NCBI GenBank assembly: GCA_965279325.1
Contig: OZ257154.1
Location: 5,030,510 to 5,094,509, forward strand
Reading direction: 5' to 3'
DNA length: 64,000 nt
Source of the DNA: Burkholderiales bacterium
GTDB taxonomy: Bacteria > Pseudomonadota > Gammaproteobacteria > Burkholderiales > Ga0077523
The translations under genes and the position numbers were made by a program. This document shows positions 1 to 64,000 of the stretch, in pieces. The notes beneath the pieces are model-generated. The model was given only the letters and a program-made list of their open reading frames with translations. It ran no database searches and was not told the DNA's origin. Within the stretch, counting starts at the first letter, position 1, and each line of letters starts with the position of its first letter.

Positions 1-6
1 CCACGC

Positions 7-366
7 TCACCAGCGATACCAGTAGGGCCACGGTCCGTAGTAAGGCCGATACGGCGAACCCCAGCCGTAGCCCCAGTACATGCTCTGGTAGCGCAGGCGG
101 GTGTCCATCTCGACGCTGGCGATGTAGGTGCCCTGCATGTAGTCGAGGACGGTGTCGTCCACGCCGTCTTCGCGCAGTTTCGCGAACTGCGATCCCGACA
201 GCACGAACACGGTGCGCGAGTCCTTCAGCTTGTTGATGATGTCGGCCGGCGGCGTCCCTGCCTTCGACATCTGGATCACCTGCTCCAGCGTCACGGGCTC
301 GCGCTTCTCGAACGACGCGCAGGCCGTCATGGCCGCCGAGGCCAGGACGATCAACGCCAATCGCAT
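7..366 (-). CDS. Small hypothetical lipoprotein with aromatic/Gly-rich C-terminal tail
   Basis: ORF 7..402. Internal ATG at 366 gives the lipoprotein signal MRLALIVLASAAMTAC, 4 nt after the stop (371) of the upstream ORF. C-terminus is YWGYGWGSPYRPYYGPWPYWYRW. No family recognised. Confidence 0.6.
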   Translation of the reverse strand: MRLALIVLASAAMTACASFEKREPVTLEQVIQMSKAGTPPADIINKLKDSRTVFVLSGSQFAKLREDGVDDTVLDYMQGTYIASVEMDTRLRYQSMYWGYGWGSPYRPYYGPWPYWYRW

Positions 367-370
367 GGCG

Positions 371-844
371 CTACGGTGCATCGATCGAAGTGTCGCGAAC
401 ATTTTCCGGCGTTCTCCTCAGGAGGTAGGCGGCGGCCGCGGCGTAGCCCGCAAGCAGCGCGTGAACGAACAACGACGGGCTGAACGGGGGTTCTCCCGCG
501 GCAGTACGGGCGAGGGCCGTGAGCACCTCGGCGCCGGCGAACAACGTCACCCAGGCCAGTGCCGGGGGCAGTACCAGGGGAGCCGTACCCGCATCACTTC
601 CCGCCAGTCGAAGGGCGAGACGCGCCATCGGCGCGGACAACAGCGGAAGGATCAGCGCCAGCAGCGCGAACGGCGCATAGATCGCCGCCATCAGGCCGGA
701 GGATGCCCGGTCGGGGCCGGCGATGCCCACGGTTCCACCCCAGAAGAACGCCGCCGCCGCGGCCGCGACCAGGGTCGTGACCGTGACGAGTGCCGAGGTA
801 AGCATGACGAGGATCAAGGTGCGGGGCATGGCCGGGTGGAACAA
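371..844 (-). CDS. Hypothetical integral membrane protein
   Basis: ORF track 371..844. Ala/Leu-rich with about four hydrophobic spans. Same strand as, and abutting, the lipoprotein gene. No family recognised. Confidence 0.45.
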   Translation of the reverse strand: MFHPAMPRTLILVMLTSALVTVTTLVAAAAAAFFWGGTVGIAGPDRASSGLMAAIYAPFALLALILPLLSAPMARLALRLAGSDAGTAPLVLPPALAWVTLFAGAEVLTALARTAAGEPPFSPSLFVHALLAGYAAAAAYLLRRTPENVRDTSIDAP

Positions 845-964
845 TGACGCTCGGTTAGACGCCGGTGCGGGGGAGTGGGTTCAAGTCGGATGACGTCGCG
901 TCCGGCATCCCCCACCGGGTCTGGAACAGGATCGCGACCGTCGCAATTTTCCAGGAGAACTGCC

Positions 965-1252
965 ATGTCCCTGTTTGCCCGCCTGCTGCTCGCCGGTTCT
1001 GCGCTCATGGCGGCCTCGACCCCGTCGTCGGCCGCGGATCTCGATCGCGGGCGGTCGTTGCACGACACCCACTGCGTGTTGTGCCACACCCCGTCCGTGT
1101 ACTCGCGCGAAGACCGCATCGCCAACAGCTACCTCGAGATCCGCCAGCAGGTGCAGCGCTGGCAGGACAACACGAAACTGCGCTGGAGCCCGTACGACAT
1201 CGATAGCGTGGCCGAATTCCTCGCCGACAAGCATTACAAGATCCCGTACTAG
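965..1252 (+). CDS. Small secreted monohaem c-type cytochrome-like protein
   Basis: CVLCH (CxxCH) haem-binding motif. ATG at 965 gives the signal peptide MSLFARLLLAGSALMAAS. AGGAGA SD lies about 7 nt upstream. The longer 875 start is probably an over-extension. Confidence 0.65.
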   Translation: MSLFARLLLAGSALMAASTPSSAADLDRGRSLHDTHCVLCHTPSVYSREDRIANSYLEIRQQVQRWQDNTKLRWSPYDIDSVAEFLADKHYKIPY

Positions 1253-1255
1253 CCT

Positions 1256-1468
1256 TCAGGCCATGATATCCGGATCGATCTGGCGCTCGAGCCACGCGAT
1301 CTGGTCCTTGAGCAGCAGCTTGCGCTTCTTCAGGCGGCGCAGGCGCAGTTCGTCGTGGCCCGGATCGTCGGTGACCCGCGCGATGACGTCGTCCAGGTCG
1401 CTGTGCTCGCTCTTCAATTCCTGGAGGCGATGCAGCATCGCCGCCTTTGGCAGCACGTCTTCGCTCAT
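1256..1468 (-). CDS. DUF465 (YdcH-like) small protein
   Basis: 70 aa with the family pattern L..L...H..LD..I ... LKKRKLLLKDQI. Its ATG overlaps the stop of the upstream dioxygenase gene (ATGA). Confidence 0.7.
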   Translation of the reverse strand: MSEDVLPKAAMLHRLQELKSEHSDLDDVIARVTDDPGHDELRLRRLKKRKLLLKDQIAWLERQIDPDIMA

Positions 1469-2145
1469 GGCTTTGTCCGCGAAAGCAGTGCACTGCCGAG
1501 CACAACGTCGAATCGGCCCGCCAATTCGCCACCAGGGTCGGGCGAGCGCTCGAGCGGCACGATCAGCGCCTCCCGGGCCTTGCGATCGGTCACGTTACGC
1601 AGGAGAAAGTCCCGGGTGTTCTCGGGGGCGCCGGCCAGGTACATCTGCGTGTAGAAGGGACCGAAGCCTGGTCCCGTGAGCGCGAAGTGGATGTGCGGCG
1701 CGCGTCCGGGATAGGCGACCGGCTTGACCGTTCGGAACCGATAGCCGCCCTCGGCATCGCTCACCGTTTCGCCGTAGCCCTGGAAATTCGGATCCATCGG
1801 CAGGTCGCTGTCGTCGTGGGGATGGTGATAGCGTCCGAAGCCGTTCACCTGCCAGATCTCGATCTTCACGCCCGATACGGGCTTGCCGCCGGTGTCGAGG
1901 ATCCGGCCCGCGACGTCGAGGATCGTGCCCTTCGCCTTGCCGGTGCCGCCTGCAACGGTGACCAGATCGTTGTCGCGATCCAGCGGCAGCGTGAGCGGAT
2001 AGAACGGGCCTTCCATCTGCGCAGGCGTGGCGAGCAATTCCGCCAGCGCGAACTTCGCGCCGATCCATGGAGCGAAGCCGGCGGCCGTCGCGCCGATCAG
2101 CCGCCGCCGCTTGCGGGATGGAACGCCGTTCGCCTCACGCGTCAC
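1465..2145 (-). CDS. Intradiol ring-cleavage dioxygenase-like protein with Tat signal
   Basis: GTG start. Twin-arginine leader SRKRRRLIGATAAG..ALA. Core motifs: GPFYP, EIWQVNGFGRYHHP, GGYRFRTVKPVAYPGRAPHIHF. Confidence 0.75.
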   Translation of the reverse strand: MTREANGVPSRKRRRLIGATAAGFAPWIGAKFALAELLATPAQMEGPFYPLTLPLDRDNDLVTVAGGTGKAKGTILDVAGRILDTGGKPVSGVKIEIWQVNGFGRYHHPHDDSDLPMDPNFQGYGETVSDAEGGYRFRTVKPVAYPGRAPHIHFALTGPGFGPFYTQMYLAGAPENTRDFLLRNVTDRKAREALIVPLERSPDPGGELAGRFDVVLGSALLSRTKP

Positions 2146-2160
2146 GCTTCGCGCCTCGCA

Positions 2161-2904
2161 TCAATATCGGTTGTACTGCTCGAGCGCCTTCAGCATCGAC
2201 TTCGTCTCCTGGATGATCGGGACCATCCGGGTTTCCTTGTCGGCGTATTGCGCGAGCAGTTCCAGGACTCTGCCGGCTGCCTGCTGCGGCACGACGACCA
2301 CGCCATCGGTGTCCGCGACGAGATAGTCGCCCGGATGCACCATCACGCCGCCGCACAGCACGGGAATCTGCTTGTCGACGCTCACCATGCGGCCCACCGA
2401 CGTGGCCGGGCTCACGCGCCGCGACCACACCGGCAGTCCGATCTGCCGGATCTCGGTGACGTCGCGCACCGCGCCGTCGATGACAGCGCCCTCCAGGCCC
2501 CGGACCTTCGCCGTGGTGGCCATCAGGTTGCCCATGGCGGCGATCTCGAGGCCGTCCTGCATGACGTACACGAGAATGCTGCCGGGCTCGGCCTGGTCGA
2601 GGATCTCCAGCAGGTGGTTCTGGTACTTGCGGGTGTCGTTGCGCAGCACCGGGCGCATCAGTGCGGTCGCCGCCCGACCGACGATCTTCGTATCGAGGAT
2701 CGGTTTCATGTCGGACGACATCCAGCCGCGGGCGCCGGTGGCCTCGTCCACCGCATCGGCGATGTTGCCCGTGCTGTTGATCGGGTCGCGCAGCGCGGCG
2801 AGAATCGCCTCGTGCGTGACCGGGTTCGGCTGATCGGCGGCCATCGCCATCGTCGCGAGGGCGACGAGGAGCGAAGCCGGGAACGCAGTGCACAAACGGA
2901 CCAT
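2161..2904 (-). CDS. RraA / HMG-CHA aldolase family protein with predicted N-terminal signal peptide
   Basis: RraA-like core (AAMGNLMATTAKVRGLEGAVIDGAVRDVTEI). ATG at 2904 is preceded by GAGGAA. N-terminus MVRLCTAFPASLLVALATMAMAADQP looks like a Sec signal. Confidence 0.7.
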   Translation of the reverse strand: MVRLCTAFPASLLVALATMAMAADQPNPVTHEAILAALRDPINSTGNIADAVDEATGARGWMSSDMKPILDTKIVGRAATALMRPVLRNDTRKYQNHLLEILDQAEPGSILVYVMQDGLEIAAMGNLMATTAKVRGLEGAVIDGAVRDVTEIRQIGLPVWSRRVSPATSVGRMVSVDKQIPVLCGGVMVHPGDYLVADTDGVVVVPQQAAGRVLELLAQYADKETRMVPIIQETKSMLKALEQYNRY

Positions 2905-2993
2905 CGTTTCCTCTTCAAGGGGTTCGGTCGGGACGAGGAAATGATACGCCGCTCCGCATCGCCCCCCGATCACGCCTCACGGAGGAACATCCA

Positions 2994-3902
2994 TTGACCG
3001 ACCCGTCGCCCCGCTTCCACGGCATCTACCCGATGCTCTACGCGTACTTCGACCGTGCGGGTACGCTCGATCGGCAATGCATGCGGCGCCAGGTGGACGT
3101 CGCCATGGCCGGCGGCGCGCATGGGGTCGCGGTTCTGGGTCTCGCGACCGAAGTGAACAAGCTCTCGGATGCCGAGCGGCGCGCGCTCGTCGACTGGGCG
3201 GTGGAAGACCTCGGTGGGCGCAAGCCGCTCGCGGTCACCGTGGCGGCGGGCAGCGTGAACGAGCAGATCGCCTTCGCGCGTTTCGCGGCCTCACGCGGCG
3301 CAGCCTGGGCGATTCTCCAGCCGCCGCCCGAGCGCGGCGAGCCCGAGGCGTTCTATCGCCGGCATTTCGGCGCGGTGATGGATGCCGTGGACCTGCCGGT
3401 GGCGATCCAGAACGCGCCGGAATACATCGGCGTCGGCGTATCGGCCGAGGGCATCGCGGAACTCGCCACGCAGCACGCGAACTTCACGGTGCTCAAGGGC
3501 GAAGGTCCGGTGATCCAGATCCGCCGCGTGATCGAGGAAACCGGTGGGCGCCTGGCCGTCTTCAACGGTCGCAACGGACAGGAACTCCCCGACAATCTGC
3601 GCGCGGGATGCGCGGGCATGATCCCCGCGACCGATACTTTCGATCGTCAGGTGCGCATCTTCGAGGCGATGTGCGCCGGCCATGAAGCGGAGGCGGAGGC
3701 CGTCTATCGCGAAGTGCTGCCGGCGATCATCTTCGGCATGCAGTCGCTCGATGCGCTCATCTGCTACGGCAAGCGCATCGCGTCGCTGCGGATGGGACTC
3801 GGCGGGCGGGTCTACGACCGCGCGCCGGCGCTGGCGCCTTCGGAGTTCGGACTGGATTGTGCCCGGCGCTTCGCCGCGGCATTGGGACCGCTGCCCGGCT
3901 GA
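2994..3902 (+). CDS. Dihydrodipicolinate synthase / N-acetylneuraminate lyase family class I aldolase
   Basis: TTG start with GGAGGA 7 nt upstream. DapA-family N-terminal pattern: HGIYPMLYAYF..G.LD......QVD....GGAHGVAVLGLATE. Confidence 0.75.
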   Translation: MTDPSPRFHGIYPMLYAYFDRAGTLDRQCMRRQVDVAMAGGAHGVAVLGLATEVNKLSDAERRALVDWAVEDLGGRKPLAVTVAAGSVNEQIAFARFAASRGAAWAILQPPPERGEPEAFYRRHFGAVMDAVDLPVAIQNAPEYIGVGVSAEGIAELATQHANFTVLKGEGPVIQIRRVIEETGGRLAVFNGRNGQELPDNLRAGCAGMIPATDTFDRQVRIFEAMCAGHEAEAEAVYREVLPAIIFGMQSLDALICYGKRIASLRMGLGGRVYDRAPALAPSEFGLDCARRFAAALGPLPG

Positions 3903-3910
3903 CGGACTCG

Positions 3911-4573
3911 TCAGCTCGTCGACGTCTTGCGGATGTGGATGGTGCCGGCCGAACCGGGCTTGCTGTAGCGCTTGTAGTAGGCCAGGACCTTCGGGACGTA
4001 CTGCCGCGTCTCCTGGTAGGGCGGGATGTTGCCGTAGCGCATCACCGCGCCCTCGCCGGCGTTGTAGGCCGCGAGCGCGAGCCGCATGTCGTTGCCGAAC
4101 ATGCCCATCAGGTCCTTCAGGTAGCGCGTGCCGGCATCGATGTTCTGGCGGGCGTCGAGCAGATTCGTGGCGCCGTAGCGCGCCCCGGTCTCGGGGATGA
4201 GTTGCATCAGGCCGCGGGCGCCCTTGGGCGAACGCGCGAACTGGTTGTAGCCGGACTCCGCGGAGATGACCGCGTGGATCAGGGCGGCGTCCACGCCGTG
4301 CTGGCGGGCGGCTGCCTGGACGTGATCGTCGTACTTGTTGCGGGCGACCGGGGAATAACGGCGAGCGGCGCGATCCTCGACGATCCTGGAGACGGCCGAA
4401 GGCTCCTTGTCGAGCTTGAGGTGCAGCTGGCAGCGGGGATCTTCGGGCACGTTCGTGAACAGCGGGGTGCCGTCCGCCTGCACGCACTTGTAGATATCGG
4501 CCCCTGCAAGGCCGCTCTGCGTCAGGGCGATGCCTCCGAGCGCGAGGGTCAGGAACACGGTCTTCAGGTGCAT
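3911..4573 (-). CDS. Lytic transglycosylase (SLT domain) with DUF4124-like N-terminal region
   Basis: Signal peptide, then DIYKCVQADGTPLFTN (DUF4124-like). SLT motifs: ISAESGYN, GARGLMQLIP, AAYNAGEGAV. Confidence 0.8.
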   Translation of the reverse strand: MHLKTVFLTLALGGIALTQSGLAGADIYKCVQADGTPLFTNVPEDPRCQLHLKLDKEPSAVSRIVEDRAARRYSPVARNKYDDHVQAAARQHGVDAALIHAVISAESGYNQFARSPKGARGLMQLIPETGARYGATNLLDARQNIDAGTRYLKDLMGMFGNDMRLALAAYNAGEGAVMRYGNIPPYQETRQYVPKVLAYYKRYSKPGSAGTIHIRKTSTS

Positions 4574-4811
4574 GGCAGTTTCGTTTTCTTATCTGAAACA
4601 GATAGTTGAAGACATCCGACGGAGCGTCGGGCTCGCTCCGTCGGAGCGCAGGCTTGAGGTCAGCAACTTCTCTGCCATGCCGCCTGCGCCTTAAGCTTAA
4701 CGGCCGGGGGCGCAGGGGCTTGAGCCGTTCGTCAGGCCTCGGGACGTACCCGCTAGTCTCGAGACGGTGCCGTGTCCCGCTGGAGCGGCGACTCGACGGG
4801 GTATCGCGCCG

Positions 4812-5705
4812 CTACTGCTTGCGGCGGGGGATCAGCACGGTCGCGACGGCGGCGACGATCAGGGTCAGGGCGGCGTAATCCGACCATTCCGGCCGTTCTC
4901 CGAGCAGCAGCATGCCGCTGAACACGGCGACCACCGGGATCGTCAGGGTGCCCAACGCGCTCACGCCGGCGGGGGCGAGCGAGACGATCTTGAACCAGAT
5001 CCAGTGGCAGATGATGAACGCGACGATCATGTTGTACACGAGGCCCACCATCGCCGACGGACCGATGGGGCGCCACTGCGACGGCTCGAGCAGGAGGGCC
5101 CCGATGCCGAGCGGGATGCCGCCCAGCAGGAGGTTCCAGCCGGTGAAGCTGGTAGTGGGCAACGAGCTCGGATACTTCTTCGTGAGAGTCGTTCCGGTTG
5201 CCCAGGACACCGCTGCTGCGATGATCAGCAGCGCGCCGAACGGGGCTGCCTTGAGCGAGGTGAACTCGGTGCCGAGCAGCAGTGCCAGGCCGCCCATGCC
5301 GAGGCCGATGCCGGCCAGCCGGCGCCGCGTGAGCTTCTCGTGCAGGATCGGCGCCGACAGCAGCACCGTCCACAGCGGCATGGTGTAGGCGAGGATCGCC
5401 GAGCGACCCGAAGGCATCATCTGGATGCCGTACGCGATGAGCACGTTCCATAGCGTGACGTTGCACAGTGACATCAACGCCAGCGTCCGCAATTCCCCGC
5501 GTGGGATGCTGATGCGCAGCCCGCTCGCCCGCGCGATAGCGAAGAGCCCGGCGGCACCGGCCGCGACGCACAGGAAGCGGAACGTGAAGACGGGAATGTC
5601 CGCGAGCCCCATCTTGATCATGGGCCAGTTCATCCCCCAGCCGAGGGTGAGGATGGCGAGCAGCAGCCACGTGGAGCGAGGCAAGGTGGCGGTGTTCGGG
5701 CTCAT
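4812..5705 (-). CDS. EamA/DMT family transporter
   Basis: About 10 hydrophobic helices with duplicated EamA-like halves. Start is uncertain: ATG at 5705 or 5717, track start 5741. Confidence 0.75.
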   Translation of the reverse strand: MSPNTATLPRSTWLLLAILTLGWGMNWPMIKMGLADIPVFTFRFLCVAAGAAGLFAIARASGLRISIPRGELRTLALMSLCNVTLWNVLIAYGIQMMPSGRSAILAYTMPLWTVLLSAPILHEKLTRRRLAGIGLGMGGLALLLGTEFTSLKAAPFGALLIIAAAVSWATGTTLTKKYPSSLPTTSFTGWNLLLGGIPLGIGALLLEPSQWRPIGPSAMVGLVYNMIVAFIICHWIWFKIVSLAPAGVSALGTLTIPVVAVFSGMLLLGERPEWSDYAALTLIVAAVATVLIPRRKQ

Positions 5706-5751
5706 GGCGCCGCGCATGCTACACGCCCGAAGCGTTAACATCCGCCCTCAC

Positions 5752-6141
5752 ATGCAAACCGTCCTCCGATTTCTCATCTTCTGGGGCCTCAACACCCTCA
5801 CGCTCTGGGTGGCCTCGCAGCTGCTGCCGGGGCTTGCCTTTTCCGGGCCCGAGGCGCTGCTGCTCGCGGGCCTCGCCTTCGGCGTGGTCAACACGTTCCT
5901 GAAGCCGATCCTGTTCATCCTCACGCTGCCCATCACCTTCGTGACGCTCGGGTTGTTCGTGCTGGTGCTGAACACGCTGATCCTGTTCCTGATCGCGTGG
6001 CTGGTGCCGGGCTTCACGGTGGGCACGTTCTGGCAGGCGTTCTTCGCCGCGCTTTTCATCTCGTTCTTCAGCTTCCTGCTGAACCTGATGTTGCGAGGCA
6101 CGGTAGTGCGCATCAAGGTCGACCGGTCGATCGAAAAATAG
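5752..6141 (+). CDS. Phage-holin-family / DUF360 (YvlD-like) membrane protein
   Basis: ATG at 5752 within ORF 5425..6141. 129 aa with four hydrophobic helices (LRFLIFWGLNTLTLWVASQLLPG...). The upstream part of the track ORF is antisense to the EamA gene. Confidence 0.65.
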   Translation: MQTVLRFLIFWGLNTLTLWVASQLLPGLAFSGPEALLLAGLAFGVVNTFLKPILFILTLPITFVTLGLFVLVLNTLILFLIAWLVPGFTVGTFWQAFFAALFISFFSFLLNLMLRGTVVRIKVDRSIEK

Positions 6142-6175
6142 CGGTTCGAACATCACCACAAACAAGGGGAGAGAG

Positions 6176-7126
6176 ATGAAACGTCACGCTGGATTTTTCG
6201 CACTGGCGCTTTGCGCCGCGACCCAACCGGCCCTGGCCGAGGGCTGGATGCCGCCCGCGCCGGAAGCACGCTGCCCTTCGAAGTGGGGTGCGGCCGACGT
6301 GCGCGGTGCCGCGAATCTGCAGAGCGCGAAGCAGGTGCTGAAGGCTGCGGGCCTGATCCGCAGCGGCGAGGTGATCGAGCTCGGGCGCACGCTGTCGTCC
6401 GACATGCCGTTCTTCGGCACGCGCAAGTTCGAGGTCCACCTGAAACGCACCGGACCGTCGCTCGGCGCGAACCAGCGCCGGAGCAATGAGGAACTGATCT
6501 TCACCGAACTGGGTCAGGTCGGTACGCAGTTCGACATGTTCCCGCACCAGACGATCGGCGATTCGACCTACAACTGCGTGAAGATCGACGACATCGCCAC
6601 GCGCGGCGGCTTCACGAAGATGGGGGTCGACGGCATCGGCATGCTGTTCACGCGCGGCATCCTGATCGACGTGGCGGCATCGAAGGGTGTCGACATGCTG
6701 CAGGCCGGCTACGAGATCACGCCCGACGATCTCCAGGCGGCGCTGAAACGCCAGAACATGACCATCCAGCCCGGCGACGCCGTCCTGATCCACTCCGGCT
6801 ACGGCAAGCTCTGGGGTGTCGACAACGCCAAGTACAACGGCTCCACGCCCGGCATCGGAGCTTATGCGGCGGAATGGCTCGCAAAGCAGGACGTGATGCT
6901 GATGGGCGCCGACACCTTCGGCGTCGAAGTCACGCCCAATCCGGACAAGGCCATCAGCCTGCCCGTGCACCAGATCGCGCTCGTGGTGAACGGCATCTTC
7001 CTGCTCGAGAACATGAAGCTGGACGAGCTCGCCGCGAAGCAGTTGTACGAGTTCGCCTTCGCGGTCCAGCCGCTCAAGATCAAGGGCGGGACGGGTTCGA
7101 CGGTGGCGCCGGTGGCGATTCACTGA
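6176..7126 (+). CDS. Cyclase family protein (kynurenine-formamidase-like fold), secreted
   Basis: Signal peptide MKRHAGFFALALCAATQPALA. Cyclase-like core with GTQFDMFPH in place of the usual HxGTHxDxPxH. The GxGxD..GVE region is present. Confidence 0.6.
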   Translation: MKRHAGFFALALCAATQPALAEGWMPPAPEARCPSKWGAADVRGAANLQSAKQVLKAAGLIRSGEVIELGRTLSSDMPFFGTRKFEVHLKRTGPSLGANQRRSNEELIFTELGQVGTQFDMFPHQTIGDSTYNCVKIDDIATRGGFTKMGVDGIGMLFTRGILIDVAASKGVDMLQAGYEITPDDLQAALKRQNMTIQPGDAVLIHSGYGKLWGVDNAKYNGSTPGIGAYAAEWLAKQDVMLMGADTFGVEVTPNPDKAISLPVHQIALVVNGIFLLENMKLDELAAKQLYEFAFAVQPLKIKGGTGSTVAPVAIH

Positions 7127-7158
7127 CGAATGGCGCATCGGTAGAGGGGGAGAGATTC

Positions 7159-7812
7159 ATGGGTACGCGTCCCGTCGTCGACTGGTACTTCGACGTGATC
7201 TCCCCCTTCGCCTATCTGCAGGCCGAGCGGCTGGCCGAGGTCGAAGCCGTCGCCGAGGTGCGCTGCGTGCCGATCCTGTTCGCAGGCCTGCTCGAACGCT
7301 GGGGCCAGAAGGGTCCGGCCGAGATCGCACCGAAACGCCGCTTCACCTATCGGTATTTCGTCTGGGCAGCCACACGGCGGGGACTCACGCCGAAGGTGCC
7401 TCCTGCGCATCCGTTCAATCCGCTGAAACTCCTGCGGCTCGCCATCGCGCTGGACGCGCGGCGCGATGCGGTGCTCGACATCTTCCGTTTCGTGTGGCGC
7501 GATGGCATGAGTTCCGACGACCCGGCATCGTGGAAGTTGCTGTGCGACCGGCTCGGCGTGCCTGATGCGGATGCACGCATCGCAGCCCCCGAAGTGAAAG
7601 CGCGACTGCGCGAGAACGGTGAACGAGCGACCGGCGCGGGCGTGTTCGGCGTGCCGACCTTCGTCACCGCCGACGGTGAAGTGTTCTGGGGCGAGGACTC
7701 GACCGCGATGCTGCTCGATTATCTGTCCGGCGCGCCGGTGTTCCGCACGGCGGAGATGAACGGTGCGGATGACCTGCCCATGGCTGCGCAGCGGATCCCG
7801 CTGACCCGGTAG
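7159..7812 (+). CDS. 2-hydroxychromene-2-carboxylate isomerase / DsbA-like thioredoxin-fold protein
   Basis: ATG at 7159 inside ORF 6874..7812. N-terminus VDWYFDVISPFAYL is typical of the family. C-terminal GVFGVPTFV..GE.FWG.D. Confidence 0.75.
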   Translation: MGTRPVVDWYFDVISPFAYLQAERLAEVEAVAEVRCVPILFAGLLERWGQKGPAEIAPKRRFTYRYFVWAATRRGLTPKVPPAHPFNPLKLLRLAIALDARRDAVLDIFRFVWRDGMSSDDPASWKLLCDRLGVPDADARIAAPEVKARLRENGERATGAGVFGVPTFVTADGEVFWGEDSTAMLLDYLSGAPVFRTAEMNGADDLPMAAQRIPLTR

Positions 7813-7913
7813 GCGTTTCGGGCGCGCAGCGGCGCGGTCGCCCTCCAGTTGCGGCCCGGCGTGCCGATGACTGCACCGTGACCCATTCCGCTGCGCGCGG
7901 AGCCCGCACGACC

Positions 7914-8309
7914 ATGAAACCAAGACACTACGCTGTGCTGTTGCTGCCCCTCGCGCTGCTGGCCGGCTGCGACAGTCGCGAGCGCGCCACCCGCAACGAG
8001 ATCTACCAGCTCGCGTTCCGCAAGGCGCAGTTGCAGGACGCCCTCGAAGTCTGCGACCCCAAGGCTGCAACCACCAAGGAACATGCCGAGGCATGGCAGG
8101 ACGTGTTCGAAACGGCGGAGGGCTGGCTCGACATCACGGCCCAGGGCATCGCGAATCGCCAGGCGGCGGCGCGGGAAGAACCGGTCGACGTCCCGGAGAA
8201 CGCGTGCCCGATGGTGCGGCAGGCGCTGAAGACTTCGATGACCGAGGCGTCGCGCTGGTCGGCTCGGGTTACTGCGCGCGAGATGTGCGGTTGGATGTCG
8301 TGCGACTGA
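7914..8309 (+). CDS. Hypothetical lipoprotein
   Basis: ATG at 7914 gives MKPRHYAVLLLPLALLAGC (lipobox). No family recognised. Confidence 0.55.
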   Translation: MKPRHYAVLLLPLALLAGCDSRERATRNEIYQLAFRKAQLQDALEVCDPKAATTKEHAEAWQDVFETAEGWLDITAQGIANRQAAAREEPVDVPENACPMVRQALKTSMTEASRWSARVTAREMCGWMSCD

Positions 8310-8316
8310 CCTAGCG

Positions 8317-9420
8317 TCAGCCGCGCAGGCTCCGCACTTCCGCCGTCCGCGGCAACCGCGCAGGTAGCGCGTCCTTCAGCTTTGCCCGGGCGTCGCGCAG
8401 CGTTTTCTCGGTGGTCGGCCAGTCGATGCAGCCGTCGGTGACCGAGACGCCGTATTTCAGCTGCTTCAGATCGGCCGGGATCGACTGGTTGCCCGCGTGG
8501 ATGTTGCTCTCGACCATGACGCCGACGATGGCCTGGTTGCCCTCGACGATCTGTCGCGCCACGTCCTGCATCACCAGCGGCTGCAGGCCCGGATCCTTGT
8601 TCGAGTTGGCGTGGCTGCAGTCGATCATGATGTTCGCGGCGAGCTTGTTCTTCACGAGCTCCTTCTCCACCAGCGCGACGGTCACGGAATCGTAGTTCGG
8701 CCCCTTGGCGCCGCCGCGCAGCACGATGTGGCCGTAGCGGTTGCCGCCGGTACGGATGATCGCGACTTCGCCCTGCGGGTTGATGCCCAGGAAACTGTGC
8801 GGGCGCGACACCGACAGCAGCGCGTTGATCGCCACCTGCAGGCCGCCGTCGGTGCCGTTCTTGAAGCCCACGGGCGTGGAGAGGCCGCTCGCCATTTCGC
8901 GGTGGGTCTGGGATTCGGTGGTGCGCGCGCCGATGGCGCTCCAGGTCACCAGGTCGCCGAGGTACTGCGGGCTGATCGGGTCGAGCGCCTCGGTGCCGGC
9001 GGGCAACCCTAGTTCGTTGATGTCGAGCAGCACCTTGCGGGCAAGCTGCAGGCCCTCCTCGATGGCGAAGGAATCGTCCATGCGGGGATCGTTGATGAGG
9101 CCCTTCCAGCCCGTGGTGGTGCGCGGCTTTTCGAAATAGACGCGCATCACGACGAAGATCGTGTCGCTGACTTCATCGGCCACGGCTTTCAGCCGCCGCG
9201 CGTAGTCCAGGGCGGCGACCGGATCGTGGATCGAGCAGGGGCCCACCACGACCAGCAGCCGGGGGTCTTTCCGGTCGAGGATCCGCTCGACCGTGTGGCG
9301 GCCTTCGAGCACCGTGCGCTCGGCGCGTTCCGTGAGCGGAATCCGGCGCTTGATCTCGTCGGGCGTGGCGAGCACGTCCTGGGAGACGACGTTGACGTTG
9401 TATACGAGTTTCTCGTCCAT
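8317..9420 (-). CDS. aroG: 3-deoxy-7-phosphoheptulonate (DAHP) synthase, class I
   Basis: Full-length similarity to AroF/G/H type enzymes: RLLVVVGPCSIHDP, KPRTTTGWKGLINDP, IDCSHANS. ATG at 9420 is preferred over the TTG at 9432. The isozyme cannot be assigned. Confidence 0.9.
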   Translation of the reverse strand: MDEKLVYNVNVVSQDVLATPDEIKRRIPLTERAERTVLEGRHTVERILDRKDPRLLVVVGPCSIHDPVAALDYARRLKAVADEVSDTIFVVMRVYFEKPRTTTGWKGLINDPRMDDSFAIEEGLQLARKVLLDINELGLPAGTEALDPISPQYLGDLVTWSAIGARTTESQTHREMASGLSTPVGFKNGTDGGLQVAINALLSVSRPHSFLGINPQGEVAIIRTGGNRYGHIVLRGGAKGPNYDSVTVALVEKELVKNKLAANIMIDCSHANSNKDPGLQPLVMQDVARQIVEGNQAIVGVMVESNIHAGNQSIPADLKQLKYGVSVTDGCIDWPTTEKTLRDARAKLKDALPARLPRTAEVRSLRG

Positions 9421-9590
9421 GACCTGTTCCAACCTCTGGAAGACATCGGCCGCGCTGCCGCACGGCCTGGGGTCGAAGAGTCTACCGGACGGTGCGCCGG
9501 CGATAAAGTCCTGTTTCCGGAGCCTTTCCGGTCCTCAATCCCGGGCGCACAGTGCCGTTAACAGGGCAGACCGCCTTCCTGGAACTTCGC

Positions 9591-10886
9591 ATGCGCCGCC
9601 TCGCCGTCCTCCTGGTTTCCCTCTGCTCCTGCGGCGCCGGTGCCTCGGAGTGGGTGGACATCTCCGCGCCGCCCTGGGTCCGGATCGAGCTCGACCGCGA
9701 CAGCGTCACGCGCGACGGCAACTCGGCCCGAGCCTGGGATCGCGCCACCTATTCGTCCGACCAGACCTTCGACAGCGGCGACGTGTCCTGGCGCAGCGTC
9801 AAGACGCAGACCAGCTATCACTGCCAGCGCCGCACGACGATTCCGATCGCCCGCATCTTCTATGGCGAGGACGGGACGGAGTTGATGCGCCATAGCCTCG
9901 AGGGTGTCGAACTGCCGCAGCCGGTGGTCCCCGACTCGCCGGTCTCTCGGATGCTCGAACTCGCATGCAAACAGGCGTTCCCCGAGCCTGCGGTCGGGGC
10001 CGCCCAAACGCCGGCCCTGGTGCCCGGGCAAGCCATCGTCGCGCTTCCTGAACCTGCGCAGGCGAAGCCGTCCACCAAGCCGAAGCGCAAGCGCAAGCCG
10101 GTGGCGGTCGCCGTTGCCGAAAAGCCCCCCGAGCCCGCCGCCGACAAGAAGAAAATCGCAAAAGAGCCGACCGCGGAGCCGAAGCACGAGGAAGCCGCGC
10201 CGAAACATGTCCACTGGAGCTACACGGGTGCGAAGGACGGTGTCGCGCAGTGGCACAAGCTCTCGCCGGAGTTCAAGCAGTGCGCGGCGGGACGGCGTCA
10301 GTCGCCCATCGACATCCGTGACGGCGTGAAGCTGCAGCTCGACGGCGTGAAATTCGACTACAAGATATCGCCGCTCAAGATCATCGACAACGGGCATACG
10401 GTGCAGGTCAACTACGCGCCCGGCAGCGCGCTGGTAGTCGGCGGCAAGAGCTACGAGTTGCTCCAGTTCCATTTCCACAAGCCGGCCGAGGAGCGCATCG
10501 GCGGCCGGAGCTACGAGCTGGTGGCGCACCTCGTCCACAAGTCCAAGGACGATCGCCTCGCCGTCGTGGCGGTGCTCTTCATCGTGGGCACGGACAACGC
10601 CCTCATCCAGACGCTCTGGAACAACCTGCCGATCGAGGAGCTGCGCGAGCAGGAACTGCCCGCCGTGAAGATCGACGCGAACCAGATGCTGCCGAAGATC
10701 CGCGGCTACTACACCTACATCGGCTCGCTCACGACACCGCCCTGCACGGAGGGGGTCCAGTGGATCGTGCTGAAGACGCCGGTCCAGGTGTCACGACAGC
10801 AGATCGCCGTGTTCGGTAGGGTCCATGACAAGAATGCGCGGCCGGTCCAGGCCGCCAACGGGCGCCTGATCAAGGAAACGCTCTAG
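9591..10886 (+). CDS. Alpha-class carbonic anhydrase fused to an N-terminal extra domain and a Lys/Pro-rich linker
   Basis: C-terminal half carries HWSY, QSPIDI, NGHTVQ, QFHFHKPAEE..ELVAHLVH and SLTTPPCTEGV. ATG at 9591 gives the signal peptide MRRLAVLLVSLCSCGAGA. See finding. Confidence 0.85.
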   Translation: MRRLAVLLVSLCSCGAGASEWVDISAPPWVRIELDRDSVTRDGNSARAWDRATYSSDQTFDSGDVSWRSVKTQTSYHCQRRTTIPIARIFYGEDGTELMRHSLEGVELPQPVVPDSPVSRMLELACKQAFPEPAVGAAQTPALVPGQAIVALPEPAQAKPSTKPKRKRKPVAVAVAEKPPEPAADKKKIAKEPTAEPKHEEAAPKHVHWSYTGAKDGVAQWHKLSPEFKQCAAGRRQSPIDIRDGVKLQLDGVKFDYKISPLKIIDNGHTVQVNYAPGSALVVGGKSYELLQFHFHKPAEERIGGRSYELVAHLVHKSKDDRLAVVAVLFIVGTDNALIQTLWNNLPIEELREQELPAVKIDANQMLPKIRGYYTYIGSLTTPPCTEGVQWIVLKTPVQVSRQQIAVFGRVHDKNARPVQAANGRLIKETL

Positions 10887-10897
10887 CTGGAAAGCGC

Positions 10898-11455
10898 TTG
10901 GGCCGCGCCAGTGGCACATGGGTTGCTTCGTGGCCTCCAGACATGCACCCCCTGCTCACGCGCCGCCAGGTCCGTCCGACCGATGTGGATTCCGATCCGC
11001 GTCTGACGCATGAGGATTGGGTCTGGGCTCTGGAGGCGCTGTGCCGCAGCCACCGCGTGGTCTTTGACCTCGGCAAGCTGCCGCAGGACGGATCGTCGTT
11101 GCTGACCTGGTCATCGCTCCAGGCCGCGGCCGCAATGCTGGGACTTGGTTGTGCCACCCGCAACATGCGGCTCTCTCGCATGCCGGAGGACTGGATGCCG
11201 TGCCTGGTGCTGCTCCGGGACGCCGCCGCGCCAGGGGGACAAGCCTGCCGCCCGGCGATGCTGATCCGGATCAAGGCCGGACAAGTTCAGTACTTCGTGC
11301 CCGGCGAGGCCGAGGCGCGCCGCGATTTCATGACGAATCTGGCGAAGCTGCATCCGGGCAACGTTCTGCTCGCCCAGGCCGAGCGATCGGACGTCGTCGA
11401 GAGCAAGCCGGCCACCGCCGCGTTCAGCACTCGCTGGCTGCCCGAACTCGAGTAG
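10898..11455 (+). pseudogene. Orphan C39-like domain (CLD), probably a truncated N-terminal remnant of a type I secretion ABC transporter
   Basis: By-eye match to HlyB/LapB-type N-termini: WVWALEALCRSHRVVFD...LQAAAAMLGLGCATRNMRLSRMPEDWMPCLVLL...VLLAQAE...AAFSTRWLPELE. The ORF stops where the first TM helix should begin. No TMD or ATPase follows. Start is TTG 10898 or ATG 10943. Confidence 0.4.
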
Positions 11456-11580
11456 CGGTGTGAGCCACCCGGCGAGGGGCCCCGCGGCAGCGGGGATCGA
11501 CGGTCAGGCGAACCAACGCTGGACGCCGACACGGTAACGATGGAGCGGAGGCGGTGGTTCGGAGGGCTAGCGCGGATTCG

Positions 11581-13032
11581 TCAGTCGTAGCCGGGCGGCG
11601 CGACGAAGCCTTCGAACTCCCGCTCCAGCGATGCTGCGAGCGCGATGCAGGTCAGATCGCCGTATTGCGGCCCGATGATCTGCACGCCGACCGGGAGGCC
11701 GTCGGACGCACGTCCCGCGGTGGCCACGGTCGATGGCAGGTAAGCCATGCCCGAGTAGCCGGCCCAGAACATCTGCGTGGTGGACGGCTGCGGCTTGCCG
11801 TTCACCGTGACCATGCGCTCCCAGCGTTCGCCCTTCTGGTTGTGCGGAAAGGCCGTCGTTGCGGCGGCGGGGCAGAGCAGCACGTCCCAGTCGCGGAAGA
11901 AGGCTGACCACGCGAGGCGCATCCGGTGCCGCGTCTCGTTCAGCGCGAGCCATTCGCGGTGATACATCGTGTTGGCGCGGGCCATCCAGGCTTCGTAGTC
12001 GCGCTGCTTCGAGGGCAGTGCGCGTGCCTTGTCCAGATTGCGCGAGAAAACCGCGTCGGTCTGAACGCGCGAGGTCGCCGCGCGCAGCAGCTTGACGTAG
12101 ACCTCGTGCGCTTCGTCGAGCGCGATATCGGGACGCGCAGTGCGGCTCACCTTCGCACCTTTGCTCGAGAGAAAGTCCGCGACCGCTTCGACCCGCGCCT
12201 GCACGGCGCGATCGACTTCCGCCGTCGGAGCGGTGGGTAGAACCGCGATCCGCCACTGCCGCCAGGTCTTCTTCGGCGCAGGCGGCAGTTTCACTCTCCA
12301 TGCGGCACCGTCGATCTCGTTCGGGCCCGCCACGATGCCGAGCGCTATTTCCAGATCGCGCGCGCTGCGTGCCAGCGGACCGATCACCGCGATGTCGTCA
12401 TGCGAGACGAAGGGCGACAGCACTTGTCCCTCGGAGGCGCACAGCCCGAAGGTCGGCTTGTGTCCGAACACGCCGCAGAAATGTGCGGGGTTGCGGATCG
12501 ACGCCCCGATGTCGCTGCCGATCTCGAGGCTGGTGAGACCCGCCGCGAGCGCCGCGGCCGAGCCGCCCGACGATCCGCCGGGAGTCCGCGCGACGTCCCA
12601 CGGATTGTTGGTGGTGCCGTAGATCGGGTTGAACGTCTGCCAGTCGGCGAGCAGGGTCGGGACGTTGCTCTTGCCGAAGATCACGGCGCCGGCGCCGGTG
12701 AGGCGCTCCACGGCGAGCGCGTTCGACGCGACGACGTTGCCCTTGAGTTCCGGCCGGCCCCACGTGGTGGCGATGCCCGCGATATCGAAGGACTCTTTCA
12801 CGGTCATCGGCAGGCCGTGCAGCGGTCCGCGTCGCTCGCCCTTGGCGAGGGACCGATCCGCGGCCTTCGCCCGCTTTCGAGCGCGCTCGGCATCGAGCAC
12901 GCAGATCGCGTTGAGGATCGGGTTGTAGCGTCCGATCCGGTCGAGGTAATGATCGAGCAGCTCGAGGGAACCGAGCTTGCGCGTGCGGATCAGTGCGGCG
13001 AGGCGGTGCGCGGGCAGGAATGCGGGATCCAT
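11581..13032 (-). CDS. Amidase (amidase-signature family)
   Basis: GGSSGGSAAALAAG signature. ATG at 13032 lies 9 nt after the stop of the upstream NIPSNAP gene. The longer track start (13197) overlaps that gene. Confidence 0.85.
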   Translation of the reverse strand: MDPAFLPAHRLAALIRTRKLGSLELLDHYLDRIGRYNPILNAICVLDAERARKRAKAADRSLAKGERRGPLHGLPMTVKESFDIAGIATTWGRPELKGNVVASNALAVERLTGAGAVIFGKSNVPTLLADWQTFNPIYGTTNNPWDVARTPGGSSGGSAAALAAGLTSLEIGSDIGASIRNPAHFCGVFGHKPTFGLCASEGQVLSPFVSHDDIAVIGPLARSARDLEIALGIVAGPNEIDGAAWRVKLPPAPKKTWRQWRIAVLPTAPTAEVDRAVQARVEAVADFLSSKGAKVSRTARPDIALDEAHEVYVKLLRAATSRVQTDAVFSRNLDKARALPSKQRDYEAWMARANTMYHREWLALNETRHRMRLAWSAFFRDWDVLLCPAAATTAFPHNQKGERWERMVTVNGKPQPSTTQMFWAGYSGMAYLPSTVATAGRASDGLPVGVQIIGPQYGDLTCIALAASLEREFEGFVAPPGYD

Positions 13033-13040
13033 CGACGGGT

Positions 13041-13364
13041 CTAGTTGATGCGCGAGTATTGCGTCGGACTCAGGAACAGGTTGGTGATCTTCGCGACGAT
13101 CGGACCGTTCTTCTCGGTCTCGGCGCGCTTCTCCTGCCATTCGGGATCGGCCATGAAGCCGTTCCACACCCGCTCGCGCTCCGCCATGTCCTTCCATTCG
13201 AGCAGGTAGTAGAGATCCAGGTTTGAATCGCCCACCAGTACGGTCCAGAAACCCGCCTGGCGGATACCGTGCCGCTCCCAGATCTTCAGCGTGATCGTCT
13301 CGAAGCGCTTGTTCAGATCCGGCAGGCGACCGGGCATGCAGTGGTAGATGCGAAGTTCGTACAT
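13041..13364 (-). CDS. NIPSNAP family protein
   Basis: MYELRIYHCMPGRL..L..RF......IWERHGI...GFW typical of NIPSNAP. GAGGAG SD upstream. Confidence 0.8.
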   Translation of the reverse strand: MYELRIYHCMPGRLPDLNKRFETITLKIWERHGIRQAGFWTVLVGDSNLDLYYLLEWKDMAERERVWNGFMADPEWQEKRAETEKNGPIVAKITNLFLSPTQYSRIN

Positions 13365-13380
13365 CACGGTTTGAATCTCC

Positions 13381-14379
13381 TCAAAGAGTTTTTACGCTGA
13401 CGAGTCGATTGGGTTCGCGCGCGGCAGCGAGCGGGTTGCGTAGCGGACGGCCGAAGCCCTCCGCGGCAATCTCGAACACATCGCCGAGCCGCGTTTCGAA
13501 TTTCTGGGTGAAGCTGCCGGTGGCGGCACCGAAGTAATGCACGTGCACGTCGCCCGGGATACGGAACTCCGGGTACTTGAAGTGATGGTGTTCGAGGTTC
13601 GCGATGGCGTGGCACATGTTGTCCTCCCCCGAGAGCCAGTCCGATTCCCATACCGCCTGGCCGTCGCGCAGCAAACGGGCGTGCCCACGGACGCTGCTGG
13701 GCATATCGCCCAGCAGCAGCTCCGGACCGAAGCTGCTCTGGCGCAGCTTGGAATGCGCGAGGTAGAGATAATTCTGGCGCTCGGTCACGTGGTCGGAGTA
13801 TTCGTTGCCGAGCGCGAAGCCGACGCGCAGGGGCGTGCCGTCGTCACCGATCACGTACAGCCCGACGGTCTCGACTTCCTCACCGCCATCCAGCGCATAG
13901 GCGGGCAACTCGAGCGGCTGTTCCGGCGGCACCACCCAGCGGCCGTCGCCCTTGTAGAACCACTCCGGGGCGGTGCCGATCAGGCCGGGGCGCGGCTTGC
14001 CGCCTTCCATGCCCCACTTGAACATCTTCATGGAATCGGTCAGCGATTCCTCCGCCTGCTGCAGCTTCGCGTGCATGGAGTCGCGCGCCGCGGCACTGCC
14101 GAGATGGGACAGGCCCGTGCCGGTCACGAGACAGCGATACGGATCGGAATGATCGAGCGGCGGGAGCAGCCGGCGATCGCGGATGACATCCTCGTAGTTC
14201 TCGCGTTCCTTGCCGATGCGGCTCGAGGCCAGTGCCTCGAGCGACTGCGAGGTTCGCCCCGCTTCGAGCGCGAGATCGCGGACGCGTGTCACGCCTTCCA
14301 GGATGCGCAGGGTCGGGCTCTCGTCGGCAATGGCCACCCTGCGGCCGCGGTCGCGACCGACGAACTGGATCAGTCTCAT
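13381..14379 (-). CDS. AraD1/GguC-type FAH-fold protein
   Basis: ATG at 14379 with GGAGGAG SD. MRLIQF N-terminus and overall GguC-like pattern. Family call is by eye. Confidence 0.65.
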   Translation of the reverse strand: MRLIQFVGRDRGRRVAIADESPTLRILEGVTRVRDLALEAGRTSQSLEALASSRIGKERENYEDVIRDRRLLPPLDHSDPYRCLVTGTGLSHLGSAAARDSMHAKLQQAEESLTDSMKMFKWGMEGGKPRPGLIGTAPEWFYKGDGRWVVPPEQPLELPAYALDGGEEVETVGLYVIGDDGTPLRVGFALGNEYSDHVTERQNYLYLAHSKLRQSSFGPELLLGDMPSSVRGHARLLRDGQAVWESDWLSGEDNMCHAIANLEHHHFKYPEFRIPGDVHVHYFGAATGSFTQKFETRLGDVFEIAAEGFGRPLRNPLAAAREPNRLVSVKTL

Positions 14380-14625
14380 GGTGCTCCTCCCCTCGGGTCG
14401 CGACACCGATGGCGCGACGCCCATTTCTTGTGGTCGCGAGCATGATGCGCGCGCCCGGACTGGTCAAGTCGGGCCGGGGCACCGGGCTGGTCCCGAAGAC
14501 GACGCGAAGTTAGCTATCGCTCGAGCTCATGGGGCGGGGCGCACACGCGGGAATGCGACGGCTGTTTATACTCGATCCCGAGGCGCACGCAACCCGGCGT
14601 GTGCGAGGGACGAGGAGCACCGGAC

Positions 14626-15405
14626 ATGCGCGCGCAGGCGAACGGCATCGGCATCCAATACGAAATCGAAGGGCAAGGCCCCTGGCTCGTCATGAGCCAT
14701 TCGCTCGCGTGCGACCTGCACATGTGGGATGCACAGGCCGCGGCGCTGCGCGATCGCTTCAAGGTGCTGCGCTTCGACACACGCGGCCACGGCGGCAGCG
14801 ACGCGCCGTCGGGCGCGTACACGCTGGAGCAACTGGCCGACGACCTCGAGGCGCTGCTCGGCGGGCTCGGCGTGACGCGGTGTTACTACATGGGCCTGTC
14901 CATGGGCGGGATGATCGGCATGACGCATGCGCTCAAATACCCCGGGCGTTTCGAACGCATGATCCTCTGCAATACGTCGAGCCGCATTCCACCCGAAGCC
15001 GCACCCATCTGGAAAGGGCGCATCGATACCGTCACGGCCGCGGGGATGGAGCCGGTGGTGGAGCCAACGCTCGTGCGCTGGTTCACGGCGCCGTTCCTGG
15101 TGCAGCAGGCAGGGGTGGCCGCCCGGGTCGGGGCGATGATCCGGGCGACGCCCACGGCGGGCTACATCGGCTGCTGCCATGCGATTCCGAAGATCGATCT
15201 CACCGACCGTCTCGGCGTGGTGAAGTGTCCGACGCTGGTGATCGGTGGCGACCAGGATGTCGGTACGCCCGTGGAGATGGCACGCGCGATCCAGCTCGCG
15301 ATCCCCGGGGCGCAACTCGCCGTGATTCCCTCCGCATCGCACTTGTCCAACCTCGAACAGCCGGAGACGTTCAATCACCTCGTGGCGCGATTCCTCCAGC
15401 CCTGA
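14626..15405 (+). CDS. Alpha/beta hydrolase, 3-oxoadipate enol-lactonase-like
   Basis: ATG at 14626 with GAGGAG SD. Nucleophile elbow GLSMGG, C-terminal His in SASHLSN. Similar length and pattern to PcaD. Confidence 0.75.
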   Translation: MRAQANGIGIQYEIEGQGPWLVMSHSLACDLHMWDAQAAALRDRFKVLRFDTRGHGGSDAPSGAYTLEQLADDLEALLGGLGVTRCYYMGLSMGGMIGMTHALKYPGRFERMILCNTSSRIPPEAAPIWKGRIDTVTAAGMEPVVEPTLVRWFTAPFLVQQAGVAARVGAMIRATPTAGYIGCCHAIPKIDLTDRLGVVKCPTLVIGGDQDVGTPVEMARAIQLAIPGAQLAVIPSASHLSNLEQPETFNHLVARFLQP

Positions 15406-16811
15406 TGTCGGGCTGCCGGCAGCTCGATGATCTCGATCTCGTGCCGGCGGCGCAGGAGCCACTTCGACAGGGTCTGGTAGATGTCGAGGTCGAACGCCGT
15501 GTCGAAGCGCGTCTGCGCGGCGTCGAACAGCTCCGCCTGTGAATCCATCGTGCCGAGATGGCACCAGCGATCGAGCAGGTGAACCTCGCTGCGGCCCGAT
15601 ACGGGATTGGTCTCGCGCACGCCGATGCGACCGTCGAACGGCCAGGGTTCGAGGCGCAGCCGGTGGAGGGCGTTGGCGAGTCGCAGATTGTGTGACAGCA
15701 CCGATTCCTTGCCGCAGCACGCGCCGCGACACTTCTTCGCCAGATGCGAGAAGCACGGGCCGGTGCCGCTGCCTTCCAGTCCCAGCAAGCGCGGGCACAA
15801 CCCGTTGGCATCGGCGATCTCGCGCAGCGCCCGGTTCGCGCGCGAGCGCGAGGTGAACAGGCCGTAGAGATGGGCTGCCATGCGGAAGTCGATGTCCGAA
15901 GCATCCGTGAGTTTCGGCGGGACGGTACCCATCGGATCCCAATGGAACGTGCACAGATCGTCGTTGTGGCGCTGTGTGCGGTTGTGGATCGGCCTCAGCT
16001 GTTTCACGAGCCGGACTTCCCGAAGCAGCGCGCCGAGCTCACCCGCGGTCTCCTGCCACGTGACGCGGGTAGCGTCCTGGGCGATGCGCACGTCCTTCGC
16101 CACGCGACGGTCGCCGGAGAAATGCGACAGCACACGCGATCGGAGGTCGGTGCCCTTGCCGACGTACAGCGCCGTGTCGTCGGCACCGTGAAAGACGTAG
16201 ACGCCCGGGCCGTCCGGCAGTGAATCGATCAGGCCTGGGTCCAGGCCGGGCGGCAGGGCATTGGTCTTGAGCACCTGAGCCACCGCGGCGAGCACGGCGT
16301 CTTCACCGAGTGCGAGGCGTATCTGGCGGGTGAAGTCCCACAGGACGCGCGCGTCGGCGAGCGCGCGATGGCGCTGGCCGCACTCGAGGCCGTGGCGCGC
16401 GATCAGGCTGTCGAGATTGTGGCGGCGCTCCTGCGGGTACAGCCGGCGCGAAAGTTTCACCGTGCACAGCACGCTGGCTTGATAGCGTAGGCCGACCCGC
16501 GCGAACTCGGAGCGCAGGAAGCCGTAGTCGAACCGGGCGTTGTGGGCGACGAGCAGCTTGCCCTCGAGGCGGCGGTACAGCTCGGTGCTGAGATGCTCGA
16601 AGCTCGGCGCATCCGCGACCATGGCGTCGGTGATGCCCGTGAGCAATTCGATGGCGACCGGAATCGGCTGCCCGGGGTTCACCAGTGTCGACCATTCCTC
16701 GACGACTTCGCCCGCGTTCACTTCGACAAAACCGATCTCCGTGATTCTGTCGAAGCTGGCAGTCGCGCCGGTCGTCTCGACGTCGAGGAAAACCACCGGC
16801 CGATCAAACAT
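15375..16811 (-). CDS. DnaQ-like 3'-5' exonuclease fused to GIY-YIG (Cho/UvrC-N-like) nuclease domain
   Basis: Exo motifs [33 protein letters not shown] motif: [21 protein letters not shown]. Confidence 0.8.
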
Positions 16812-16975
16812 GTGCAGCGATTGTCGTGGCGACGCGACGCATTGACGAAAGGGACGCGATCTTTCGCGCAGCTTGGAACTCGCCAGAAAGTTGTTTTGTC
16901 CTAGACACCGTCTCAGGCTTCTGCCTCGAGATCACCACCATACGAACCTTCCTGCACACCATTGGAGAAATCACC

Positions 16976-17452
16976 ATGAACCTGTTTCGTACCCTGATCG
17001 CCGCCGTGGCACTGCTCGCCAGCAGCGTCGCCCTGGCTGCCCCGAACGCCAAGGCGGACATCGTCGATACCGCCATTGCCGCCGGATCCTTCAAGACGCT
17101 CGCAGCGGCGCTGCAAGCTGCAGGGCTCGTCGACACGCTCAAGGGCAAGGGGCCATTTACCGTGTTTGCCCCGACGGATGAAGCCTTTGCGAAACTGCCC
17201 CCCGGCACCGTCGAAGCGCTCCTGAAGGACAAGGCCAAGCTTACCAAGATCCTGACCTATCACGTGGTCGCCGGCGAAGTGATGGCGAAGGACGTCAAGT
17301 CCGGCATGGTGAAGACGGTCGAAGGCTCGTCCATCACGGTCAAGAAGGACGCGAGCGGCGTGATGGTCGACAACGCCAAGGTGGTGGCGGTGGACGTCGC
17401 CGCGACCAACGGCGTGATCCACGTCATCGACACGGTCATCATCCCGCAATAA
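16976..17452 (+). CDS. Secreted fasciclin (FAS1) domain protein
   Basis: ATG at 16976 with GGAGAA SD. Signal peptide present. FAS1 motifs [27 protein letters not shown]. Confidence 0.85.
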
Positions 17453-17540
17453 CTGTTTGTCCAGGACGCAAGGCGAACGGGTCGTTCGCCCGCAGAGCTT
17501 GGAGCGGGGTCCCCGACTACCCCTCCCGCTCCATGTTCCA

Positions 17541-17568
17541 GGCCTCGGCTGCTGCCGGGGCCTTTTTT
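17541..17568 (+). terminator. Rho-independent terminator after the fasciclin gene
   Basis: GGCCTCGG / CCGGGGCC 8-bp stem (one G-U), 6-nt loop, followed by TTTTTT. Confidence 0.6.
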
Positions 17569-17644
17569 CGTGTGGTTCATCGTCCGCCGCCGCGGCCCCC
17601 GATCCCTATAATCCCGGTCCACAAGAACCACGAGGGGGAGCGAA

Positions 17645-18217
17645 GTGCGATCGTCGATCATCGGATTTTTTCTCTGCGGTTGCGCCGCGCTGGCGTGGGC
17701 TCCGATGACCCGGGCCCATGGCAACCATCAGCACGGCGAGGTCGACTACCTGAACTGCGAGCGTCCGCCACAGAATGCCGTCCGCGAGTTGCCCGCGCCG
17801 TTGAATGCCTGGGCGCTCATCGAGTGCACGCAGAAGGGGACGAAGCTGGTGGCGGCGCCCGGCTGGACCTGGCGCTATCCCAACAGCTGGTTCGACCGGC
17901 CCATCGCGCCCGCGTGGGCACCCGACGATTCCATCGCCGAACCCGGTGCGAAGTACTTCATCGACTTCTCCGTCTCGGTGCTCGAAGGAGCGGCCGCCGC
18001 GGAACAGCATGCCCGGCTGGCGAAGGCGATTCCCGCCTATGGCAGTGCCCTGGCGCAGCCGCCCATGACCCTCTATCGGGTGCTCGCGGAGAACAATCTC
18101 GGGCATGAGATGGTGCTCTGGTTTCCCGCGAAGACCCAGAACGACCTGTGGGCGATCCTGTGCACGCCGGAATGCCGGCCGGAATACGCCTTCATCATCG
18201 AGAAACCGCAGCCCTGA
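17645..18217 (+). CDS. Hypothetical secreted protein
   Basis: GTG start with GGGGGAG SD. Signal peptide MRSSIIGFFLCGCAALAWA. No family recognised. Confidence 0.5.
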   Translation: MRSSIIGFFLCGCAALAWAPMTRAHGNHQHGEVDYLNCERPPQNAVRELPAPLNAWALIECTQKGTKLVAAPGWTWRYPNSWFDRPIAPAWAPDDSIAEPGAKYFIDFSVSVLEGAAAAEQHARLAKAIPAYGSALAQPPMTLYRVLAENNLGHEMVLWFPAKTQNDLWAILCTPECRPEYAFIIEKPQP

Positions 18218-18227
18218 GCCCCCGACC

Positions 18228-19415
18228 ATGGATCTCCCCGCGAAACGCATTCTTCCCGTCGATTCCGAACACGCGACCCTGATCGGACGTGCCTGGGTGC
18301 CCGGCCCACTGCCCGGACCGAGCCCCGTCATCATCCACGCGGGCAAGGCGCACGACATCAGCCTCGCGACCGCCACGGTCGCCGACCTGCTCAACGCGGA
18401 CGATCCCGTCGGCAGGGCGCGCGCCGCCCTTGCCAACGGCAGGGCGCAGCCCATCGGCGATGTCGGTGCGATGCTCGAGAACAGTCGCGCCGATGCGCGC
18501 GATCCGGAGCGTCCGTACTTCCTGTCCCCGTGCGACCTGCAAGCCATCCGTGCGTGCGGCGTCACGTTCGTCGCGAGCATGCTGGAGCGTGTCATCGAAG
18601 AGCACGCCAAGGGCGATCCTGCGCAGGCCGACGAGATCCGAAACACGCTTGGCCGCGAGATCGGCAAATCGCTCTCCACCGTGAAGCCGGGTTCGAAGGA
18701 GGCCATGCGAGTGAAGGCGCTGCTGGTGGAGCGCGATCTGTGGTCGCAGTACCTCGAGGTCGGGATCGGTCCCGACGCCGAAGTGTTCAACAAGGCGCAA
18801 CCGCTATCGGCTGTCGGCGTAGGGGCCGACATCGGCGTGCTGGAGAACTCGTCGTGGAACAACCCCGAGCCCGAAGTGGTGCTGGCGGTGAACAGCCGCG
18901 GCACCATCGTCGGCGCGGCACTCGGCAACGATGTGAACCTGCGCGATTGGGAAGGGCGCAGTGCGTTGCTGCTCGGCCGCGCGAAGGACAACAACGCGAG
19001 CTGTGCGATCGGCCCTTTCATCCGTCTGCTCGATGATGATTTCACCATCGATGCATTGCGGCGCACCGAAGTGGAAGTGGAGGTGGCGGGCCAGTCCGAC
19101 GGCTTCAAGGTGCAGGGTCGCTATTCGCTGACGCAGATCAGCCGCGATCCGACGGATCTCGCAGGCCAGGCGATCGGCGTGAATCACCAGTATCCCGACG
19201 GCTTGATGCTGTTCCTCGGCACCGCTTTCGCGCCCACCCAGGATCGCGGCGAGCGCGGTCACGGCTTCACGCACAAGCTGGGCGACGTGGTGACGGTGCG
19301 CAGCCGGGAACTCGGTGCCCTGGTCAATCGCGTTCAGCATTGTCATCGCATTGCACCGTGGACGTTCGGCGTCTCGGCGCTCATGCGCAACCTCTCGGAG
19401 CGAGGCCTCATCTAG
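18228..19415 (+). CDS. Fumarylacetoacetate hydrolase family protein
   Basis: ATG at 18228 inside ORF 18105..19415, 10 nt after the upstream stop. About 395 aa, FAH-like by eye. Confidence 0.6.
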   Translation: MDLPAKRILPVDSEHATLIGRAWVPGPLPGPSPVIIHAGKAHDISLATATVADLLNADDPVGRARAALANGRAQPIGDVGAMLENSRADARDPERPYFLSPCDLQAIRACGVTFVASMLERVIEEHAKGDPAQADEIRNTLGREIGKSLSTVKPGSKEAMRVKALLVERDLWSQYLEVGIGPDAEVFNKAQPLSAVGVGADIGVLENSSWNNPEPEVVLAVNSRGTIVGAALGNDVNLRDWEGRSALLLGRAKDNNASCAIGPFIRLLDDDFTIDALRRTEVEVEVAGQSDGFKVQGRYSLTQISRDPTDLAGQAIGVNHQYPDGLMLFLGTAFAPTQDRGERGHGFTHKLGDVVTVRSRELGALVNRVQHCHRIAPWTFGVSALMRNLSERGLI

Positions 19416-19667
19416 GCGTCATTCGCGGCGCAGATTGCTGCGGTGCACAGTGCGTCGATCCGGCATGGCGTTGGCATGTTCGCTTAGCGCACACGCATTC
19501 CATGGGTATTGCGCGGCGATTGGGCAGGCGTATGATTCCCGCGTGTTTTGGGGTCAGGTAGTCGTCGGAACGGAAGCGCCATGCACGCCTTGTACGCACG
19601 GTCTTGCCACCCAACACAACAGAGCGGGTGGCAACCCGAACGTTCAACTCCAGGGAGGGAGGTCGAC
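19416..19667 (+). promoter_or_regulatory. Promoter plus long structured 5' leader of cspA
   Basis: 252-nt non-coding gap before cspA. Contains the hairpin TTGCCACCC/GGGTGGCAA (about 19602-19633) and a GGGAGGGAGG SD. Long leaders are typical of cspA-family genes. Promoter not located. Confidence 0.35.
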
Positions 19668-19871
19668 ATGGCAACCGGTACCGTCAAGTGGTTCAACGAC
19701 GCGAAGGGGTTCGGGTTCATTACCCCGGACGACAAGAGCGAGGACGTGTTTGCGCATTTTTCGGCGATCAAGATGAACGGCTTCAAGTCCCTCAAGGAAG
19801 GCCAGCGCGTCAGCTTCGAGGTGACCACGGGCCCGAAGGGCAAGCAGGCCTCCAACATCCAGGCCGTCTGA
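19668..19871 (+). CDS. cspA: Cold-shock protein, CspA family
   Basis: [31 protein letters not shown] with RNP1/RNP2 motifs, 67 aa. Confidence 0.95.
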
Positions 19872-19901
19872 AATCTAAACTGTCCGAAACGCCTTCGAAG
19901 A

Positions 19902-19926
19902 GCCCGCCGCCGGCGGGTTTTTTTAT
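19902..19926 (+). terminator. Rho-independent terminator after cspA
   Basis: CCCGCC-GCC-GGCGGG hairpin followed by a T7 run. Confidence 0.75.
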
Positions 19927-20000
19927 GTCCGTTGAACTCGCGCGCGATCTCCCGGGATGTTCTACTTCCGTCCGTTGCACTCGAAACTGAAATTGACCCG

Positions 20001-21209
20001 ATGACGATCACCGTTTCCGATGTCCGTGCCGCCGCGCTCGTCCTCACCGGCCACATCGCATCCACTCCTTGCCTGCATTCGCGCACGCTGTCCGAGATCA
20101 CCGGCGCGGAGGTCTGGCTCAAGTTCGAGAACCACCAGTTCACGGCTTCGTTCAAGGAACGTGGCGCACTCAACAAGCTGGTCTCGCTGGATGCCGCCCA
20201 ACGGGCTGCGGGCGTCATCGCCGTCTCCGCCGGTAACCACGCGCAGGGTGTTGCGTATCACGCGAAGCGCCTGGGTATTCCCGCGGTGATCGTGATGCCG
20301 CGTTTCACTCCGCATGTGAAGGTCGAACAGACGCGCGCCCACGGCGCGGAAGTGATCCTCGCGGGCGAGAACTTCGACGACGCGCACACGCATGCCATGC
20401 AGGTGATGGCGGAACGCCGTCTCACGCTCGTTCATCCTTACGATGACGAGAAGGTCATCGCCGGGCAGGGCACGATCGCGCTGGAAATGCTCGACGCGTC
20501 ACCCGATCTGGAAACGCTGATCGTTCCGATCGGCGGCGGCGGAATGATCTCGGGCATGGCCGTGGCGGCGAAGGCGATCAAGCCCGGCATCGAGATCGTC
20601 GGCGTGCAGACCGAACGGTTTCCCTCGATGCTGTGCGCGATCGAGAAGCGCACGCCGACCTTCGGCGCGAGCACGCTCGCGGATGGAATCGCCGTGAAAC
20701 AGCCGGGGACGCTGACGCTCGAACTCGTGAAGCAGCTGGTCGATGCCATCGTGCTCGTCGACGAAGGCGACATCGAGGCCGCGATCCTGCTGTTGCTGGA
20801 GATCGAGAAGACCGTCGTCGAAGGCGCGGGCGGCACGGGTCTAGCGGCGCTCATCAAGAACCGTGATCGCTTCAAAGGCAGGCGCGTCGGCCTCGTCCTG
20901 TGTGGCGGCAACATCGATCCGCTCACGCTCGCCGACGTGATCCAGCGCGGCATGGTGCGCACGGGACGGCTGACCCGGCTTGCAGTCACGTTGCGCGATT
21001 TGCCCGGGTCCCTTGCGAAGGTGACGGCCGCCATCGCAGAGGCGAACGCGAACATCGAGGAAGTGCATCACCAGCGGGCTTTCACCAATCTCCCGCTACA
21101 GGAGACGGAGGTGGAGTTCGTGCTCGAGACGCGCAACTTCGCGCACGTTGAACAGGTGATCGCGCGGCTGAAGGCGTTGGGTTTCGACGCCCGCCTCGAC
21201 AACGACTGA
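20001..21209 (+). CDS. ilvA: Threonine ammonia-lyase (PLP-dependent, single C-terminal regulatory domain)
   Basis: ATG at 20001. PLP-lysine motif FENHQFTASFKERGA, plus GNHAQGVA. ACT-like tail. Confidence 0.85.
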   Translation: MTITVSDVRAAALVLTGHIASTPCLHSRTLSEITGAEVWLKFENHQFTASFKERGALNKLVSLDAAQRAAGVIAVSAGNHAQGVAYHAKRLGIPAVIVMPRFTPHVKVEQTRAHGAEVILAGENFDDAHTHAMQVMAERRLTLVHPYDDEKVIAGQGTIALEMLDASPDLETLIVPIGGGGMISGMAVAAKAIKPGIEIVGVQTERFPSMLCAIEKRTPTFGASTLADGIAVKQPGTLTLELVKQLVDAIVLVDEGDIEAAILLLLEIEKTVVEGAGGTGLAALIKNRDRFKGRRVGLVLCGGNIDPLTLADVIQRGMVRTGRLTRLAVTLRDLPGSLAKVTAAIAEANANIEEVHHQRAFTNLPLQETEVEFVLETRNFAHVEQVIARLKALGFDARLDND

Positions 21210-21446
21210 GTGGCCGGTGGTCCGGCGTTTGCATAGTGGGCGGCCGGCGGGCTGAATCCACCGTTGCGCAATGAACACGTTCAAGACGTTGGTATTTGTT
21301 CCAGCGCTTGATCGATGGTGGTCGATGCTCGCCTCATAGGGGCGGCAGGATCAGTCGGCCCGAAAAAACTGTGTAGTCCCACTATCAACAGGGCGATTCG
21401 GGGAAGAGCACGGCCCTGTCGAAAAACCTGACAGAAGGGGTACGAC

Positions 21447-22535
21447 ATGAGGCAATACCGGAGGTCCGGTCGCGGACTGATGCTGGCGATGGCGGCCATG
21501 CTGAGCGTGTGGGGTCTGCGCGCGGAGGCGGTTACCTACAACGTGACGATCGTGCAGTTCGAGACCGGCCTGGAGTCGCACGATTTCAATACCAACATCA
21601 CCACCGGACAAGTGACCGGCATCGTGAAGAGTTCCAACTTGCCCCTGGCGCTCACCACCAGCAGCGCGAGCTATACAGGGTCTGCGTCGCAGTCCATGGA
21701 TTCCTTCAACTACCCGAACGGTCTCGGCGGTAGCTGGACTTTGTCGGATGGCGGAGGGAATTCGTTGTCGGGCGGCTTCGACAACCTGCGGCGTTTCTAC
21801 AGTTCTCCCGGTGCGCCGATGCCTCGAGGAACGGGAACCACGACCATCGGCGGTGGCATCGGCGTGTTCGAAGACGCGACCGGCGGCGGAACGTTCGAAG
21901 TGTTCGCGCGCGACTACAGCTATTTCGACTTCAATACGCAAACAAGCTACCAGGCCTATCAGCAAGTCGTGGTCAACCGCATGCAGATCACGCTGCCCAA
22001 CGGGCCTGACCAAACCGATACGCGGAACGTGGCTGTCAGCGTGCGAATCGGCATGAACGATCGGACGAACGAGACGGGCGTGAATATCGGCGGACCCACC
22101 TCGGACGATGCGCCGGCGTCCAACCCGCGACTCACGCAACTGCGTGCCGAGTACGAGTATGGCGGGCCGGGTCCGCACGACGGCCTCAGTTTCGGGCGCA
22201 ACATCGCCGGCGACGGCCTGGACTGGGCGTATCAGTTTCCGTCGGGCGCTTCGATTCCTGCCCTGGATGGCGGATCCTACTTCTTCGAGTCGTTCGGCAC
22301 CGCGCAGGTCCTGCAAGGGCACGGCTTCTACGAAGGCTACACCGGTGAGTCCGAGTGGCAGGCGTTCGAGGCCTGGATGTTCGACGTCACGCCGGAGCGC
22401 GGCACCTACTCCAACGTGGTGATCGATCGCTACACGTTGCAGGCGCCCGTTCCCGAGCCCGAGACGTACGCACTCATGCTGGCCGGCTTGGGCCTACTCG
22501 GCCTTTCCGCACGGCGTCGTCTGTCGGGTCGATGA
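21447..22535 (+). CDS. PEP-CTERM sorting-domain protein (hypothetical body)
   Basis: Signal peptide. C-terminus VPEPETYALMLAGLGLLGLSARRR is a classical PEP-CTERM (PEP motif, TM helix, Arg cluster). Confidence 0.8.
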   Translation: MRQYRRSGRGLMLAMAAMLSVWGLRAEAVTYNVTIVQFETGLESHDFNTNITTGQVTGIVKSSNLPLALTTSSASYTGSASQSMDSFNYPNGLGGSWTLSDGGGNSLSGGFDNLRRFYSSPGAPMPRGTGTTTIGGGIGVFEDATGGGTFEVFARDYSYFDFNTQTSYQAYQQVVVNRMQITLPNGPDQTDTRNVAVSVRIGMNDRTNETGVNIGGPTSDDAPASNPRLTQLRAEYEYGGPGPHDGLSFGRNIAGDGLDWAYQFPSGASIPALDGGSYFFESFGTAQVLQGHGFYEGYTGESEWQAFEAWMFDVTPERGTYSNVVIDRYTLQAPVPEPETYALMLAGLGLLGLSARRRLSGR

Positions 22536-22544
22536 TGTTCCCTG

Positions 22545-22577
22545 CCGGGTCGCGCTCGCACTCGCACCGCGACCCGG
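22545..22577 (+). terminator. Stem-loop after the PEP-CTERM gene (possible terminator)
   Basis: Perfect 10-bp stem CCGGGTCGCG/CGCGACCCGG with a 13-nt loop. No T-tract follows. Confidence 0.3.
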
Positions 22578-22626
22578 TGTAGTGAACTAGGGAGGTCAGC
22601 GGGGCCGGCCTCGCGACGCTTGCTGC

Positions 22627-23049
22627 TCAGCGTTCTGCGGCGTCTCCGCCGCAGGCCCTGATCGGTGCGAGCACGAGCGTGCGAGCGGCGTCACGGTGTG
22701 GCGCCACCGCGTCGAAGGCATAGACCACGCGCGCGTTGCGCCCGTCGCGCGGGGAGAACTCGTACCACGCCTTGAACTCGGGGCCGGTGGCATCGGAAGC
22801 CGGAATGCTCACCGCGACTTCCAGGACCGGCAGTTCGGCATCCAGCTTCGTCTCCAGCAACCTGGCTCCTGCGCGCTCCGCGGCGTCCGCCACGCAGGTC
22901 GACGCACGCCCCGAAGAGCTGGGGACGATCGCTTCTTCCCGGTCGCGGCGGCCGCGCAGGGCGTCGATGGCAGGTGTGCAGGCTGCCAGCGTGAGTAACA
23001 CGCAACCCGACAACACGGTCGCGCGCACCGGGGCAGCGACACGACTCAC
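22627..23049 (-). CDS. Hypothetical lipoprotein (paralog B of a tandem pair)
   Basis: GTG at 23049 overlaps the upstream stop (GTGA). Lipobox LLTLAAC. Shares the C-terminal pattern Y.F/MSP.DG...V.Y..DA......L.L.PI..CGG with paralog A. Confidence 0.5.
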   Translation of the reverse strand: MSRVAAPVRATVLSGCVLLTLAACTPAIDALRGRRDREEAIVPSSSGRASTCVADAAERAGARLLETKLDAELPVLEVAVSIPASDATGPEFKAWYEFSPRDGRNARVVYAFDAVAPHRDAARTLVLAPIRACGGDAAER

Positions 23050-23447
23050 TTGCGCGTGCCGGCGCAGCGCTCGATCGGGTCGAACGCGTCGAGTTCGAGG
23101 CGCTTGGTGCCATCCCGAGGTGCGTCGACCCGGTAGCGCACACGCGTGGACTGGCCGTCGGGCGACACCATTTCGTATCGCACGCGGACCGTCTTGCCCG
23201 CGGCCGGAGGCAGGTTCACGTTCACGTAGACGGTCCAGCGAGCGGTATCTTCGACGACCTCGGGTATGACGCCGAATTGCGCTTCCGCCTCGCGCGTGAC
23301 GCAGGGGACCGAGCCCAGGAGGGACTGCGGAATCGTGGCGGTCTTGCCGCCGAAGAAGTTGCCGGTGGCGGAGTCGAGGGTGGAGCAGGCTGTCGCAAGG
23401 AGTACTACTCCGCCAGTTAGCAGTGTCGATAGCAATGACCAGCTCAC
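23046..23447 (-). CDS. Hypothetical lipoprotein (paralog A of a tandem pair)
   Basis: GTG at 23447 with GGAGG 8 nt upstream. Lipobox LLATAC. The longer track ORFs (to 23579 and 23508) lack signal logic. Confidence 0.5.
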   Translation of the reverse strand: MSWSLLSTLLTGGVVLLATACSTLDSATGNFFGGKTATIPQSLLGSVPCVTREAEAQFGVIPEVVEDTARWTVYVNVNLPPAAGKTVRVRYEMVSPDGQSTRVRYRVDAPRDGTKRLELDAFDPIERCAGTRK

Positions 23448-23557
23448 GCCGCCGCCTCCGAACGATTGACTGAATGCACAGCGGAGTCGTGTCGGCGGCC
23501 CGCCGCACTCGGCTGGCCGTCGATCCCCGGCGTAGCCGGGGCCCCTCGCCGGGTGCC

Positions 23558-24757
23558 TCATGCGGCGCTCGGAAAACAAGCCGGCCCCAATGGTTCGAAA
23601 CTCTTGTAAGTCAAGATGAACTCCTGATGCCCGAGCACTTCGGAACGCGTCTTCTCACCGTCGGCGACACGAAGTACGAGATCGTGGATCTCCCGCCCGA
23701 CGTCGTCGAGACTCGCACGACCTTCGAGGATGCGACCGGCATCCACGTCCATGTCGTCGGACAGGCGCCGGAAGGTGTCGGGATTCGCGCAGACCTTGAT
23801 GACCGGTGACAGCGCGGAGCCCACCACCGAGCCGCGGCCGGTGGAGAACAGGATCACGTGGCTGCCGCACGCGATCAGTTCCGCGATCTCCGCGTTGTCG
23901 CTGATGTTGGGAAATCCGAAGCGCGGTTCGCCGTCCGGTACCACATCGAGCAGGTACAGCCCGCCGCCGACCGGCACATCGCCCGGCTTGATGATCCCGG
24001 AGATGGTCGACTGTCCTGACTTGGCGTAGGCACCGAGGGATTTTTCCTCGATGGTGGTGAGCCCGCCGTCCGCGTTCCCTGGACCGATGCTCGCGTGACC
24101 GTAGGTGGCGTAGTACTGCGCGGCCTTCGCCACGGTCTTCACGATCTCCTCGCCCAACGCCGGATGCTGCGCGCGCTCGGCCATCCAATGCTCCATGCCG
24201 ATCAGCTCGCCGGTTTCCTCGAAGATGCAGGTGGCGTTCTTCTCCACCAGGAAATCGAAGGCGCGGCCCATGGCGGGATTCGCCGTGAGGCCGCTGGTCG
24301 CATCGGAGCCGCCGCAGATCGTGCCGACGATCAGCTCGTCGATCTCCATCGTCGCGCGAGGCGTGTTCTCCAGTTGCTGCAGCGTCTGCGCGACCCAGGC
24401 CTGGCCTTCCGCGATGGTGCTGCGGGTGCCGCCGGCCTCCTGGATCACGAGCAGCTTCACCGGGCGGCCGGACTCGCGGATCGTCTCCATCAGCCGGCCC
24501 TTGTTGAAGCCTTCACAGCCGAGCGAGACGAGCAGCACCGCGCCCACGTTCGGGTGCGTGCACAGGCGCTCCAGCATCTTGTGCGAATACGCATTCGGAA
24601 AGCAGCCGGGGAATCCGATCAAGTGTGCGCCGCGTTCGCGGTACGGATAGGCGATCTCGCGCGACACGTGGTGCGCGCACTCGACCAGATACGCGACCGC
24701 GACGACGTTCCGGATGCCTTTGCGGCCGTCGTTCCGCAACCAGGCGTTGATGGTCAT
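23558..24757 (-). CDS. UxaA-family (altronate/galactarate dehydratase-like) large subunit
   Basis: Family-typical N-terminus RNDGRKGIRN, plus SLGCE, GTICGGSDATSG, FSTGRGS. Start overlaps the stop of the small-subunit gene. Confidence 0.85.
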   Translation of the reverse strand: MTINAWLRNDGRKGIRNVVAVAYLVECAHHVSREIAYPYRERGAHLIGFPGCFPNAYSHKMLERLCTHPNVGAVLLVSLGCEGFNKGRLMETIRESGRPVKLLVIQEAGGTRSTIAEGQAWVAQTLQQLENTPRATMEIDELIVGTICGGSDATSGLTANPAMGRAFDFLVEKNATCIFEETGELIGMEHWMAERAQHPALGEEIVKTVAKAAQYYATYGHASIGPGNADGGLTTIEEKSLGAYAKSGQSTISGIIKPGDVPVGGGLYLLDVVPDGEPRFGFPNISDNAEIAELIACGSHVILFSTGRGSVVGSALSPVIKVCANPDTFRRLSDDMDVDAGRILEGRASLDDVGREIHDLVLRVADGEKTRSEVLGHQEFILTYKSFEPLGPACFPSAA

Positions 24758-25092
24758 CAGTGGTTCTCCGCGGGGAAAGTGTGGCCCTCGTCCAGGGTGT
24801 ACGTGGGAATGTAGTCGCTCGCGATGTTCTGCAGGTGCATGGGTTCGCCGGGTGCGATGTCCGCCGTCGCACGGCCGATGGGCGCAGAGTACTTGAGAAC
24901 GCGCTCGCCCTTGGCAACGGGCCGGAACGCGAATTTGTGGCCGGTGAGCACGCGCTCGCGCAAGGTGACGGCGTGGCCCTGCACGACCAGTCGGAGGCCG
25001 GCGTCGAGATCGCGGCGGGCGATCGCTACATTGTCGCCGGGTGCGAGCACCAGGACGCGCTCGTCGGTATCGGATGAGGTGATGGAAGCCAT
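24757..25092 (-). CDS. UxaA-family small (SAF domain) subunit
   Basis: 111 aa. DNVAIARRDL..G pattern of the SAF N-terminal domain of UxaA/GarD. Coupled to the large subunit. Confidence 0.8.
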   Translation of the reverse strand: MASITSSDTDERVLVLAPGDNVAIARRDLDAGLRLVVQGHAVTLRERVLTGHKFAFRPVAKGERVLKYSAPIGRATADIAPGEPMHLQNIASDYIPTYTLDEGHTFPAENH

Positions 25093-25093
25093 T

Positions 25094-26311
25094 CTACTTG
25101 CCGGCCTTCGTGATGCGCACGGTCGCGTCCTTGCGCTTCGCCACGCCGGGCAACAGCTTGAGGCCGAGCCCTGGACCCTTCGGTGCGCTGATGTAGCCGT
25201 CCTTCACTGGTGGCAGTTGCGTGACGAGGGTCGGATACCAGTCGTAGTAGAAGGCCCGCACCATTTCCTGCACCAGCGTGTTCGGGCAATTGAGCGACAG
25301 GTGCACCGACGCGGTCAGCATCACCGGCCCGGTGCAATCGTGCGGCGCCACGGGCAGTGCCCACGCCTCGGCCATGGTGGCGATCTTCTTCGATTCCGAA
25401 AGGCCTCCAGTCCACCCGACGTCGAGCATGCAAACTGAAACCGCCTGCTTCTGGAACAGGTCGCGGAACCCCCACCGCGACCCGAGCGTCTCGCTCGCCG
25501 TGACCCAGACGTTGGTGCGATGCGCGTAGTCGGCCAGCGCATCGAGGTTGTTCATCTTCACCGGATCCTCGTACCAGAACGGGTCGAACTCCTCGAGCGC
25601 CTCCGCGATGCGGATCGCGGGGGGCAACTGCCACATGGAATGGAACTCCACGTGGATGTCCATCTTGTCGCCCACGGCCTTGCGGATCTTCTCGAAGGGC
25701 TTCATCGCCTTCTTCAGGTCGGCATTGGAGATGTAGGTGCCGTTCGAGGCTTCGGCCGCCGTGTCGAAGGGCCAGATCTTCATGCCGGTGATGCCCATGT
25801 CGAGCAGGCTCTCGGCCAGGGTGCCGGCGTCGGTCAGGAAGCCCTGCAGGTCTTCGTAAGGGCGCTTCTTCTTGTCGATCTTCGCGGGCAGGCCGAAGTT
25901 TTCCGTGCCCTGGGTCGGCTTGGCGCGCACGTACTGGTAACCGGCGCAGGTGTTGTAGACGCGCACCTTGTCGCGCGAGGCACCGCCCAGCAATTGATAG
26001 ATCGGCTGGCTGGTCACCTGGCCGAACAGATCCCAGAGTGCGATGTCGATCGCGGAGGCGGCGCGCATCTCCACGCCGACGCTGTTGAAGCCCAGGTAGG
26101 TATTGAGGAAGTGGTGCGAGATCTTGTCGATCTCGAGCGGATTCCTGCCGAGCAGCCACGGCGCGCAGGTCTCGTGGATATGCGCCGCCACCGGCGCCAC
26201 CGCGTAGAACGTCTCGCCCAGACCCACCAGCCCCTCGTCGGTGTGGATGTGCACCCACAACAGGTTCGGGAATTCCTCGAGCTGGATGGTCTCGACGGCG
26301 GTGATTTTCAT
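25094..26311 (-). CDS. Enolase-superfamily (mandelate racemase/muconate lactonizing enzyme family) acid-sugar dehydratase
   Basis: MKITAVETIQL....LWVHIHTDEGLVGLGETF N-terminal capping-domain pattern. 405 aa. Ends 1 nt before the UxaA small subunit. Confidence 0.85.
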   Translation of the reverse strand: MKITAVETIQLEEFPNLLWVHIHTDEGLVGLGETFYAVAPVAAHIHETCAPWLLGRNPLEIDKISHHFLNTYLGFNSVGVEMRAASAIDIALWDLFGQVTSQPIYQLLGGASRDKVRVYNTCAGYQYVRAKPTQGTENFGLPAKIDKKKRPYEDLQGFLTDAGTLAESLLDMGITGMKIWPFDTAAEASNGTYISNADLKKAMKPFEKIRKAVGDKMDIHVEFHSMWQLPPAIRIAEALEEFDPFWYEDPVKMNNLDALADYAHRTNVWVTASETLGSRWGFRDLFQKQAVSVCMLDVGWTGGLSESKKIATMAEAWALPVAPHDCTGPVMLTASVHLSLNCPNTLVQEMVRAFYYDWYPTLVTQLPPVKDGYISAPKGPGLGLKLLPGVAKRKDATVRITKAGK

Positions 26312-26440
26312 GATTTTCGCTCTCCCCTCGATCTGGCCTCAGAATCCATGATTGTACCCAGCGCTCCGGCGACCCGCGCCTCCAGAATCGATTGCGACGT
26401 GCCGTCGGGCCTTCTCCAACCGGACATGACGAGGGAATCG

Positions 26441-28231
26441 ATGAATCGGTATTGCCTTGCAGCTGCGTGGGCCCTGGGTGCTTCCATGGCATGGGCGGAA
26501 TCCGGAACGGTCGACGATGCGCGCCTGCTGGGCGCCGGGACGGATTCCGGTAACTGGCTCACCTACGGGCGCGACTACACCAATCAGCGCTTCTCCGCGC
26601 TCACGCAGATCGATGCCGCGAACGTCGGGAAGCTGGCCCCGCGCTGGCTCTACCAGAGTGGGGTTGCGGGGACGTTCCAGGCCACCCCGATCGTGGTGGA
26701 CGGGACGATGTTCCTCTCGTTGCCCTTCAATCACGTGGTCGCCCTCGACGCGCGCACCGGGCGCGAGTTGTGGCGCTACACCCACAAGCGGCGCACGCAG
26801 AAGATGTGCTGCGGTCCGGCCAATCGCGGCGTCGCGGTCGCGAACGGCAAGGTCTTCATGGGCACGGTGGACGCGCGCCTCGTGGCGCTCGACCAGAAGA
26901 CCGGGAAGCTCGTCTGGGACACACCGCTCGTGGAGGACATGGACGGTGCCACCGAACGTACCGACCAGCTCGCGGCCGACGATCCCCTGCGCAAGCAGCA
27001 GACGACCGGCTCCACGGGCGTGGGCGCGAACATGGCGCCCATCGTCTTTCGCGGCAAGGTGATCGTGGGCATCACCGGCGTGGGCTACGGCCTGCACCTC
27101 GATTCCGATCGCCCGGGGGCGCCGATCGGTGCCGTGGTGGGCATCGCGGGCCAGAGCCAGCGCGCGGGCTTCTATGCCGCGTTCGACGTCGAGACCGGCA
27201 AGCGCGCGTGGCAATTCGATTCCACGACCGAAGCGTGGGTAGGCGAGTACCGGACGACGACGCCGGACGGCGAACCGTTGCAGCGGGACATCGAGCGCGA
27301 GAAGGCGTCTGTCCCGCAGTATCGCGATGCGTGGAAGCGCGGTGGCGGCTCGGCCTGGGCCACCCCCGCGTTCGATCCGGCGCTGGGCCTGATCTACGTG
27401 GGCATCGGCAATCCGTCGCCGCAGATGGACGACATGACCCGGCCGGGCGACAACCTCTACACCGTCTCGCTCGTCGCGCTCGATGCGGAGACCGGTCGGC
27501 TGCGCTGGCATTTCCAGGAGGTGCCGCACGACATGTGGGGTTACGACGTGGCGAGCCCGCCGGTGTTGTTCGATGCGCAGGTGGACGGCAAGACGGTGCC
27601 CGCCCTCGCGCACGCGGGCAAGACCGGCTGGGTATACGTCGTCGATCGCCGCGATGGCAGGTTCCTGTTCAAGTCGGAACCCTTCGTGCCGCATTCGAAC
27701 ATGTACGCGCGACCGACGGCCGAAGGCATCGACATCGCCCCCGGTGCCGCCGGCGGCTCGAACTGGTCCCCGATGTCCTACGACGCGCGCAGCGGTCTCG
27801 CGTACGTCGCGGCGCTGCACATGCCGACGCGTTTCTCGGTGAAGGAAGTCCCCGCCACGGCCGACAAGCCCGCGTTGCGCTATACGATCCTGGAGCCGGT
27901 CGCAGGCCCGACGTGGGGGACGCTCACCGCCATCGACCTGCAGGATCGCGGCAGAATCCGCTGGCAGGTCAAGACGCCCGAGCCGTTGCTGGGGGGCACG
28001 CTCGCCACTGCGGGCGACATCGTCTTCACGGGCGAGGGCAACGGCGATTTCAGCGCGTTTCATTCGCGCACCGGCGAGCAGCTCTGGCGCTTCAACTGCG
28101 GAGCGGGCGTGAATGCGCCGCCGGTCACCTACGAAATCGACGGGCGCCAGTACATCGCTGTGGCTGCCGGAGGCAGTGCGATTCTCGGGTATCGGCAGGG
28201 AGAGACCGTCGTCGTGTTCGCGCTGCCGTAG
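26441..28231 (+). CDS. PQQ-dependent dehydrogenase, methanol/ethanol family
   Basis: ATG at 26441 with signal peptide. Vicinal Cys pair KMCCGPANRGVA. Repeated W-motif propeller blades. The first ~300 codons of track ORF 25520..28231 are antisense to the enolase-superfamily gene. Confidence 0.85.
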   Translation: MNRYCLAAAWALGASMAWAESGTVDDARLLGAGTDSGNWLTYGRDYTNQRFSALTQIDAANVGKLAPRWLYQSGVAGTFQATPIVVDGTMFLSLPFNHVVALDARTGRELWRYTHKRRTQKMCCGPANRGVAVANGKVFMGTVDARLVALDQKTGKLVWDTPLVEDMDGATERTDQLAADDPLRKQQTTGSTGVGANMAPIVFRGKVIVGITGVGYGLHLDSDRPGAPIGAVVGIAGQSQRAGFYAAFDVETGKRAWQFDSTTEAWVGEYRTTTPDGEPLQRDIEREKASVPQYRDAWKRGGGSAWATPAFDPALGLIYVGIGNPSPQMDDMTRPGDNLYTVSLVALDAETGRLRWHFQEVPHDMWGYDVASPPVLFDAQVDGKTVPALAHAGKTGWVYVVDRRDGRFLFKSEPFVPHSNMYARPTAEGIDIAPGAAGGSNWSPMSYDARSGLAYVAALHMPTRFSVKEVPATADKPALRYTILEPVAGPTWGTLTAIDLQDRGRIRWQVKTPEPLLGGTLATAGDIVFTGEGNGDFSAFHSRTGEQLWRFNCGAGVNAPPVTYEIDGRQYIAVAAGGSAILGYRQGETVVVFALP

Positions 28232-28250
28232 GGTCCGCAAGCGTATTGCA

Positions 28251-28375
28251 GCGACGCTGGGTTCGGCGTGTGCCCCCCATCCCGACCTTCCCCCACGACT
28301 GCGTCGCGGGGGAAGGAGTGTACCCCCCCTCCCTCGACGCAAGGCGGGGGAGGGCTGGGGAGGGGGCAGCGTCGC
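28251..28375. repeat. G/C-tract composite palindromic element, copy A (96-nt core at 28272-28367, flanked by a 9-bp outer stem)
   Basis: Layout: L arm GCCCCCCATCCCGACC, hairpin TTCCCCC..GGGGGAA, spacer GGAGTGTA, hairpin CCCTCCCTC..GGGGGAGGG, R arm CTGGGGAGGGGGC. Flanks GCGACGCTG / CAGCGTCGC pair perfectly. Confidence 0.7.
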
Positions 28376-28437
28376 GCGATGCCTGTCACGGCTTCTAACC
28401 GTGGGATAGCATCACCGTTTTCTCGGAGATTCCCGCG

Positions 28438-29310
28438 ATGAGTGTCGTTGCCCAGAACGTCCGCCCCCGGCGCAGCCTGCTGTTCGTACCGGCCTTGCGT
28501 CCGGACCGCTATTGGAAGGCCCTCGATGCGGGCGCCGACATCGTCTGCATCGACATGGAGGACGCCGTCGCGATCGATCGCAAGGACGAAGGTCGCACGC
28601 TGACGCTGCCACTGTTCGCGCAGGCCTCGCATCCGCAGGTCGAGCGCATGGTACGCATCAACGGACTGTCGACCTATCACGGTCTCAAGGATCTGCAGGC
28701 GCTGGTCGAATCGTCCGCGCCGCCGCCTTCGATCATGATTCCGAAGGTGCGCAGCGCGGAGGAGATCCAGCTCATCGATGCGCTGCTCTCCGCAGGACCG
28801 GCGAGCACCATCCGCTACTGCGTGATCATCGAGACCAACCAGGGTCTCGAGCGTGCGATCGAGATCGCGAAGTCGAGCCCGCGCATCGACTCGATGATCC
28901 TCGGCGCCGTCGACATGTCGGCGGATCTGCGCTGCGTGAAGGCCTGGGAGCCGCTGCTCTACGCGCGGTCACGCCTTGTGCATGCGGCCGCCAGCGCCGG
29001 CATCGATCTGCTCGACGTGCCCTTTCTCAATCTCGATGATCCGGACGGTCTCGCACGCGAGGCACAGGCGTGCGTGCAACTGGGTTTCACCGGCAAGGCT
29101 TCCATCCATCCGAACCAGATTCCCATCATCAACGCGGCGTTCTCGCCGAGCGCGGCGCAGATCGAGAAGGCACGCAAGGTGTGCAAAGCCTTCGAGCAGA
29201 GTTCGAGCGGCCTCGTGGTCGTCGACAACGAACTCATCGAACTCCCTGTGGTGCGTTCGTACTACCGGATGCTCGCCATTGCGGAACGCATCGATGCGAA
29301 GCAGGGGTGA
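28438..29310 (+). CDS. HpcH/HpaI aldolase / citrate lyase beta subunit (CitE)-like lyase
   Basis: RRSLLFVPALRPDRYWKALDAGADIVCIDMEDAV and IIETN..L motifs typical of CitE/malyl-CoA lyase-like proteins. Confidence 0.8.
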   Translation: MSVVAQNVRPRRSLLFVPALRPDRYWKALDAGADIVCIDMEDAVAIDRKDEGRTLTLPLFAQASHPQVERMVRINGLSTYHGLKDLQALVESSAPPPSIMIPKVRSAEEIQLIDALLSAGPASTIRYCVIIETNQGLERAIEIAKSSPRIDSMILGAVDMSADLRCVKAWEPLLYARSRLVHAAASAGIDLLDVPFLNLDDPDGLAREAQACVQLGFTGKASIHPNQIPIINAAFSPSAAQIEKARKVCKAFEQSSSGLVVVDNELIELPVVRSYYRMLAIAERIDAKQG

Positions 29311-29332
29311 CCGAGCTTTACAGTCGGTCACC
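29306..29332 (+). terminator. Stem-loop overlapping the CitE-like stop codon (possible terminator)
   Basis: Perfect 9-bp stem GGTGACCGA/TCGGTCACC with a 9-nt loop. Downstream is only weakly T-rich. Confidence 0.3.
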
Positions 29333-29596
29333 GAAAAGCCCGCCGTTTCTGTTGGATTTCTTTACACAAGGCCCAATTCCCGACTGTCGCCTAACTGCAA
29401 CAGTCTGAGCCGACGGCAGTTCTGGCAATCGGCGCGATTCCTGCTGAACGTGATGTACCTGGCCTTCGACACCGCGAACACTGTTCGCCCCATGAGATGT
29501 CGGGGAGGGGACCTGTCTCTCGCTCGTGCGGATCCGTCCCGCGACGAGTTTTTGCGAGAGTCCACAACTAGCAGCTATTGCGGATCGAGTCGAACC

Positions 29597-30220
29597 ATGC
29601 TCCAGAGAAACTTCCCGGAATCAGGGCATCGAGCGGCAACGCCGGCCTTCGCTACGAAGCGGATCGGCAGCGCCCGCCAACAACAATACGTGCTGTTCAT
29701 CGAAGCGTTGATGGTCGCCTCCGAGCGGCGCTTCCGGAGCCGTGGCGGTTCCGGACCCTTGAGCGTCGAGCATGCCGTGCAGTTGGCTCACGTGCTCTGC
29801 ACCGAGGGTGGAATCACCGACGACATCACGCTCGCTTCGGCCGTGCTGCACGACATCGGTTTCGATGCGCGCATGGCACATACGGAACTGCGCAGGCAAT
29901 TCGGCCCCGTCGCGGCGGCCGTGGTTGCCGAGCTTTCCCAGGAGTCGATGCCGCGCGAGGGTGCTCCCACTGTCCTGAGCCAGCGCGCCAAACTGGTGCG
30001 ACTCGCGGTCCAGATCCAGCGCATCCGTGATCTGGCACAGATGTCGAACGACGCCACACCCGAGATCGAAGCTGCCATCCGGGCCGACGCCACCACCATC
30101 GTGGAAGGGCTGCGCGGTACCCACTCCACGCTCGAGATCCTGTTCCACGAAGAGTGCGAGCAAGCCTCCCTCGCCATGGCCGAAGGTGTGCTGACGGCCG
30201 TGTTCGGGCGAGCCCGCTAA
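29597..30220 (+). CDS. Divergent HD-domain protein (SpoT/Mesh1-like hydrolase fold)
   Basis: ATG at 29597 inside ORF 28976..30220. SAVLHDIGFD....ELRRQFGPVAAAVVAELSQ resembles the (p)ppGpp-hydrolase HD region. Upstream codons overlap the CitE-like gene and a low-GC spacer. Confidence 0.55.
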   Translation: MLQRNFPESGHRAATPAFATKRIGSARQQQYVLFIEALMVASERRFRSRGGSGPLSVEHAVQLAHVLCTEGGITDDITLASAVLHDIGFDARMAHTELRRQFGPVAAAVVAELSQESMPREGAPTVLSQRAKLVRLAVQIQRIRDLAQMSNDATPEIEAAIRADATTIVEGLRGTHSTLEILFHEECEQASLAMAEGVLTAVFGRAR

Positions 30221-30278
30221 GCCACCCCGACACCCGCCGGAGGGTGATCGAAACCGCCGACAAGCGTATCGTCGGCGG

Positions 30279-31394
30279 GTGACCCAGGACCGAGTAGCTC
30301 CGAACCCGTTGCTGGCGGCGGGTTCCGGGGCATTGTTGCCATTCCCGACACCCCGGCCGGCCGGCGGTCATCGGCCGGGCTACCGCTTGGGCCCAGCCAT
30401 CGTCAGGGCCGCCCTGTGCGGGCTCGTCGCGTTCGGGATCAACCCGCTGGCGTTAGCCGTGATGGCGGGTGCCGAGCCGGACATGCCCTCCAGCCGCGTC
30501 GATCCGAATTTCGCGGCGTCCACCTGGGCGAGCGTGGGCAGCGTGGTCGTGAAGGGTGCAGCGTACTCCGGGGTGCTGATCACACGGCGGCACGTGCTCA
30601 CCGCCGGACATGTCGCCGGCGGCGACCCCTCCCACATGGAGTTCGTCCTCAACGCGGGCGGCGATGCCTCCCAGCGCATCGCGGTGAAGTCGGTTCACCG
30701 CAATCCCGAGTTCAAGGGTTTCGACCCGAAGCGCCCGAACGACGACATCGCGATCCTGGAACTGGCCGAACCCGCGGCGTCCGACATCGTGATCCATCCC
30801 ATCGCGGCCGGGCATTTTCCCCAGGGAGTGCAGTTCACCGCGGTCGGCTACGGCGGCAGCGGCCACGGCGATGCGGGCGTGACGATCAACGCGTCCCCCA
30901 CCGTCAAGCGCGTCGGAAGCAACAATGCCGATGCGTTCGTGGCGGATGAAGGCGGCAGCGGGCGCATCGAGGCGTTCATCTTCGACTTCGACGGCCCGGG
31001 CGCGCGCAACGTGCTCGGCGGCGAGGGGCTCGGCAACGACGTGGAGACCACGTTCGCGGGCGGCGATTCCGGCAGTCCCTCGTTCGTGCGGACCCACTCC
31101 GGCTGGGTCCTGTTCGGCATCAACACGTTCATCTTCACCTTTCCGGACGGGCCTACCAAGGGCAGTACCTTCGGCACCGGCGGCGGGGGTGTGATCGTGG
31201 GTGCGTACCGGGAATGGATCGAGCAGGTGCTGCGTGCAACGGCGGCGGTGCCCGAGCAGGGCAGCCTGCTGCCGCGGTGGATCCGGTCCCCGCACACTGG
31301 CGGTCGTTCGTTTGCCGCGCGAGAATCCACGCCGGCCGGGACGCGCGGCCCGATGCGCTCCGCCTCACTCCGTCCGCTAGCGAACATCCCATGA
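30279..31394 (+). CDS. Trypsin-like (S1 family) serine peptidase, secreted
   Basis: Catalytic triad contexts LTAGHV, NDDIAILEL, GGDSGSP. The likely true start is the in-frame TTG at 30387, which gives a signal peptide (GPAIVRAALCGLVAFGINPLALAVMA). Stop overlaps the selD ATG (ATGA). Confidence 0.75.
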   Translation: MTQDRVAPNPLLAAGSGALLPFPTPRPAGGHRPGYRLGPAIVRAALCGLVAFGINPLALAVMAGAEPDMPSSRVDPNFAASTWASVGSVVVKGAAYSGVLITRRHVLTAGHVAGGDPSHMEFVLNAGGDASQRIAVKSVHRNPEFKGFDPKRPNDDIAILELAEPAASDIVIHPIAAGHFPQGVQFTAVGYGGSGHGDAGVTINASPTVKRVGSNNADAFVADEGGSGRIEAFIFDFDGPGARNVLGGEGLGNDVETTFAGGDSGSPSFVRTHSGWVLFGINTFIFTFPDGPTKGSTFGTGGGGVIVGAYREWIEQVLRATAAVPEQGSLLPRWIRSPHTGGRSFAARESTPAGTRGPMRSASLRPLANIP

Positions 31395-32440
31395 ATGCAC
31401 CCGAATCGAAAATCCGGCTCACGCAGTTCAGTCACGGCGGCGGTTGCGGCTGCAAGATCGCGCCCGGTGTGTTGCGGGAGATGCTCTCGCACGGCGCGTC
31501 CGGCGTGTTGCCGAAGCAGCTGCTCGTGGGTATCGAGACCTCTGACGATGCGGCGATTTACCGCCTGAACGACGAGCAGGCGATCGTCGCGACCACGGAC
31601 TTTTTCATGCCCATCGTCGACGATCCCTTCGACTTCGGACGGATCGCCGCAACCAACGCGATCTCCGACGTGTACGCGATGGGCGGCACGCCGCTGTTCG
31701 CCCTGGCGCTCGTGGGCATGCCCATCAACCAGCTGCCGATGGAAACCATCCGCGGCATCCTGAAGGGTGGCGAGTCCGTGTGCGACGCGGCGGGCATTCC
31801 GGTGGCCGGCGGCCACAGCATCGATTCCGTCGAGCCGATCTACGGCCTGGTAGTGATCGGGCTCGTGCATCCCGATCGGGTCAAGCGCAACGCCGGTGCG
31901 AAGCCCGGCGACGTGCTGCTGCTCGGCAAGGGGCTGGGCGTGGGCATCCAGAGCGCGGCGTTGAAGAAAGGTGAGCTCGACGCCGACGGCTACGCTGCGA
32001 TGCTCGCCAGCACGACCAAACTCAACACGCCGGGTACCAGGCTGTCGCAACTCGAAGGCGTTCATGCGCTCACCGACGTGACCGGTTTCGGACTGCTCGG
32101 ACACCTGCTGGAAGTGTGCCGTGGTTCCGGGGTTGGAGCGATCGTGAGGCGGGCCGACGTGCCGGTTCTGCCGGGCGTGGAAGCGTTGCTCGCGAAGGGA
32201 TTCAGGACCGGCGCATCGCCACGCAACTGGGCAGGGTATGGCGACAGCGTCGACCTCGGAAGCCATGGCGAAGACGTGAAGGCGCTGTTCACCGACCCGC
32301 AGACGAGTGGAGGATTGCTGGTGGCGTGTGCGCCGAATGCTGTCGATGAGGTGCTGGCGCTGTTTCGCAGCGAGGGTTTCAACGACGTTGCCGTGATCGG
32401 CGAGATGGTCACCGGCCTGCCGCGGGTGAGCTTGTGCTAG
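31391..32440 (+). CDS. selD: Selenide, water dikinase (selenophosphate synthetase), Cys form
   Basis: LTQFSHGGGCGCKIAP glycine-rich loop with Cys. DDAAIY, TTDFF..IVDDP and AISDVYAMGG motifs. 349 aa. Confidence 0.9.
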   Translation: MNAPESKIRLTQFSHGGGCGCKIAPGVLREMLSHGASGVLPKQLLVGIETSDDAAIYRLNDEQAIVATTDFFMPIVDDPFDFGRIAATNAISDVYAMGGTPLFALALVGMPINQLPMETIRGILKGGESVCDAAGIPVAGGHSIDSVEPIYGLVVIGLVHPDRVKRNAGAKPGDVLLLGKGLGVGIQSAALKKGELDADGYAAMLASTTKLNTPGTRLSQLEGVHALTDVTGFGLLGHLLEVCRGSGVGAIVRRADVPVLPGVEALLAKGFRTGASPRNWAGYGDSVDLGSHGEDVKALFTDPQTSGGLLVACAPNAVDEVLALFRSEGFNDVAVIGEMVTGLPRVSLC

Positions 32441-32503
32441 ATTCGATGCGTGTCGCGAAGGTAAGAAGTCGACTCTGAAGGTGCAGTTCAACGGAGGCAG
32501 CGC

Positions 32504-32914
32504 ATGAAAGCCGTATCGAAGTTCGCGTCGGGCATCGCAGTGCTCGTGATCGTGGGGCTCGGGCTCGGCGGCATGTCAGCGGCCCTGCGCGCGGCCGAAG
32601 AAGGCGCGGAGGTGGTGAACGACATCCCGATGCCCACGGATGAGGCGGCGATCGCGCTCGGCAAGACGCGCTTCGGCGAGAAATGCGGTGGCTTCTGTCA
32701 CGGCAGCGGCGGCAAGGGCGGGCGCGCGCCATGTCTCATCTGCGGCAAGTTCAAGCGCGGCGGCAAGGATTCGCAGATCGCCGCCAACATCGCGAACGGC
32801 GTCGAAGGTACGGCGATGGGTGCATTCAAGGACGCATTGACGAAGGAAGAGATCCTCGCGGTCGTCGCCTACCTGCGCGTCGAACAGAAGAAGAAGGAAG
32901 CCGAGTCGCAGTAG
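32504..32914 (+). CDS. Membrane-anchored or secreted c-type cytochrome
   Basis: CGGFCH (CxxCH), with a distal Met in GVEGTAMGAF. N-terminal hydrophobic anchor. ACGGAGG SD. Confidence 0.75.
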   Translation: MKAVSKFASGIAVLVIVGLGLGGMSAALRAAEEGAEVVNDIPMPTDEAAIALGKTRFGEKCGGFCHGSGGKGGRAPCLICGKFKRGGKDSQIAANIANGVEGTAMGAFKDALTKEEILAVVAYLRVEQKKKEAESQ

Positions 32915-32941
32915 TTCCGCGCGACCATTGGGAGGGAGACC

Positions 32942-34036
32942 GTGATGACGAGAGCCTCGAGGTGGTGGGCGGCTGCGCCCATGGTGTTGTTGACCGGTGT
33001 GGCGTTCGCGCAGGGCGTGCCGCGTTTCGCCGTGGATGCGGACTGGCCGAAGCCCCTGCCGGAGAACTGGATCCTCGGGCAGATCGGCGGCATCGCCGTC
33101 GGGCCCGACGACCACGTGTGGGTGTATCAGCGTCCACGCACGCTGTCCGATGATGAACGCGGCGCCGTGGCGAATCCGCCGCTGTCGAGATGCTGCGCAC
33201 CCGCGCCACCGGTGATCGAATTCGATGCCGAAGGCAAAGTCGTCGGCGCGTGGGGTGGTCCGGGCCCCGGCTACGACTGGCCCGAGAGCGAACACGGCAT
33301 CGGCATCGATGCGCAGGGCAACGTGTGGCTCGCCGGCAACGGCAAGTCCGACCATCAGGTGCTCAAGTTCACGCGTGACGGAAAATTCCTCATGCAGATC
33401 GGTCGCGGTGGCGAGACCGGGACCAGCAATACCACCGACCTCCTGGGCCGGCCCGCGTTGCCCGTGGTGGACGATGCCGCGGGCGAGTTGTACATCGCCG
33501 ACGGCTACAAGAACCGTCGCGTGATCGTCTTCGATGCCACGAGCGGGAAGTACAAACGTCACTGGGGTGCGTATGGTGCCGCGCCCGATGATGCCGATCC
33601 CGGGCCGTACGATCCGAAGGCCTCGGTGGCGAAGCAGTTCCGCAACCCGGTCCATTGCGTGCGCATTGCCCAAGATGGACTGGTCTACGTCTGCGACCGC
33701 GTCAACGACCGCTACCAGGTCTTCCGGAAGGACGGCCGGTTCGTGACCGAGGTTCTACTCGATACGCAGACGCGCTCCATGGGATCGGTCTGGGACATCG
33801 GCTTCTCCGATGATCCCGGCCAGAAATATCTGTACATCGCCGACGGCTCCAATAACGAGATCCACGTGGTGTTGCGGGAAAACGGTGAGCGTGTCGCGAG
33901 CTTCGGGCGGGGTGGCCGCCAGGCTGGCCAGTTCCACTGGATCCACACCATGGCCGTGGATTCGAAGGGCAACGTCTATACGGGCGAAGTCGATTCCGGC
34001 AAGCGCGTGCAGAAGTTTCGGCGGGTGAGGGAGTAG
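32942..34036 (+). CDS. Secreted NHL-repeat beta-propeller protein (PAL-like)
   Basis: Signal peptide. Repeated blades of type G..G.F..PHG/ VAVD..GNVYV, e.g. GELYIADGYKNRRVIVFD, LYIADGSNNEIHVV, VDSKGNVYTGE. Confidence 0.7.
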   Translation: MMTRASRWWAAAPMVLLTGVAFAQGVPRFAVDADWPKPLPENWILGQIGGIAVGPDDHVWVYQRPRTLSDDERGAVANPPLSRCCAPAPPVIEFDAEGKVVGAWGGPGPGYDWPESEHGIGIDAQGNVWLAGNGKSDHQVLKFTRDGKFLMQIGRGGETGTSNTTDLLGRPALPVVDDAAGELYIADGYKNRRVIVFDATSGKYKRHWGAYGAAPDDADPGPYDPKASVAKQFRNPVHCVRIAQDGLVYVCDRVNDRYQVFRKDGRFVTEVLLDTQTRSMGSVWDIGFSDDPGQKYLYIADGSNNEIHVVLRENGERVASFGRGGRQAGQFHWIHTMAVDSKGNVYTGEVDSGKRVQKFRRVRE

Positions 34037-34040
34037 CGCT

Positions 34041-34226
34041 GCCCCCATCCCCCGCCTTCCCCCACGACTGCGTCGCGGGGGAAGGAGCGTACTGCTCCCT
34101 CCGTGATACACGAACGAGGATGCAGGAAGGAGTGCTGGCGAACGACGGCGACGCGGCGAGGTGTACGTCCCCTCCCCCGTCGAAGATGGGGGAGGGTCAG
34201 GGTGGGGGAACGGTCAAGGTGGGGGC
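34041..34226. repeat. G/C-tract composite palindromic element, copy B (interrupted, with duplicated R arm)
   Basis: L arm and first hairpin are identical in loop to copy A. A roughly 75-nt insert follows, then the second hairpin CCCCTCCCCC..GGGGGAGGG and two R-arm copies. Overlaps the last codons and stop of the MFS gene. Confidence 0.7.
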
Positions 34227-35425
34227 TCCGCCGACCGCACCCGTCCCGCAAGCCAGATACACGCGAGCGTCGCCGTGACCGCCACGAGGCCGACGACCCA
34301 GTAGTACGTGATCCGCCCGTCCGGTGCACGGCCCATGATCAGGCCTGCGGAGTACGCCGCCAGGCCCGCGAACAGCTGCTGGATCGAACTGTTGAAGGCG
34401 AGAAAACTGCCGCGCAGCCTCGGCTCCGCGCTGGCGGTGACCAGGGCCATCACCGGTACGAAGCGGCCCGACACGAACACCATGAAGATGACACTCGCCC
34501 CGATGGCGACCGCCACGGGCACGGGCGGCAGGTTGGTCGTGATGATCAGCGGCACGATCGAGATCGTCGCGATGATGCGGAACACGCGCTTCTTGCCGTG
34601 ACGGTCCGATAGCCGGCCGATCCAGCGCGAGGTGAACAGCGTGGCAAGCCCGCCCGCGAAGTAGAGATACGGCAGGTCCGTTTCGGCGAGCCCCACGTTC
34701 GCGACCGTGTAGGGGCTGATGAACGGGATCACGGAAAAGCCCGCGAACATCAGCGTCGCCGTCAGGGCAAAGGCGTTGAGATGATTGCGGTTGGCGAACA
34801 CGGCCTGCAGCTGCGACTTGATCGAGCTCGCACGGCGCGCTTGCAGGTGCCGGTCCAGCTTCGGCAGCAGGCGTGAGCCCGCGATCCAGAGCAGTACGCT
34901 GGCGACCGTGAGGAATCCGAACGGCGCGCGCCAGCCGAAGTGATTGGCGAGGAACAGGCCGATCGGCACGCCGGCGATAGCCGCGAGCGAGAAAGCCGAC
35001 GAGATCACGCCCATCGCCGTGCCGCGGCGTTGCTCGGGGATGAGATCGCCGACGATCGCATAGATCACGGCGCCCGCGACGCCTCCGAAGACGCCCGCGG
35101 CAGCACGCGCGGCGAGCAGCGTCCAGAAGCCCGGCGCCAGCGCGCACAGCAAGGTCGTGACGGCGAAGCCGGCGTAGATGCCGAGCAGTGCCGTCTTGCG
35201 ATCGAACCGGTCGATATGGAATGCGGCGAGAAACCCCGAGGCTGCCGCGCCGAACGTGTAGGCCGACACCAGCAATCCGAACTCGTGCGGCGTGACGTGG
35301 AACACGCGCATCAGCTGCGGCCCCAGCGGCATCATGACCATGAAGTCCATGATGTGCGTGACCTGGATCGCGGCGAGCAGCGCGAGCAGGGCGCGTTCAC
35401 GGAGCTGGGGGTCTGGAGTGCTCAC
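34214..35425 (-). CDS. MFS transporter
   Basis: 12-TM pattern with MFS motifs (e.g. DRFDRKTALL). Start set at GTG 35425, just downstream of the nonamer inverted repeat. The track start at 35521 lies inside that repeat. Confidence 0.8.
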   Translation of the reverse strand: MSTPDPQLRERALLALLAAIQVTHIMDFMVMMPLGPQLMRVFHVTPHEFGLLVSAYTFGAAASGFLAAFHIDRFDRKTALLGIYAGFAVTTLLCALAPGFWTLLAARAAAGVFGGVAGAVIYAIVGDLIPEQRRGTAMGVISSAFSLAAIAGVPIGLFLANHFGWRAPFGFLTVASVLLWIAGSRLLPKLDRHLQARRASSIKSQLQAVFANRNHLNAFALTATLMFAGFSVIPFISPYTVANVGLAETDLPYLYFAGGLATLFTSRWIGRLSDRHGKKRVFRIIATISIVPLIITTNLPPVPVAVAIGASVIFMVFVSGRFVPVMALVTASAEPRLRGSFLAFNSSIQQLFAGLAAYSAGLIMGRAPDGRITYYWVVGLVAVTATLACIWLAGRVRSAEPPP

Positions 35426-35431
35426 TGAGAA

Positions 35432-35600
35432 TGGGAAAGGCAAGGCTGAAACACGAATGACGCGATAAAACGTGAAACACGAAGGACACGAAGGCACGCG
35501 AAGGAAAGTCGACGGCAACAACGAAATCGGAGCAGGACTCGAATGCGCCTGGTGTCCTTCGTGTGCCTTCGTGCCCTTCGTGTTCCCGCTTTGCCTGCCT
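35432..35600. repeat. Large imperfect inverted repeat built from tandem CCTTCGTGN nonamers
   Basis: Core arms at 35476-35504 (AACACGAAGGACACGAAGGCACGCGAAGG) and 35556-35584 (CCTTCGTGTGCCTTCGTGCCCTTCGTGTT) match at 27 of 29 positions when complemented. Weaker outer arms. 51-nt spacer. Confidence 0.65.
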
Positions 35601-36634
35601 TACGTCGCCGAAATGCGGCAAAGCCCGAAAGCCTCCGCCAGCATCCCATACGACTCGATGCGCGCACCGTAGTCGCCCGTGATCGTGAGCACCATCACTT
35701 CGTCGGCTTCGTACTGCGACTGCAGTTCGAGGATGCGATCGCGAACCGACTCGGGCGTGCCGATGATCGCCCGCGCGCGTTCGCGGCGGATGACCATGCG
35801 GTCGGCTTCGGTGTAGGGCTGGTCCAGCGCCTGCTCGATGGTCGCGACCGGTGCGTCGAATCCCCGTGCCATCTGCAGTCGGCGCAGGTCGATGGGTGCC
35901 GCCAGTCGCTCGGCTGCTTCGATCGTGCGGCCGCAGATCGCGAACACGGTGAGCATGGAGTAGGGCGCCGCCTCGCGATTCGACGGCCGATAGTCGCGAC
36001 GATAGGCGCGCATCACCTCGTCACCGCCGTGGGCGTTGATGAAATGCGCGAACGAGCAGCGCAGGCCGAGGTGGGCGGCGAGCGTCGCACTGTAGTCGGA
36101 CGAACCGAGCAGCCACACTTCCGGTGAACCGGAGCCCGCCGGCATCGCCTTCACGCGTCCATAGGGATGATTCGCGGGCAGCGCGTCGTCGAGGAACGCG
36201 ATCGTCTCCTGCACGTGCGTGGGGAACTGGTTGATGTCGTAGAACGCACCCTGGAACAGTGCCTGCGACGTGACCATGTCGGATCCAGGAGCGCGTCCCA
36301 TGCCCAGATCGATGCGGCCGGGAAACAGCGCCTCCAGCATGCGGAACTGCTCCGCGACCTTGAGCGCGCTGTAGTAGGGCAGCAGCACGCCTCCCGTGCC
36401 CACACGCATCCGCGAAGTCACGGAAGCGAGCCGCGTCAGCAGGATCTCTGGACACGGGTCCGCGAGCCCCTTCATGTTGTGATGCTCGGCAAGCCACATG
36501 CGGTGATAGCCGAACGACTCGACCTCACGCGCCAGCTCGATGGTCCGCTGCACCGCTTGCGCCGGCGTGTGGCCGTGGATGATCGGGGACTGGTCGAGGA
36601 CCGACAGGCGGATCGGCTTGGTGGTGGCGTTCAT
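35600..36634 (-). CDS. LLM-class (luciferase-like) flavin-dependent oxidoreductase
   Basis: LSVLDQSPI...A....IELA...E..GY.R.W.AEHH and LLPYYSALKVAEQF patterns of luciferase-family group 1. Confidence 0.85.
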   Translation of the reverse strand: MNATTKPIRLSVLDQSPIIHGHTPAQAVQRTIELAREVESFGYHRMWLAEHHNMKGLADPCPEILLTRLASVTSRMRVGTGGVLLPYYSALKVAEQFRMLEALFPGRIDLGMGRAPGSDMVTSQALFQGAFYDINQFPTHVQETIAFLDDALPANHPYGRVKAMPAGSGSPEVWLLGSSDYSATLAAHLGLRCSFAHFINAHGGDEVMRAYRRDYRPSNREAAPYSMLTVFAICGRTIEAAERLAAPIDLRRLQMARGFDAPVATIEQALDQPYTEADRMVIRRERARAIIGTPESVRDRILELQSQYEADEVMVLTITGDYGARIESYGMLAEAFGLCRISAT

Positions 36635-36714
36635 GGCGTTGCGGCGATGGTGGTCATGAGGATGCCCGATTGCGACGGGGAGGTCGAGCCGGCGATCGGC
36701 TCCGAGCCCCCCTG

Positions 36715-38085
36715 TCAGTGATGGTCATGGCCACCGGGCTTGCGCACCTGGATCTCCACACCGGCAGCGCGTGTTTCCGACGCGCGGACCGGCTCCGCCA
36801 ATGGCTCCGTCCATTCGTGCGCCACCGTGCCCTCCGGATGCACATACCAGCCCGGATCGCTGTAGTCGTTCTTCGCGAGCCCCGCGCGGACCTTCATGAC
36901 CGTGAACATGCCGCCCATCTCGATCGGACCGAAAGGGCCCTGGCCGGTCATCATCGGCAGCGTGTTCTCCGGCAGCGGCATGCGCATCGCACCCATGTCG
37001 GCCATGCCCTTGTCGCCCATGCTCATGTAGTCGGGCACGAGCTTCAGGATCTTCTCGGCCACGCCGCCTTGATCGACCCCGATCATGGTCGGTACGGCAT
37101 GGCCCATGGGGCCCATGGTGTGGTGCGACTTGTGGCAGTGGAACGACCAGTCGCCCGGCAGGTCGGTCACGCATTCGATCGCGCGCATGCCGCCCACCGG
37201 CACGTCCACGGTCACCTCGGACCATCGCGCGCTCTCCTGCACCCAGCCGCCGTCGGTGCACGTCACCTGGAAGTCCACGCCGTGCAGATGGATCGGATGG
37301 TTGGTCATCGTGAGGTTGCCCATGCGGATGCGCAGGCGTTCGCCGAGCCCCACCACGAGCGGATCGATGCCGGGAAACGCGCGGCTGTTCCAGGTCCACA
37401 GGTTGAAGTCGAGCATCGTGTTCACCCGCGGCACGTAGCTGCCCGGATCGATGTCGTAGGCGTTGATGAGAAACACATAGTCGCGATCCACGCGATGCAG
37501 CGACGGATCCTTCGGATGCACCACGATGCTTCCCATCATGCCCATCGCCATCTGCACCATCTCGTCGGCGTGCGGGTGGTACATGAAGGTGCCGCTCTTC
37601 TTCATCTCGAATTCGTAGACGAAGGTCTTGCCCGGCTGGATGTGCGGCTGGTTGAGGCCGCCCACGCCGTCCATGCCGTTGGGCAGCAGGATGCCGTGCC
37701 AGTGAATCGTGGTGTGCTCCGGCAGTCGATTGGTGACGAAGATGCGGAGCTTGTCGCCCTCCACGCATTCGATCGTCGGCCCGGGCGACTGACCGTTGTA
37801 GCCCCACAGACGCGCGATCATGCCGGGCGCGATCTCCCGCTCCACCGGTTCGGCGACGAGGTGGAACTCCTTCCAGCCGTCGCGGCTGCGCCACGGCAGC
37901 GTCCAGCCGTTCAGCGTGACGACGGGGTGATAGGGACGTCCATCGGGCGGGGCGAGCGGCGGTTGAGTAGCGGCGGCAGTCTGGGTCGGTATCTCGGGCA
38001 ATGCGGCGAGCGCGACGCGGCTCACCGCGGCGGCGCCCAGGGCGGAAGCGGCGGAGAGCCGCAGGAAGTTGCGTCGATCGTTCAT
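36715..38085 (-). CDS. Multicopper oxidase with Tat signal and Met-rich segment
   Basis: ATG at 38085 gives MNDRRNFLRLSAASALGAAA. Copper-site motifs HWHG, HPIHLHG, HCHKSHH. Met-rich stretch MSMGDKGMADMGAMRMP. Starts 4 nt after the TolC-like stop. Confidence 0.85.
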   Translation of the reverse strand: MNDRRNFLRLSAASALGAAAVSRVALAALPEIPTQTAAATQPPLAPPDGRPYHPVVTLNGWTLPWRSRDGWKEFHLVAEPVEREIAPGMIARLWGYNGQSPGPTIECVEGDKLRIFVTNRLPEHTTIHWHGILLPNGMDGVGGLNQPHIQPGKTFVYEFEMKKSGTFMYHPHADEMVQMAMGMMGSIVVHPKDPSLHRVDRDYVFLINAYDIDPGSYVPRVNTMLDFNLWTWNSRAFPGIDPLVVGLGERLRIRMGNLTMTNHPIHLHGVDFQVTCTDGGWVQESARWSEVTVDVPVGGMRAIECVTDLPGDWSFHCHKSHHTMGPMGHAVPTMIGVDQGGVAEKILKLVPDYMSMGDKGMADMGAMRMPLPENTLPMMTGQGPFGPIEMGGMFTVMKVRAGLAKNDYSDPGWYVHPEGTVAHEWTEPLAEPVRASETRAAGVEIQVRKPGGHDHH

Positions 38086-38089
38086 GGGG

Positions 38090-39655
38090 TCATCCCTTGC
38101 GGTCGGATTTCGAGGGTGCCGGCGAGGTGTCGGGGAGCGCGGGTGGCAGCCGGCCACCCAGCGCTTCCTGCAGTTCGGTCTCGGCGACCCAGTAGTCGCG
38201 CAGCGATTCGATGTAGCCGTTGACCGCGAGTACCTGCTCGCGTGCGTCGGCGAGCAGCTCGAACACGCTGATCAGCATGCCGTTGTAGCGCAGCACGTTC
38301 TCCTCGCCGATACGCTTGCGCAGCGGCACGATCTCGTCGCGATAGTGACGTGCCAGGTCCCAAGCGTTCCGATACGTCGTGTAGGCCTCGCGCACTTCCG
38401 ATCGGGCGTTGATCGCCGTCTCCGCGACGCGCTCGAGGGATTGCCGATAGATCGCCTCGGCCTTCGCGACGCGTGCATCGCCCCAGTCGAACAGCGGCAA
38501 TTCGAGGCTGATCTCGTAGCCCTTCTTGATGTCCTGGTTCTTCTCCATCACCGTGGCCGGACCCAGCTCGAGTACGTTGATGAAGCGGGTCGCCCTGGTG
38601 AGCCCGAGCGATTTCGCCACACCTTCCGCATTCGCCGTCGCCGCGCGAATGTCGAGGCGCTCGCGGATCGCGAAGGCCTCAACGTCAGGCAGGTCGGCGG
38701 CGACGCCGGGCAGGTCGGGCAGGCGTTCCGCGAGCGTGAAGCCCGCGTCATCGCCCCACAGGCCCATCAGGCGGGTGAGCTTCTCGCGCGTGGCGACACG
38801 CAGCGTGCGTGCGCGAGCCAGCTTCGTCGTCGCATCGGCGCGGAAGACCTGCTCGCGCAACTGGTCCAGGCGGCTGAAGTTCCCCGCCTGCGCCATGCGG
38901 CGCCCCAGCTCCGCGCTCGCTTCGGCGGCGTCGAGCACTTCACCGTAGTAGTGCTCGGTCTGTTGCGCGGCCACGGCTTCGAACCAGGCGCGCCGCGTTT
39001 CCAGTCCCAGGTTCAGCACTTCGGAAGCGACGGCGAGCTTCACCGCCTCGAAGCGTTGCCGCTCCATCCGCAGCGCGCTCGGCATGGTGAGCAGGCTCAT
39101 CACGTTCACCGTGAAGGCGGTTTCGTACTTGAAGTCGCCATCGGATGCTCGCGTGCGCGTCGTGCTGAAGCGCGGGTTCTGCAATCGTCCCGCCTGCACC
39201 ACGTCGGCCTCGGCGATGCCCAGGTCCGCGTACAGGCCGCGCAGGCTGCGATTGGAGAGCAAGGCGATCTGCACGGCTTCGTCCGGGCCGAGCGGGCGGG
39301 CGAGCAGCGTGCGGACCTCGACCTGGATGCGGTCGCGATCCTCTTCGGTGCGCGGGTCGGCGACGGTCTTGCCCAGGCGTTGCGCGGCTGTGTCGCGAGC
39401 GGTGTCCAGGCCGCCGTCTTTCGAGAAGCTGGCGCAGCCGGAAAGCGCGGCTGTGAGGGTGAGCAGCGCGAGCGCAGACCGGCAGGGGGGCGATTTTCGT
39501 GTTCTTGCCGGCGAGTGGTGGCCCCCATCCCAACCTTCCCCCGCCAAAGCGGGGGAAGGGGTGTACGTCCCCTCCCCCGCGAACGACAGTTCGTGGGGGA
39601 GGGTTAGGGTGGGGGCCGCGCCGACGACCGGCACACGACGAATGAAGCGGATCAT
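38090..39655 (-). CDS. TolC-family outer-membrane efflux lipoprotein (5' end carries a repeat element in frame)
   Basis: TolC/OEP repeats throughout. Lipobox LTAALSGC. ATG at 39655 has GGAGG 5 nt upstream. Repeat copy C (39521-39616) lies between the start and the lipobox. See finding. Confidence 0.75.
   Translation of the reverse strand: MIRFIRRVPVVGAAPTLTLPHELSFAGEGTYTPSPALAGEGWDGGHHSPARTRKSPPCRSALALLTLTAALSGCASFSKDGGLDTARDTAAQRLGKTVADPRTEEDRDRIQVEVRTLLARPLGPDEAVQIALLSNRSLRGLYADLGIAEADVVQAGRLQNPRFSTTRTRASDGDFKYETAFTVNVMSLLTMPSALRMERQRFEAVKLAVASEVLNLGLETRRAWFEAVAAQQTEHYYGEVLDAAEASAELGRRMAQAGNFSRLDQLREQVFRADATTKLARARTLRVATREKLTRLMGLWGDDAGFTLAERLPDLPGVAADLPDVEAFAIRERLDIRAATANAEGVAKSLGLTRATRFINVLELGPATVMEKNQDIKKGYEISLELPLFDWGDARVAKAEAIYRQSLERVAETAINARSEVREAYTTYRNAWDLARHYRDEIVPLRKRIGEENVLRYNGMLISVFELLADAREQVLAVNGYIESLRDYWVAETELQEALGGRLPPALPDTSPAPSKSDRKG
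39521..39616. repeat. G/C-tract composite palindromic element, copy C (96 nt)
   Basis: Layout: GCCCCCATCCCAACC, TTCCCCC-GCCAAAGC-GGGGGAA, GGGGTGTACGT, CCCCTCCCCC-loop-GGGGGAGGG, TTAGGGTGGGGGC. Same architecture as copies A, B and D. Confidence 0.7.
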
Positions 39656-39762
39656 GCAAACCTCCACGACGTTGCTCCGACGAACGCACGCGCATGCAAA
39701 ACGCGATTCGCGTCAGCCAGGAGAAAACGAGGATCAGCTCGCGACCGGACGGCCGCGAGTGC

Positions 39763-40143
39763 TCAGCGGAGGTCGCCTCGAGGAGGCTTGAGGACGGGGT
39801 CGGGCAGGAAGAAGGTGACGTTCGCTGCGAGCGCCGCCTGATAGACGGACTGCAGCACGTCGGAGAGCACGGGCATCGTCGAAGGCAGTGCCGACGCGCA
39901 GGCGAGATGGCACAGGCCGCACTGGTTGCAGTCCATGCCCTCGTGCTGATCACCATTGCTATCCGGGTGATGGTCCATGTCGTGACCGGCATGATCCATC
40001 GGCATCGAATGATCCATGCCGGCAATGTCCATGGACGTCGTATCGCCGGCCGCGCAGAACGGCATGGTGACCGCACCGATCGACTGCAACGGCAGGCAGA
40101 CGGCCAGGACGATCAGTGCAATGAGGCGGGCGACGCGAATCAT
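39763..40143 (-). CDS. Small secreted His/Met/Asp-rich, Cys-motif protein (putative periplasmic metal-binding protein)
   Basis: ATG at 40143 gives signal MIRVARLIALIVLAVCLPLQSIGA. Followed by MDHSMPMDHAGHDMDHHPDSNGDQHEGMDCNQCGLCHLACA. Lies upstream of the TolC-like/MCO pair. Confidence 0.55.
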   Translation of the reverse strand: MIRVARLIALIVLAVCLPLQSIGAVTMPFCAAGDTTSMDIAGMDHSMPMDHAGHDMDHHPDSNGDQHEGMDCNQCGLCHLACASALPSTMPVLSDVLQSVYQAALAANVTFFLPDPVLKPPRGDLR

Positions 40144-40238
40144 AAGGACAAGTCTAGGCCCGGGGAGGCTCCAAGGCAACGCGATGGCGGGCGCACCTGA
40201 TCTGGGTCAAGCTTTTCCGCCACCGTGCCGTGGCCCGC

Positions 40239-40904
40239 CTATTTCAGCAGGATGTCCACCGCGCTGAACGGAGCGTCGCCCGCGTTCTCGATCACCACCG
40301 GCTGCGCTCCTTCGCGCCACTTGAAGCCGGCCGGTGCCAGCGTCACCTTTTCCTCGCTGCCGGGTTGCACGGCCACGAGCGTTCCGCCCGAGACCGACAC
40401 CAGCATTCCGCAAGGACCGTGCAGCGTCGTGCGTGCCCCCGGCTGCAGTTCGACGCGGGTCACGCGCACGCGCTTGTTCTCGACGATCACGGGGCCCGCG
40501 AGGGCATCGTCGGCGATCTCGGCACGCCCGCAGCCGGACAGGATCTCGGTGTCGGTCACGTGGTAGGTGCCCGTGCCGATGTTGCTGACGCGATGTGCCT
40601 TGGGCTTTGCGGTATAGCCGATGAAATAGGTCTCGCCCGGTTTGCGCGGCGGGCGGGCCGCGGGTGGACTGCCCCAGTCCTCCGCCTCGGTTTCGCTCGG
40701 CTCGATGTTCACGAATACGCCGTCGTACTGATGGATGTGCATCGTGCCGCGATAGCCGGTGGGCAGCGCCACGTCGAAGAAGCGCACGTGCGCGTTCTGG
40801 AACTTGAGCTTGTGCTGCGGCTCCTGGTCGATCGGGACCGGCTCTTCGGCGAAGGCGGCGTTGGCGAGGAAGGCAAGGACGAGGCAGGCGCAGGCACGGA
40901 GCAT
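40239..40904 (-). CDS. Hypothetical secreted protein, cupin-like beta-barrel by eye
   Basis: Signal peptide MLRACACLVLAFLANAAFA. Two beta-rich halves. No motif firmly recognised. Confidence 0.45.
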   Translation of the reverse strand: MLRACACLVLAFLANAAFAEEPVPIDQEPQHKLKFQNAHVRFFDVALPTGYRGTMHIHQYDGVFVNIEPSETEAEDWGSPPAARPPRKPGETYFIGYTAKPKAHRVSNIGTGTYHVTDTEILSGCGRAEIADDALAGPVIVENKRVRVTRVELQPGARTTLHGPCGMLVSVSGGTLVAVQPGSEEKVTLAPAGFKWREGAQPVVIENAGDAPFSAVDILLK

Positions 40905-41093
40905 GGCGGGTTCCCTTCACGGAGGAGCGACGGATTCTACCGAAAGGCCGGGTACTCACCGGTTGCCCTGGAGATCGTTCGGGTTATATTCGGGCCGAGG
41001 GCTGCATCCGGACCCTGTCGTCCTCCGGGCGGGCTTTCACCACGGCACAGGCCGCGTCGGTGCGAGCGGCCACATGGGAAGGAGAGCACAGCC

Positions 41094-42023
41094 ATGGAAT
41101 CGACCCTCTTCGCCGACTTCGAGAACTCCTCTCGCGCCGCCCTCGCGTTCCTGCGCGAGCGGCTGGGATTCGATTCCTGGATCGTCACCCGCAAGGAGGG
41201 CGACGACTGGATCGTGCTCCAGTCCGAGGATCACGGCTACGGCATCCAGCCGGGCAGCGTATTCCCCTGGAGCGATACCTACTGTTCGCGCATGGTCGAC
41301 GGTCGCGGTCCGCACATGGCGCCGCGAGTGGATCGCGTCCCGGCGTATTCGTCCGCTCCGATCGGTCTCGGCCTCAAGGTCGGGGCCTACGTCGGCGTCC
41401 CCTTGACCAACGGTGACGGCAGCCTGTTCGGCACGCTCTGCGCCATCCATCCTTCGCCGCACCCGGAATCCATCGTCGGCGAACAAGGCCTCGTGGAACT
41501 GATCGGCCGTCTGCTGAGCACGATCCTCCAGTACGAGATTCGGACCGCCTCGGAAGCCCGCCGTGCAGAGCGCGCCGAGGCCGAAGCGCAGACCGACGCG
41601 CTGACGCGCCTCTACAACCGTGGCGGCTGGCTGCGCCTGCTCGAACTCGAGGAGAACCGTTGCCGCCGCTACGGACATCCCGCAGTCGTGTTGATGATGG
41701 ACCTCGACGGCCTGAAGCAGGTCAACGATACGCAGGGCCACGCTGCGGGCGACGATCTCATCGTGCGTGGCGCGAATGCCTTGCGCGAGTCCGCGCGTTC
41801 CGCTGACGTGGTGGCGCGGCTGGGCGGGGACGAATTCGCCGTGCTCGCGGTCGAGTGCGATCGCAACGGCGGCGAAGCGCTGCGCAAGCGCGTGCGGGCC
41901 GCGTTGGTCGACGCCAAGGTGAATGCCTCCATCGGTTTCGAGATGCGGGACCCGTCGCGCGGACTCGCCGGTGCGTGTGATGACGCCGATCGACTGATGT
42001 ACGAGGAGAAGCGGGCGCGCTGA
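41094..42023 (+). CDS. GAF-domain diguanylate cyclase (GGDEF)
   Basis: ATG at 41094 with AAGGAGAG SD. GGDEF active site RLGGDEFAV and DALTRLYNRGGW. N-terminal GAF-like region. Upstream codons of track ORF 40230..42023 are antisense to the cupin-like gene. Confidence 0.85.
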   Translation: MESTLFADFENSSRAALAFLRERLGFDSWIVTRKEGDDWIVLQSEDHGYGIQPGSVFPWSDTYCSRMVDGRGPHMAPRVDRVPAYSSAPIGLGLKVGAYVGVPLTNGDGSLFGTLCAIHPSPHPESIVGEQGLVELIGRLLSTILQYEIRTASEARRAERAEAEAQTDALTRLYNRGGWLRLLELEENRCRRYGHPAVVLMMDLDGLKQVNDTQGHAAGDDLIVRGANALRESARSADVVARLGGDEFAVLAVECDRNGGEALRKRVRAALVDAKVNASIGFEMRDPSRGLAGACDDADRLMYEEKRAR

Positions 42024-42028
42024 GAAGT

Positions 42029-42200
42029 CTCCCTTCCCCTGCGCGCAACACGCGTGGGGGAAGGGCGGGGATGGGGGCACTCCGTCGCTCCGAAGATGCA
42101 GCCCCCTCCCCAACCCTCCCCCGAACGAGTCGGGGGAGGGAGCTAGTTGTCTCCCTTCCCTTGCGCGCAACGCGCGTGGGGGAAGGGCGGGGATGGGGGC
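42029..42200. repeat. G/C-tract composite palindromic element, copy D (inverted orientation; one full unit plus a half unit)
   Basis: Reverse complement reads GCCCCCATCCCCG, CCCTTCCCCCA-loop-GGGAAGGGAG, spacer, CTCCCCC-GACTCGTTC-GGGGGAG, GGTTGGGGAGGGGGC. A second L arm plus first hairpin follows. Starts 6 nt after the GGDEF stop. Confidence 0.7.
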
Positions 42201-42231
42201 AACGCAGCGCCCCAGCCCTCGACCTATCCCG

Positions 42232-42831
42232 CTACTTCGCCAACGCCCGATCCACGAAATCCAGCCGGTCCTGACCCCAGTACAGTTCACCGTTCACGAG
42301 ATAGGTCGGCGCCCCGAACACCTGCTTGTCGATCGCCTCCTGCGTCAACCGGTCGTACTCCGCCTGCGCAGGCGCCTCACCAGCGGCCTTCAGCAACGCC
42401 GCACCGTCGAGGCCGACGCCGCGTGCGAGCGACTCCAGCGTGGCGGCCTGCGAGATGTCCTTGTCCTCCTGCCAGCACGCCTTCAGGATCGCCCCGGCGA
42501 GATCGAGCTGCTTCTCGCTGCCCGCACCCGCCGCAGAAATAATGGTCTTCGCCGCGAGGTCCGTCGGAATCGGGAAGAACTTGGGCTCGATATTGATCGG
42601 TACCCCGAGAAAGTCGCGCCAGCGTTTCAGCTCGGCGATGCGATACGCCTGCCGTTGCATCGGCCGCTGCTTGAGCGGCAATCCACCCGAGACCGGAAAC
42701 ACCCGACCGTAGTCCACCGGCTTCACAGCGACCGACGCGCCGTGGCGCTTCGCGATCTCGCGAAAGCGCGCATGACCGAAATGTGTCCACGGCGACATCG
42801 GCGAGAAGTAGTAGTCCACTGACTTGGGCAT
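42232..42831 (-). CDS. 2-hydroxychromene-2-carboxylate isomerase / DsbA-like protein (second copy in window)
   Basis: ATG at 42831 with GGAGGA SD. VDYYFSPMSPWTHFG N-terminus and FGAPTYLVNGELYWGQDRL C-terminal motif. Confidence 0.8.
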   Translation of the reverse strand: MPKSVDYYFSPMSPWTHFGHARFREIAKRHGASVAVKPVDYGRVFPVSGGLPLKQRPMQRQAYRIAELKRWRDFLGVPINIEPKFFPIPTDLAAKTIISAAGAGSEKQLDLAGAILKACWQEDKDISQAATLESLARGVGLDGAALLKAAGEAPAQAEYDRLTQEAIDKQVFGAPTYLVNGELYWGQDRLDFVDRALAK

Positions 42832-43000
42832 GCGGTCCTCCGGACGGAGCTTGTTTCGAGAGAGCGCGAGTGTAGCGCAGCCGATCGTGTCGCCGTTCCT
42901 GCGAGAGTGCCGCAGGCCCGATGTGTCGCACTGTTTCATGTGCACCGAACGCGTGCGCGATCGTTGAGCGCGCACGCCATGGTTTCCCGGAGGACCGCTC

Positions 43001-43435
43001 GTGATCATCGTCGTCTGCTTCTGTGCCCTGTTGATCACGATCACGACTCTCGCGCATTTCGAGTTCCTGACCGGCCTGACCGTTGCCCTGCCGCGACTGC
43101 GCATGCCGCCCCGCAGGAAGCTGGTCGTCGTGATCTTCACCCTGTTCCTCGCGCACGCCGTCGAGATAGTCGTCTACGGCCTCGCGCTGTATCTGCTGAT
43201 CCGCGGGTTCTCGGTGGGCGGCCTGTCGGGCGCCGGCGGGCTGACGCTCGCCAACTGCGTCTACTTCTCTGCGGAAACCTACTCGTCGCTCGGCTTCGGC
43301 GACGTAGTCCCCACCGGCCCGGTGCGGATGCTGGCTGGTGCCGAGGCGCTCAACGGCTTGCTGCTGATCGGGTGGTCGGCTTCGTATGCCTACCTCGCCA
43401 TGGAGCGATTCTGGAATGGGGGGCCGACGCCTTAG
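43001..43435 (+). CDS. Minimal two-TM potassium-channel pore protein
   Basis: GTG start with GGAGGA SD. Selectivity-filter-like TYSSLGFGD between two hydrophobic helices. 144 aa, no cytoplasmic gating domain. Confidence 0.65.
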   Translation: MIIVVCFCALLITITTLAHFEFLTGLTVALPRLRMPPRRKLVVVIFTLFLAHAVEIVVYGLALYLLIRGFSVGGLSGAGGLTLANCVYFSAETYSSLGFGDVVPTGPVRMLAGAEALNGLLLIGWSASYAYLAMERFWNGGPTP

Positions 43436-44109
43436 CGCTGCTCGGGCACCACGCCTTCGATCAACTCCGGCCCGTCATTCCTCGCCGCGTTCACCCGCGT
43501 GCTCACGGCACGCGCCATCATTTCATCGGCGGGTGACGGCACGAGCAACGCTTCGGCATCGCGCAATGCGGTGGTCGGGTCCAGCCAGCGCGCGACATCC
43601 GACGCATCCAGAATCACCGGCATGCGATCGTGGATCTGCTCCATGCGTTCGTTGGCACTCGTGGTGATGATGCAGCACGAAGCCGGACCGCCGTCGACGC
43701 CGGGTTCGTAGAGACCGGCGAACGCGAACACGCGATCGTCGGCCGGGTAGATGTAGAACGGTTGCGTCGGCCCCGACGCCGGGCGCCGCCATTCGTAGAA
43801 TCCGCTCGCGGGCAGGACGCAGCGCCTCGCCTGGAACGCGTTACGGAACATCGGCCGCTGCATCAGCGTGTCGGCCCGCGCGTTGATGGGCTTCGGGTAT
43901 TTCTTCGCGTCCTCGCCCTTGTGCGCCCACACCGGTTCGAGGCCCCAGGTCATCAACTCGCCGATTCGACCCCGAGGTGTTTGCCGGATGACCAGCACCG
44001 GCGTCGAGGGTGCGATGTTGTAACGCGGCACCAGGTCGGGGATCTCGAGGAGGTCGAATTGAATCGCCAACTCGCGCGCATTCTCGTTCAAGGCATACCG
44101 GCCGCACAT
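43432..44109 (-). CDS. SOS response-associated peptidase (SRAP/YedK family)
   Basis: ATG at 44109 gives MCGRY (catalytic Cys2). RYNIAPS, SGFYEW and the C-terminal HDRMPVIL motif are present. Confidence 0.85.
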   Translation of the reverse strand: MCGRYALNENARELAIQFDLLEIPDLVPRYNIAPSTPVLVIRQTPRGRIGELMTWGLEPVWAHKGEDAKKYPKPINARADTLMQRPMFRNAFQARRCVLPASGFYEWRRPASGPTQPFYIYPADDRVFAFAGLYEPGVDGGPASCCIITTSANERMEQIHDRMPVILDASDVARWLDPTTALRDAEALLVPSPADEMMARAVSTRVNAARNDGPELIEGVVPEQR

Positions 44110-44159
44110 GGCTGGCATTATATTGGCGGGAAAATACACCAACCGTCGTTCGCCCCACC

Positions 44160-44849
44160 ATGTCGGCTGCCTTTCCACTCCGGGTCATCGCCCTCCTGCT
44201 TCCGCTCGTCGCCGGGTCCGTTCATGCCTATGAGTACGCCGGGCTGAGCCGATCCCTCGACCCGGCGGCCCTGCTCGAGCTGTTCCCGGATTCCCGGCAC
44301 GAGTTCTGGGAGCGCGGCACGGGCAGCATCGCGGTGCCGGACGACGAGGACAAGCGCTTCGACCAGCTGCTCAAGGAAGGCGACGGCCGCTATGTCGTGC
44401 GCCTGGCGCCGGACGACACCCGGGCCGAGGTCACCTCGGTCAGCATGACGCTGGATGCGGGCGAGGTGCTCCGGATGTCGCTGGGCTTCGAGCGCGAAGG
44501 GCAGGGGATCAAGCCCGAGTCGATCGAACGGCGGTTTCCGATCTGCCGGGGCGTGCTCGATTCCCTGATCGAGCGCTACGGCGATCCGGACGGGTTCACC
44601 ACCCGGCTCGAAGACAATCTCGAGCATCGCCTGAGGACCTGGAGCAGCCCCCGGGGCATCATGCGGCTCGATTGCGGGCGCTTCGTGGGGCGCAAGCAGA
44701 TCTTCGCCATGGACCTGGAGTTCGAAGCTGGGGCGGTCGAGGCGGCCCCGCCATCACCGCCGCCGCGGAAACCGGCGCCCGTGGCGAAGCCGGCGCCGGT
44801 GACGAAACCCGCCGCCAAGCCGCCCGCCAAGCCCGAGCGGAAGAAGTGA
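44160..44849 (+). CDS. Hypothetical secreted protein with Pro/Ala/Lys-rich C-terminal tail
   Basis: ATG at 44160 gives signal MSAAFPLRVIALLLPLVAGSVHA. Tail is PPSPPPRKPAPVAKPAPVTKPAAKPPAKPERKK. No family recognised. Confidence 0.5.
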   Translation: MSAAFPLRVIALLLPLVAGSVHAYEYAGLSRSLDPAALLELFPDSRHEFWERGTGSIAVPDDEDKRFDQLLKEGDGRYVVRLAPDDTRAEVTSVSMTLDAGEVLRMSLGFEREGQGIKPESIERRFPICRGVLDSLIERYGDPDGFTTRLEDNLEHRLRTWSSPRGIMRLDCGRFVGRKQIFAMDLEFEAGAVEAAPPSPPPRKPAPVAKPAPVTKPAAKPPAKPERKK

Positions 44850-45595
44850 CCGAGGCGACCCACGCCCCGGTGCCGGCACCCACCGGCCACGAACTGCGTC
44901 CCGGCGGAGCGCTCGGGGCCTTCGTCGAGTGCCTCTGGTTCGGCGCACCGACGGCCGACGAATCGCACTACGTCGTCGAGCCCGACGGGCGCATGGATGT
45001 CGTGCTGGCGTTCGACGATGTGCGTGGCGAGGCGCTGGTCTTCGGTACCGCGACGCGCGCGATGCCGTTCGAACTCGTGTCCGGACGCCGCTACCTCGGC
45101 ATCCGGTTTCGACCGGGACGTTCGCGCCGGATGATCGAGCACCGGCCGGTCGAGGTGCGCAATGCCCGCGATGCGGTGGTGCACGTGGCGGGTACGAACG
45201 TGCGCCACCTGCTGGATATCGCCGGCAGCTCCCGTGGTCCGCTGCAGGCCCTTCGATCGGTGGCTGTATCCCTCGACGCTGCGGTGGGCACTCTCGATCG
45301 CCGTGAAGATCTCGTCACCGCACTGGCCGCCTACGTCGATCGGCACGATGGCAACGTCAAGGTGGACGACCTTGCGCACCAGGCCGGACTGAGCGAGCGG
45401 CAGCTCGAGCGCCTGTTCGTGGACGCGATCGGCCTGCCGCCGAAGCTCTACGCGCGCGTCCTGCGCTACCAGCGCGTCCGTGCAGCGCTGGCATGCGGTG
45501 CGAAGCCCGGGGCCGCGCTCGCGCAGCGCTTCGGCTACACGGATCAGTCGCACCTGCTGCGGGACCTGCGATCGCTGTCCGGCTTCGCCCGCTGA
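44846..45595 (+). CDS. AraC-family transcriptional regulator
   Basis: C-terminal HTH pair (VDDLAHQAGLSERQLERLF ... RFGYTDQSHLLRDLRSLSG). Start is tentatively the GTG overlapping the upstream stop (GTGA). Upstream codons of track ORF 44672 overlap the previous gene. Confidence 0.75.
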   Translation: MTEATHAPVPAPTGHELRPGGALGAFVECLWFGAPTADESHYVVEPDGRMDVVLAFDDVRGEALVFGTATRAMPFELVSGRRYLGIRFRPGRSRRMIEHRPVEVRNARDAVVHVAGTNVRHLLDIAGSSRGPLQALRSVAVSLDAAVGTLDRREDLVTALAAYVDRHDGNVKVDDLAHQAGLSERQLERLFVDAIGLPPKLYARVLRYQRVRAALACGAKPGAALAQRFGYTDQSHLLRDLRSLSGFAR

Positions 45596-45687
45596 TGTCG
45601 GGTTTTTACAAGATCGTACCGGCGCCGGGCCGGTAGCCTTCCGTTCGTCGCCGTCGCGCCGACGGCTCAACGACCGGGAGTCACGCC

Positions 45688-46068
45688 ATGACGTTCAACG
45701 CCGGCATCGTCACGAGCAAGTTTGCCGAGACCAAGGCCTTCTACATCGACCAGCTCGGCTTCGAGCTGGTGTTCGAGAACGAGTTCTACGTGCTGCTCAC
45801 CGGCCATGGGGACCAGATTTCCTTCCTGCTGCCGGAGCACCCCACCCAGGCACCGATCTTCCAGCCGGCTTTCGGCGGCCGCGGCGTCTATCTCACCGTC
45901 GATGTCGAGGACGTGGATGCCGAGTACGCCCGCGTGAAATCACGCGGCGTTCCCATGGAAGTGGACCTGCGCGACGAGCCGTGGGGCGACCGGCATTTCG
46001 CCGTGGTCGACCCCAACGGTGTCGGCATCGACTTCGTTACCTATACCGAGCCTGGGAGCGCTTCGTAG
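45688..46068 (+). CDS. VOC (glyoxalase/bleomycin-resistance) family protein
   Basis: 126 aa. FY.D.LGFE.....E.YV.L and DPNGV.I.F patterns. 3' end overlaps the convergent PEP-CTERM gene by 32 nt. Confidence 0.8.
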   Translation: MTFNAGIVTSKFAETKAFYIDQLGFELVFENEFYVLLTGHGDQISFLLPEHPTQAPIFQPAFGGRGVYLTVDVEDVDAEYARVKSRGVPMEVDLRDEPWGDRHFAVVDPNGVGIDFVTYTEPGSAS

Positions 46069-46579
46069 CGCCAGCGAGCAGGACGATGCCGGCGGCGAGC
46101 AGCGCCCACGTGCCGGGTTCGGGAATCGCAAGCACCTCGAAGCCGGCACCGGCCGGGATGGGCAGCACGTTCTGGCCCACCACCACCCCGGGATTGAAGG
46201 CGACCAGCCCCACCGGTGCGCCTGGCGCGATGGTGAAGCGCAGCGTCGCCAGCACGGCATCGGCTGCAAACGATTTTTCCGGCAGATAGAAGACGGCACA
46301 ACCGTCGGAGATGCACGAACCGAAACCGCCGTCCGTCAAAGCGGGAGTGCCGGTCAGGGAGACGAAGCTGAGCACCCCCGCCACGCCGTCGATGTCGGGC
46401 ACGATGTCCAGCGCCTCCAGGATGGTTCCGGCCCGCGCATTGACCGTCAGTTCGACGTTCTCGCCCGGCAGGCCCTTGGTCTGCCCCGCATAGAAGATCT
46501 CGGCAGTGGCGGAACCCGCCCACGCGAGGGTCGAAAGCGCGGACAAAAGATACAGCGTGATCCTGGTTACGGTGTGCAT
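46037..46579 (-). CDS. PEP-CTERM sorting-domain protein with cohesin-like beta-sandwich body
   Basis: ATG at 46579 is 1 nt after the giant gene's TGA (46581-46583). Signal MHTVTRITLYLLSALSTLAWAGSATA. Body has GLPGENVELTVNA....LEALD and ATLRFTIAPGAPVG patterns. C-terminus IPEPGTWALLAAGIVLLAGATKRS. Confidence 0.75.
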   Translation of the reverse strand: MHTVTRITLYLLSALSTLAWAGSATAEIFYAGQTKGLPGENVELTVNARAGTILEALDIVPDIDGVAGVLSFVSLTGTPALTDGGFGSCISDGCAVFYLPEKSFAADAVLATLRFTIAPGAPVGLVAFNPGVVVGQNVLPIPAGAGFEVLAIPEPGTWALLAAGIVLLAGATKRSQARYR

Positions 46580-46580
46580 C

Positions 46581-49500
46581 TCAGTGCCTCCGATTGGCGA
46601 TCCATCCGGTTTCCGCATCCGCTGGTCGGGTCAGCAGCCGAGGTTGTAGATTACCTGCAATTCCCGGGCTTGTGCCAGGCTGCGATGTCCCCTGACTGGC
46701 CTGACCGAGCCACTGTGGCGGCGTGGGCACGCCGGCCCTGGAACTGCCCTTGCGCTCCGCGTCGCCCACCACCGGCGCGTACGGGGAATCCGACCCCCGC
46801 GGGCCGCGGTTCGACGTCTCCGGGCCAACATCGCCAGGAGGTGTCGTGCGGAAACTGGAGGTCCAATCGACGAGCTGCGCCCTGAGTTCCGGCACGGCGC
46901 GCGGCGGGCGGGCGACGAGTAGCGTGGTGTCGGTGGGATCGGCTCCCGTCACCGGTCTCGGATTCAGGGTCAGGCCGTCTTCGTTGAGGCTGGCCCATTG
47001 CAGGTCGATCGCGTAGCGCCCCGAGGCCGCGTGGTCCTGCACGCGGAAGTCGATCTCCAGGACCTTGCCACTGCCGCCCGAGAGCGCCTCCAGGCGGCTC
47101 ATGTCCACCTTGAGGAGGCCCGCTGAATCCGACTTGAGGAACCAGCCGAAGTCGCCCGTGAGGCCGCTGCGGCGCACGTCGAGTATTTCGAGTGCGCTGG
47201 CGTCGTAGCCGATGCGCAGCTGGACCGAATCCAGGCCTGCGGCGGTATCGAGCTGAACCGGGACGGTGACGATCTGCCCGGGGGCGGCGGTGCCCGCGGC
47301 TCCCAGCGTGAGCAAGGGGTCGGGACCACTGCGGAAGACGGCGGGCGGCGAGGCCGGGAGGTCCGGGATCTCCGGCACCGGCAGCGAGAGAATCTTGCGC
47401 TGGACCAGCAGGGCATCGGCGGATTCGAGGCGCCCCGACCCGCCCGTGTCGCCGATGATCAGGGGATCGGCCAGCGGATAGGCGCTGAACCCGGTGTCGA
47501 GCCGCAGCACCACGCGCTGAATGCGTTGGGCATCGAGCGAGGAGTAGGCGGCGTTGCCGGTCGTGTCGCCGATGTAGGCGATGACCTGGATCGCATCGTC
47601 GTCGCGAACCCCCGCCGAGCTGCCGTCGATGGCGACGTTGCGCACGTCGAGTTGCTGCTTCGCGCCATAGGGTGCCGACGTGGGGACGGTCCCGAGCAAC
47701 CGCCCGAGTTCCAGGTTGGCACCACTGACCGGCGTGGCGAAGACGATCTTCACGGCGGCTACGCCCGGCGTGGTGAGGTCGACCGTCGCCGTGCCGCCAG
47801 CAGGGTTCGATATGCCGGACACCTTCAGCAGGGCCGGATCGTAGTGGATCTCCAGTTCTGCCGTTGTGAACGTGCCGGCATTCGCGATCCGGATCGGAAC
47901 ACCCGCCGGGCCCTGGGCCACGCCGATGTCCTGGTCCGGTCCGCGGGCGAAGTCCGCGATGCCGATGCGTGGACCGCTGCTGCCGGTCACGGTAAACGCG
48001 GTCACGTAGTCGTCGCCCGCCACGCCGTCGGCGTTGCCGTCGAGCGCGATGCCGGTCAGGTCGCGCAACGCCGTGGCGCCGCTTTCGATCCGCACCGTGT
48101 AGCTGCCATCCACGAGCGGAATGCCGGTGTTGACGAAGACGAGGCCCTTGCGGTCGGCGTCGAGCGCGATCGAGCCGCGCACCACGCCTGCGGGACCCGT
48201 CACGACGACGTCGGGTAGGCCGAACCCGCCGCCGGCACCGTCGTAAAGATTCAAGCCCGCAGTGTCGTAGGCACGATTGAACTGCACATCGAAGCCCGAG
48301 GCGGTCGGCGTGAAGCCGGTGACCACGAGCGGCGCGTGCAGGATGCTGAACGCGACATCCGACCGGTCTCCGATCGCCGGATTGGCCGATTGCGTGATGC
48401 GCACGAAGTAGTTGGTCCCGGCGGGGAACAGCGTCTCGTCGACCGTCCACTGGTAGAGGTCGTCGTTCGCTTCGTTGGCCGCGATGGTCGTGAACGGTCC
48501 GCCGCTGCCGGAAGCCGAAACCGCGATGTCCACCGGACCGGCGAAGCCGTCGTGCCGCCAGCGGATGTCGAACGTGCTCAGCTGGGGGATCGCCTCGCCG
48601 CCGTTCGGCGCCATGACGAGCACGTACTGCACGGGGCTCAGCGAGGCCTGGAACGTGTTGCCGTACGCGCCGACGTTGATGTAGCCGCCGTTGGGGGGCG
48701 GTTCGTTGGCGAACGGATCGCCGGCGTCGCCGCGGTCGATGGCCGGGGACTGCTGCGCGTCCGCGATGACGATCGGAATCGGCAGTTCGGCACGTCCGGG
48801 GATACCGAAGAACGACGGCCCTTCCACCGGAGCGAGGGACCCGCCGTGGTAGCTGCCGTTCAGGCTGCGCTCATGGAAATCGTCGTCGCGGCCGTCGCTC
48901 ACGCCGGCCGAATAGCCGAGCACGCCGTCGGCGCCGTCCGGATCGACGAACAGGGGGTTGGCGAAGATGCTGTCGGTATCGGTGCCGGTCGCCGTGCGCC
49001 AGGCAGCGAAGGAGCCGCGCGCCGCATTGCCGAAGAAGCCCACGCTGCCGGTCCCCAGGAGCCCGCGGAAGAAGACGTTCGTGTCCGACGTGAAGCCCGT
49101 CGGCGAATCAGGGGCGACGCGCACGCCGAACCCGTTTTCCGCCCAGAGGATGTTGTTCCGGATGCCGACACCGGTGGAAGCGCCACCGATCTGCAGCGCG
49201 TCGCCCGCGAGCGCGAACAGCGTGTTGTTCACGATCTCGGCGCCCGGCGCGCCGGTCAGGACGAGTGCGGCGACGTCGGTGTCATAGACGAGGTTGTTGC
49301 GGGCCAGCACGCCGCTACCGCCCAGCTGCATGCCGATCGGGCTGGAGTACACGACGTTCTCGAGCGCGTCGCTCGAGCTCGCCCGGATGCCCACGGTGGT
49401 GTTGCCGTACACGCGATTGCCCTGCACCGTGGCGCTGTCGGCATCGATGCCGATCGCGTTGGCGTAGATCACGTTGGACAGTCCGACCGCACCGCGTCCG

Positions 49501-52500
49501 AGCCGGAGTCCGATGGATCCGGCGCCGGTCTGGCGCGTCACCGTGTTGCCGGCGAAGACGACGTTGCCGTAGGCCTCGGCGCCGAGACTGAGGTTCTCCC
49601 AGATCAGGTTGCCGGTGCCGGGCGCGAGGTCCTTCGAACCCACGAGAGCGGAGCCGCCGACGGTGTTGTCCACCAGCATGCCGCGTGAGTTGCGCAGACT
49701 GAAGTTGCCCTGGATGAGTGCTTCGCCCGGATCGCGGATCTCGAAGCCGTAACCGGTGTTGTCGTCGGCCACGTTGCGCAGCACTTCATCCACCGGTCCG
49801 CGCAGGGCGAACCCGCCGCCACGGTTCTGGGAAGCCGAGGAGTCGGTGAGCGTGCCGATCGCGCCCGAAATGAAGATGCCGTAGCCGCCGTTTTCATGTG
49901 CGGAGAGGGCGTAGAAGTCGTTTCCGGCCGAGTTCGTTTCGAGACGGATGCCGTCCAGCGCGTGCCCGAACACATCGAGATCGTGCACCGAGAGATCGTC
50001 GGCGCCGTTGTGTGCGTAGAGACCGCGTTGGGCGTCGCGCAGGGTGAGGTGCGCCACCTCGACCCCATCGGCGTCGTTCAGCTCGATGAGCGGCCGCGAG
50101 CGGTCACCCGGGATCGCCGGGAGGAGCGCAGCGATGCGGGCGGCATTGGTCGGCCCGGTCAGCAGGAATCCCCGGTCGAGACCGAGTCCGAGGTTGACGC
50201 TGCCCGAGACGGCGACCGGGTCGATCATCGAATAGACACCGGTGTCCACGAAGATGCGCGAGCCCGGCGTGACGTCGTAGACCCGCAGCAGGTTGGTCGC
50301 GAAGGGCTTCGGCGCGCTGGCGACCTTGCCGGTGTTGCGGTTGTTGCCCACGGCGGCCGGTGTGTACTCGTCGTTCGTGTTCGAGCCGTCGTCCACGAAA
50401 TAATCGGTACCGGCTTCCGGCACGGTGAACGGTTCCTGGCTGCGGTCGAGCACCAGCGGGTTCGCGACCCACGACACCTGGATGCGCAGGCCCTTCGTGC
50501 CGAAGGCGATGCCGCTCGTGGCCGGCGTCCAGAGGAATTCGCCGTCGTCTGGCGTCGCGGCCGCAATCGTGGCGAGGAAGGCCGGACCGTCGGGCGTATC
50601 CCGGTACAGATCGATCCTGACGGCCGAACCGCCGGTGTTGCTGAAGCTCTCCCAGCGGATCGCGAGCGGTCTGTCGCGGACCGCATCCACGTAGAGATCG
50701 GGCGTGCGCAGCGCGATGTGCGCCACGCCCGGCTGCGGCAGCGTGCCCGGCGAGGTGAAGCGCTGCGTGCCGAACATCGGGAAGAACGCATAGTCGTCGC
50801 CGTGCCGGTCGACGAAACGCGGGCGCGCCCATTCCGGATTGACGACGGTGGCGCCCACCGAATGCAGATCGAAGCGCGCGATGTCGGCCTGCCAGTCGAG
50901 CACGTCGACGAAGTCGCGCGTCCAGAAGCCGACCTTGCCCTTGCCCGTGGCGTACAGGTTGTTCCAGTCGCTGAAGAAGCCCGTCTGGGAATCGTTGGCG
51001 ATGAACAGGTCGTAGCCGTCCTCGGTCCACAGCGTGTTGCGTTCCACGCGGATGTCGCTCGAACCGCCGGTGACCTGCACCAGATTGCCCAGCGGGGTGT
51101 ACATCGTGTTGCGTTCGATGGCGACGCCCGAGACCCCGTCCGCGAGCACCGCGATCTTGTTGCGATAGAGCTGGTTGTCCTCGATGCGGCTGTCGGTGGC
51201 GGCGACGATGCCGTTACCGTTCGAGCCGATGCGGTTGAAACGGATGGTGCCGTCCAGCCGGTCGATGCCGATGTCGTTGCCTTCGATCACGTTGGCCGAC
51301 GCGAGATCGATGCCGCCCACCGTGCCGCTGCCGGCGATGCCGCGCTTGTTGCCGGAAACGTGCTGGTTCTGGATCTGCGCGTCGACGAGTTGCACGCCCA
51401 ACGTGTTGCCCGTGATCTCGTTCGGCCTGGAACCCGTCGCAAATCCGAGTGCGCCGGCGGGGCCCGCGACGGTCGAGCGCACGCCGACGTCGTTGCCGCG
51501 GATGCGGTTCCCGTTGAGCGGCGCGGAGGCGTCGTACCGCACGCCGACGGCCGCGTTGCGGAAGTCGTTGTCGCGGATGTCACCGGCGAATTCGGCCTGG
51601 ATCGACAATCCCGTGCCGGACGCGAACACGTCGTTGTGCGCGATGAGGCCCTTGGCCGCTCCGGCTATCGTGATGCCCGTGGTGCCGCTGAACCGGTTGT
51701 GCAGGACCTGCAGGCCGCCGCTGCCGGCGATGGTCACGCCGTTGCCGCCGATCAGGTTGTCAACCAGCGCGAGGTCGTCCGCCGTCGTCGTGATGGTGAT
51801 GCCGGCCGCCAGGGTGAGCCGCTGGATCACGCCGCCCGCCTGCGCATTCACCGCACCGGTCACGATCGAACCGCCGCCCTGGGCACCGAGGATCGTGACC
51901 CCCGCATCGTTGGCACCCAGCGTGAAGCCCGAGTAAGCCCCGGGCGCGAGGACGATGACGTCGCCGGCGCCGAGGTCGTTCGCGTTCAGAATCGATTGCA
52001 CGCTCACCAGGGCACTGGCGAAGAACACGTTGCCCGGCAGTTCCGTCACTGTGCGCAGATAGGCCTGCGGCAGTCCCGAGGCGTCGTCGGTCCAGCCCAC
52101 GGTGGGCAGCCCGTTCGTGCCGACCGCCAGGTCGAGCGCGGAGAGCTTGCCGCCGGTAGCGCTGATGCCGCCGCCGCTCGCGTCGCCGGGCAGCGTTTCG
52201 ACGAAGCGCGTGCCGTTCCAGCGCTTGACGTAGATGCGCGCGTCCGGGTCCGCGTAGTCGGCGTTGTGGTGATCGACCCAGGCGAGGAACAGTTCGCCGC
52301 CGCCCGATTCCAGCTTGGGGTCGAGCGACCGGCGCGACGTATCGCTCACGCCCGTCTTGACCGCGCCGTCCGGCCCCGCGCTGATCCACGTCCCGCCGAC
52401 GAAGGTCTTGACGTAGATCTGTTCGAAGTCGTTGATGCGTTCGCGGTAGGCGACGAACAGCTGGTTGCCGAGCCACGCCACGTCCGGCTCGCGGCTCTCG

Positions 52501-55500
52501 GTCACGGACTTGGACAGGCCGCCGGGGTCCGCAGACCCGCCGATTCCGATCCAGGTCGCGCCCTCCCGGACGCGGGCGTAGACCTCGACGTCGTCGGCGA
52601 AGCCGCTGCTCCAGGTCACCGCGAGATTGTTGCCGGCGGCGGCGAGGTCGTACTCGGCCACGCCGGGCTGCCACTGCGTGATCCCCAGGCCCGTCGCCGA
52701 ACCCGGCGTCACGTCGACCCAGCTCACGCCGTCGAACGTGCGCGCGTACACGGACGCCAGCACCGACGTGTCGATCCAGCTCACCACCAGTCGGCCGTTC
52801 GCTTCGACGATCTGCGCCTGGTCGGCGCGCGCGGTGTTGCTGATGCCGCCGGGCAGCAGCGAGTTGCCCAGCGTGATCCAGCTGTTCGTGCCGGCGTCGT
52901 ACTGCGCCCCCTGGATGTCGGTGCCGTTGCCGTTGACCTCGGTCCAGACGACCGTCGCCCTGCCGTTGAAGATCAGGAGCGCGGGGCGCCGGGAGTCGGT
53001 GGCCGACCCGCTGACTCCGCCGCCATCGGCGGAGCCGCCGATCATCTCCCAGCCGCTCGACGACTCGCGCGCCACGTAGATCTCGTAGTTGCCGTTGCGG
53101 CTGTCGGCCCAGGCCGCGTAGCGGACGCCGTTCTGGTCCACTGCCACGGTCGTGTCGAGCGCCGCGCCGACTCCGCCGGAAAGTCCGAAGCCGGTCGCCG
53201 ACGCGGCGATCTCGGCCCACCACCCGCTGTAGGTCGGACCGCTCGGCAGCGTGTTCACCGCGAACGCGTCGTCGACCGTGATCGCCAGCACCGGGTTCGG
53301 TGTCGCCGGCGGTACTACGATCAGGTTCGGATCGTCGCTGGCGCCGGCATTGATCAGGTTGCTTGCGCCGAGCGGATCGATGATGGAGTCGTCCCCGCCT
53401 TCGCCGAACTCGACATCGTTGCCGCCCTGGCCGTTCAACTGGTCGTTGCCCGAGCCCGGTTCGTTCAGGTTGGTGCCGAAATCGCCGTAGAGGTAGTCGA
53501 CTGCGTTGTCGTCGCCAGCGGTCGCGTCGTCGCCGGAGATGATGTCGTGGTCCGCGCCGCCCACCAGCACGTCCCGCCCTGCGCCGCCCTGGATGGTGTC
53601 GTCGCCCGCGCCGCCGTCGACGATGTCGTCGCCGTCTGCGCCGAGCAGGAGGTCGTTGCCGCCATAGCCGAAGATGTAGTCGCGTCCGGCATCGCCGAGG
53701 ATGCCGTCGCGGCCTTCGTCGGAGCCCTTGAGGACGTCGTCGCCCGCGCCGCCGAAGATGATGTTGATCGCGCCGGTGCCTGCATGCACCTGGTCGTCGC
53801 CGTCGTCGCCGTACAGGATGTCGTTGTCGGCGCCGCCGTCGATGTCGTCCACGCCTGCGCCGCCATGGATGTTGTCGCCGCCGAATCCGCCCCGCACGAC
53901 GTCGTCGCCGTCGCCGCTGTCGATGATGTCGCCGTTCGCGCCGCCTTCCACGTAGTCGTCGCCGGCGCCGGCGAGGATCGTATCCGCGCCGCCCAGGCCG
54001 TAGATGCGGTCGTTGCCGGGGCCGGCGTCGATGTAGTCGCCGAAATAGATCGTGTCGGAGATATTGGGGTCGTCGGAGCCGCCATCCGATCCGAAGATCA
54101 GGTCGTCGCCGGCCGAGGTGCTGATGAACGTGTTGAGGATGCCGTTCTCGATGCGGACCTCGTCATCGTCGCGCAGCGTGGTGATCCTGGTGCTGTCGGC
54201 GATCATGGCGCCGCGCAGGACGATGCGCGAGCCGAGTCCGGCATCGGCGTCGCCGAAGTCGCCATTGATGAAGATGTCCTGGGCCGCGAACATCCCGCTG
54301 CCCAGGCGCGTGTCGATGTCGTCGCCGACGTTGAGGGTAATGCTGGTCTCGTTGCTGAAGATGACCCCGCCTTCCATCAGGATCAGGTCTTCGTCCGTGG
54401 CGATCGTGTCGGTCACGGTGAGCCGGACCGGTCCTCCCGGCGCGATCGCGCTCTGCACGTTGAGCGAGCTGTCGGTCTCGGTGATGAAGATGCTGTTGTT
54501 GGCCCGCGCGGCAAGGCGGCCCGGTCGCACGGTCGAGGAATCGATGTCGAGATCGTTCGCGGTCGCCCCGATGGCGCTGCCGTTGGCGGTCAGGAAGAGG
54601 TTCACGCCGATGACGTCGGCCGCCACGTCGTCGAAGAAGTCGAGGATGCTTCCATCGAGGGCGAGCAGCGAAACGTCTCCGAGTTCGGACCGGATGCGGT
54701 CGACGTTCAGCGTGCCCAGTTCGACCAGCACGATGTCCGAGAGCGCATCGCCCTTCACGACGCCGACGCTGAAGGACGAGGAATTGATCTCGAGCGGGTT
54801 CTCGAAGGTGCCGACGCGGCCCTGCGGCGAGTTGAAGGTGAGATTCACGCCGACCACGTCGGGCGTCGTTCCCCCGCCGGAGCCTTCCTCGTCCGGTGCG
54901 TCGATGATGTCGGCGAGCCGCCCGGTGAGATTGACGTTGCGCCGCGTGGATTCGATCAGCCCGACGCGGAAATCGCCGAGCTCCTCGGTCATGGTGATGT
55001 GACCGTTGGTACGCGTGTCGATGTTGCCTTCGCCGAGGATGTCGGTCCACGCCACGAAGTTGATGAACGGCAGGTCGCCCGCGCCGGGGATGCCGAGGAC
55101 GTCGATGTTCGACCCGCTGATGATGCGGCGGTCGGGATCGAACGGCACGCCGACCACGTAGTTCGCGTCCACCGCCGTGAAGCCCGCGCCCCAGACACCG
55201 CGCGGGAAGATGGTCGCCACCGATCCGGGCGAGACCGTGAAGTGGTCGGTGACGGTGGTGGTGCGGTTCGGGCCGCCGATCAAGCCTGGCGGCACCGCGA
55301 ACGAATTCACGATCGTGGCGGGTTCGAACACCTCGATCCGGTAAGGGCCGGGCACCACCGTCGGCTGCGACAGGCCGTTCAGCAGTTCGAGGTTCACGTC
55401 GATCGACCGTCCGCTGCCCGACCGGATCCGCTCCACGTCGACGTTGAAGCCGGTCGTCCCTTCGCTGCCCACCAGCGCGCGCCGCAGCAGGCCGCGCAGT

Positions 55501-58500
55501 TCCATGAAGTTGCGGCCGCCGGCGTCGGACGTGCGATAGCGGTCCGCGGCGGCGGTCGGGCCGTCGTTGCTCTCCACGATCTCCAGCCGTAGCCGCTGTG
55601 CGTCGGTGAGGCCGACGCTGCCGAGCACCGCTTCGATGCGGAAGCTGTCGGTGCGGATGAGGCCGCTCGGCGTCGGGAACTCGCCGCCACCGGGCAGGCT
55701 GGACAGGATGTCCCCGCTCGCGTTGAACACGTTGGTCATGCCGATCGGGTTGTTCACCACGCCGAAGAACGTGATGTCCGGCCGCAGGTTCGGGTTGCCG
55801 GGGTGGGTCGCCTGGATGGTGATGAGCGTGGGCTTGAAGTCGTGGTTCACGTCGAACTCGAAGCCGTTCACCAGATCGACCTCGATGATCACCTCGCGTT
55901 CCGGCGTGGTGAGGAACGTGTTGACCACCTCGATGGCGTTGATCCCCATGTCGAGGATCGACTGGTTCAGGATGTCGACCTTGGCGTAGGTCTCGCGGAA
56001 AGTGAACAGCGGGCCGTTGGGCAGCGCGGTCACGATATTGGAGTCGCCGGTGTTGTCCGACCGGAACAGCGCCTGCCCGCGGTCGTTGTCGTTGATGATG
56101 TCGTCGACGAAGAAGCGGCCGTCGCCGTCGGGATCCACGAAGGTGCCGATCGCGCTGCCCACGCCGGTCACGCTGACGTTGATCGCCTTGACGATGCGTC
56201 CATCGGGCCCGACCACCAGGTTCGGATTCGGTCCGGGCAGCAGGATGACGTTGGAGTCCCAGTCGATGTCGCGGGGCGCGGTGTCGGAGTCGATCTCCAC
56301 GTAGAGCGCCAGGCGATCGAAGCCCGCCGGCTGCTCGAGCGGCGTGACGTCGCCCGAGGGCACGCCGACGCCCGGCAGGATCCGTGGCCCTGCGGTGATC
56401 ACCGCGCCGGGATCGGCGTCGATGAGGGTCGTGGCCTCGAAGTTCGCGTTGTCGTTGCTGTCGCCGGGACCGATGCCGATGAAACTGCCGTTGACGTCGC
56501 TCTGGTTGATGCCGGTGTCGTGGTGCAGGGCGCGGACGTCGACGCCTTCCCATCCCGTCACCTGCGCGCCGCCGCGGATGGCAGTCAGCGCGTTCGCGCG
56601 GACCGTGCCCGACGAGGTCGCGCTGGCGCTACCGAACAAGCCACCTGCCGAGGCGTCGGCGTTGTAGTCCACCAGCATGTGCGACCACTCCGACAGCAGC
56701 TCGACGCTGCGCGCCGTGACGCGGGCGTTGGAGCCGACGACGGCCTGGGTGGCGTCGTTGACGTTGCCGGGCGAGTCGGCATCCACCGACGCGACGAAAC
56801 CGCCGCCATCGGCGTTGGAAGTGATGCTCGCGTCGAGCGTGGACGCGGTCGAGACGCTGAGGTGTCCTCCGGCCTCGACGTTCACGCCGTTCGCGACGAT
56901 GTTGCCGGCGCCGTCGTCGGTGCCGATGTAGGCGCGATTCGAATGGTTGATGGTCGTGCGCGAATCCGCATTGCCGACCGCGACGAAGCCGCCGCCGGCG
57001 TTGCTGCCGTAGGAGGATGTGTTGCCCGTGGACACCGACCGCACGTCGACGTTGCCGCCGGCCTGGAGCAGGGCGGGCGCGACGTAGGCCTGGACGTTCT
57101 GGGTGAGCCGCAACGTGCCGTCCGGATCGCCCGAGGCGACGAAGCCGCCGCCGCCGCCGACCGCGGAAGCCGAGCTCTGGCCGTCGCCGGCGGGCGGCGA
57201 CAGCGTGCGCAGCGAGACGCCGTCGTCACCCAGCAGCAGGTGATTGCCGGCCGGTGCCGTCGTGAGATCGATGCGCAGGGAATGCGTGCCCGACTGGGCG
57301 GTCAGGTCGAAGCCCGCGCGCGCGAATGCGTGGACGCCAACCCGGTTGGTGCCGTCGAGGGATGTGATCGGCGCGCCGCCCGGCGAAGTCGCGAGCTGGA
57401 AGGTGTTCGCGGTGACGTTCCGCGCGTAGTACGTGACGCCATCGGAGAGGCCGCCGATGGCCTCGCGGACCAGGAAGTGGCGATCGAGATCGTTGGGCGA
57501 AGTCTTGTTGGGGGAGAGTGCGATCGGCGTGACCGGCACGTCGTCGTCGGCGTCGTCGGGATCGGCGCCATCGCGGGTGGCCGCAAGCTGGATGTGGTTC
57601 GCGTCGACGACGATCACGAAGTAGGCCGTGCCGTCGGTCAGCCCACCGATCGGTGCGCCGCCCGGTTCGACGCGGTAGATCAGGCGATTGCCGGTGCCGT
57701 AGCCATGGCCTTCGATGAAGATGCGATCGTTGTCGATGGCGGTGGCGGTGTCGCCGGCCACCGTGACGTCGACCCCGGTGCTGCGGAACTCGCGGGCCGG
57801 GGCGACGCGATAGGCGAGTGCCTGGTTCTCGGCGAAGCCATGGCCGGCGATGGTGACGATGTCGGTGGTGGCGTCGACCGCGCCCGACACGAAATTGCGG
57901 TCGGCGAACCCACCGGCGCCGAGCGCCTCGTTGAGGGTCGCGTAGAGCTTCACGGTGAAATCGTCGAGCCTGCGCACGAAGAACGTGCCGGTCTCGTTGA
58001 GGCTCGTGCTGATCAGGGTGCCGTTGGCGTCGTACTTCACCGCATCGCCATTCACGAAGCCGTGCTGCGTGCTGAACCGGATCCGGTCGCGGGCAGCGTC
58101 GACGCCGGCCTGGGGCGCGAACAGGTCGCCGGTATTCGCGCCCGAGGCGTCGAACACCGCTCCGAGCTGCAGCGTGTCCTCGCCCGTGGCGATGGCCCGG
58201 TACTCGCGCCCGGCGACGAGCGGCCCGTTGGCCGTGCCGATCGCCGTATTGCCGTTCGCGTTGTACGTCACGATGTCGCCGGTCGCGACGCCATGCTGGA
58301 CGAACGTGATGGTGTCGTCGTTGATCGTCGCCGCGTTGGTCGTGAACGTGTCGCCGAGGGCTTCCAGGGGTTGCGCACGCGCCAGTGCTTCGACTCTCAC
58401 GGATCCGGCGACGTCGAGGGTCGCGCCGGTGTCGATGAAGGCGTTGATCGTCGGCGTGACGGTGGTGTCGGCGTTCGACGCACCGATGTCCACCAGGCCG

Positions 58501-61500
58501 CCGCCGTAGCTGCGCGCGGTGGAATCGCCCTCCGCCCGCACGGAATCCGCGCGCACCGTCACGCTGCCGCCGATGTTCTGCATCGACACGTCGTTGTCGA
58601 TCACCGCCTCGATGAACGGGGTCAGGTTGGTGGTCGCCTGTGCACCGCGCGCACTCACCACGCCGCCGGTGGCCGTGAGCGTGTCCGACTTGGCGGTGTT
58701 CACCGCCGTGGCCTGCACCTCGAAGTTGCCGGCCTGCAGCACCTGCGCGCCTGCGTTCACGTAGGCGGTGGTGGCGCCCGTGAGCGTGGCGGTCGAGTCG
58801 AGGATACCGGCGCCGACGATGCCGCCGGCACCGCCGCTCGTCTTCGCATTCGCACGGTTGTTCGCCACGGCGTTGGCGGCCACGTTGCCACTCGCCGTGA
58901 GGCGCGACCCGGAGCCGAAATACACCTGCGTATTGCCCGTGGTGTTGCCGGTCGATTCTGCATCCGCGACCCCGACCAGGCCGAGGTTGACGAGGTTGGT
59001 GTTCGCATCGCCGACCCGCACCGCATTGGCAGTGAGCTCCAGGTTGCGGCTCGTGACGATGCCGTCGATGAACGACCGGGTCAGGTCGTTGGCATTGGCG
59101 GTCGGATTCACCGAGCCGACCGACACGAGGCCGATCCCGGCGGTGTCGACGTCCGCGTCCGCGGTCGACCCGAGCACGCTCGACAGCTCGATGTCGCGCG
59201 CGTTCACGTTCGCGCCGCCGGCGATGAACGCCTCGGCCGTATGCGTGGTGTTGGCGGTGGGATCGAGGAAGACGGCGTTCACCAGGCTCACCCCGACCGA
59301 CGACAGCGCCGCGTCCGCCCTGTTGCCGATGGATCGCGCCGTCAGCGACAGATCGTTCGCGGTGAGCGAGGCGTTGGCCCCGACGAAGGCGCGCGTCGCA
59401 CCCTCGACCGTCGCGGTCGAGTCCACGTCCTCGACGCCGACGGCGCCGATGCTCACACTGAAACTCTCGGAGTCCGCGTGGCTGGTCGATTCGGCCAGGA
59501 ACGCGAGCGGCCCGCCGGTGACGGTGATGGCGGCGGCGTCCGCTACGTACGACGCGGTCTCGTGGGCGACGCGGACCGCGGAAGTGCCACCGCCGACGTT
59601 GACCGCACCCACGTCGAGCGAGAAGACGTTGGTCGAGGCCGTGTTGTCCGGCGCGCTGGCGGTCACGTTGATCGCGCCCGCGTCGAGGGCGAACGTGCCG
59701 CCGAGGTGAGCGAGCGTCTGGCCGCCCACGATCACGTCGGGCCGCACCGAGTCGAAGGTGACGAGGCCGATGGAGATCGAGAGCGCGTCGAGGCTTGCGG
59801 TGTTGCCCGAACCCACTTGGCCGGCGTGCAACGACAGGGCGCCCCCGACGTCGATGATGCCCGCTGCGCCGGTCGCAGGCGCGCCAGCGCGTGGGCCGAC
59901 GTAGGACTCGACGACGTGCGAAGTCTGCACCGTGGGACGGATGACGCTGATGTCCACGATGCTCGTGGCGACGATCGCGGAATCCACCGTCGCGGTGTTC
60001 TCCGCGTCCGCAGCGAGGCTCAGGCTGCCGGCGCGGACTTCCGCGCCCTCTTCGACGAAGGCGCGGGTCGAGCCACCGGTGTTGACCGACGGCTTGAACG
60101 TGCCGACGCTCACCAGCGACGCGCCCAGTTCGAACCGGTTCAGGTCTGCTTCGTTGCGCGACTCGGCGCCGAGCGAGATGCCGCCGCCGTTCAGCACGAA
60201 GTCCGCGTTGCGGCCGACGAAGGCCTCGGTCGCGTGATTCGTGAGCACCGCGGCCGTCACCTCGGTCACGTCCACGAGGCCGAGCTTGATCGGGACGGTG
60301 TCGGAGCCGGCGGTGTTGGTGGCGGTCGCCTGTCCGGTGATGCCGGTGGCGTTGACGGTGTAGTCGCCGCCGACGTGCACGCGCGTCGTACCGAGCGTGC
60401 TGATATCGGGCTCCACGAGATCGACGGCAACCAGGCTGAGCGAGATGTTCACTTCACCGACGTTCGCCTCGTTGGTGGAGTCGGCGTTGAGCGCGAGGTT
60501 GCCGCCCAGGGTCAGCGTGCCAGCCGGCCCGGACGGATCGACGCCGGCGGCCGGGCCGACGTAAGCGTCGACCACGTGCGTGGTGCGCGCGACCGGTGTC
60601 GCCTTCTGCAGCGTGAACAGCGACGCGCCCATCTGGAAGCGGGCGACGTCGGCATTGTTGTCGGCCGTGGCGTTGGCGGTGAGGCCCGCTGCGCTGATGG
60701 TGGAACCCTGGTCGACGTAAGCGAGGGTCGAGCCGCCGGCGTCGGCGGTGCTCTTCACGAAATTCAGCTCCACCGCGCCCAGGTCGATCGGCGTGATCTG
60801 ATCCACCGTCGCGTCGTTGGTGGAGGTCGCGTCGAGCGTGAGCGCACCGCCGCTAATGGCCAGGTCGGCCCGCGGGCCGGTGAACGCCTCGGTGACGTGC
60901 GTCGTGCGCGCGGAGCGCTCGTTCAGGTCCACGTCGACCAGCCCGATCTCGAAGGCGACTGCCGCGGAACTGGCATCGTTGAGCGAAACCGCTTCCACGG
61001 CAACGCTGTCGGCGAAGATGTCGAAGTTGCCGCCGGCGTAGGCGCGCGTGGCACCGCCCGCGTTGGCCTCGGGCTTGACCTTCTCCACCGTGACGAGGCT
61101 CGCGTCGATCGTCACTTGCGCGACGGTGGCATCGTTGTCCGACGAGGCGCGCAGGTTCAGGCCGCCGTTGTCGACGCGCAGCGTGCCGCTCAGGCTGGTG
61201 TCTGGGAGGTTGCCCTTCGCGGGTCCGAGGTAGGCCGAAGTGACGTGTCCGGTCTGGGCGACCACGTCGGCCAGCTGGACGTTGACGCCGGAGGCGCCGG
61301 CATACTCCGCGGCCGCGACCGCGTTGTTGTCGGAGGTGGCGGTCGTGATCAGCGAACCCACGTCGACGGAAGCTCCCTGGTCGATCTGGACCAGCGTCGT
61401 GCCGTTCACCGTCGCGCTGCTGCCGGTATCGCTCACGTTGACGAACGTCGCGCCCGTCGACAGGTTGTTCGAGGTGGCGGAGTTGCCGGAGTTCGCGGTG

Positions 61501-64000
61501 ACGGTCAGGCCCAGCGTGGTCGCTACGTTAGCCCCGGTGCCGAGCGAGGCGGCGGTCTCGCCGTTGATGATTGCCCTCGCATCGGTGTCGAAGGGCGGCA
61601 GTATCGGGATCGGCAGGTCGGCGGGCAGCTTGTCCGCGATGGCGGAGAGGCCGACGCCGTTCAGGGTGAGGATGTTGACGTTGACGATGCTGGTGGTCGC
61701 GGTCGCGGTCTTGTCCGATTCCGCCGTGACCGTAGCGCTGCGCGCCCGCACCCGACCCGAAACGTGGGCACGCGTGTTGGACTGCGCCAGTGCCAGCGTG
61801 GCCTGCGCCCCGATGGTGAAGAGCCCGACGTTGGCGTCGACCAGATTCGGGTTGGCCGTGTCGTTCGAATCGGCGCTCACGTTGACGCTGCCGCCCGAGG
61901 TGATGGTGATGTCGGCGCCCTCGCCGATGAAGGCCTCGGTGTCGCCCGACGTCTGTTCGGCTTCGAAGCCTACTTCGCCCGTGAACACGGCGATGCCCAC
62001 GAAGCTCACGTTCGCGTTGCCGTTGCGGATGGCGTCGGCGGTGACATCGAGCTGGGTCGCGGTGATCACACCGGTCGCCTCGGCACGGGCGCTCTGGCCG
62101 GCCAGCGTCTCGGCGATCATGATGCCCGCCGCCGCGAACCCCGAACCGGCGAACCCGCCGGCACCGGCATCCGGCGCGGCGTCCGCAGTCGCGTGGATCA
62201 GTATCGCGCCGGCGTTGACGATGGATCCGCCGGCGATGGCGGCCCGGGCCTGCCCGCCGGTTTCGGCGATGGCGACACCGCCGCTCGCGGCGGCGAGCGC
62301 GCCGGCGCTGAAGCCGACCGAGCTCGCGCTGACCTGGGGCGTGTAAGTGGCGAGGATGCTCAGTGCGTCTGCCGCGACGACGCGGGTCGCCGGGCCGTCG
62401 GCCGGGTCCGGACTGTCGATCACCGCCTGCACGTCGTCGGCCACCTTGCTCGACGCGAACGAGAGCCCGGCACCCACGAGACCACCCGCCGCGGCACCGC
62501 CGGCATCGGCATCGACGTCGGTGTCGTCGAGCGCGATGACGAGCACGTCGGCGGCCGATCCGACGTCGGCGCTGCCGTCGATGAACGCACGGATCGAGCT
62601 GGCGAAGTCGTTGATGGCGATGGTGCCGACCCCGCTCGCCACACCACCCACGGAGAAGCCGAGGGCATCCGCCGCGGCTTCGAGGCTGGACACTGCGGAG
62701 ATGAAGACATCGCCCGAGGTGGTTTCGACGGCGGCACCGCCGATACCCGCGGTGACTTCGTTGGTCGCCTTGTTCCGCGAGAACGAGGCCCCCACGCCCG
62801 CGCCGAGGCCGACCGCGAGACCGCCGGCATCTGCGTCGATGGTCGAATCGTCGCGGGCGCGCACGCGCACCTCGCCCGACGAAACCAGGCTCGCAGCGTC
62901 GCGCACCACGGCGCGCGTGGTGTTGGAGAGTTCGTTGACGGTCACCGTACCCACCCCGGCGATCAGGCCGGAGGCGGAAAGGCCGAGCGCGAGCGCGTCG
63001 ACGTCGTAGTCGGTGGTCGCCGCCACGTCGATCCCGCCGTCGCCCGCGTTCACGGTCGCCCCTTCGATGAACGCCTCCACGGTGTTGTCCATCACGTTCA
63101 CGGCGAAGGACGCGCCGGCCGCACCCACGATGCTGACCGATATCGCGCCGGTGTCCGCATCGAGGGTCGAGGTGTCGGTCGCCTGGACGACGACCGTGCC
63201 GGCGTCGATCGTCCCGGTGCCGCCGATGCCCGCGCGTGTGGTGTTGGCAATGATGTTGGCTTCGACCGAGCCCGCGACCGCGACGAGCCCGCCGGCGGCC
63301 AGGCCGAGCGCTTCCGGTGCGTAGGGCACGGCCGTGGTCGCGATGACGTTGAGGGTGCCGTTGCCGACGAAGACGGAACCGTCCACCTCCGCGCGCGCCT
63401 CGCTGTTGGTGTAGTTGAACCCCGCGCCCACCGCGGCGGCGAAGATCGCGCTGATCGACCCGCCCAGCGCGAAGCTGTCGAAGTCGTGATTGGTCTTGGC
63501 GCGCACGTCCACGCCGTCCGTGGCGATGACGATCGCGCCGTCGCCGATGGATGCCTCGACCAGGTCGCCCTCCAGCGTGATGGTGCCGGCGCCGGCGGCC
63601 CCGGCCGCCGCTACGGCCCCGAACGCAGCCTCGCCTGCGAATGCTTCCGCCCGCGCGCGGCCGGCATCCACGACGTTGTCGCCCACGCGTCGCAGGTTCG
63701 CGAGCAGGTCGATGCGGCCCGCGGATTCCACGGTCGCGCCGTCGCCGATGCTCACTTCGGTGTGATTGCGCAGCGCGTTGACGGCGAGCGATCCGGCGAG
63801 GTTGCCGCCGAGGTTGAAGGCAGCGCTCGCGGCGTTCGCGTCGTAGTCGAAGGGCAGGTCGGCTTCGCCCGAGGCGACGAGCGAGATCGAGTTCGCGCTG
63901 ACCGAGGCCCCGTTGCCGATGCGTGCGGAATGTTCGCCTTCGGAGTAGTTGCCCGCCGCTGCCACGCCCACCGCGACCACGCCGCCGATGGCGAGCGCGT
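46581..64000 (-). CDS. Giant multidomain secreted surface protein (5' end outside the window): solenoid-type repeats, internal RTX block, beta-propeller, two parallel beta-helix regions, Ig-like modules and a C-terminal cohesin-dockerin-cohesin-like tail
   Basis: Single stop-free frame from 64000 to the TGA at 46581. The track shows 5,799 aa from an internal GTG, and the frame stays open to the window edge. Domain motifs are listed in the sub-features. Confidence 0.9.
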   Translation of the reverse strand, partial: ALAIGGVVAVGVAAAGNYSEGEHSARIGNGASVSANSISLVASGEADLPFDYDANAASAAFNLGGNLAGSLAVNALRNHTEVSIGDGATVESAGRIDLLANLRRVGDNVVDAGRARAEAFAGEAAFGAVAAAGAAGAGTITLEGDLVEASIGDGAIVIATDGVDVRAKTNHDFDSFALGGSISAIFAAAVGAGFNYTNSEARAEVDGSVFVGNGTLNVIATTAVPYAPEALGLAAGGLVAVAGSVEANIIANTTRAGIGGTGTIDAGTVVVQATDTSTLDADTGAISVSIVGAAGASFAVNVMDNTVEAFIEGATVNAGDGGIDVAATTDYDVDALALGLSASGLIAGVGTVTVNELSNTTRAVVRDAASLVSSGEVRVRARDDSTIDADAGGLAVGLGAGVGASFSRNKATNEVTAGIGGAAVETTSGDVFISAVSSLEAAADALGFSVGGVASGVGTIAINDFASSIRAFIDGSADVGSAADVLVIALDDTDVDADAGGAAAGGLVGAGLSFASSKVADDVQAVIDSPDPADGPATRVVAADALSILATYTPQVSASSVGFSAGALAAASGGVAIAETGGQARAAIAGGSIVNAGAILIHATADAAPDAGAGGFAGSGFAAAGIMIAETLAGQSARAEATGVITATQLDVTADAIRNGNANVSFVGIAVFTGEVGFEAEQTSGDTEAFIGEGADITITSGGSVNVSADSNDTANPNLVDANVGLFTIGAQATLALAQSNTRAHVSGRVRARSATVTAESDKTATATTSIVNVNILTLNGVGLSAIADKLPADLPIPILPPFDTDARAIINGETAASLGTGANVATTLGLTVTANSGNSATSNNLSTGATFVNVSDTGSSATVNGTTLVQIDQGASVDVGSLITTATSDNNAVAAAEYAGASGVNVQLADVVAQTGHVTSAYLGPAKGNLPDTSLSGTLRVDNGGLNLRASSDNDATVAQVTIDASLVTVEKVKPEANAGGATRAYAGGNFDIFADSVAVEAVSLNDASSAAVAFEIGLVDVDLNERSARTTHVTEAFTGPRADLAISGGALTLDATSTNDATVDQITPIDLGAVELNFVKSTADAGGSTLAYVDQGSTISAAGLTANATADNNADVARFQMGASLFTLQKATPVARTTHVVDAYVGPAAGVDPSGPAGTLTLGGNLALNADSTNEANVGEVNISLSLVAVDLVEPDISTLGTTRVHVGGDYTVNATGITGQATATNTAGSDTVPIKLGLVDVTEVTAAVLTNHATEAFVGRNADFVLNGGGISLGAESRNEADLNRFELGASLVSVGTFKPSVNTGGSTRAFVEEGAEVRAGSLSLAADAENTATVDSAIVATSIVDISVIRPTVQTSHVVESYVGPRAGAPATGAAGIIDVGGALSLHAGQVGSGNTASLDALSISIGLVTFDSVRPDVIVGGQTLAHLGGTFALDAGAINVTASAPDNTASTNVFSLDVGAVNVGGGTSAVRVAHETASYVADAAAITVTGGPLAFLAESTSHADSESFSVSIGAVGVEDVDSTATVEGATRAFVGANASLTANDLSLTARSIGNRADAALSSVGVSLVNAVFLDPTANTTHTAEAFIAGGANVNARDIELSSVLGSTADADVDTAGIGLVSVGSVNPTANANDLTRSFIDGIVTSRNLELTANAVRVGDANTNLVNLGLVGVADAESTGNTTGNTQVYFGSGSRLTASGNVAANAVANNRANAKTSGGAGGIVGAGILDSTATLTGATTAYVNAGAQVLQAGNFEVQATAVNTAKSDTLTATGGVVSARGAQATTNLTPFIEAVIDNDVSMQNIGGSVTVRADSVRAEGDSTARSYGGGLVDIGASNADTTVTPTINAFIDTGATLDVAGSVRVEALARAQPLEALGDTFTTNAATINDDTITFVQHGVATGDIVTYNANGNTAIGTANGPLVAGREYRAIATGEDTLQLGAVFDASGANTGDLFAPQAGVDAARDRIRFSTQHGFVNGDAVKYDANGTLISTSLNETGTFFVRRLDDFTVKLYATLNEALGAGGFADRNFVSGAVDATTDIVTIAGHGFAENQALAYRVAPAREFRSTGVDVTVAGDTATAIDNDRIFIEGHGYGTGNRLIYRVEPGGAPIGGLTDGTAYFVIVVDANHIQLAATRDGADPDDADDDVPVTPIALSPNKTSPNDLDRHFLVREAIGGLSDGVTYYARNVTANTFQLATSPGGAPITSLDGTNRVGVHAFARAGFDLTAQSGTHSLRIDLTTAPAGNHLLLGDDGVSLRTLSPPAGDGQSSASAVGGGGGFVASGDPDGTLRLTQNVQAYVAPALLQAGGNVDVRSVSTGNTSSYGSNAGGGFVAVGNADSRTTINHSNRAYIGTDDGAGNIVANGVNVEAGGHLSVSTASTLDASITSNADGGGFVASVDADSPGNVNDATQAVVGSNARVTARSVELLSEWSHMLVDYNADASAGGLFGSASATSSGTVRANALTAIRGGAQVTGWEGVDVRALHHDTGINQSDVNGSFIGIGPGDSNDNANFEATTLIDADPGAVITAGPRILPGVGVPSGDVTPLEQPAGFDRLALYVEIDSDTAPRDIDWDSNVILLPGPNPNLVVGPDGRIVKAINVSVTGVGSAIGTFVDPDGDGRFFVDDIINDNDRGQALFRSDNTGDSNIVTALPNGPLFTFRETYAKVDILNQSILDMGINAIEVVNTFLTTPEREVIIEVDLVNGFEFDVNHDFKPTLITIQATHPGNPNLRPDITFFGVVNNPIGMTNVFNASGDILSSLPGGGEFPTPSGLIRTDSFRIEAVLGSVGLTDAQRLRLEIVESNDGPTAAADRYRTSDAGGRNFMELRGLLRRALVGSEGTTGFNVDVERIRSGSGRSIDVNLELLNGLSQPTVVPGPYRIEVFEPATIVNSFAVPPGLIGGPNRTTTVTDHFTVSPGSVATIFPRGVWGAGFTAVDANYVVGVPFDPDRRIISGSNIDVLGIPGAGDLPFINFVAWTDILGEGNIDTRTNGHITMTEELGDFRVGLIESTRRNVNLTGRLADIIDAPDEEGSGGGTTPDVVGVNLTFNSPQGRVGTFENPLEINSSSFSVGVVKGDALSDIVLVELGTLNVDRIRSELGDVSLLALDGSILDFFDDVAADVIGVNLFLTANGSAIGATANDLDIDSSTVRPGRLAARANNSIFITETDSSLNVQSAIAPGGPVRLTVTDTIATDEDLILMEGGVIFSNETSITLNVGDDIDTRLGSGMFAAQDIFINGDFGDADAGLGSRIVLRGAMIADSTRITTLRDDDEVRIENGILNTFISTSAGDDLIFGSDGGSDDPNISDTIYFGDYIDAGPGNDRIYGLGGADTILAGAGDDYVEGGANGDIIDSGDGDDVVRGGFGGDNIHGGAGVDDIDGGADNDILYGDDGDDQVHAGTGAINIIFGGAGDDVLKGSDEGRDGILGDAGRDYIFGYGGNDLLLGADGDDIVDGGAGDDTIQGGAGRDVLVGGADHDIISGDDATAGDDNAVDYLYGDFGTNLNEPGSGNDQLNGQGGNDVEFGEGGDDSIIDPLGASNLINAGASDDPNLIVVPPATPNPVLAITVDDAFAVNTLPSGPTYSGWWAEIAASATGFGLSGGVGAALDTTVAVDQNGVRYAAWADSRNGNYEIYVARESSSGWEMIGGSADGGGVSGSATDSRRPALLIFNGRATVVWTEVNGNGTDIQGAQYDAGTNSWITLGNSLLPGGISNTARADQAQIVEANGRLVVSWIDTSVLASVYARTFDGVSWVDVTPGSATGLGITQWQPGVAEYDLAAAGNNLAVTWSSGFADDVEVYARVREGATWIGIGGSADPGGLSKSVTESREPDVAWLGNQLFVAYRERINDFEQIYVKTFVGGTWISAGPDGAVKTGVSDTSRRSLDPKLESGGGELFLAWVDHHNADYADPDARIYVKRWNGTRFVETLPGDASGGGISATGGKLSALDLAVGTNGLPTVGWTDDASGLPQAYLRTVTELPGNVFFASALVSVQSILNANDLGAGDVIVLAPGAYSGFTLGANDAGVTILGAQGGGSIVTGAVNAQAGGVIQRLTLAAGITITTTADDLALVDNLIGGNGVTIAGSGGLQVLHNRFSGTTGITIAGAAKGLIAHNDVFASGTGLSIQAEFAGDIRDNDFRNAAVGVRYDASAPLNGNRIRGNDVGVRSTVAGPAGALGFATGSRPNEITGNTLGVQLVDAQIQNQHVSGNKRGIAGSGTVGGIDLASANVIEGNDIGIDRLDGTIRFNRIGSNGNGIVAATDSRIEDNQLYRNKIAVLADGVSGVAIERNTMYTPLGNLVQVTGGSSDIRVERNTLWTEDGYDLFIANDSQTGFFSDWNNLYATGKGKVGFWTRDFVDVLDWQADIARFDLHSVGATVVNPEWARPRFVDRHGDDYAFFPMFGTQRFTSPGTLPQPGVAHIALRTPDLYVDAVRDRPLAIRWESFSNTGGSAVRIDLYRDTPDGPAFLATIAAATPDDGEFLWTPATSGIAFGTKGLRIQVSWVANPLVLDRSQEPFTVPEAGTDYFVDDGSNTNDEYTPAAVGNNRNTGKVASAPKPFATNLLRVYDVTPGSRIFVDTGVYSMIDPVAVSGSVNLGLGLDRGFLLTGPTNAARIAALLPAIPGDRSRPLIELNDADGVEVAHLTLRDAQRGLYAHNGADDLSVHDLDVFGHALDGIRLETNSAGNDFYALSAHENGGYGIFISGAIGTLTDSSASQNRGGGFALRGPVDEVLRNVADDNTGYGFEIRDPGEALIQGNFSLRNSRGMLVDNTVGGSALVGSKDLAPGTGNLIWENLSLGAEAYGNVVFAGNTVTRQTGAGSIGLRLGRGAVGLSNVIYANAIGIDADSATVQGNRVYGNTTVGIRASSSDALENVVYSSPIGMQLGGSGVLARNNLVYDTDVAALVLTGAPGAEIVNNTLFALAGDALQIGGASTGVGIRNNILWAENGFGVRVAPDSPTGFTSDTNVFFRGLLGTGSVGFFGNAARGSFAAWRTATGTDTDSIFANPLFVDPDGADGVLGYSAGVSDGRDDDFHERSLNGSYHGGSLAPVEGPSFFGIPGRAELPIPIVIADAQQSPAIDRGDAGDPFANEPPPNGGYINVGAYGNTFQASLSPVQYVLVMAPNGGEAIPQLSTFDIRWRHDGFAGPVDIAVSASGSGGPFTTIAANEANDDLYQWTVDETLFPAGTNYFVRITQSANPAIGDRSDVAFSILHAPLVVTGFTPTASGFDVQFNRAYDTAGLNLYDGAGGGFGLPDVVVTGPAGVVRGSIALDADRKGLVFVNTGIPLVDGSYTVRIESGATALRDLTGIALDGNADGVAGDDYVTAFTVTGSSGPRIGIADFARGPDQDIGVAQGPAGVPIRIANAGTFTTAELEIHYDPALLKVSGISNPAGGTATVDLTTPGVAAVKIVFATPVSGANLELGRLLGTVPTSAPYGAKQQLDVRNVAIDGSSAGVRDDDAIQVIAYIGDTTGNAAYSSLDAQRIQRVVLRLDTGFSAYPLADPLIIGDTGGSGRLESADALLVQRKILSLPVPEIPDLPASPPAVFRSGPDPLLTLGAAGTAAPGQIVTVPVQLDTAAGLDSVQLRIGYDASALEILDVRRSGLTGDFGWFLKSDSAGLLKVDMSRLEALSGGSGKVLEIDFRVQDHAASGRYAIDLQWASLNEDGLTLNPRPVTGADPTDTTLLVARPPRAVPELRAQLVDWTSSFRTTPPGDVGPETSNRGPRGSDSPYAPVVGDAERKGSSRAGVPTPPQWLGQASQGTSQPGTSPGIAGNLQPRLLTRPADAETGWIANRRH
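46950..47320 (-). other. Cohesin-like module 2 of the giant protein (approximate bounds)
   Basis: GAAGTAAPGQIVTVPVQLDTAAGLDSVQLRIGYDASALEILDV...GKVLEIDFRVQDHAASGRYAIDL. Matches the cohesin pattern (G..V.VPV.L.....I...Q..I.YD...L) by eye. Confidence 0.55.
47385..47585 (-). other. Dockerin-like duplicated F-hand segment of the giant protein (approximate bounds)
   Basis: Two 22-residue segments, GDTTGNAAYSSLDAQRIQRVVL and GDTGGSGRLESADALLVQRKIL, separated by 17 residues. Follows the dockerin pattern GD.N.DG.....D......I/L L, with several Ca-ligand positions substituted. Confidence 0.5.
47612..47970 (-). other. Cohesin-like module 1 of the giant protein (approximate bounds)
   Basis: GPAGVPIRIANAGTFTTAELEIHYDPALLKVSGI...VKIVFATPVSGANLELGRLLGTV. 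Cohesin-like pattern by eye. Confidence 0.5.
48900..50410 (-). other. Parallel beta-helix (PbH1-type) region 2 of the giant protein
   Basis: Serial ~22-residue turns: GIRLETNSAGNDFYALSAHENGGYGIFISG..., NVIYANAIGIDADSATVQGNRVYGNTTVGIRA..., NNILWAENGFGVRV. Ends in FANPLFVDPDGADG. Confidence 0.65.
50950..52000 (-). other. Parallel beta-helix (PbH1-type) region 1 of the giant protein
   Basis: Turns such as HNRFSGTTGITIAG, AHNDVFASGTGLSIQ, IRGNDVGVRS, ITGNTLGVQL, IEGNDIGIDR, IEDNQLYRNKIAVLA, IERNTMY, VERNTLW. Confidence 0.65.
52050..53250 (-). other. Six- or seven-bladed beta-propeller-like region of the giant protein
   Basis: About seven ~55-residue units with the pattern hydrophobic-x-W/Y....(E/Q)IYV/YAR....W......GG(I/L/V)S, e.g. 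RYAAWADSRNGNYEIYVARESSSGWEMIGG and LFVAYRERINDFEQIYVKTFVGGTWIS. Confidence 0.55.
53380..54110 (-). repeat. RTX (haemolysin-type Ca-binding) nonapeptide repeat block, about 20 units, internal to the giant protein
   Basis: GPGNDRIYG LGGADTILA GAGDDYVEG GANGDIIDS GDGDDVVRG ... GAGDDTIQG GAGRDVLVG ... GSGNDQLNG QGGNDVEFG EGGDDSI. Confidence 0.85.
58350..64000 (-). repeat. Array of ~54-residue (~162-nt) degenerate solenoid-type repeats in the giant protein; continues beyond the window
   Basis: Units counted by hand at 53-55 aa, e.g. NTTRAGIGGTGTIDAGTVVVQATDTSTLDADTGAISVSIVGAAGASFAVNVMD. Further in, they alternate between a T.HV.EAFVG type and a GGST.AYV type. Confidence 0.7.

Follow-up and report, generated by a model that had tools for sequence, protein, structure and literature searches.

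At one end of the window, which is the whole 64,000-nucleotide stretch of DNA analyzed, the minus strand carries what is estimated to be the 3' two-thirds of a gene for a giant, strongly acidic, cysteine-free modular protein. The protein very probably belongs to the little-studied LEPR-XLL class, with an architecture of tandem filament repeats, an internal RTX-propeller module, two beta-helices with Ig-like modules, and a tail of cohesins and a dockerin-like segment. It is likely to be an extracellular Ca2+-dependent fiber or scaffold. The explanation slightly favored as a whole is a LEPR-XLL fiber or scaffold exported by the type of gene cassette found beside its relatives. To our knowledge, no function or secretion route has been experimentally defined for this class; the relatives point to an undescribed dedicated set of export genes, which can now be tested.

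Integrity of the gene and the N-terminus read from an ortholog

The minus-strand frame (46584-63998) has 5,805 codons and no internal stop, ends at a stop codon at 46581-46583, and runs off the window end, its 5' end lying beyond the edge, as the preliminary description had it in reporting an uninterrupted frame of at least 5,800 codons. GC1, GC2 and GC3 are 0.66, 0.51 and 0.90, even along the ORF, and mark this as the coding frame, while the long ORFs on the plus strand (49689-55589 and 55593-63998; GC1 0.91) are antisense shadows. The encoded 5,805 residues include no cysteine and have 669 D+E against 310 K+R. The nearest genome match is a Burkholderiales metagenome-assembled genome (MAG). 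The ortholog L001 is 64-76% identical (a single HSP of 3,725 aa at 64% identity; 76% for window residues 1-400), and a second homolog, P0142, is collinear at 46-48% identity over aa 1680-5698. Window residue 1 aligns with L001 residue 2792, so that the roughly 2,790 N-terminal residues lacking from the window can be read in L001 and the whole protein is estimated at approximately 8,600 aa, of which the window holds the last 5,805. It is highly improbable that the ORF is an assembly artefact or decaying pseudogene, whether a repeat-driven chimera or a frame open by chance in GC-rich DNA: such a reading would fit the shadow ORFs, the weaker GC3 and diverged sequence of the last ~100 codons, and the breakage of a close N-terminal relative (L045) into small genes, but GC3 stays at 0.88-0.93 across 5,700 codons, high-confidence folds are predicted over 1,627 modelled residues, a coupled gene follows downstream, and two findings argue directly against it: each of two independent homologs aligns collinearly as one stretch, and the DNA repeats are mutually just 60-80% identical. 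The window gene is thereby confirmed as a real, intact gene fragment.

For the unseen N-terminus, a search for a LEPR-XLL-type signal, a Sec signal or a TPS domain had been proposed. The first of these is present in L001, where a basic stretch and the LEPR-XLL motif MEFDALEPRLLLSADLP score 21.6 bits against a cutoff of 17 with NF012209, a model of a ~24-aa LEPRxLL[ST] motif within about the first 70 residues; the score is that of L001, as the N-terminus of the window protein lies off the window. The other two fell away, there being neither a Sec signal nor a TPS/Haemagg_act domain (PF05860) in the N-terminal 2,791 aa of L001. A hydrophobic core is lacking in all 34 LEPR-XLL N-termini; their net charge is +2 to +11, and a short hydrophobic LLLSA patch follows the basic region. 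In size and content the window protein also resembles the class, the part encoded within the window alone being 5,805 aa long, with an LktA_tand_53 filament and RTX repeats.

Domain architecture of the window protein

The domain order given in the preliminary description (Table 1) is supported by HMMs and two confident AlphaFold models, with the exception of the HG modules and the irregular stalk, which neither an HMM nor a model matches.

Table 1. Features of the giant gene and its downstream neighbor.
Feature	Residues (aa)	Position (nt)	Strand	Evidence
Giant ORF		46581..64000	-	Open frame, GC3 0.90; 3,725-aa collinear HSP to L001
Tandem 53/54-aa LktA-type filament repeats	1-1880	58359..63998	-	NF012206 and autocorrelation
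Four or five HG-motif modules	~1880-2240	57279..58361	-	Read by eye from sequence
More solenoid-like sequence, then long irregular beta-rich stretch	2240-3290	54129..57281	-	Collinear with L001 and P0142
RTX Ca2+-binding beta-roll	3291-3550	53349..54128	-	PF00353, TRF array, AlphaFold model
Seven-bladed, four-stranded beta-propeller	3613-3994	52017..53162	-	AlphaFold model and Foldseek
Right-handed parallel beta-helix 1 (NosD/pectate-lyase-like)	4014-4364	50907..51959	-	PF05048 NosD E = 3.4e-20; AlphaFold model
Ig-like module 1 (Kre9_KNH-type paralog)	~4430-4535	50394..50711	-	30% identity, E = 7e-5 to aa 5145-5222
Right-handed parallel beta-helix 2	~4560-5090	48729..50321	-	PF13229 Beta_helix E = 3.7e-29
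Ig-like module 2 (Kre9/KNH-like)	5131-5207	48378..48608	-	PF10342 E = 1.9e-10
Ig-like module 3, opening the conserved C-terminal cassette	5230-5347	47958..48311	-	AlphaFold model residues 1-118
Cohesin 1	5366-5472	47583..47903	-	Pfam Cohesin, model, Foldseek, hhalign
Dockerin-like duplicated segment	5479-5539	47382..47564	-	Model helices
Cohesin 2	5563-5695	46914..47312	-	PF00963 E = 2.9e-13; AlphaFold model
Low-complexity C-terminal tail, basic residues at end	5696-5805	46584..46913	-	GC3 falls to 0.76-0.78
Gene for a 180-aa partner protein with signal peptide, conserved beta domain containing two Cys, and PEP-CTERM anchor		46037..46579	-	PF07589, TIGR02595

The filament repeats are recognized by NF012206 (LktA_tand_53; 88 bits against a cutoff of 50, six stretches) and give autocorrelation peaks at 53, 54 and 108 aa through aa 1-1900; a search for PDB sequence relatives found none, and we infer from the sequence that they form a beta-solenoid fiber. 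The modules that follow share the motif H-G-x-x-x-G-[DN]-x-[VLA]-x-Y, are conserved in P0142, and have no PDB match and only sub-threshold hints in Pfam (e.g., End_beta_barrel, E = 0.79); seen by eye, they may be small beta modules of no named family. No Pfam or PDB match was obtained for aa 2240-3290.

The RTX block had been described as about 20 nonapeptides at 53380-54110. A block does lie there (PF00353 HemolysinCabind, E = 8.5e-21; 9-aa periodicity by autocorrelation; a 27-nt TRF array at 53581-54033), but it is longer, the AlphaFold model placing a strand every nine residues through aa 3291-3550 to give ~26-28 turns at a pLDDT of ~85-90. It is followed by 2,255 residues (5805 - 3550), close to the 2,270 folded-looking residues first estimated. 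The internal position of the block, initially regarded as unusual, is so in comparison with classical T1SS substrates but not within the class: of the 51 representatives of 4,000 aa or longer, 49 have the RTX-propeller module in an internal position, and the median number of residues C-terminal to it is 3,741. A homologous propeller is present in 99 of 150 representatives, and the RTX repeats are N-terminal to the propeller in 77 of 78. Internal placement is therefore the class norm rather than a peculiarity of the window gene, and the RTX-propeller is better read as a Ca2+ module with a structural role in this class than as a T1SS element out of place. The propeller region has a periodicity of ~55 aa, and its Foldseek matches are GH145/PL42-type, sialidase and LGI1-EPTP propellers (TM-score up to 0.68). 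Beta-helix 2 is paralogous to beta-helix 1 (E = 1e-15).

The third Ig-like module is conserved in 42 homologs, and the cassette that it opens (Ig, cohesin, dockerin-like segment, cohesin) recurs on many architectures; all ORFs that have this cassette and 10 kb of upstream sequence have open frames of 3,700 aa or more. Pfam Cohesin is found in two stretches of the protein, the first of which matches the cohesin dyad 3l8q by Foldseek (E = 8e-11) and the second cohesin by hhalign (E = 7.9e-8). The model of the cassette (pLDDT 88; TM-score 0.74-0.79 to single solved cohesins) predicts the cohesin beta-sandwich fold in the tail. The dockerin-like segment (IGDTTGNAAYSSLDAQRIQRVVL ... IGDTGGSGRLESADALLVQRKIL) has two units, each a D-x-x-x-x-x-x-x-x-x-x-D loop and a helix, with model helices at residues 258-268, 283-286 and 297-307. 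PF00404 is recorded for homologs of this segment, weakly or faintly where a level is given, while the segment of the window protein is below the Pfam threshold and reaches only E = 0.22 with the PDB dockerin 4uyp_B. The remaining tail is probably disordered. Relatives have a conserved terminal motif ~15-50 residues before the C-terminus, which the window tail does not have; against a profile of homolog tails it scores no better than shuffles, and aa 5696-5805 hide no other frame and cannot be aligned to the tail of L012.

The PEP-CTERM partner and the candidate export genes

The start codon of a small conserved gene is 1 nt past the stop codon of the giant gene, with GGAGG 7 nt upstream of it and within the last giant codons, a spacing by which the two genes appear to be translationally coupled. 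The product has a signal-like N-terminus and a C-terminus reading IPEPGTWALLAAGIVLLAGATKRSQARYR (PEP motif, transmembrane helix and basic tail), and scores 21.6 bits against 20.7 with PF07589 and 19.1 against 16 with TIGR02595. Homologs are encoded directly 3' of the tail in L010 (E = 4e-8), L012, L013, L014, L015, L019 and L034, including all four nearest relatives (L012-L015), and an exosortase fragment and a PEP-CTERM gene lie upstream of the 68%-identical N-terminal relative, L045. No exosortase family is reported in the window among the families listed. A cohesin-like nature of the partner was not demonstrable by hhalign (P = 0.011 against cohesin 2; control of cohesin 1 against cohesin 2, 7.9e-8). 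On balance, these associations make it rather probable that the two proteins are functionally paired. Both this gene and a cassette of SecA-like, RRE-protease and membrane fusion protein (MFP) genes near relatives, the neighbors that tell most about the giant, were outside the view of the preliminary description.

The genes of that cassette encode DUF3467, a GAF-HlyD-type adaptor, a leader-recognition/intramembrane metalloprotease and a truncated SecA-like ATPase, with a second adaptor at three loci. Of the 21 informative relatives, whose loci extend 2.8 kb or more downstream, 9 have it directly 3' of the cohesin-dockerin tail, as do two short contigs (L009, L010, L011, L012, L021, L022, L026, L030, L032, L041 and L042 in all); it is also directly upstream of two LEPR-XLL genes (L003 and L005). 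The ATPase (556-655 aa) is encoded by a separate gene, matches SecA positions 25-491 of 814 at 564 bits, lacks the C-terminal third of SecA, and scores 438-503 bits with SecA2 models. The protease combines an RRE with a daptide-type HExxH protease (141 bits), and the adaptors are of the HlyD/RND type. The cassette includes no recognized inner-membrane channel or outer-membrane factor. SapC genes flank two relatives, and transposases or housekeeping genes flank others. About half of the informative relatives have no cassette within 10 kb, and the cassette was not found in the 64-kb window (families listed) or within 1.6 kb 5' of the L001 gene. Its use for the window giant, in trans, is accordingly drawn from the association in other genomes, and export by the SecA-like cassette is offered as a tentative possibility.

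Truncated SecA domains have been found fused into giant proteins of Omnitrophota and actinobacteria and proposed as their exporters (bioRxiv 10.1101/2023.11.21.568195). The window protein would be exported unfolded and fold outside the cell with Ca2+. The export signal would most likely be the N-terminal basic stretch and LEPR-XLL leader, recognized and cleaved by the HExxH intramembrane protease that is joined to a PqqD-type leader-recognition domain, with the truncated SecA-like ATPase as motor, the GAF-HlyD-type and second adaptors as a periplasmic conduit to an outer-membrane factor, and DUF3467 as a further part of the candidate machinery; in the genome of the window the cassette would act in trans. 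The RTX roll would be an internal structural Ca2+ switch on the propeller, not a secretion ratchet beside a T1SS signal. The propeller and beta-helices resemble carbohydrate-binding or -processing folds, so the distal part would probably engage exopolysaccharide, while the cohesin/dockerin cassette may serve self-association or docking. The PEP-CTERM protein, a presumed exosortase substrate, would be the conserved cell-surface or matrix partner, and with such a partner the giant may be a matrix or aggregation scaffold.

That the export route is not obvious, as the preliminary description held, remains true; most likely it is not classical T1SS, two-partner secretion or ordinary Sec. It is unlikely, although less so than the other alternatives, that the protein is a conventional, very large T1SS RTX adhesin exported C-terminus first by ABC, MFP and TolC components encoded elsewhere, with an atypical signal in its C-terminal tail. 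The protein has much in common with T1SS adhesins and toxins such as LapA, MpIBP, SiiE, FrhA and HlyA: an RTX beta-roll, an acidic and cysteine-free composition, no Sec signal (as read in L001), a very long repetitive extender, and ligand-binding domains toward the C-terminal end. The conserved tail motif of the relatives, the HlyD-family adaptors beside them, and the SapC genes flanking two of them and Cag_663 would also fit, SapC being T1SS-associated in Campylobacter fetus sapCDEF. However, T1SS RTX proteins have the RTX directly before a C-terminal signal of ~60 aa and usually have adjacent ABC/MFP(/OMF) genes. The window protein is, as was stated at the outset, not built in this manner, ~2,255 folded residues separating its RTX from the C-terminus (nearly all large relatives likewise have an internal RTX) and no ABC/MFP/OMF operon adjoining its gene. 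Among the families listed, the window has no ABC_tran, ABC_membrane, Peptidase_C39 or HlyD, and its one OEP gene is in a copper-oxidase cluster. A truncated CLD fragment reported 35 kb away was not recovered, no Peptidase_C39 or ABC family being reported among the 46 called genes, for which 25 of 31 families are listed, so that a weak fragment may still be present. No T1SS ABC transporter is recurrent across 46 related loci, nor is ABC_tran or OEP in ten loci with precomputed Pfam or 75 further flanking ORFs; the recurrent ATPase near relatives is SecA-like, and the window tail fails the family tail profile. T1SS signals in general have no sequence consensus.

Ordinary or SecA-assisted Sec export is more doubtful still. 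Here the basic region and LEPR-XLL motif would be an atypical signal, and the cassette an unrelated RiPP-like exporter that is merely co-located. The N-termini do look like an n-region followed by a short hydrophobic patch, the RRE-HExxH protease is nearest to RiPP maturation proteases, DUF3467 could be a small substrate, and the cassette is missing from about half of the loci; but all 34 N-termini fall short of the h-region length that Sec requires, and no RiPP-modifying enzyme is present in the cassette. Moreover, chance is an unlikely reason for the cassette to abut giant genes in 13 loci with proteins roughly 40-85% identical, and the SecA-like domains fused to other giant proteins are an independent precedent. 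Two-partner (type Vb) secretion of a TpsA-like filamentous protein, a candidate of the preliminary description that shares with FhaB, HMW1 and Fusobacterium LktA the ~53-aa LktA-type tandem repeats (88 bits) and the fiber-like, putatively beta-solenoid architecture, is effectively excluded, as the N-terminus read in L001 has no signal peptide or TPS domain, the gene upstream of L001 is surE rather than a TpsB-like gene, and a TpsB-like gene is found in no sampled neighborhood nor, among the families listed, in the window.

Resemblance to known giant proteins

The closest known proteins are the LEPR-XLL giants Cag_663 and Cag_665 of Chlorobium chlorochromatii, described as having "no known transport signal". 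The window protein is like these in its giant size, an N-terminal basic stretch and then the 24-aa LEPRxLL motif (here read in L001), filamentous-hemagglutinin-like beta-helical repeats, internal Ca2+-binding/hemolysin-type repeats, and the lack of a recognized export signal; genes for MFP, SapC or TolC-type proteins are sometimes near LEPR-XLL giants. Cag_663 and Cag_665 end in MtxA-like domains and lie beside sapC and tolC, whereas the window subfamily has the RTX-propeller, two beta-helix-Ig units, the tail of Ig, cohesins and dockerin-like segment, and the coupled PEP-CTERM partner.

The giants of Omnitrophota and actinobacteria (West-Roberts et al. 2023, bioRxiv 10.1101/2023.11.21.568195) are similar in that a truncated SecA, composed of the DEAD motor and preprotein-binding domain with no scaffold or wing, is genetically tied to giant, dockerin-bearing, carbohydrate-directed proteins. 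Their SecA-like domains are inside a polypeptide with many transmembrane helices (bioRxiv 10.1101/2023.11.21.568195), while the SecA-like protein considered here is encoded by a separate gene, in a cassette that also encodes two MFPs and an RRE-M50 protease, and in the loci of relatives only. Accessory Sec (SecA2/SecY2) of the Gram-positive serine-rich repeat adhesins likewise links a dedicated SecA paralog to very large adhesins with unusual, long N-terminal signals; however, the cassette has no SecY2, Asp or glycosyltransferase genes and, in its Gram-negative setting, includes periplasmic adaptors as well as an intramembrane metalloprotease.

The two predicted cohesin folds and the duplicated dockerin-like segment recall cohesin-dockerin systems, both cellulosomal anchoring scaffoldins and non-cellulosomal modules, although here a single polypeptide, a giant non-cellulolytic protein of a proteobacterium, has the cohesins and the dockerin-like segment together at its end, and the candidate anchor has PEP-CTERM rather than an SLH or sortase signal. 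As has been proposed for Cag_2037 and Cag_2038, the adjacent genes may encode a docking pair.

The giant reading frame and its modules

The preliminary description had noted an ORF of at least 5,800 codons running off the window, and 5,805 codons are indeed open on the minus strand (46584-63998, stop at 46581-46583), the frame continuing past the window end. Codon-position GC is 0.66/0.51/0.90, a coding-type pattern that is uniform in each 1.5-kb slice, while the window as a whole has 66.8% GC. The two long plus-strand ORFs lying opposite, 49689-55589 (1,967 codons) and 55593-63998 (2,802 codons), have a GC1 of 0.91; because the high GC falls in codon position 1, these are antisense shadows. 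A naive ORF caller could annotate them wrongly. The frame is collinear with two homologs: the ORF of the ortholog locus L001, on a Burkholderiales MAG contig (JBBQHP010000003.1), matches in a single HSP of 3,725 residues at 64% identity, and protein P0142 matches over residues 1680-5698 at 46-48% identity. Repeat collapse is unlikely, since the DNA repeats of the gene are only 60-80% identical and the 27-nt RTX period is the sole one seen by Tandem Repeats Finder. An assembly artefact is thus close to excluded; the frame is no chimera but part of a real giant gene that is intact over this stretch and has orthologs.

Family matches and structure models bear out the domain order read earlier from the sequence, and the modular architecture is verified (see table). 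Searches of PDB sequences with the HG modules, stalk, propeller, N-terminal repeats, and DUF3467 (a small protein encoded beside relatives) returned nothing usable, so structure prediction was needed. The model of the RTX-propeller-helix region has a mean pLDDT of 83, and its propeller is closest to GH145/PL42-type, sialidase, and LGI1-EPTP propellers (TM-score up to 0.68). The unit of beta-helix plus Ig module occurs twice through internal duplication, the two helices matching each other at E = 1e-15 and the Ig modules at 7e-5, and the cohesin folds near the C-terminus have TM-scores of 0.74-0.79 to cohesins, with a match to the cohesin dyad 3l8q at E = 8e-11. The 5,805 residues include no cysteine and 669 acidic versus 310 basic residues. 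This composition, the RTX block, the carbohydrate-type folds, and the cohesin/dockerin elements suggest that the protein would be an extracellular Ca2+-dependent fibre or scaffold.

Features of the giant protein, the window, and the loci of relatives (aa, residues of the giant numbered within the window)
Feature	Position	Strand	Details
53/54-aa tandem repeats	aa 1-1880		autocorrelation peaks 53, 54, 108; NF012206 LktA_tand_53, 88 bits vs cutoff 50
4-5 HG modules	aa 1880-2240		no family or PDB relative in searches
Solenoid-like, then irregular beta-rich sequence	aa 2240-3290		no match in searches
RTX beta-roll	aa 3291-3550		PF00353, E = 8.5e-21; model strands exactly every nine residues, about 26-28 turns
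Seven-bladed propeller	aa 3613-3994		from structure model
Beta-helix 1	aa 4014-4364		NosD, E = 3.4e-20
Beta-helix 2	aa about 4560-5090		Beta_helix, E = 3.7e-29
Kre9/KNH-type Ig module	behind each beta-helix		PF10342
Ig, cohesin 1, helical dockerin-like duplicated segment, cohesin 2	aa 5230-5695		model pLDDT 88.3, pTM 0.82
Low-complexity basic tail	aa 5696-5805		coding signal weaker
PEP-CTERM partner gene	46037-46579	-	180 aa; signal peptide, conserved two-Cys beta domain, PEP-CTERM anchor
Glyoxalase, 364-aa ORF with no assigned family, SRAP	farther downstream of partner		followed by the next two genes
DsbA-like protein	42232-43140	-	with the next gene, 3.5-6.5 kb downstream of giant
GAF-GGDEF diguanylate cyclase	40230-42023	+
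Multicopper oxidase, OEP (TolC-like) gene, DUF2946	36715-40179	-	copper-resistance-like cluster; OEP gene 38090-39712
Second PEP-CTERM protein	21447-22535	+	362 aa
Amidase	11581-13197		E = 4e-96
185-aa ORF	10898-11455		no assigned family
Adhesin_E/carbonic anhydrase ORF	9552-10886	+	E = 2e-12 and 1e-38
Candidate export cassette, L009 copy	L009:10292-17541
Cassette SecA-like ATPase			556-655 aa; 564 bits over SecA positions 25-491 of 814
Cassette protease	L009:12607-14772 (L009 copy)		about 720 aa; PqqD-type peptide-recognition element at the N-terminus (residues 20-103 in L009), about six TM segments, HEMGH
Cassette adaptor			about 620-635 aa; cytoplasmic GAF domain, one TM helix, HlyD/RND-type periplasmic adaptor
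Cassette DUF3467			about 95 aa
Second adaptor			about 250-270 aa; only in L009, L021, L041
SapC genes (PF07277)	L004:3537-4286 and 6048-7526; L007:6429-7268		flank LEPR-XLL genes
L045 features	L045:7077-7807 and 10001-14276

The estimate that about 2,270 residues follow the RTX block was close (2,255 on recount), and such an internal position is unusual when set against classical T1SS substrates, but not within the class marked by the LEPR-XLL motif (also written LEPRxLL), which the papers found to mention it regard as a tag at the N-terminus of giant proteins. Residues 3290-4440 were used in an exhaustive HMMER search, whose 150 best representatives were evaluated; a word-indexed protein search listed no entry longer than about 1,750 aa and mostly fragments, and full-length relatives came from HMMER only. 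Of the 150, 99 have a homologous propeller, RTX repeats lie within 400 residues before it in 77 of 78, and at least 1,000 residues (median 3,741) follow it in 49 of the 51 representatives of at least 4,000 aa. An LEPR-XLL-like motif is found near the start of 15 (strict pattern) to 26 (loose pattern) of 41 Met-starting representatives. These counts make RTX-propeller a recurrent internal module of LEPR-XLL-type giants, and the internal RTX block is a structural module common to the class rather than a T1SS element out of place. Many environmental genomes encode giant bacterial proteins of 5,000-40,000 residues; the longest entry among the HMMER matches listed has 7,996 aa.

The PEP-CTERM partner and a candidate export cassette beside relatives

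Only 1 nt separates the stop codon of the giant from the ATG of a small PEP-CTERM gene, its partner ('CGG AGG CAC TGA g ATG'), and the Shine-Dalgarno GGAGG of the partner, 7 nt upstream of this ATG, falls inside the last codons of the giant, so that the two genes are translationally coupled. The partner lies directly 3' of the tail in all four closest relatives of the window C-terminus (L012-L015), and also in L010, L019, and L034. Compared with cohesins, it is negative by BLAST and Pfam and reaches only P = 0.011 with hhalign. The giant probably docks to, or cross-links with, this partner in an exosortase-type matrix. At L045, which is 68% identical to the N-terminal region of the ortholog, the relative is preceded by a small PEP-CTERM gene and a fragment of exosortase EpsH. 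The L045 relative is itself broken into several short gene calls, reflecting either a decayed copy or assembly errors. Among the matches listed for the 46 called genes scanned in the window, there is no ABC exporter, HlyD, C39/CLD, SapC, SecA-like, or TpsB protein; the giant has no T1SS or TPS genes nearby and does have a conserved, coupled PEP-CTERM partner.

The neighbourhoods of relatives were read individually, and 33 metagenomic loci were screened by tblastn. In 13 loci, a same-strand set of genes, here called the cassette and a candidate for export, adjoins the giant gene. It is directly 3' of the cohesin tail in L009, L010, L011, L012, L021, L022, L026, L030, L032, L041, and L042 (9 of the 21 loci whose contigs extend at least 2.8 kb further, and in addition two short contigs). 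In L003 and L005 it lies directly upstream of LEPR-XLL genes. The motor and preprotein-binding domains are present in the SecA-like ATPase and the scaffold and wing regions are missing, and the best NCBIfam match of the protease is the daptide HExxH intramembrane metalloprotease (141 bits). No dedicated NCBIfam models exist for the cassette proteins, and no description of the cassette was found in the literature searched. Most Omnitrophota giants and some from actinobacteria contain fused SecA_DEAD and preprotein-binding domains, likewise without scaffold and wing, for which a role in giant-protein export was proposed (West-Roberts et al., bioRxiv 10.1101/2023.11.21.568195); the truncated form of SecA is the same, but it is fused there and stand-alone in the cassette.

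L012, the closest relative (72% identical to the window C-terminus), has the order tail, PEP-CTERM partner (58% identical), DUF3467, GAF-adaptor, contig end. The next-closest relatives, L013 and L015, are like the window in having the partner and no cassette within 10 kb. L013 and another relative, L027, are on the same 625-kb contig, and one genome can therefore hold several giants without adjacent cassettes, which fits cassette action in trans. SapC genes flank LEPR-XLL genes at L004 and L007, a parallel to sapC (Cag_662) adjoining Cag_663 in Chlorobium chlorochromatii, and L004 has an MFP2-like adaptor nearby as well. Among 75 further flanking ORFs, no ABC, OMF, or SapC family is recurrent, and PEP-CTERM is the sole recurrent family pointing to export or surface function.

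Termini of the protein and the route of export

The C-terminal cassette (Ig, cohesin, dockerin-like segment, cohesin) has 42 homologs with varied upstream architectures, including PKD, cadherin-like, VCBS, and tandem-95. Wherever 10 kb of sequence is available upstream, the ORF bearing it is open throughout (at least 3,700 aa), and the C-terminal cassette is a hallmark of giant genes. Behind cohesin 2, most relatives have a tail of 50-150 aa with a basic end and no TM helix. Its motif, 'PVIDW ... W..DFV..LG...NPN.K[IL][KR]', near the end 'W..DFV..LG...NPN.K[IL][KR][IV].LP', was taken from P0031-P0052, residues 5758-5817 of P0142, and the 3' ends of the giant ORFs in L012 and L015; L013 and L014 carry a third variant. 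The relatives' tail may be an unrecognised C-terminal signal or module, and a T1SS acting in trans on an atypical C-terminal signal could be imagined for the giant. Against a profile of homolog tails, the window tail scores no better than 500 shuffles, and a conserved tail signal was rejected for the window protein. A frameshift hiding the motif was also rejected, as no alternative frame of the window tail contains it and the tail DNA is not alignable to that of L012. Export by such a T1SS is considered unlikely.

The N-terminus lies off the window and was taken from L001, where the frame begins 2,791 codons upstream of the match to window residue 1, so the full protein would have about 8,600 aa; the next gene upstream is surE. 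The preliminary description had proposed looking for a TPS domain or an LEPR-XLL or Sec signal, and in the ortholog only LEPR-XLL was present: the start '...GRGTRMEFDALEPRLLLSADLP...' matches NF012209 (21.6 bits vs a cutoff of 17), and the Pfam TPS domain was not found there. Orthology thus places the giant in the LEPR-XLL class. The 68 homologs of this region share its design, with the motif 30-65 residues in and always behind an Arg/Lys-rich stretch. A hydrophobic 12-mer ahead of the motif occurs in none of 34 N-termini, with a net charge of +2 to +11, and the basic/LEPR-XLL region is predicted to be neither a Sec nor a Tat signal. A Sec-type route to which the cassette is unrelated is accordingly given a low probability, lower than that of a T1SS in trans, and two-partner secretion, with neither TPS domain nor TpsB gene, is close to excluded. 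An additional motif, 'PTL.QIFW..LAN..RR.A.WR', precedes the basic stretch in P0076-P0078, P0080, P0082, P0084, P0088, P0100, and P0113. Both members with the SecA-like cassette directly upstream (L003, L005) are in this subgroup, and the ortholog of the window protein is outside it.

Recent papers describe LEPRxLL giants as having no recognised transport signal; here the way such proteins leave the cell was addressed through relatives. The reading preferred, tentatively and short of an even chance, is that a cassette of SecA-like ATPase, RRE-protease, and adaptors, located elsewhere in the genome, exports the giant, its basic/LEPR-XLL leader serving as the signal that is recognised and possibly cleaved. 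The main reservation is that this machinery is absent from the window. For the class, it is conceivable, if doubtful, that LEPR-XLL giants ending in the C-terminal cassette are substrates of an undescribed Gram-negative apparatus, in cis or trans, and are then tethered to the PEP-CTERM partner. The truncated SecA-like ATPase would be part of this apparatus, and the PqqD-type leader-recognition domain fused to the HExxH intramembrane metalloprotease would recognise and remove the basic/LEPR-XLL leader (or the C-terminal tail). The GAF-regulated HlyD-type adaptor and second adaptor would bridge to an outer-membrane factor, and DUF3467 would be a chaperone-like accessory. About half of the loci would encode the apparatus in cis; for genes like the window giant it would act in trans. 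After export, the cohesin/dockerin cassette would tether the giant to its co-translated partner and so to the exosortase/EPS matrix pathway.

The associations at the two ends of giants in other loci make the question of LEPR-XLL export directly testable, with a concrete set consisting of a SecA-like ATPase, a leader-recognising intramembrane protease, two periplasmic adaptors, DUF3467, and the PEP-CTERM partner. If true, giant proteins would have a newly defined export route and a tie to exosortase-dependent matrix and floc formation in Burkholderiales-type bacteria living in soils, wetlands, and sludge. The gene is a fresh member of an annotated but uncharacterised kind; if the cassette reading is false, it is an ordinary, if spectacular, member of that family.

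Other genes in the window

A truncated CLD fragment had been placed 35 kb from the giant, but none was found among the matches listed, and the region around 10.9-13.2 kb holds the amidase and 185-aa ORF. The OEP gene is the window's sole outer-membrane-factor gene and has no evident tie to the giant; it was rejected as a T1SS outer-membrane factor, its neighbours being a multicopper oxidase and DUF2946. Control of large adhesins by c-di-GMP is common, and a diguanylate cyclase is among the genes downstream of the partner. No exosortase family is among the matches listed within the window; the second PEP-CTERM protein suggests that the organism has an exosortase system. The ORF with Adhesin_E and eukaryotic-type carbonic anhydrase domains is an unusual pairing.
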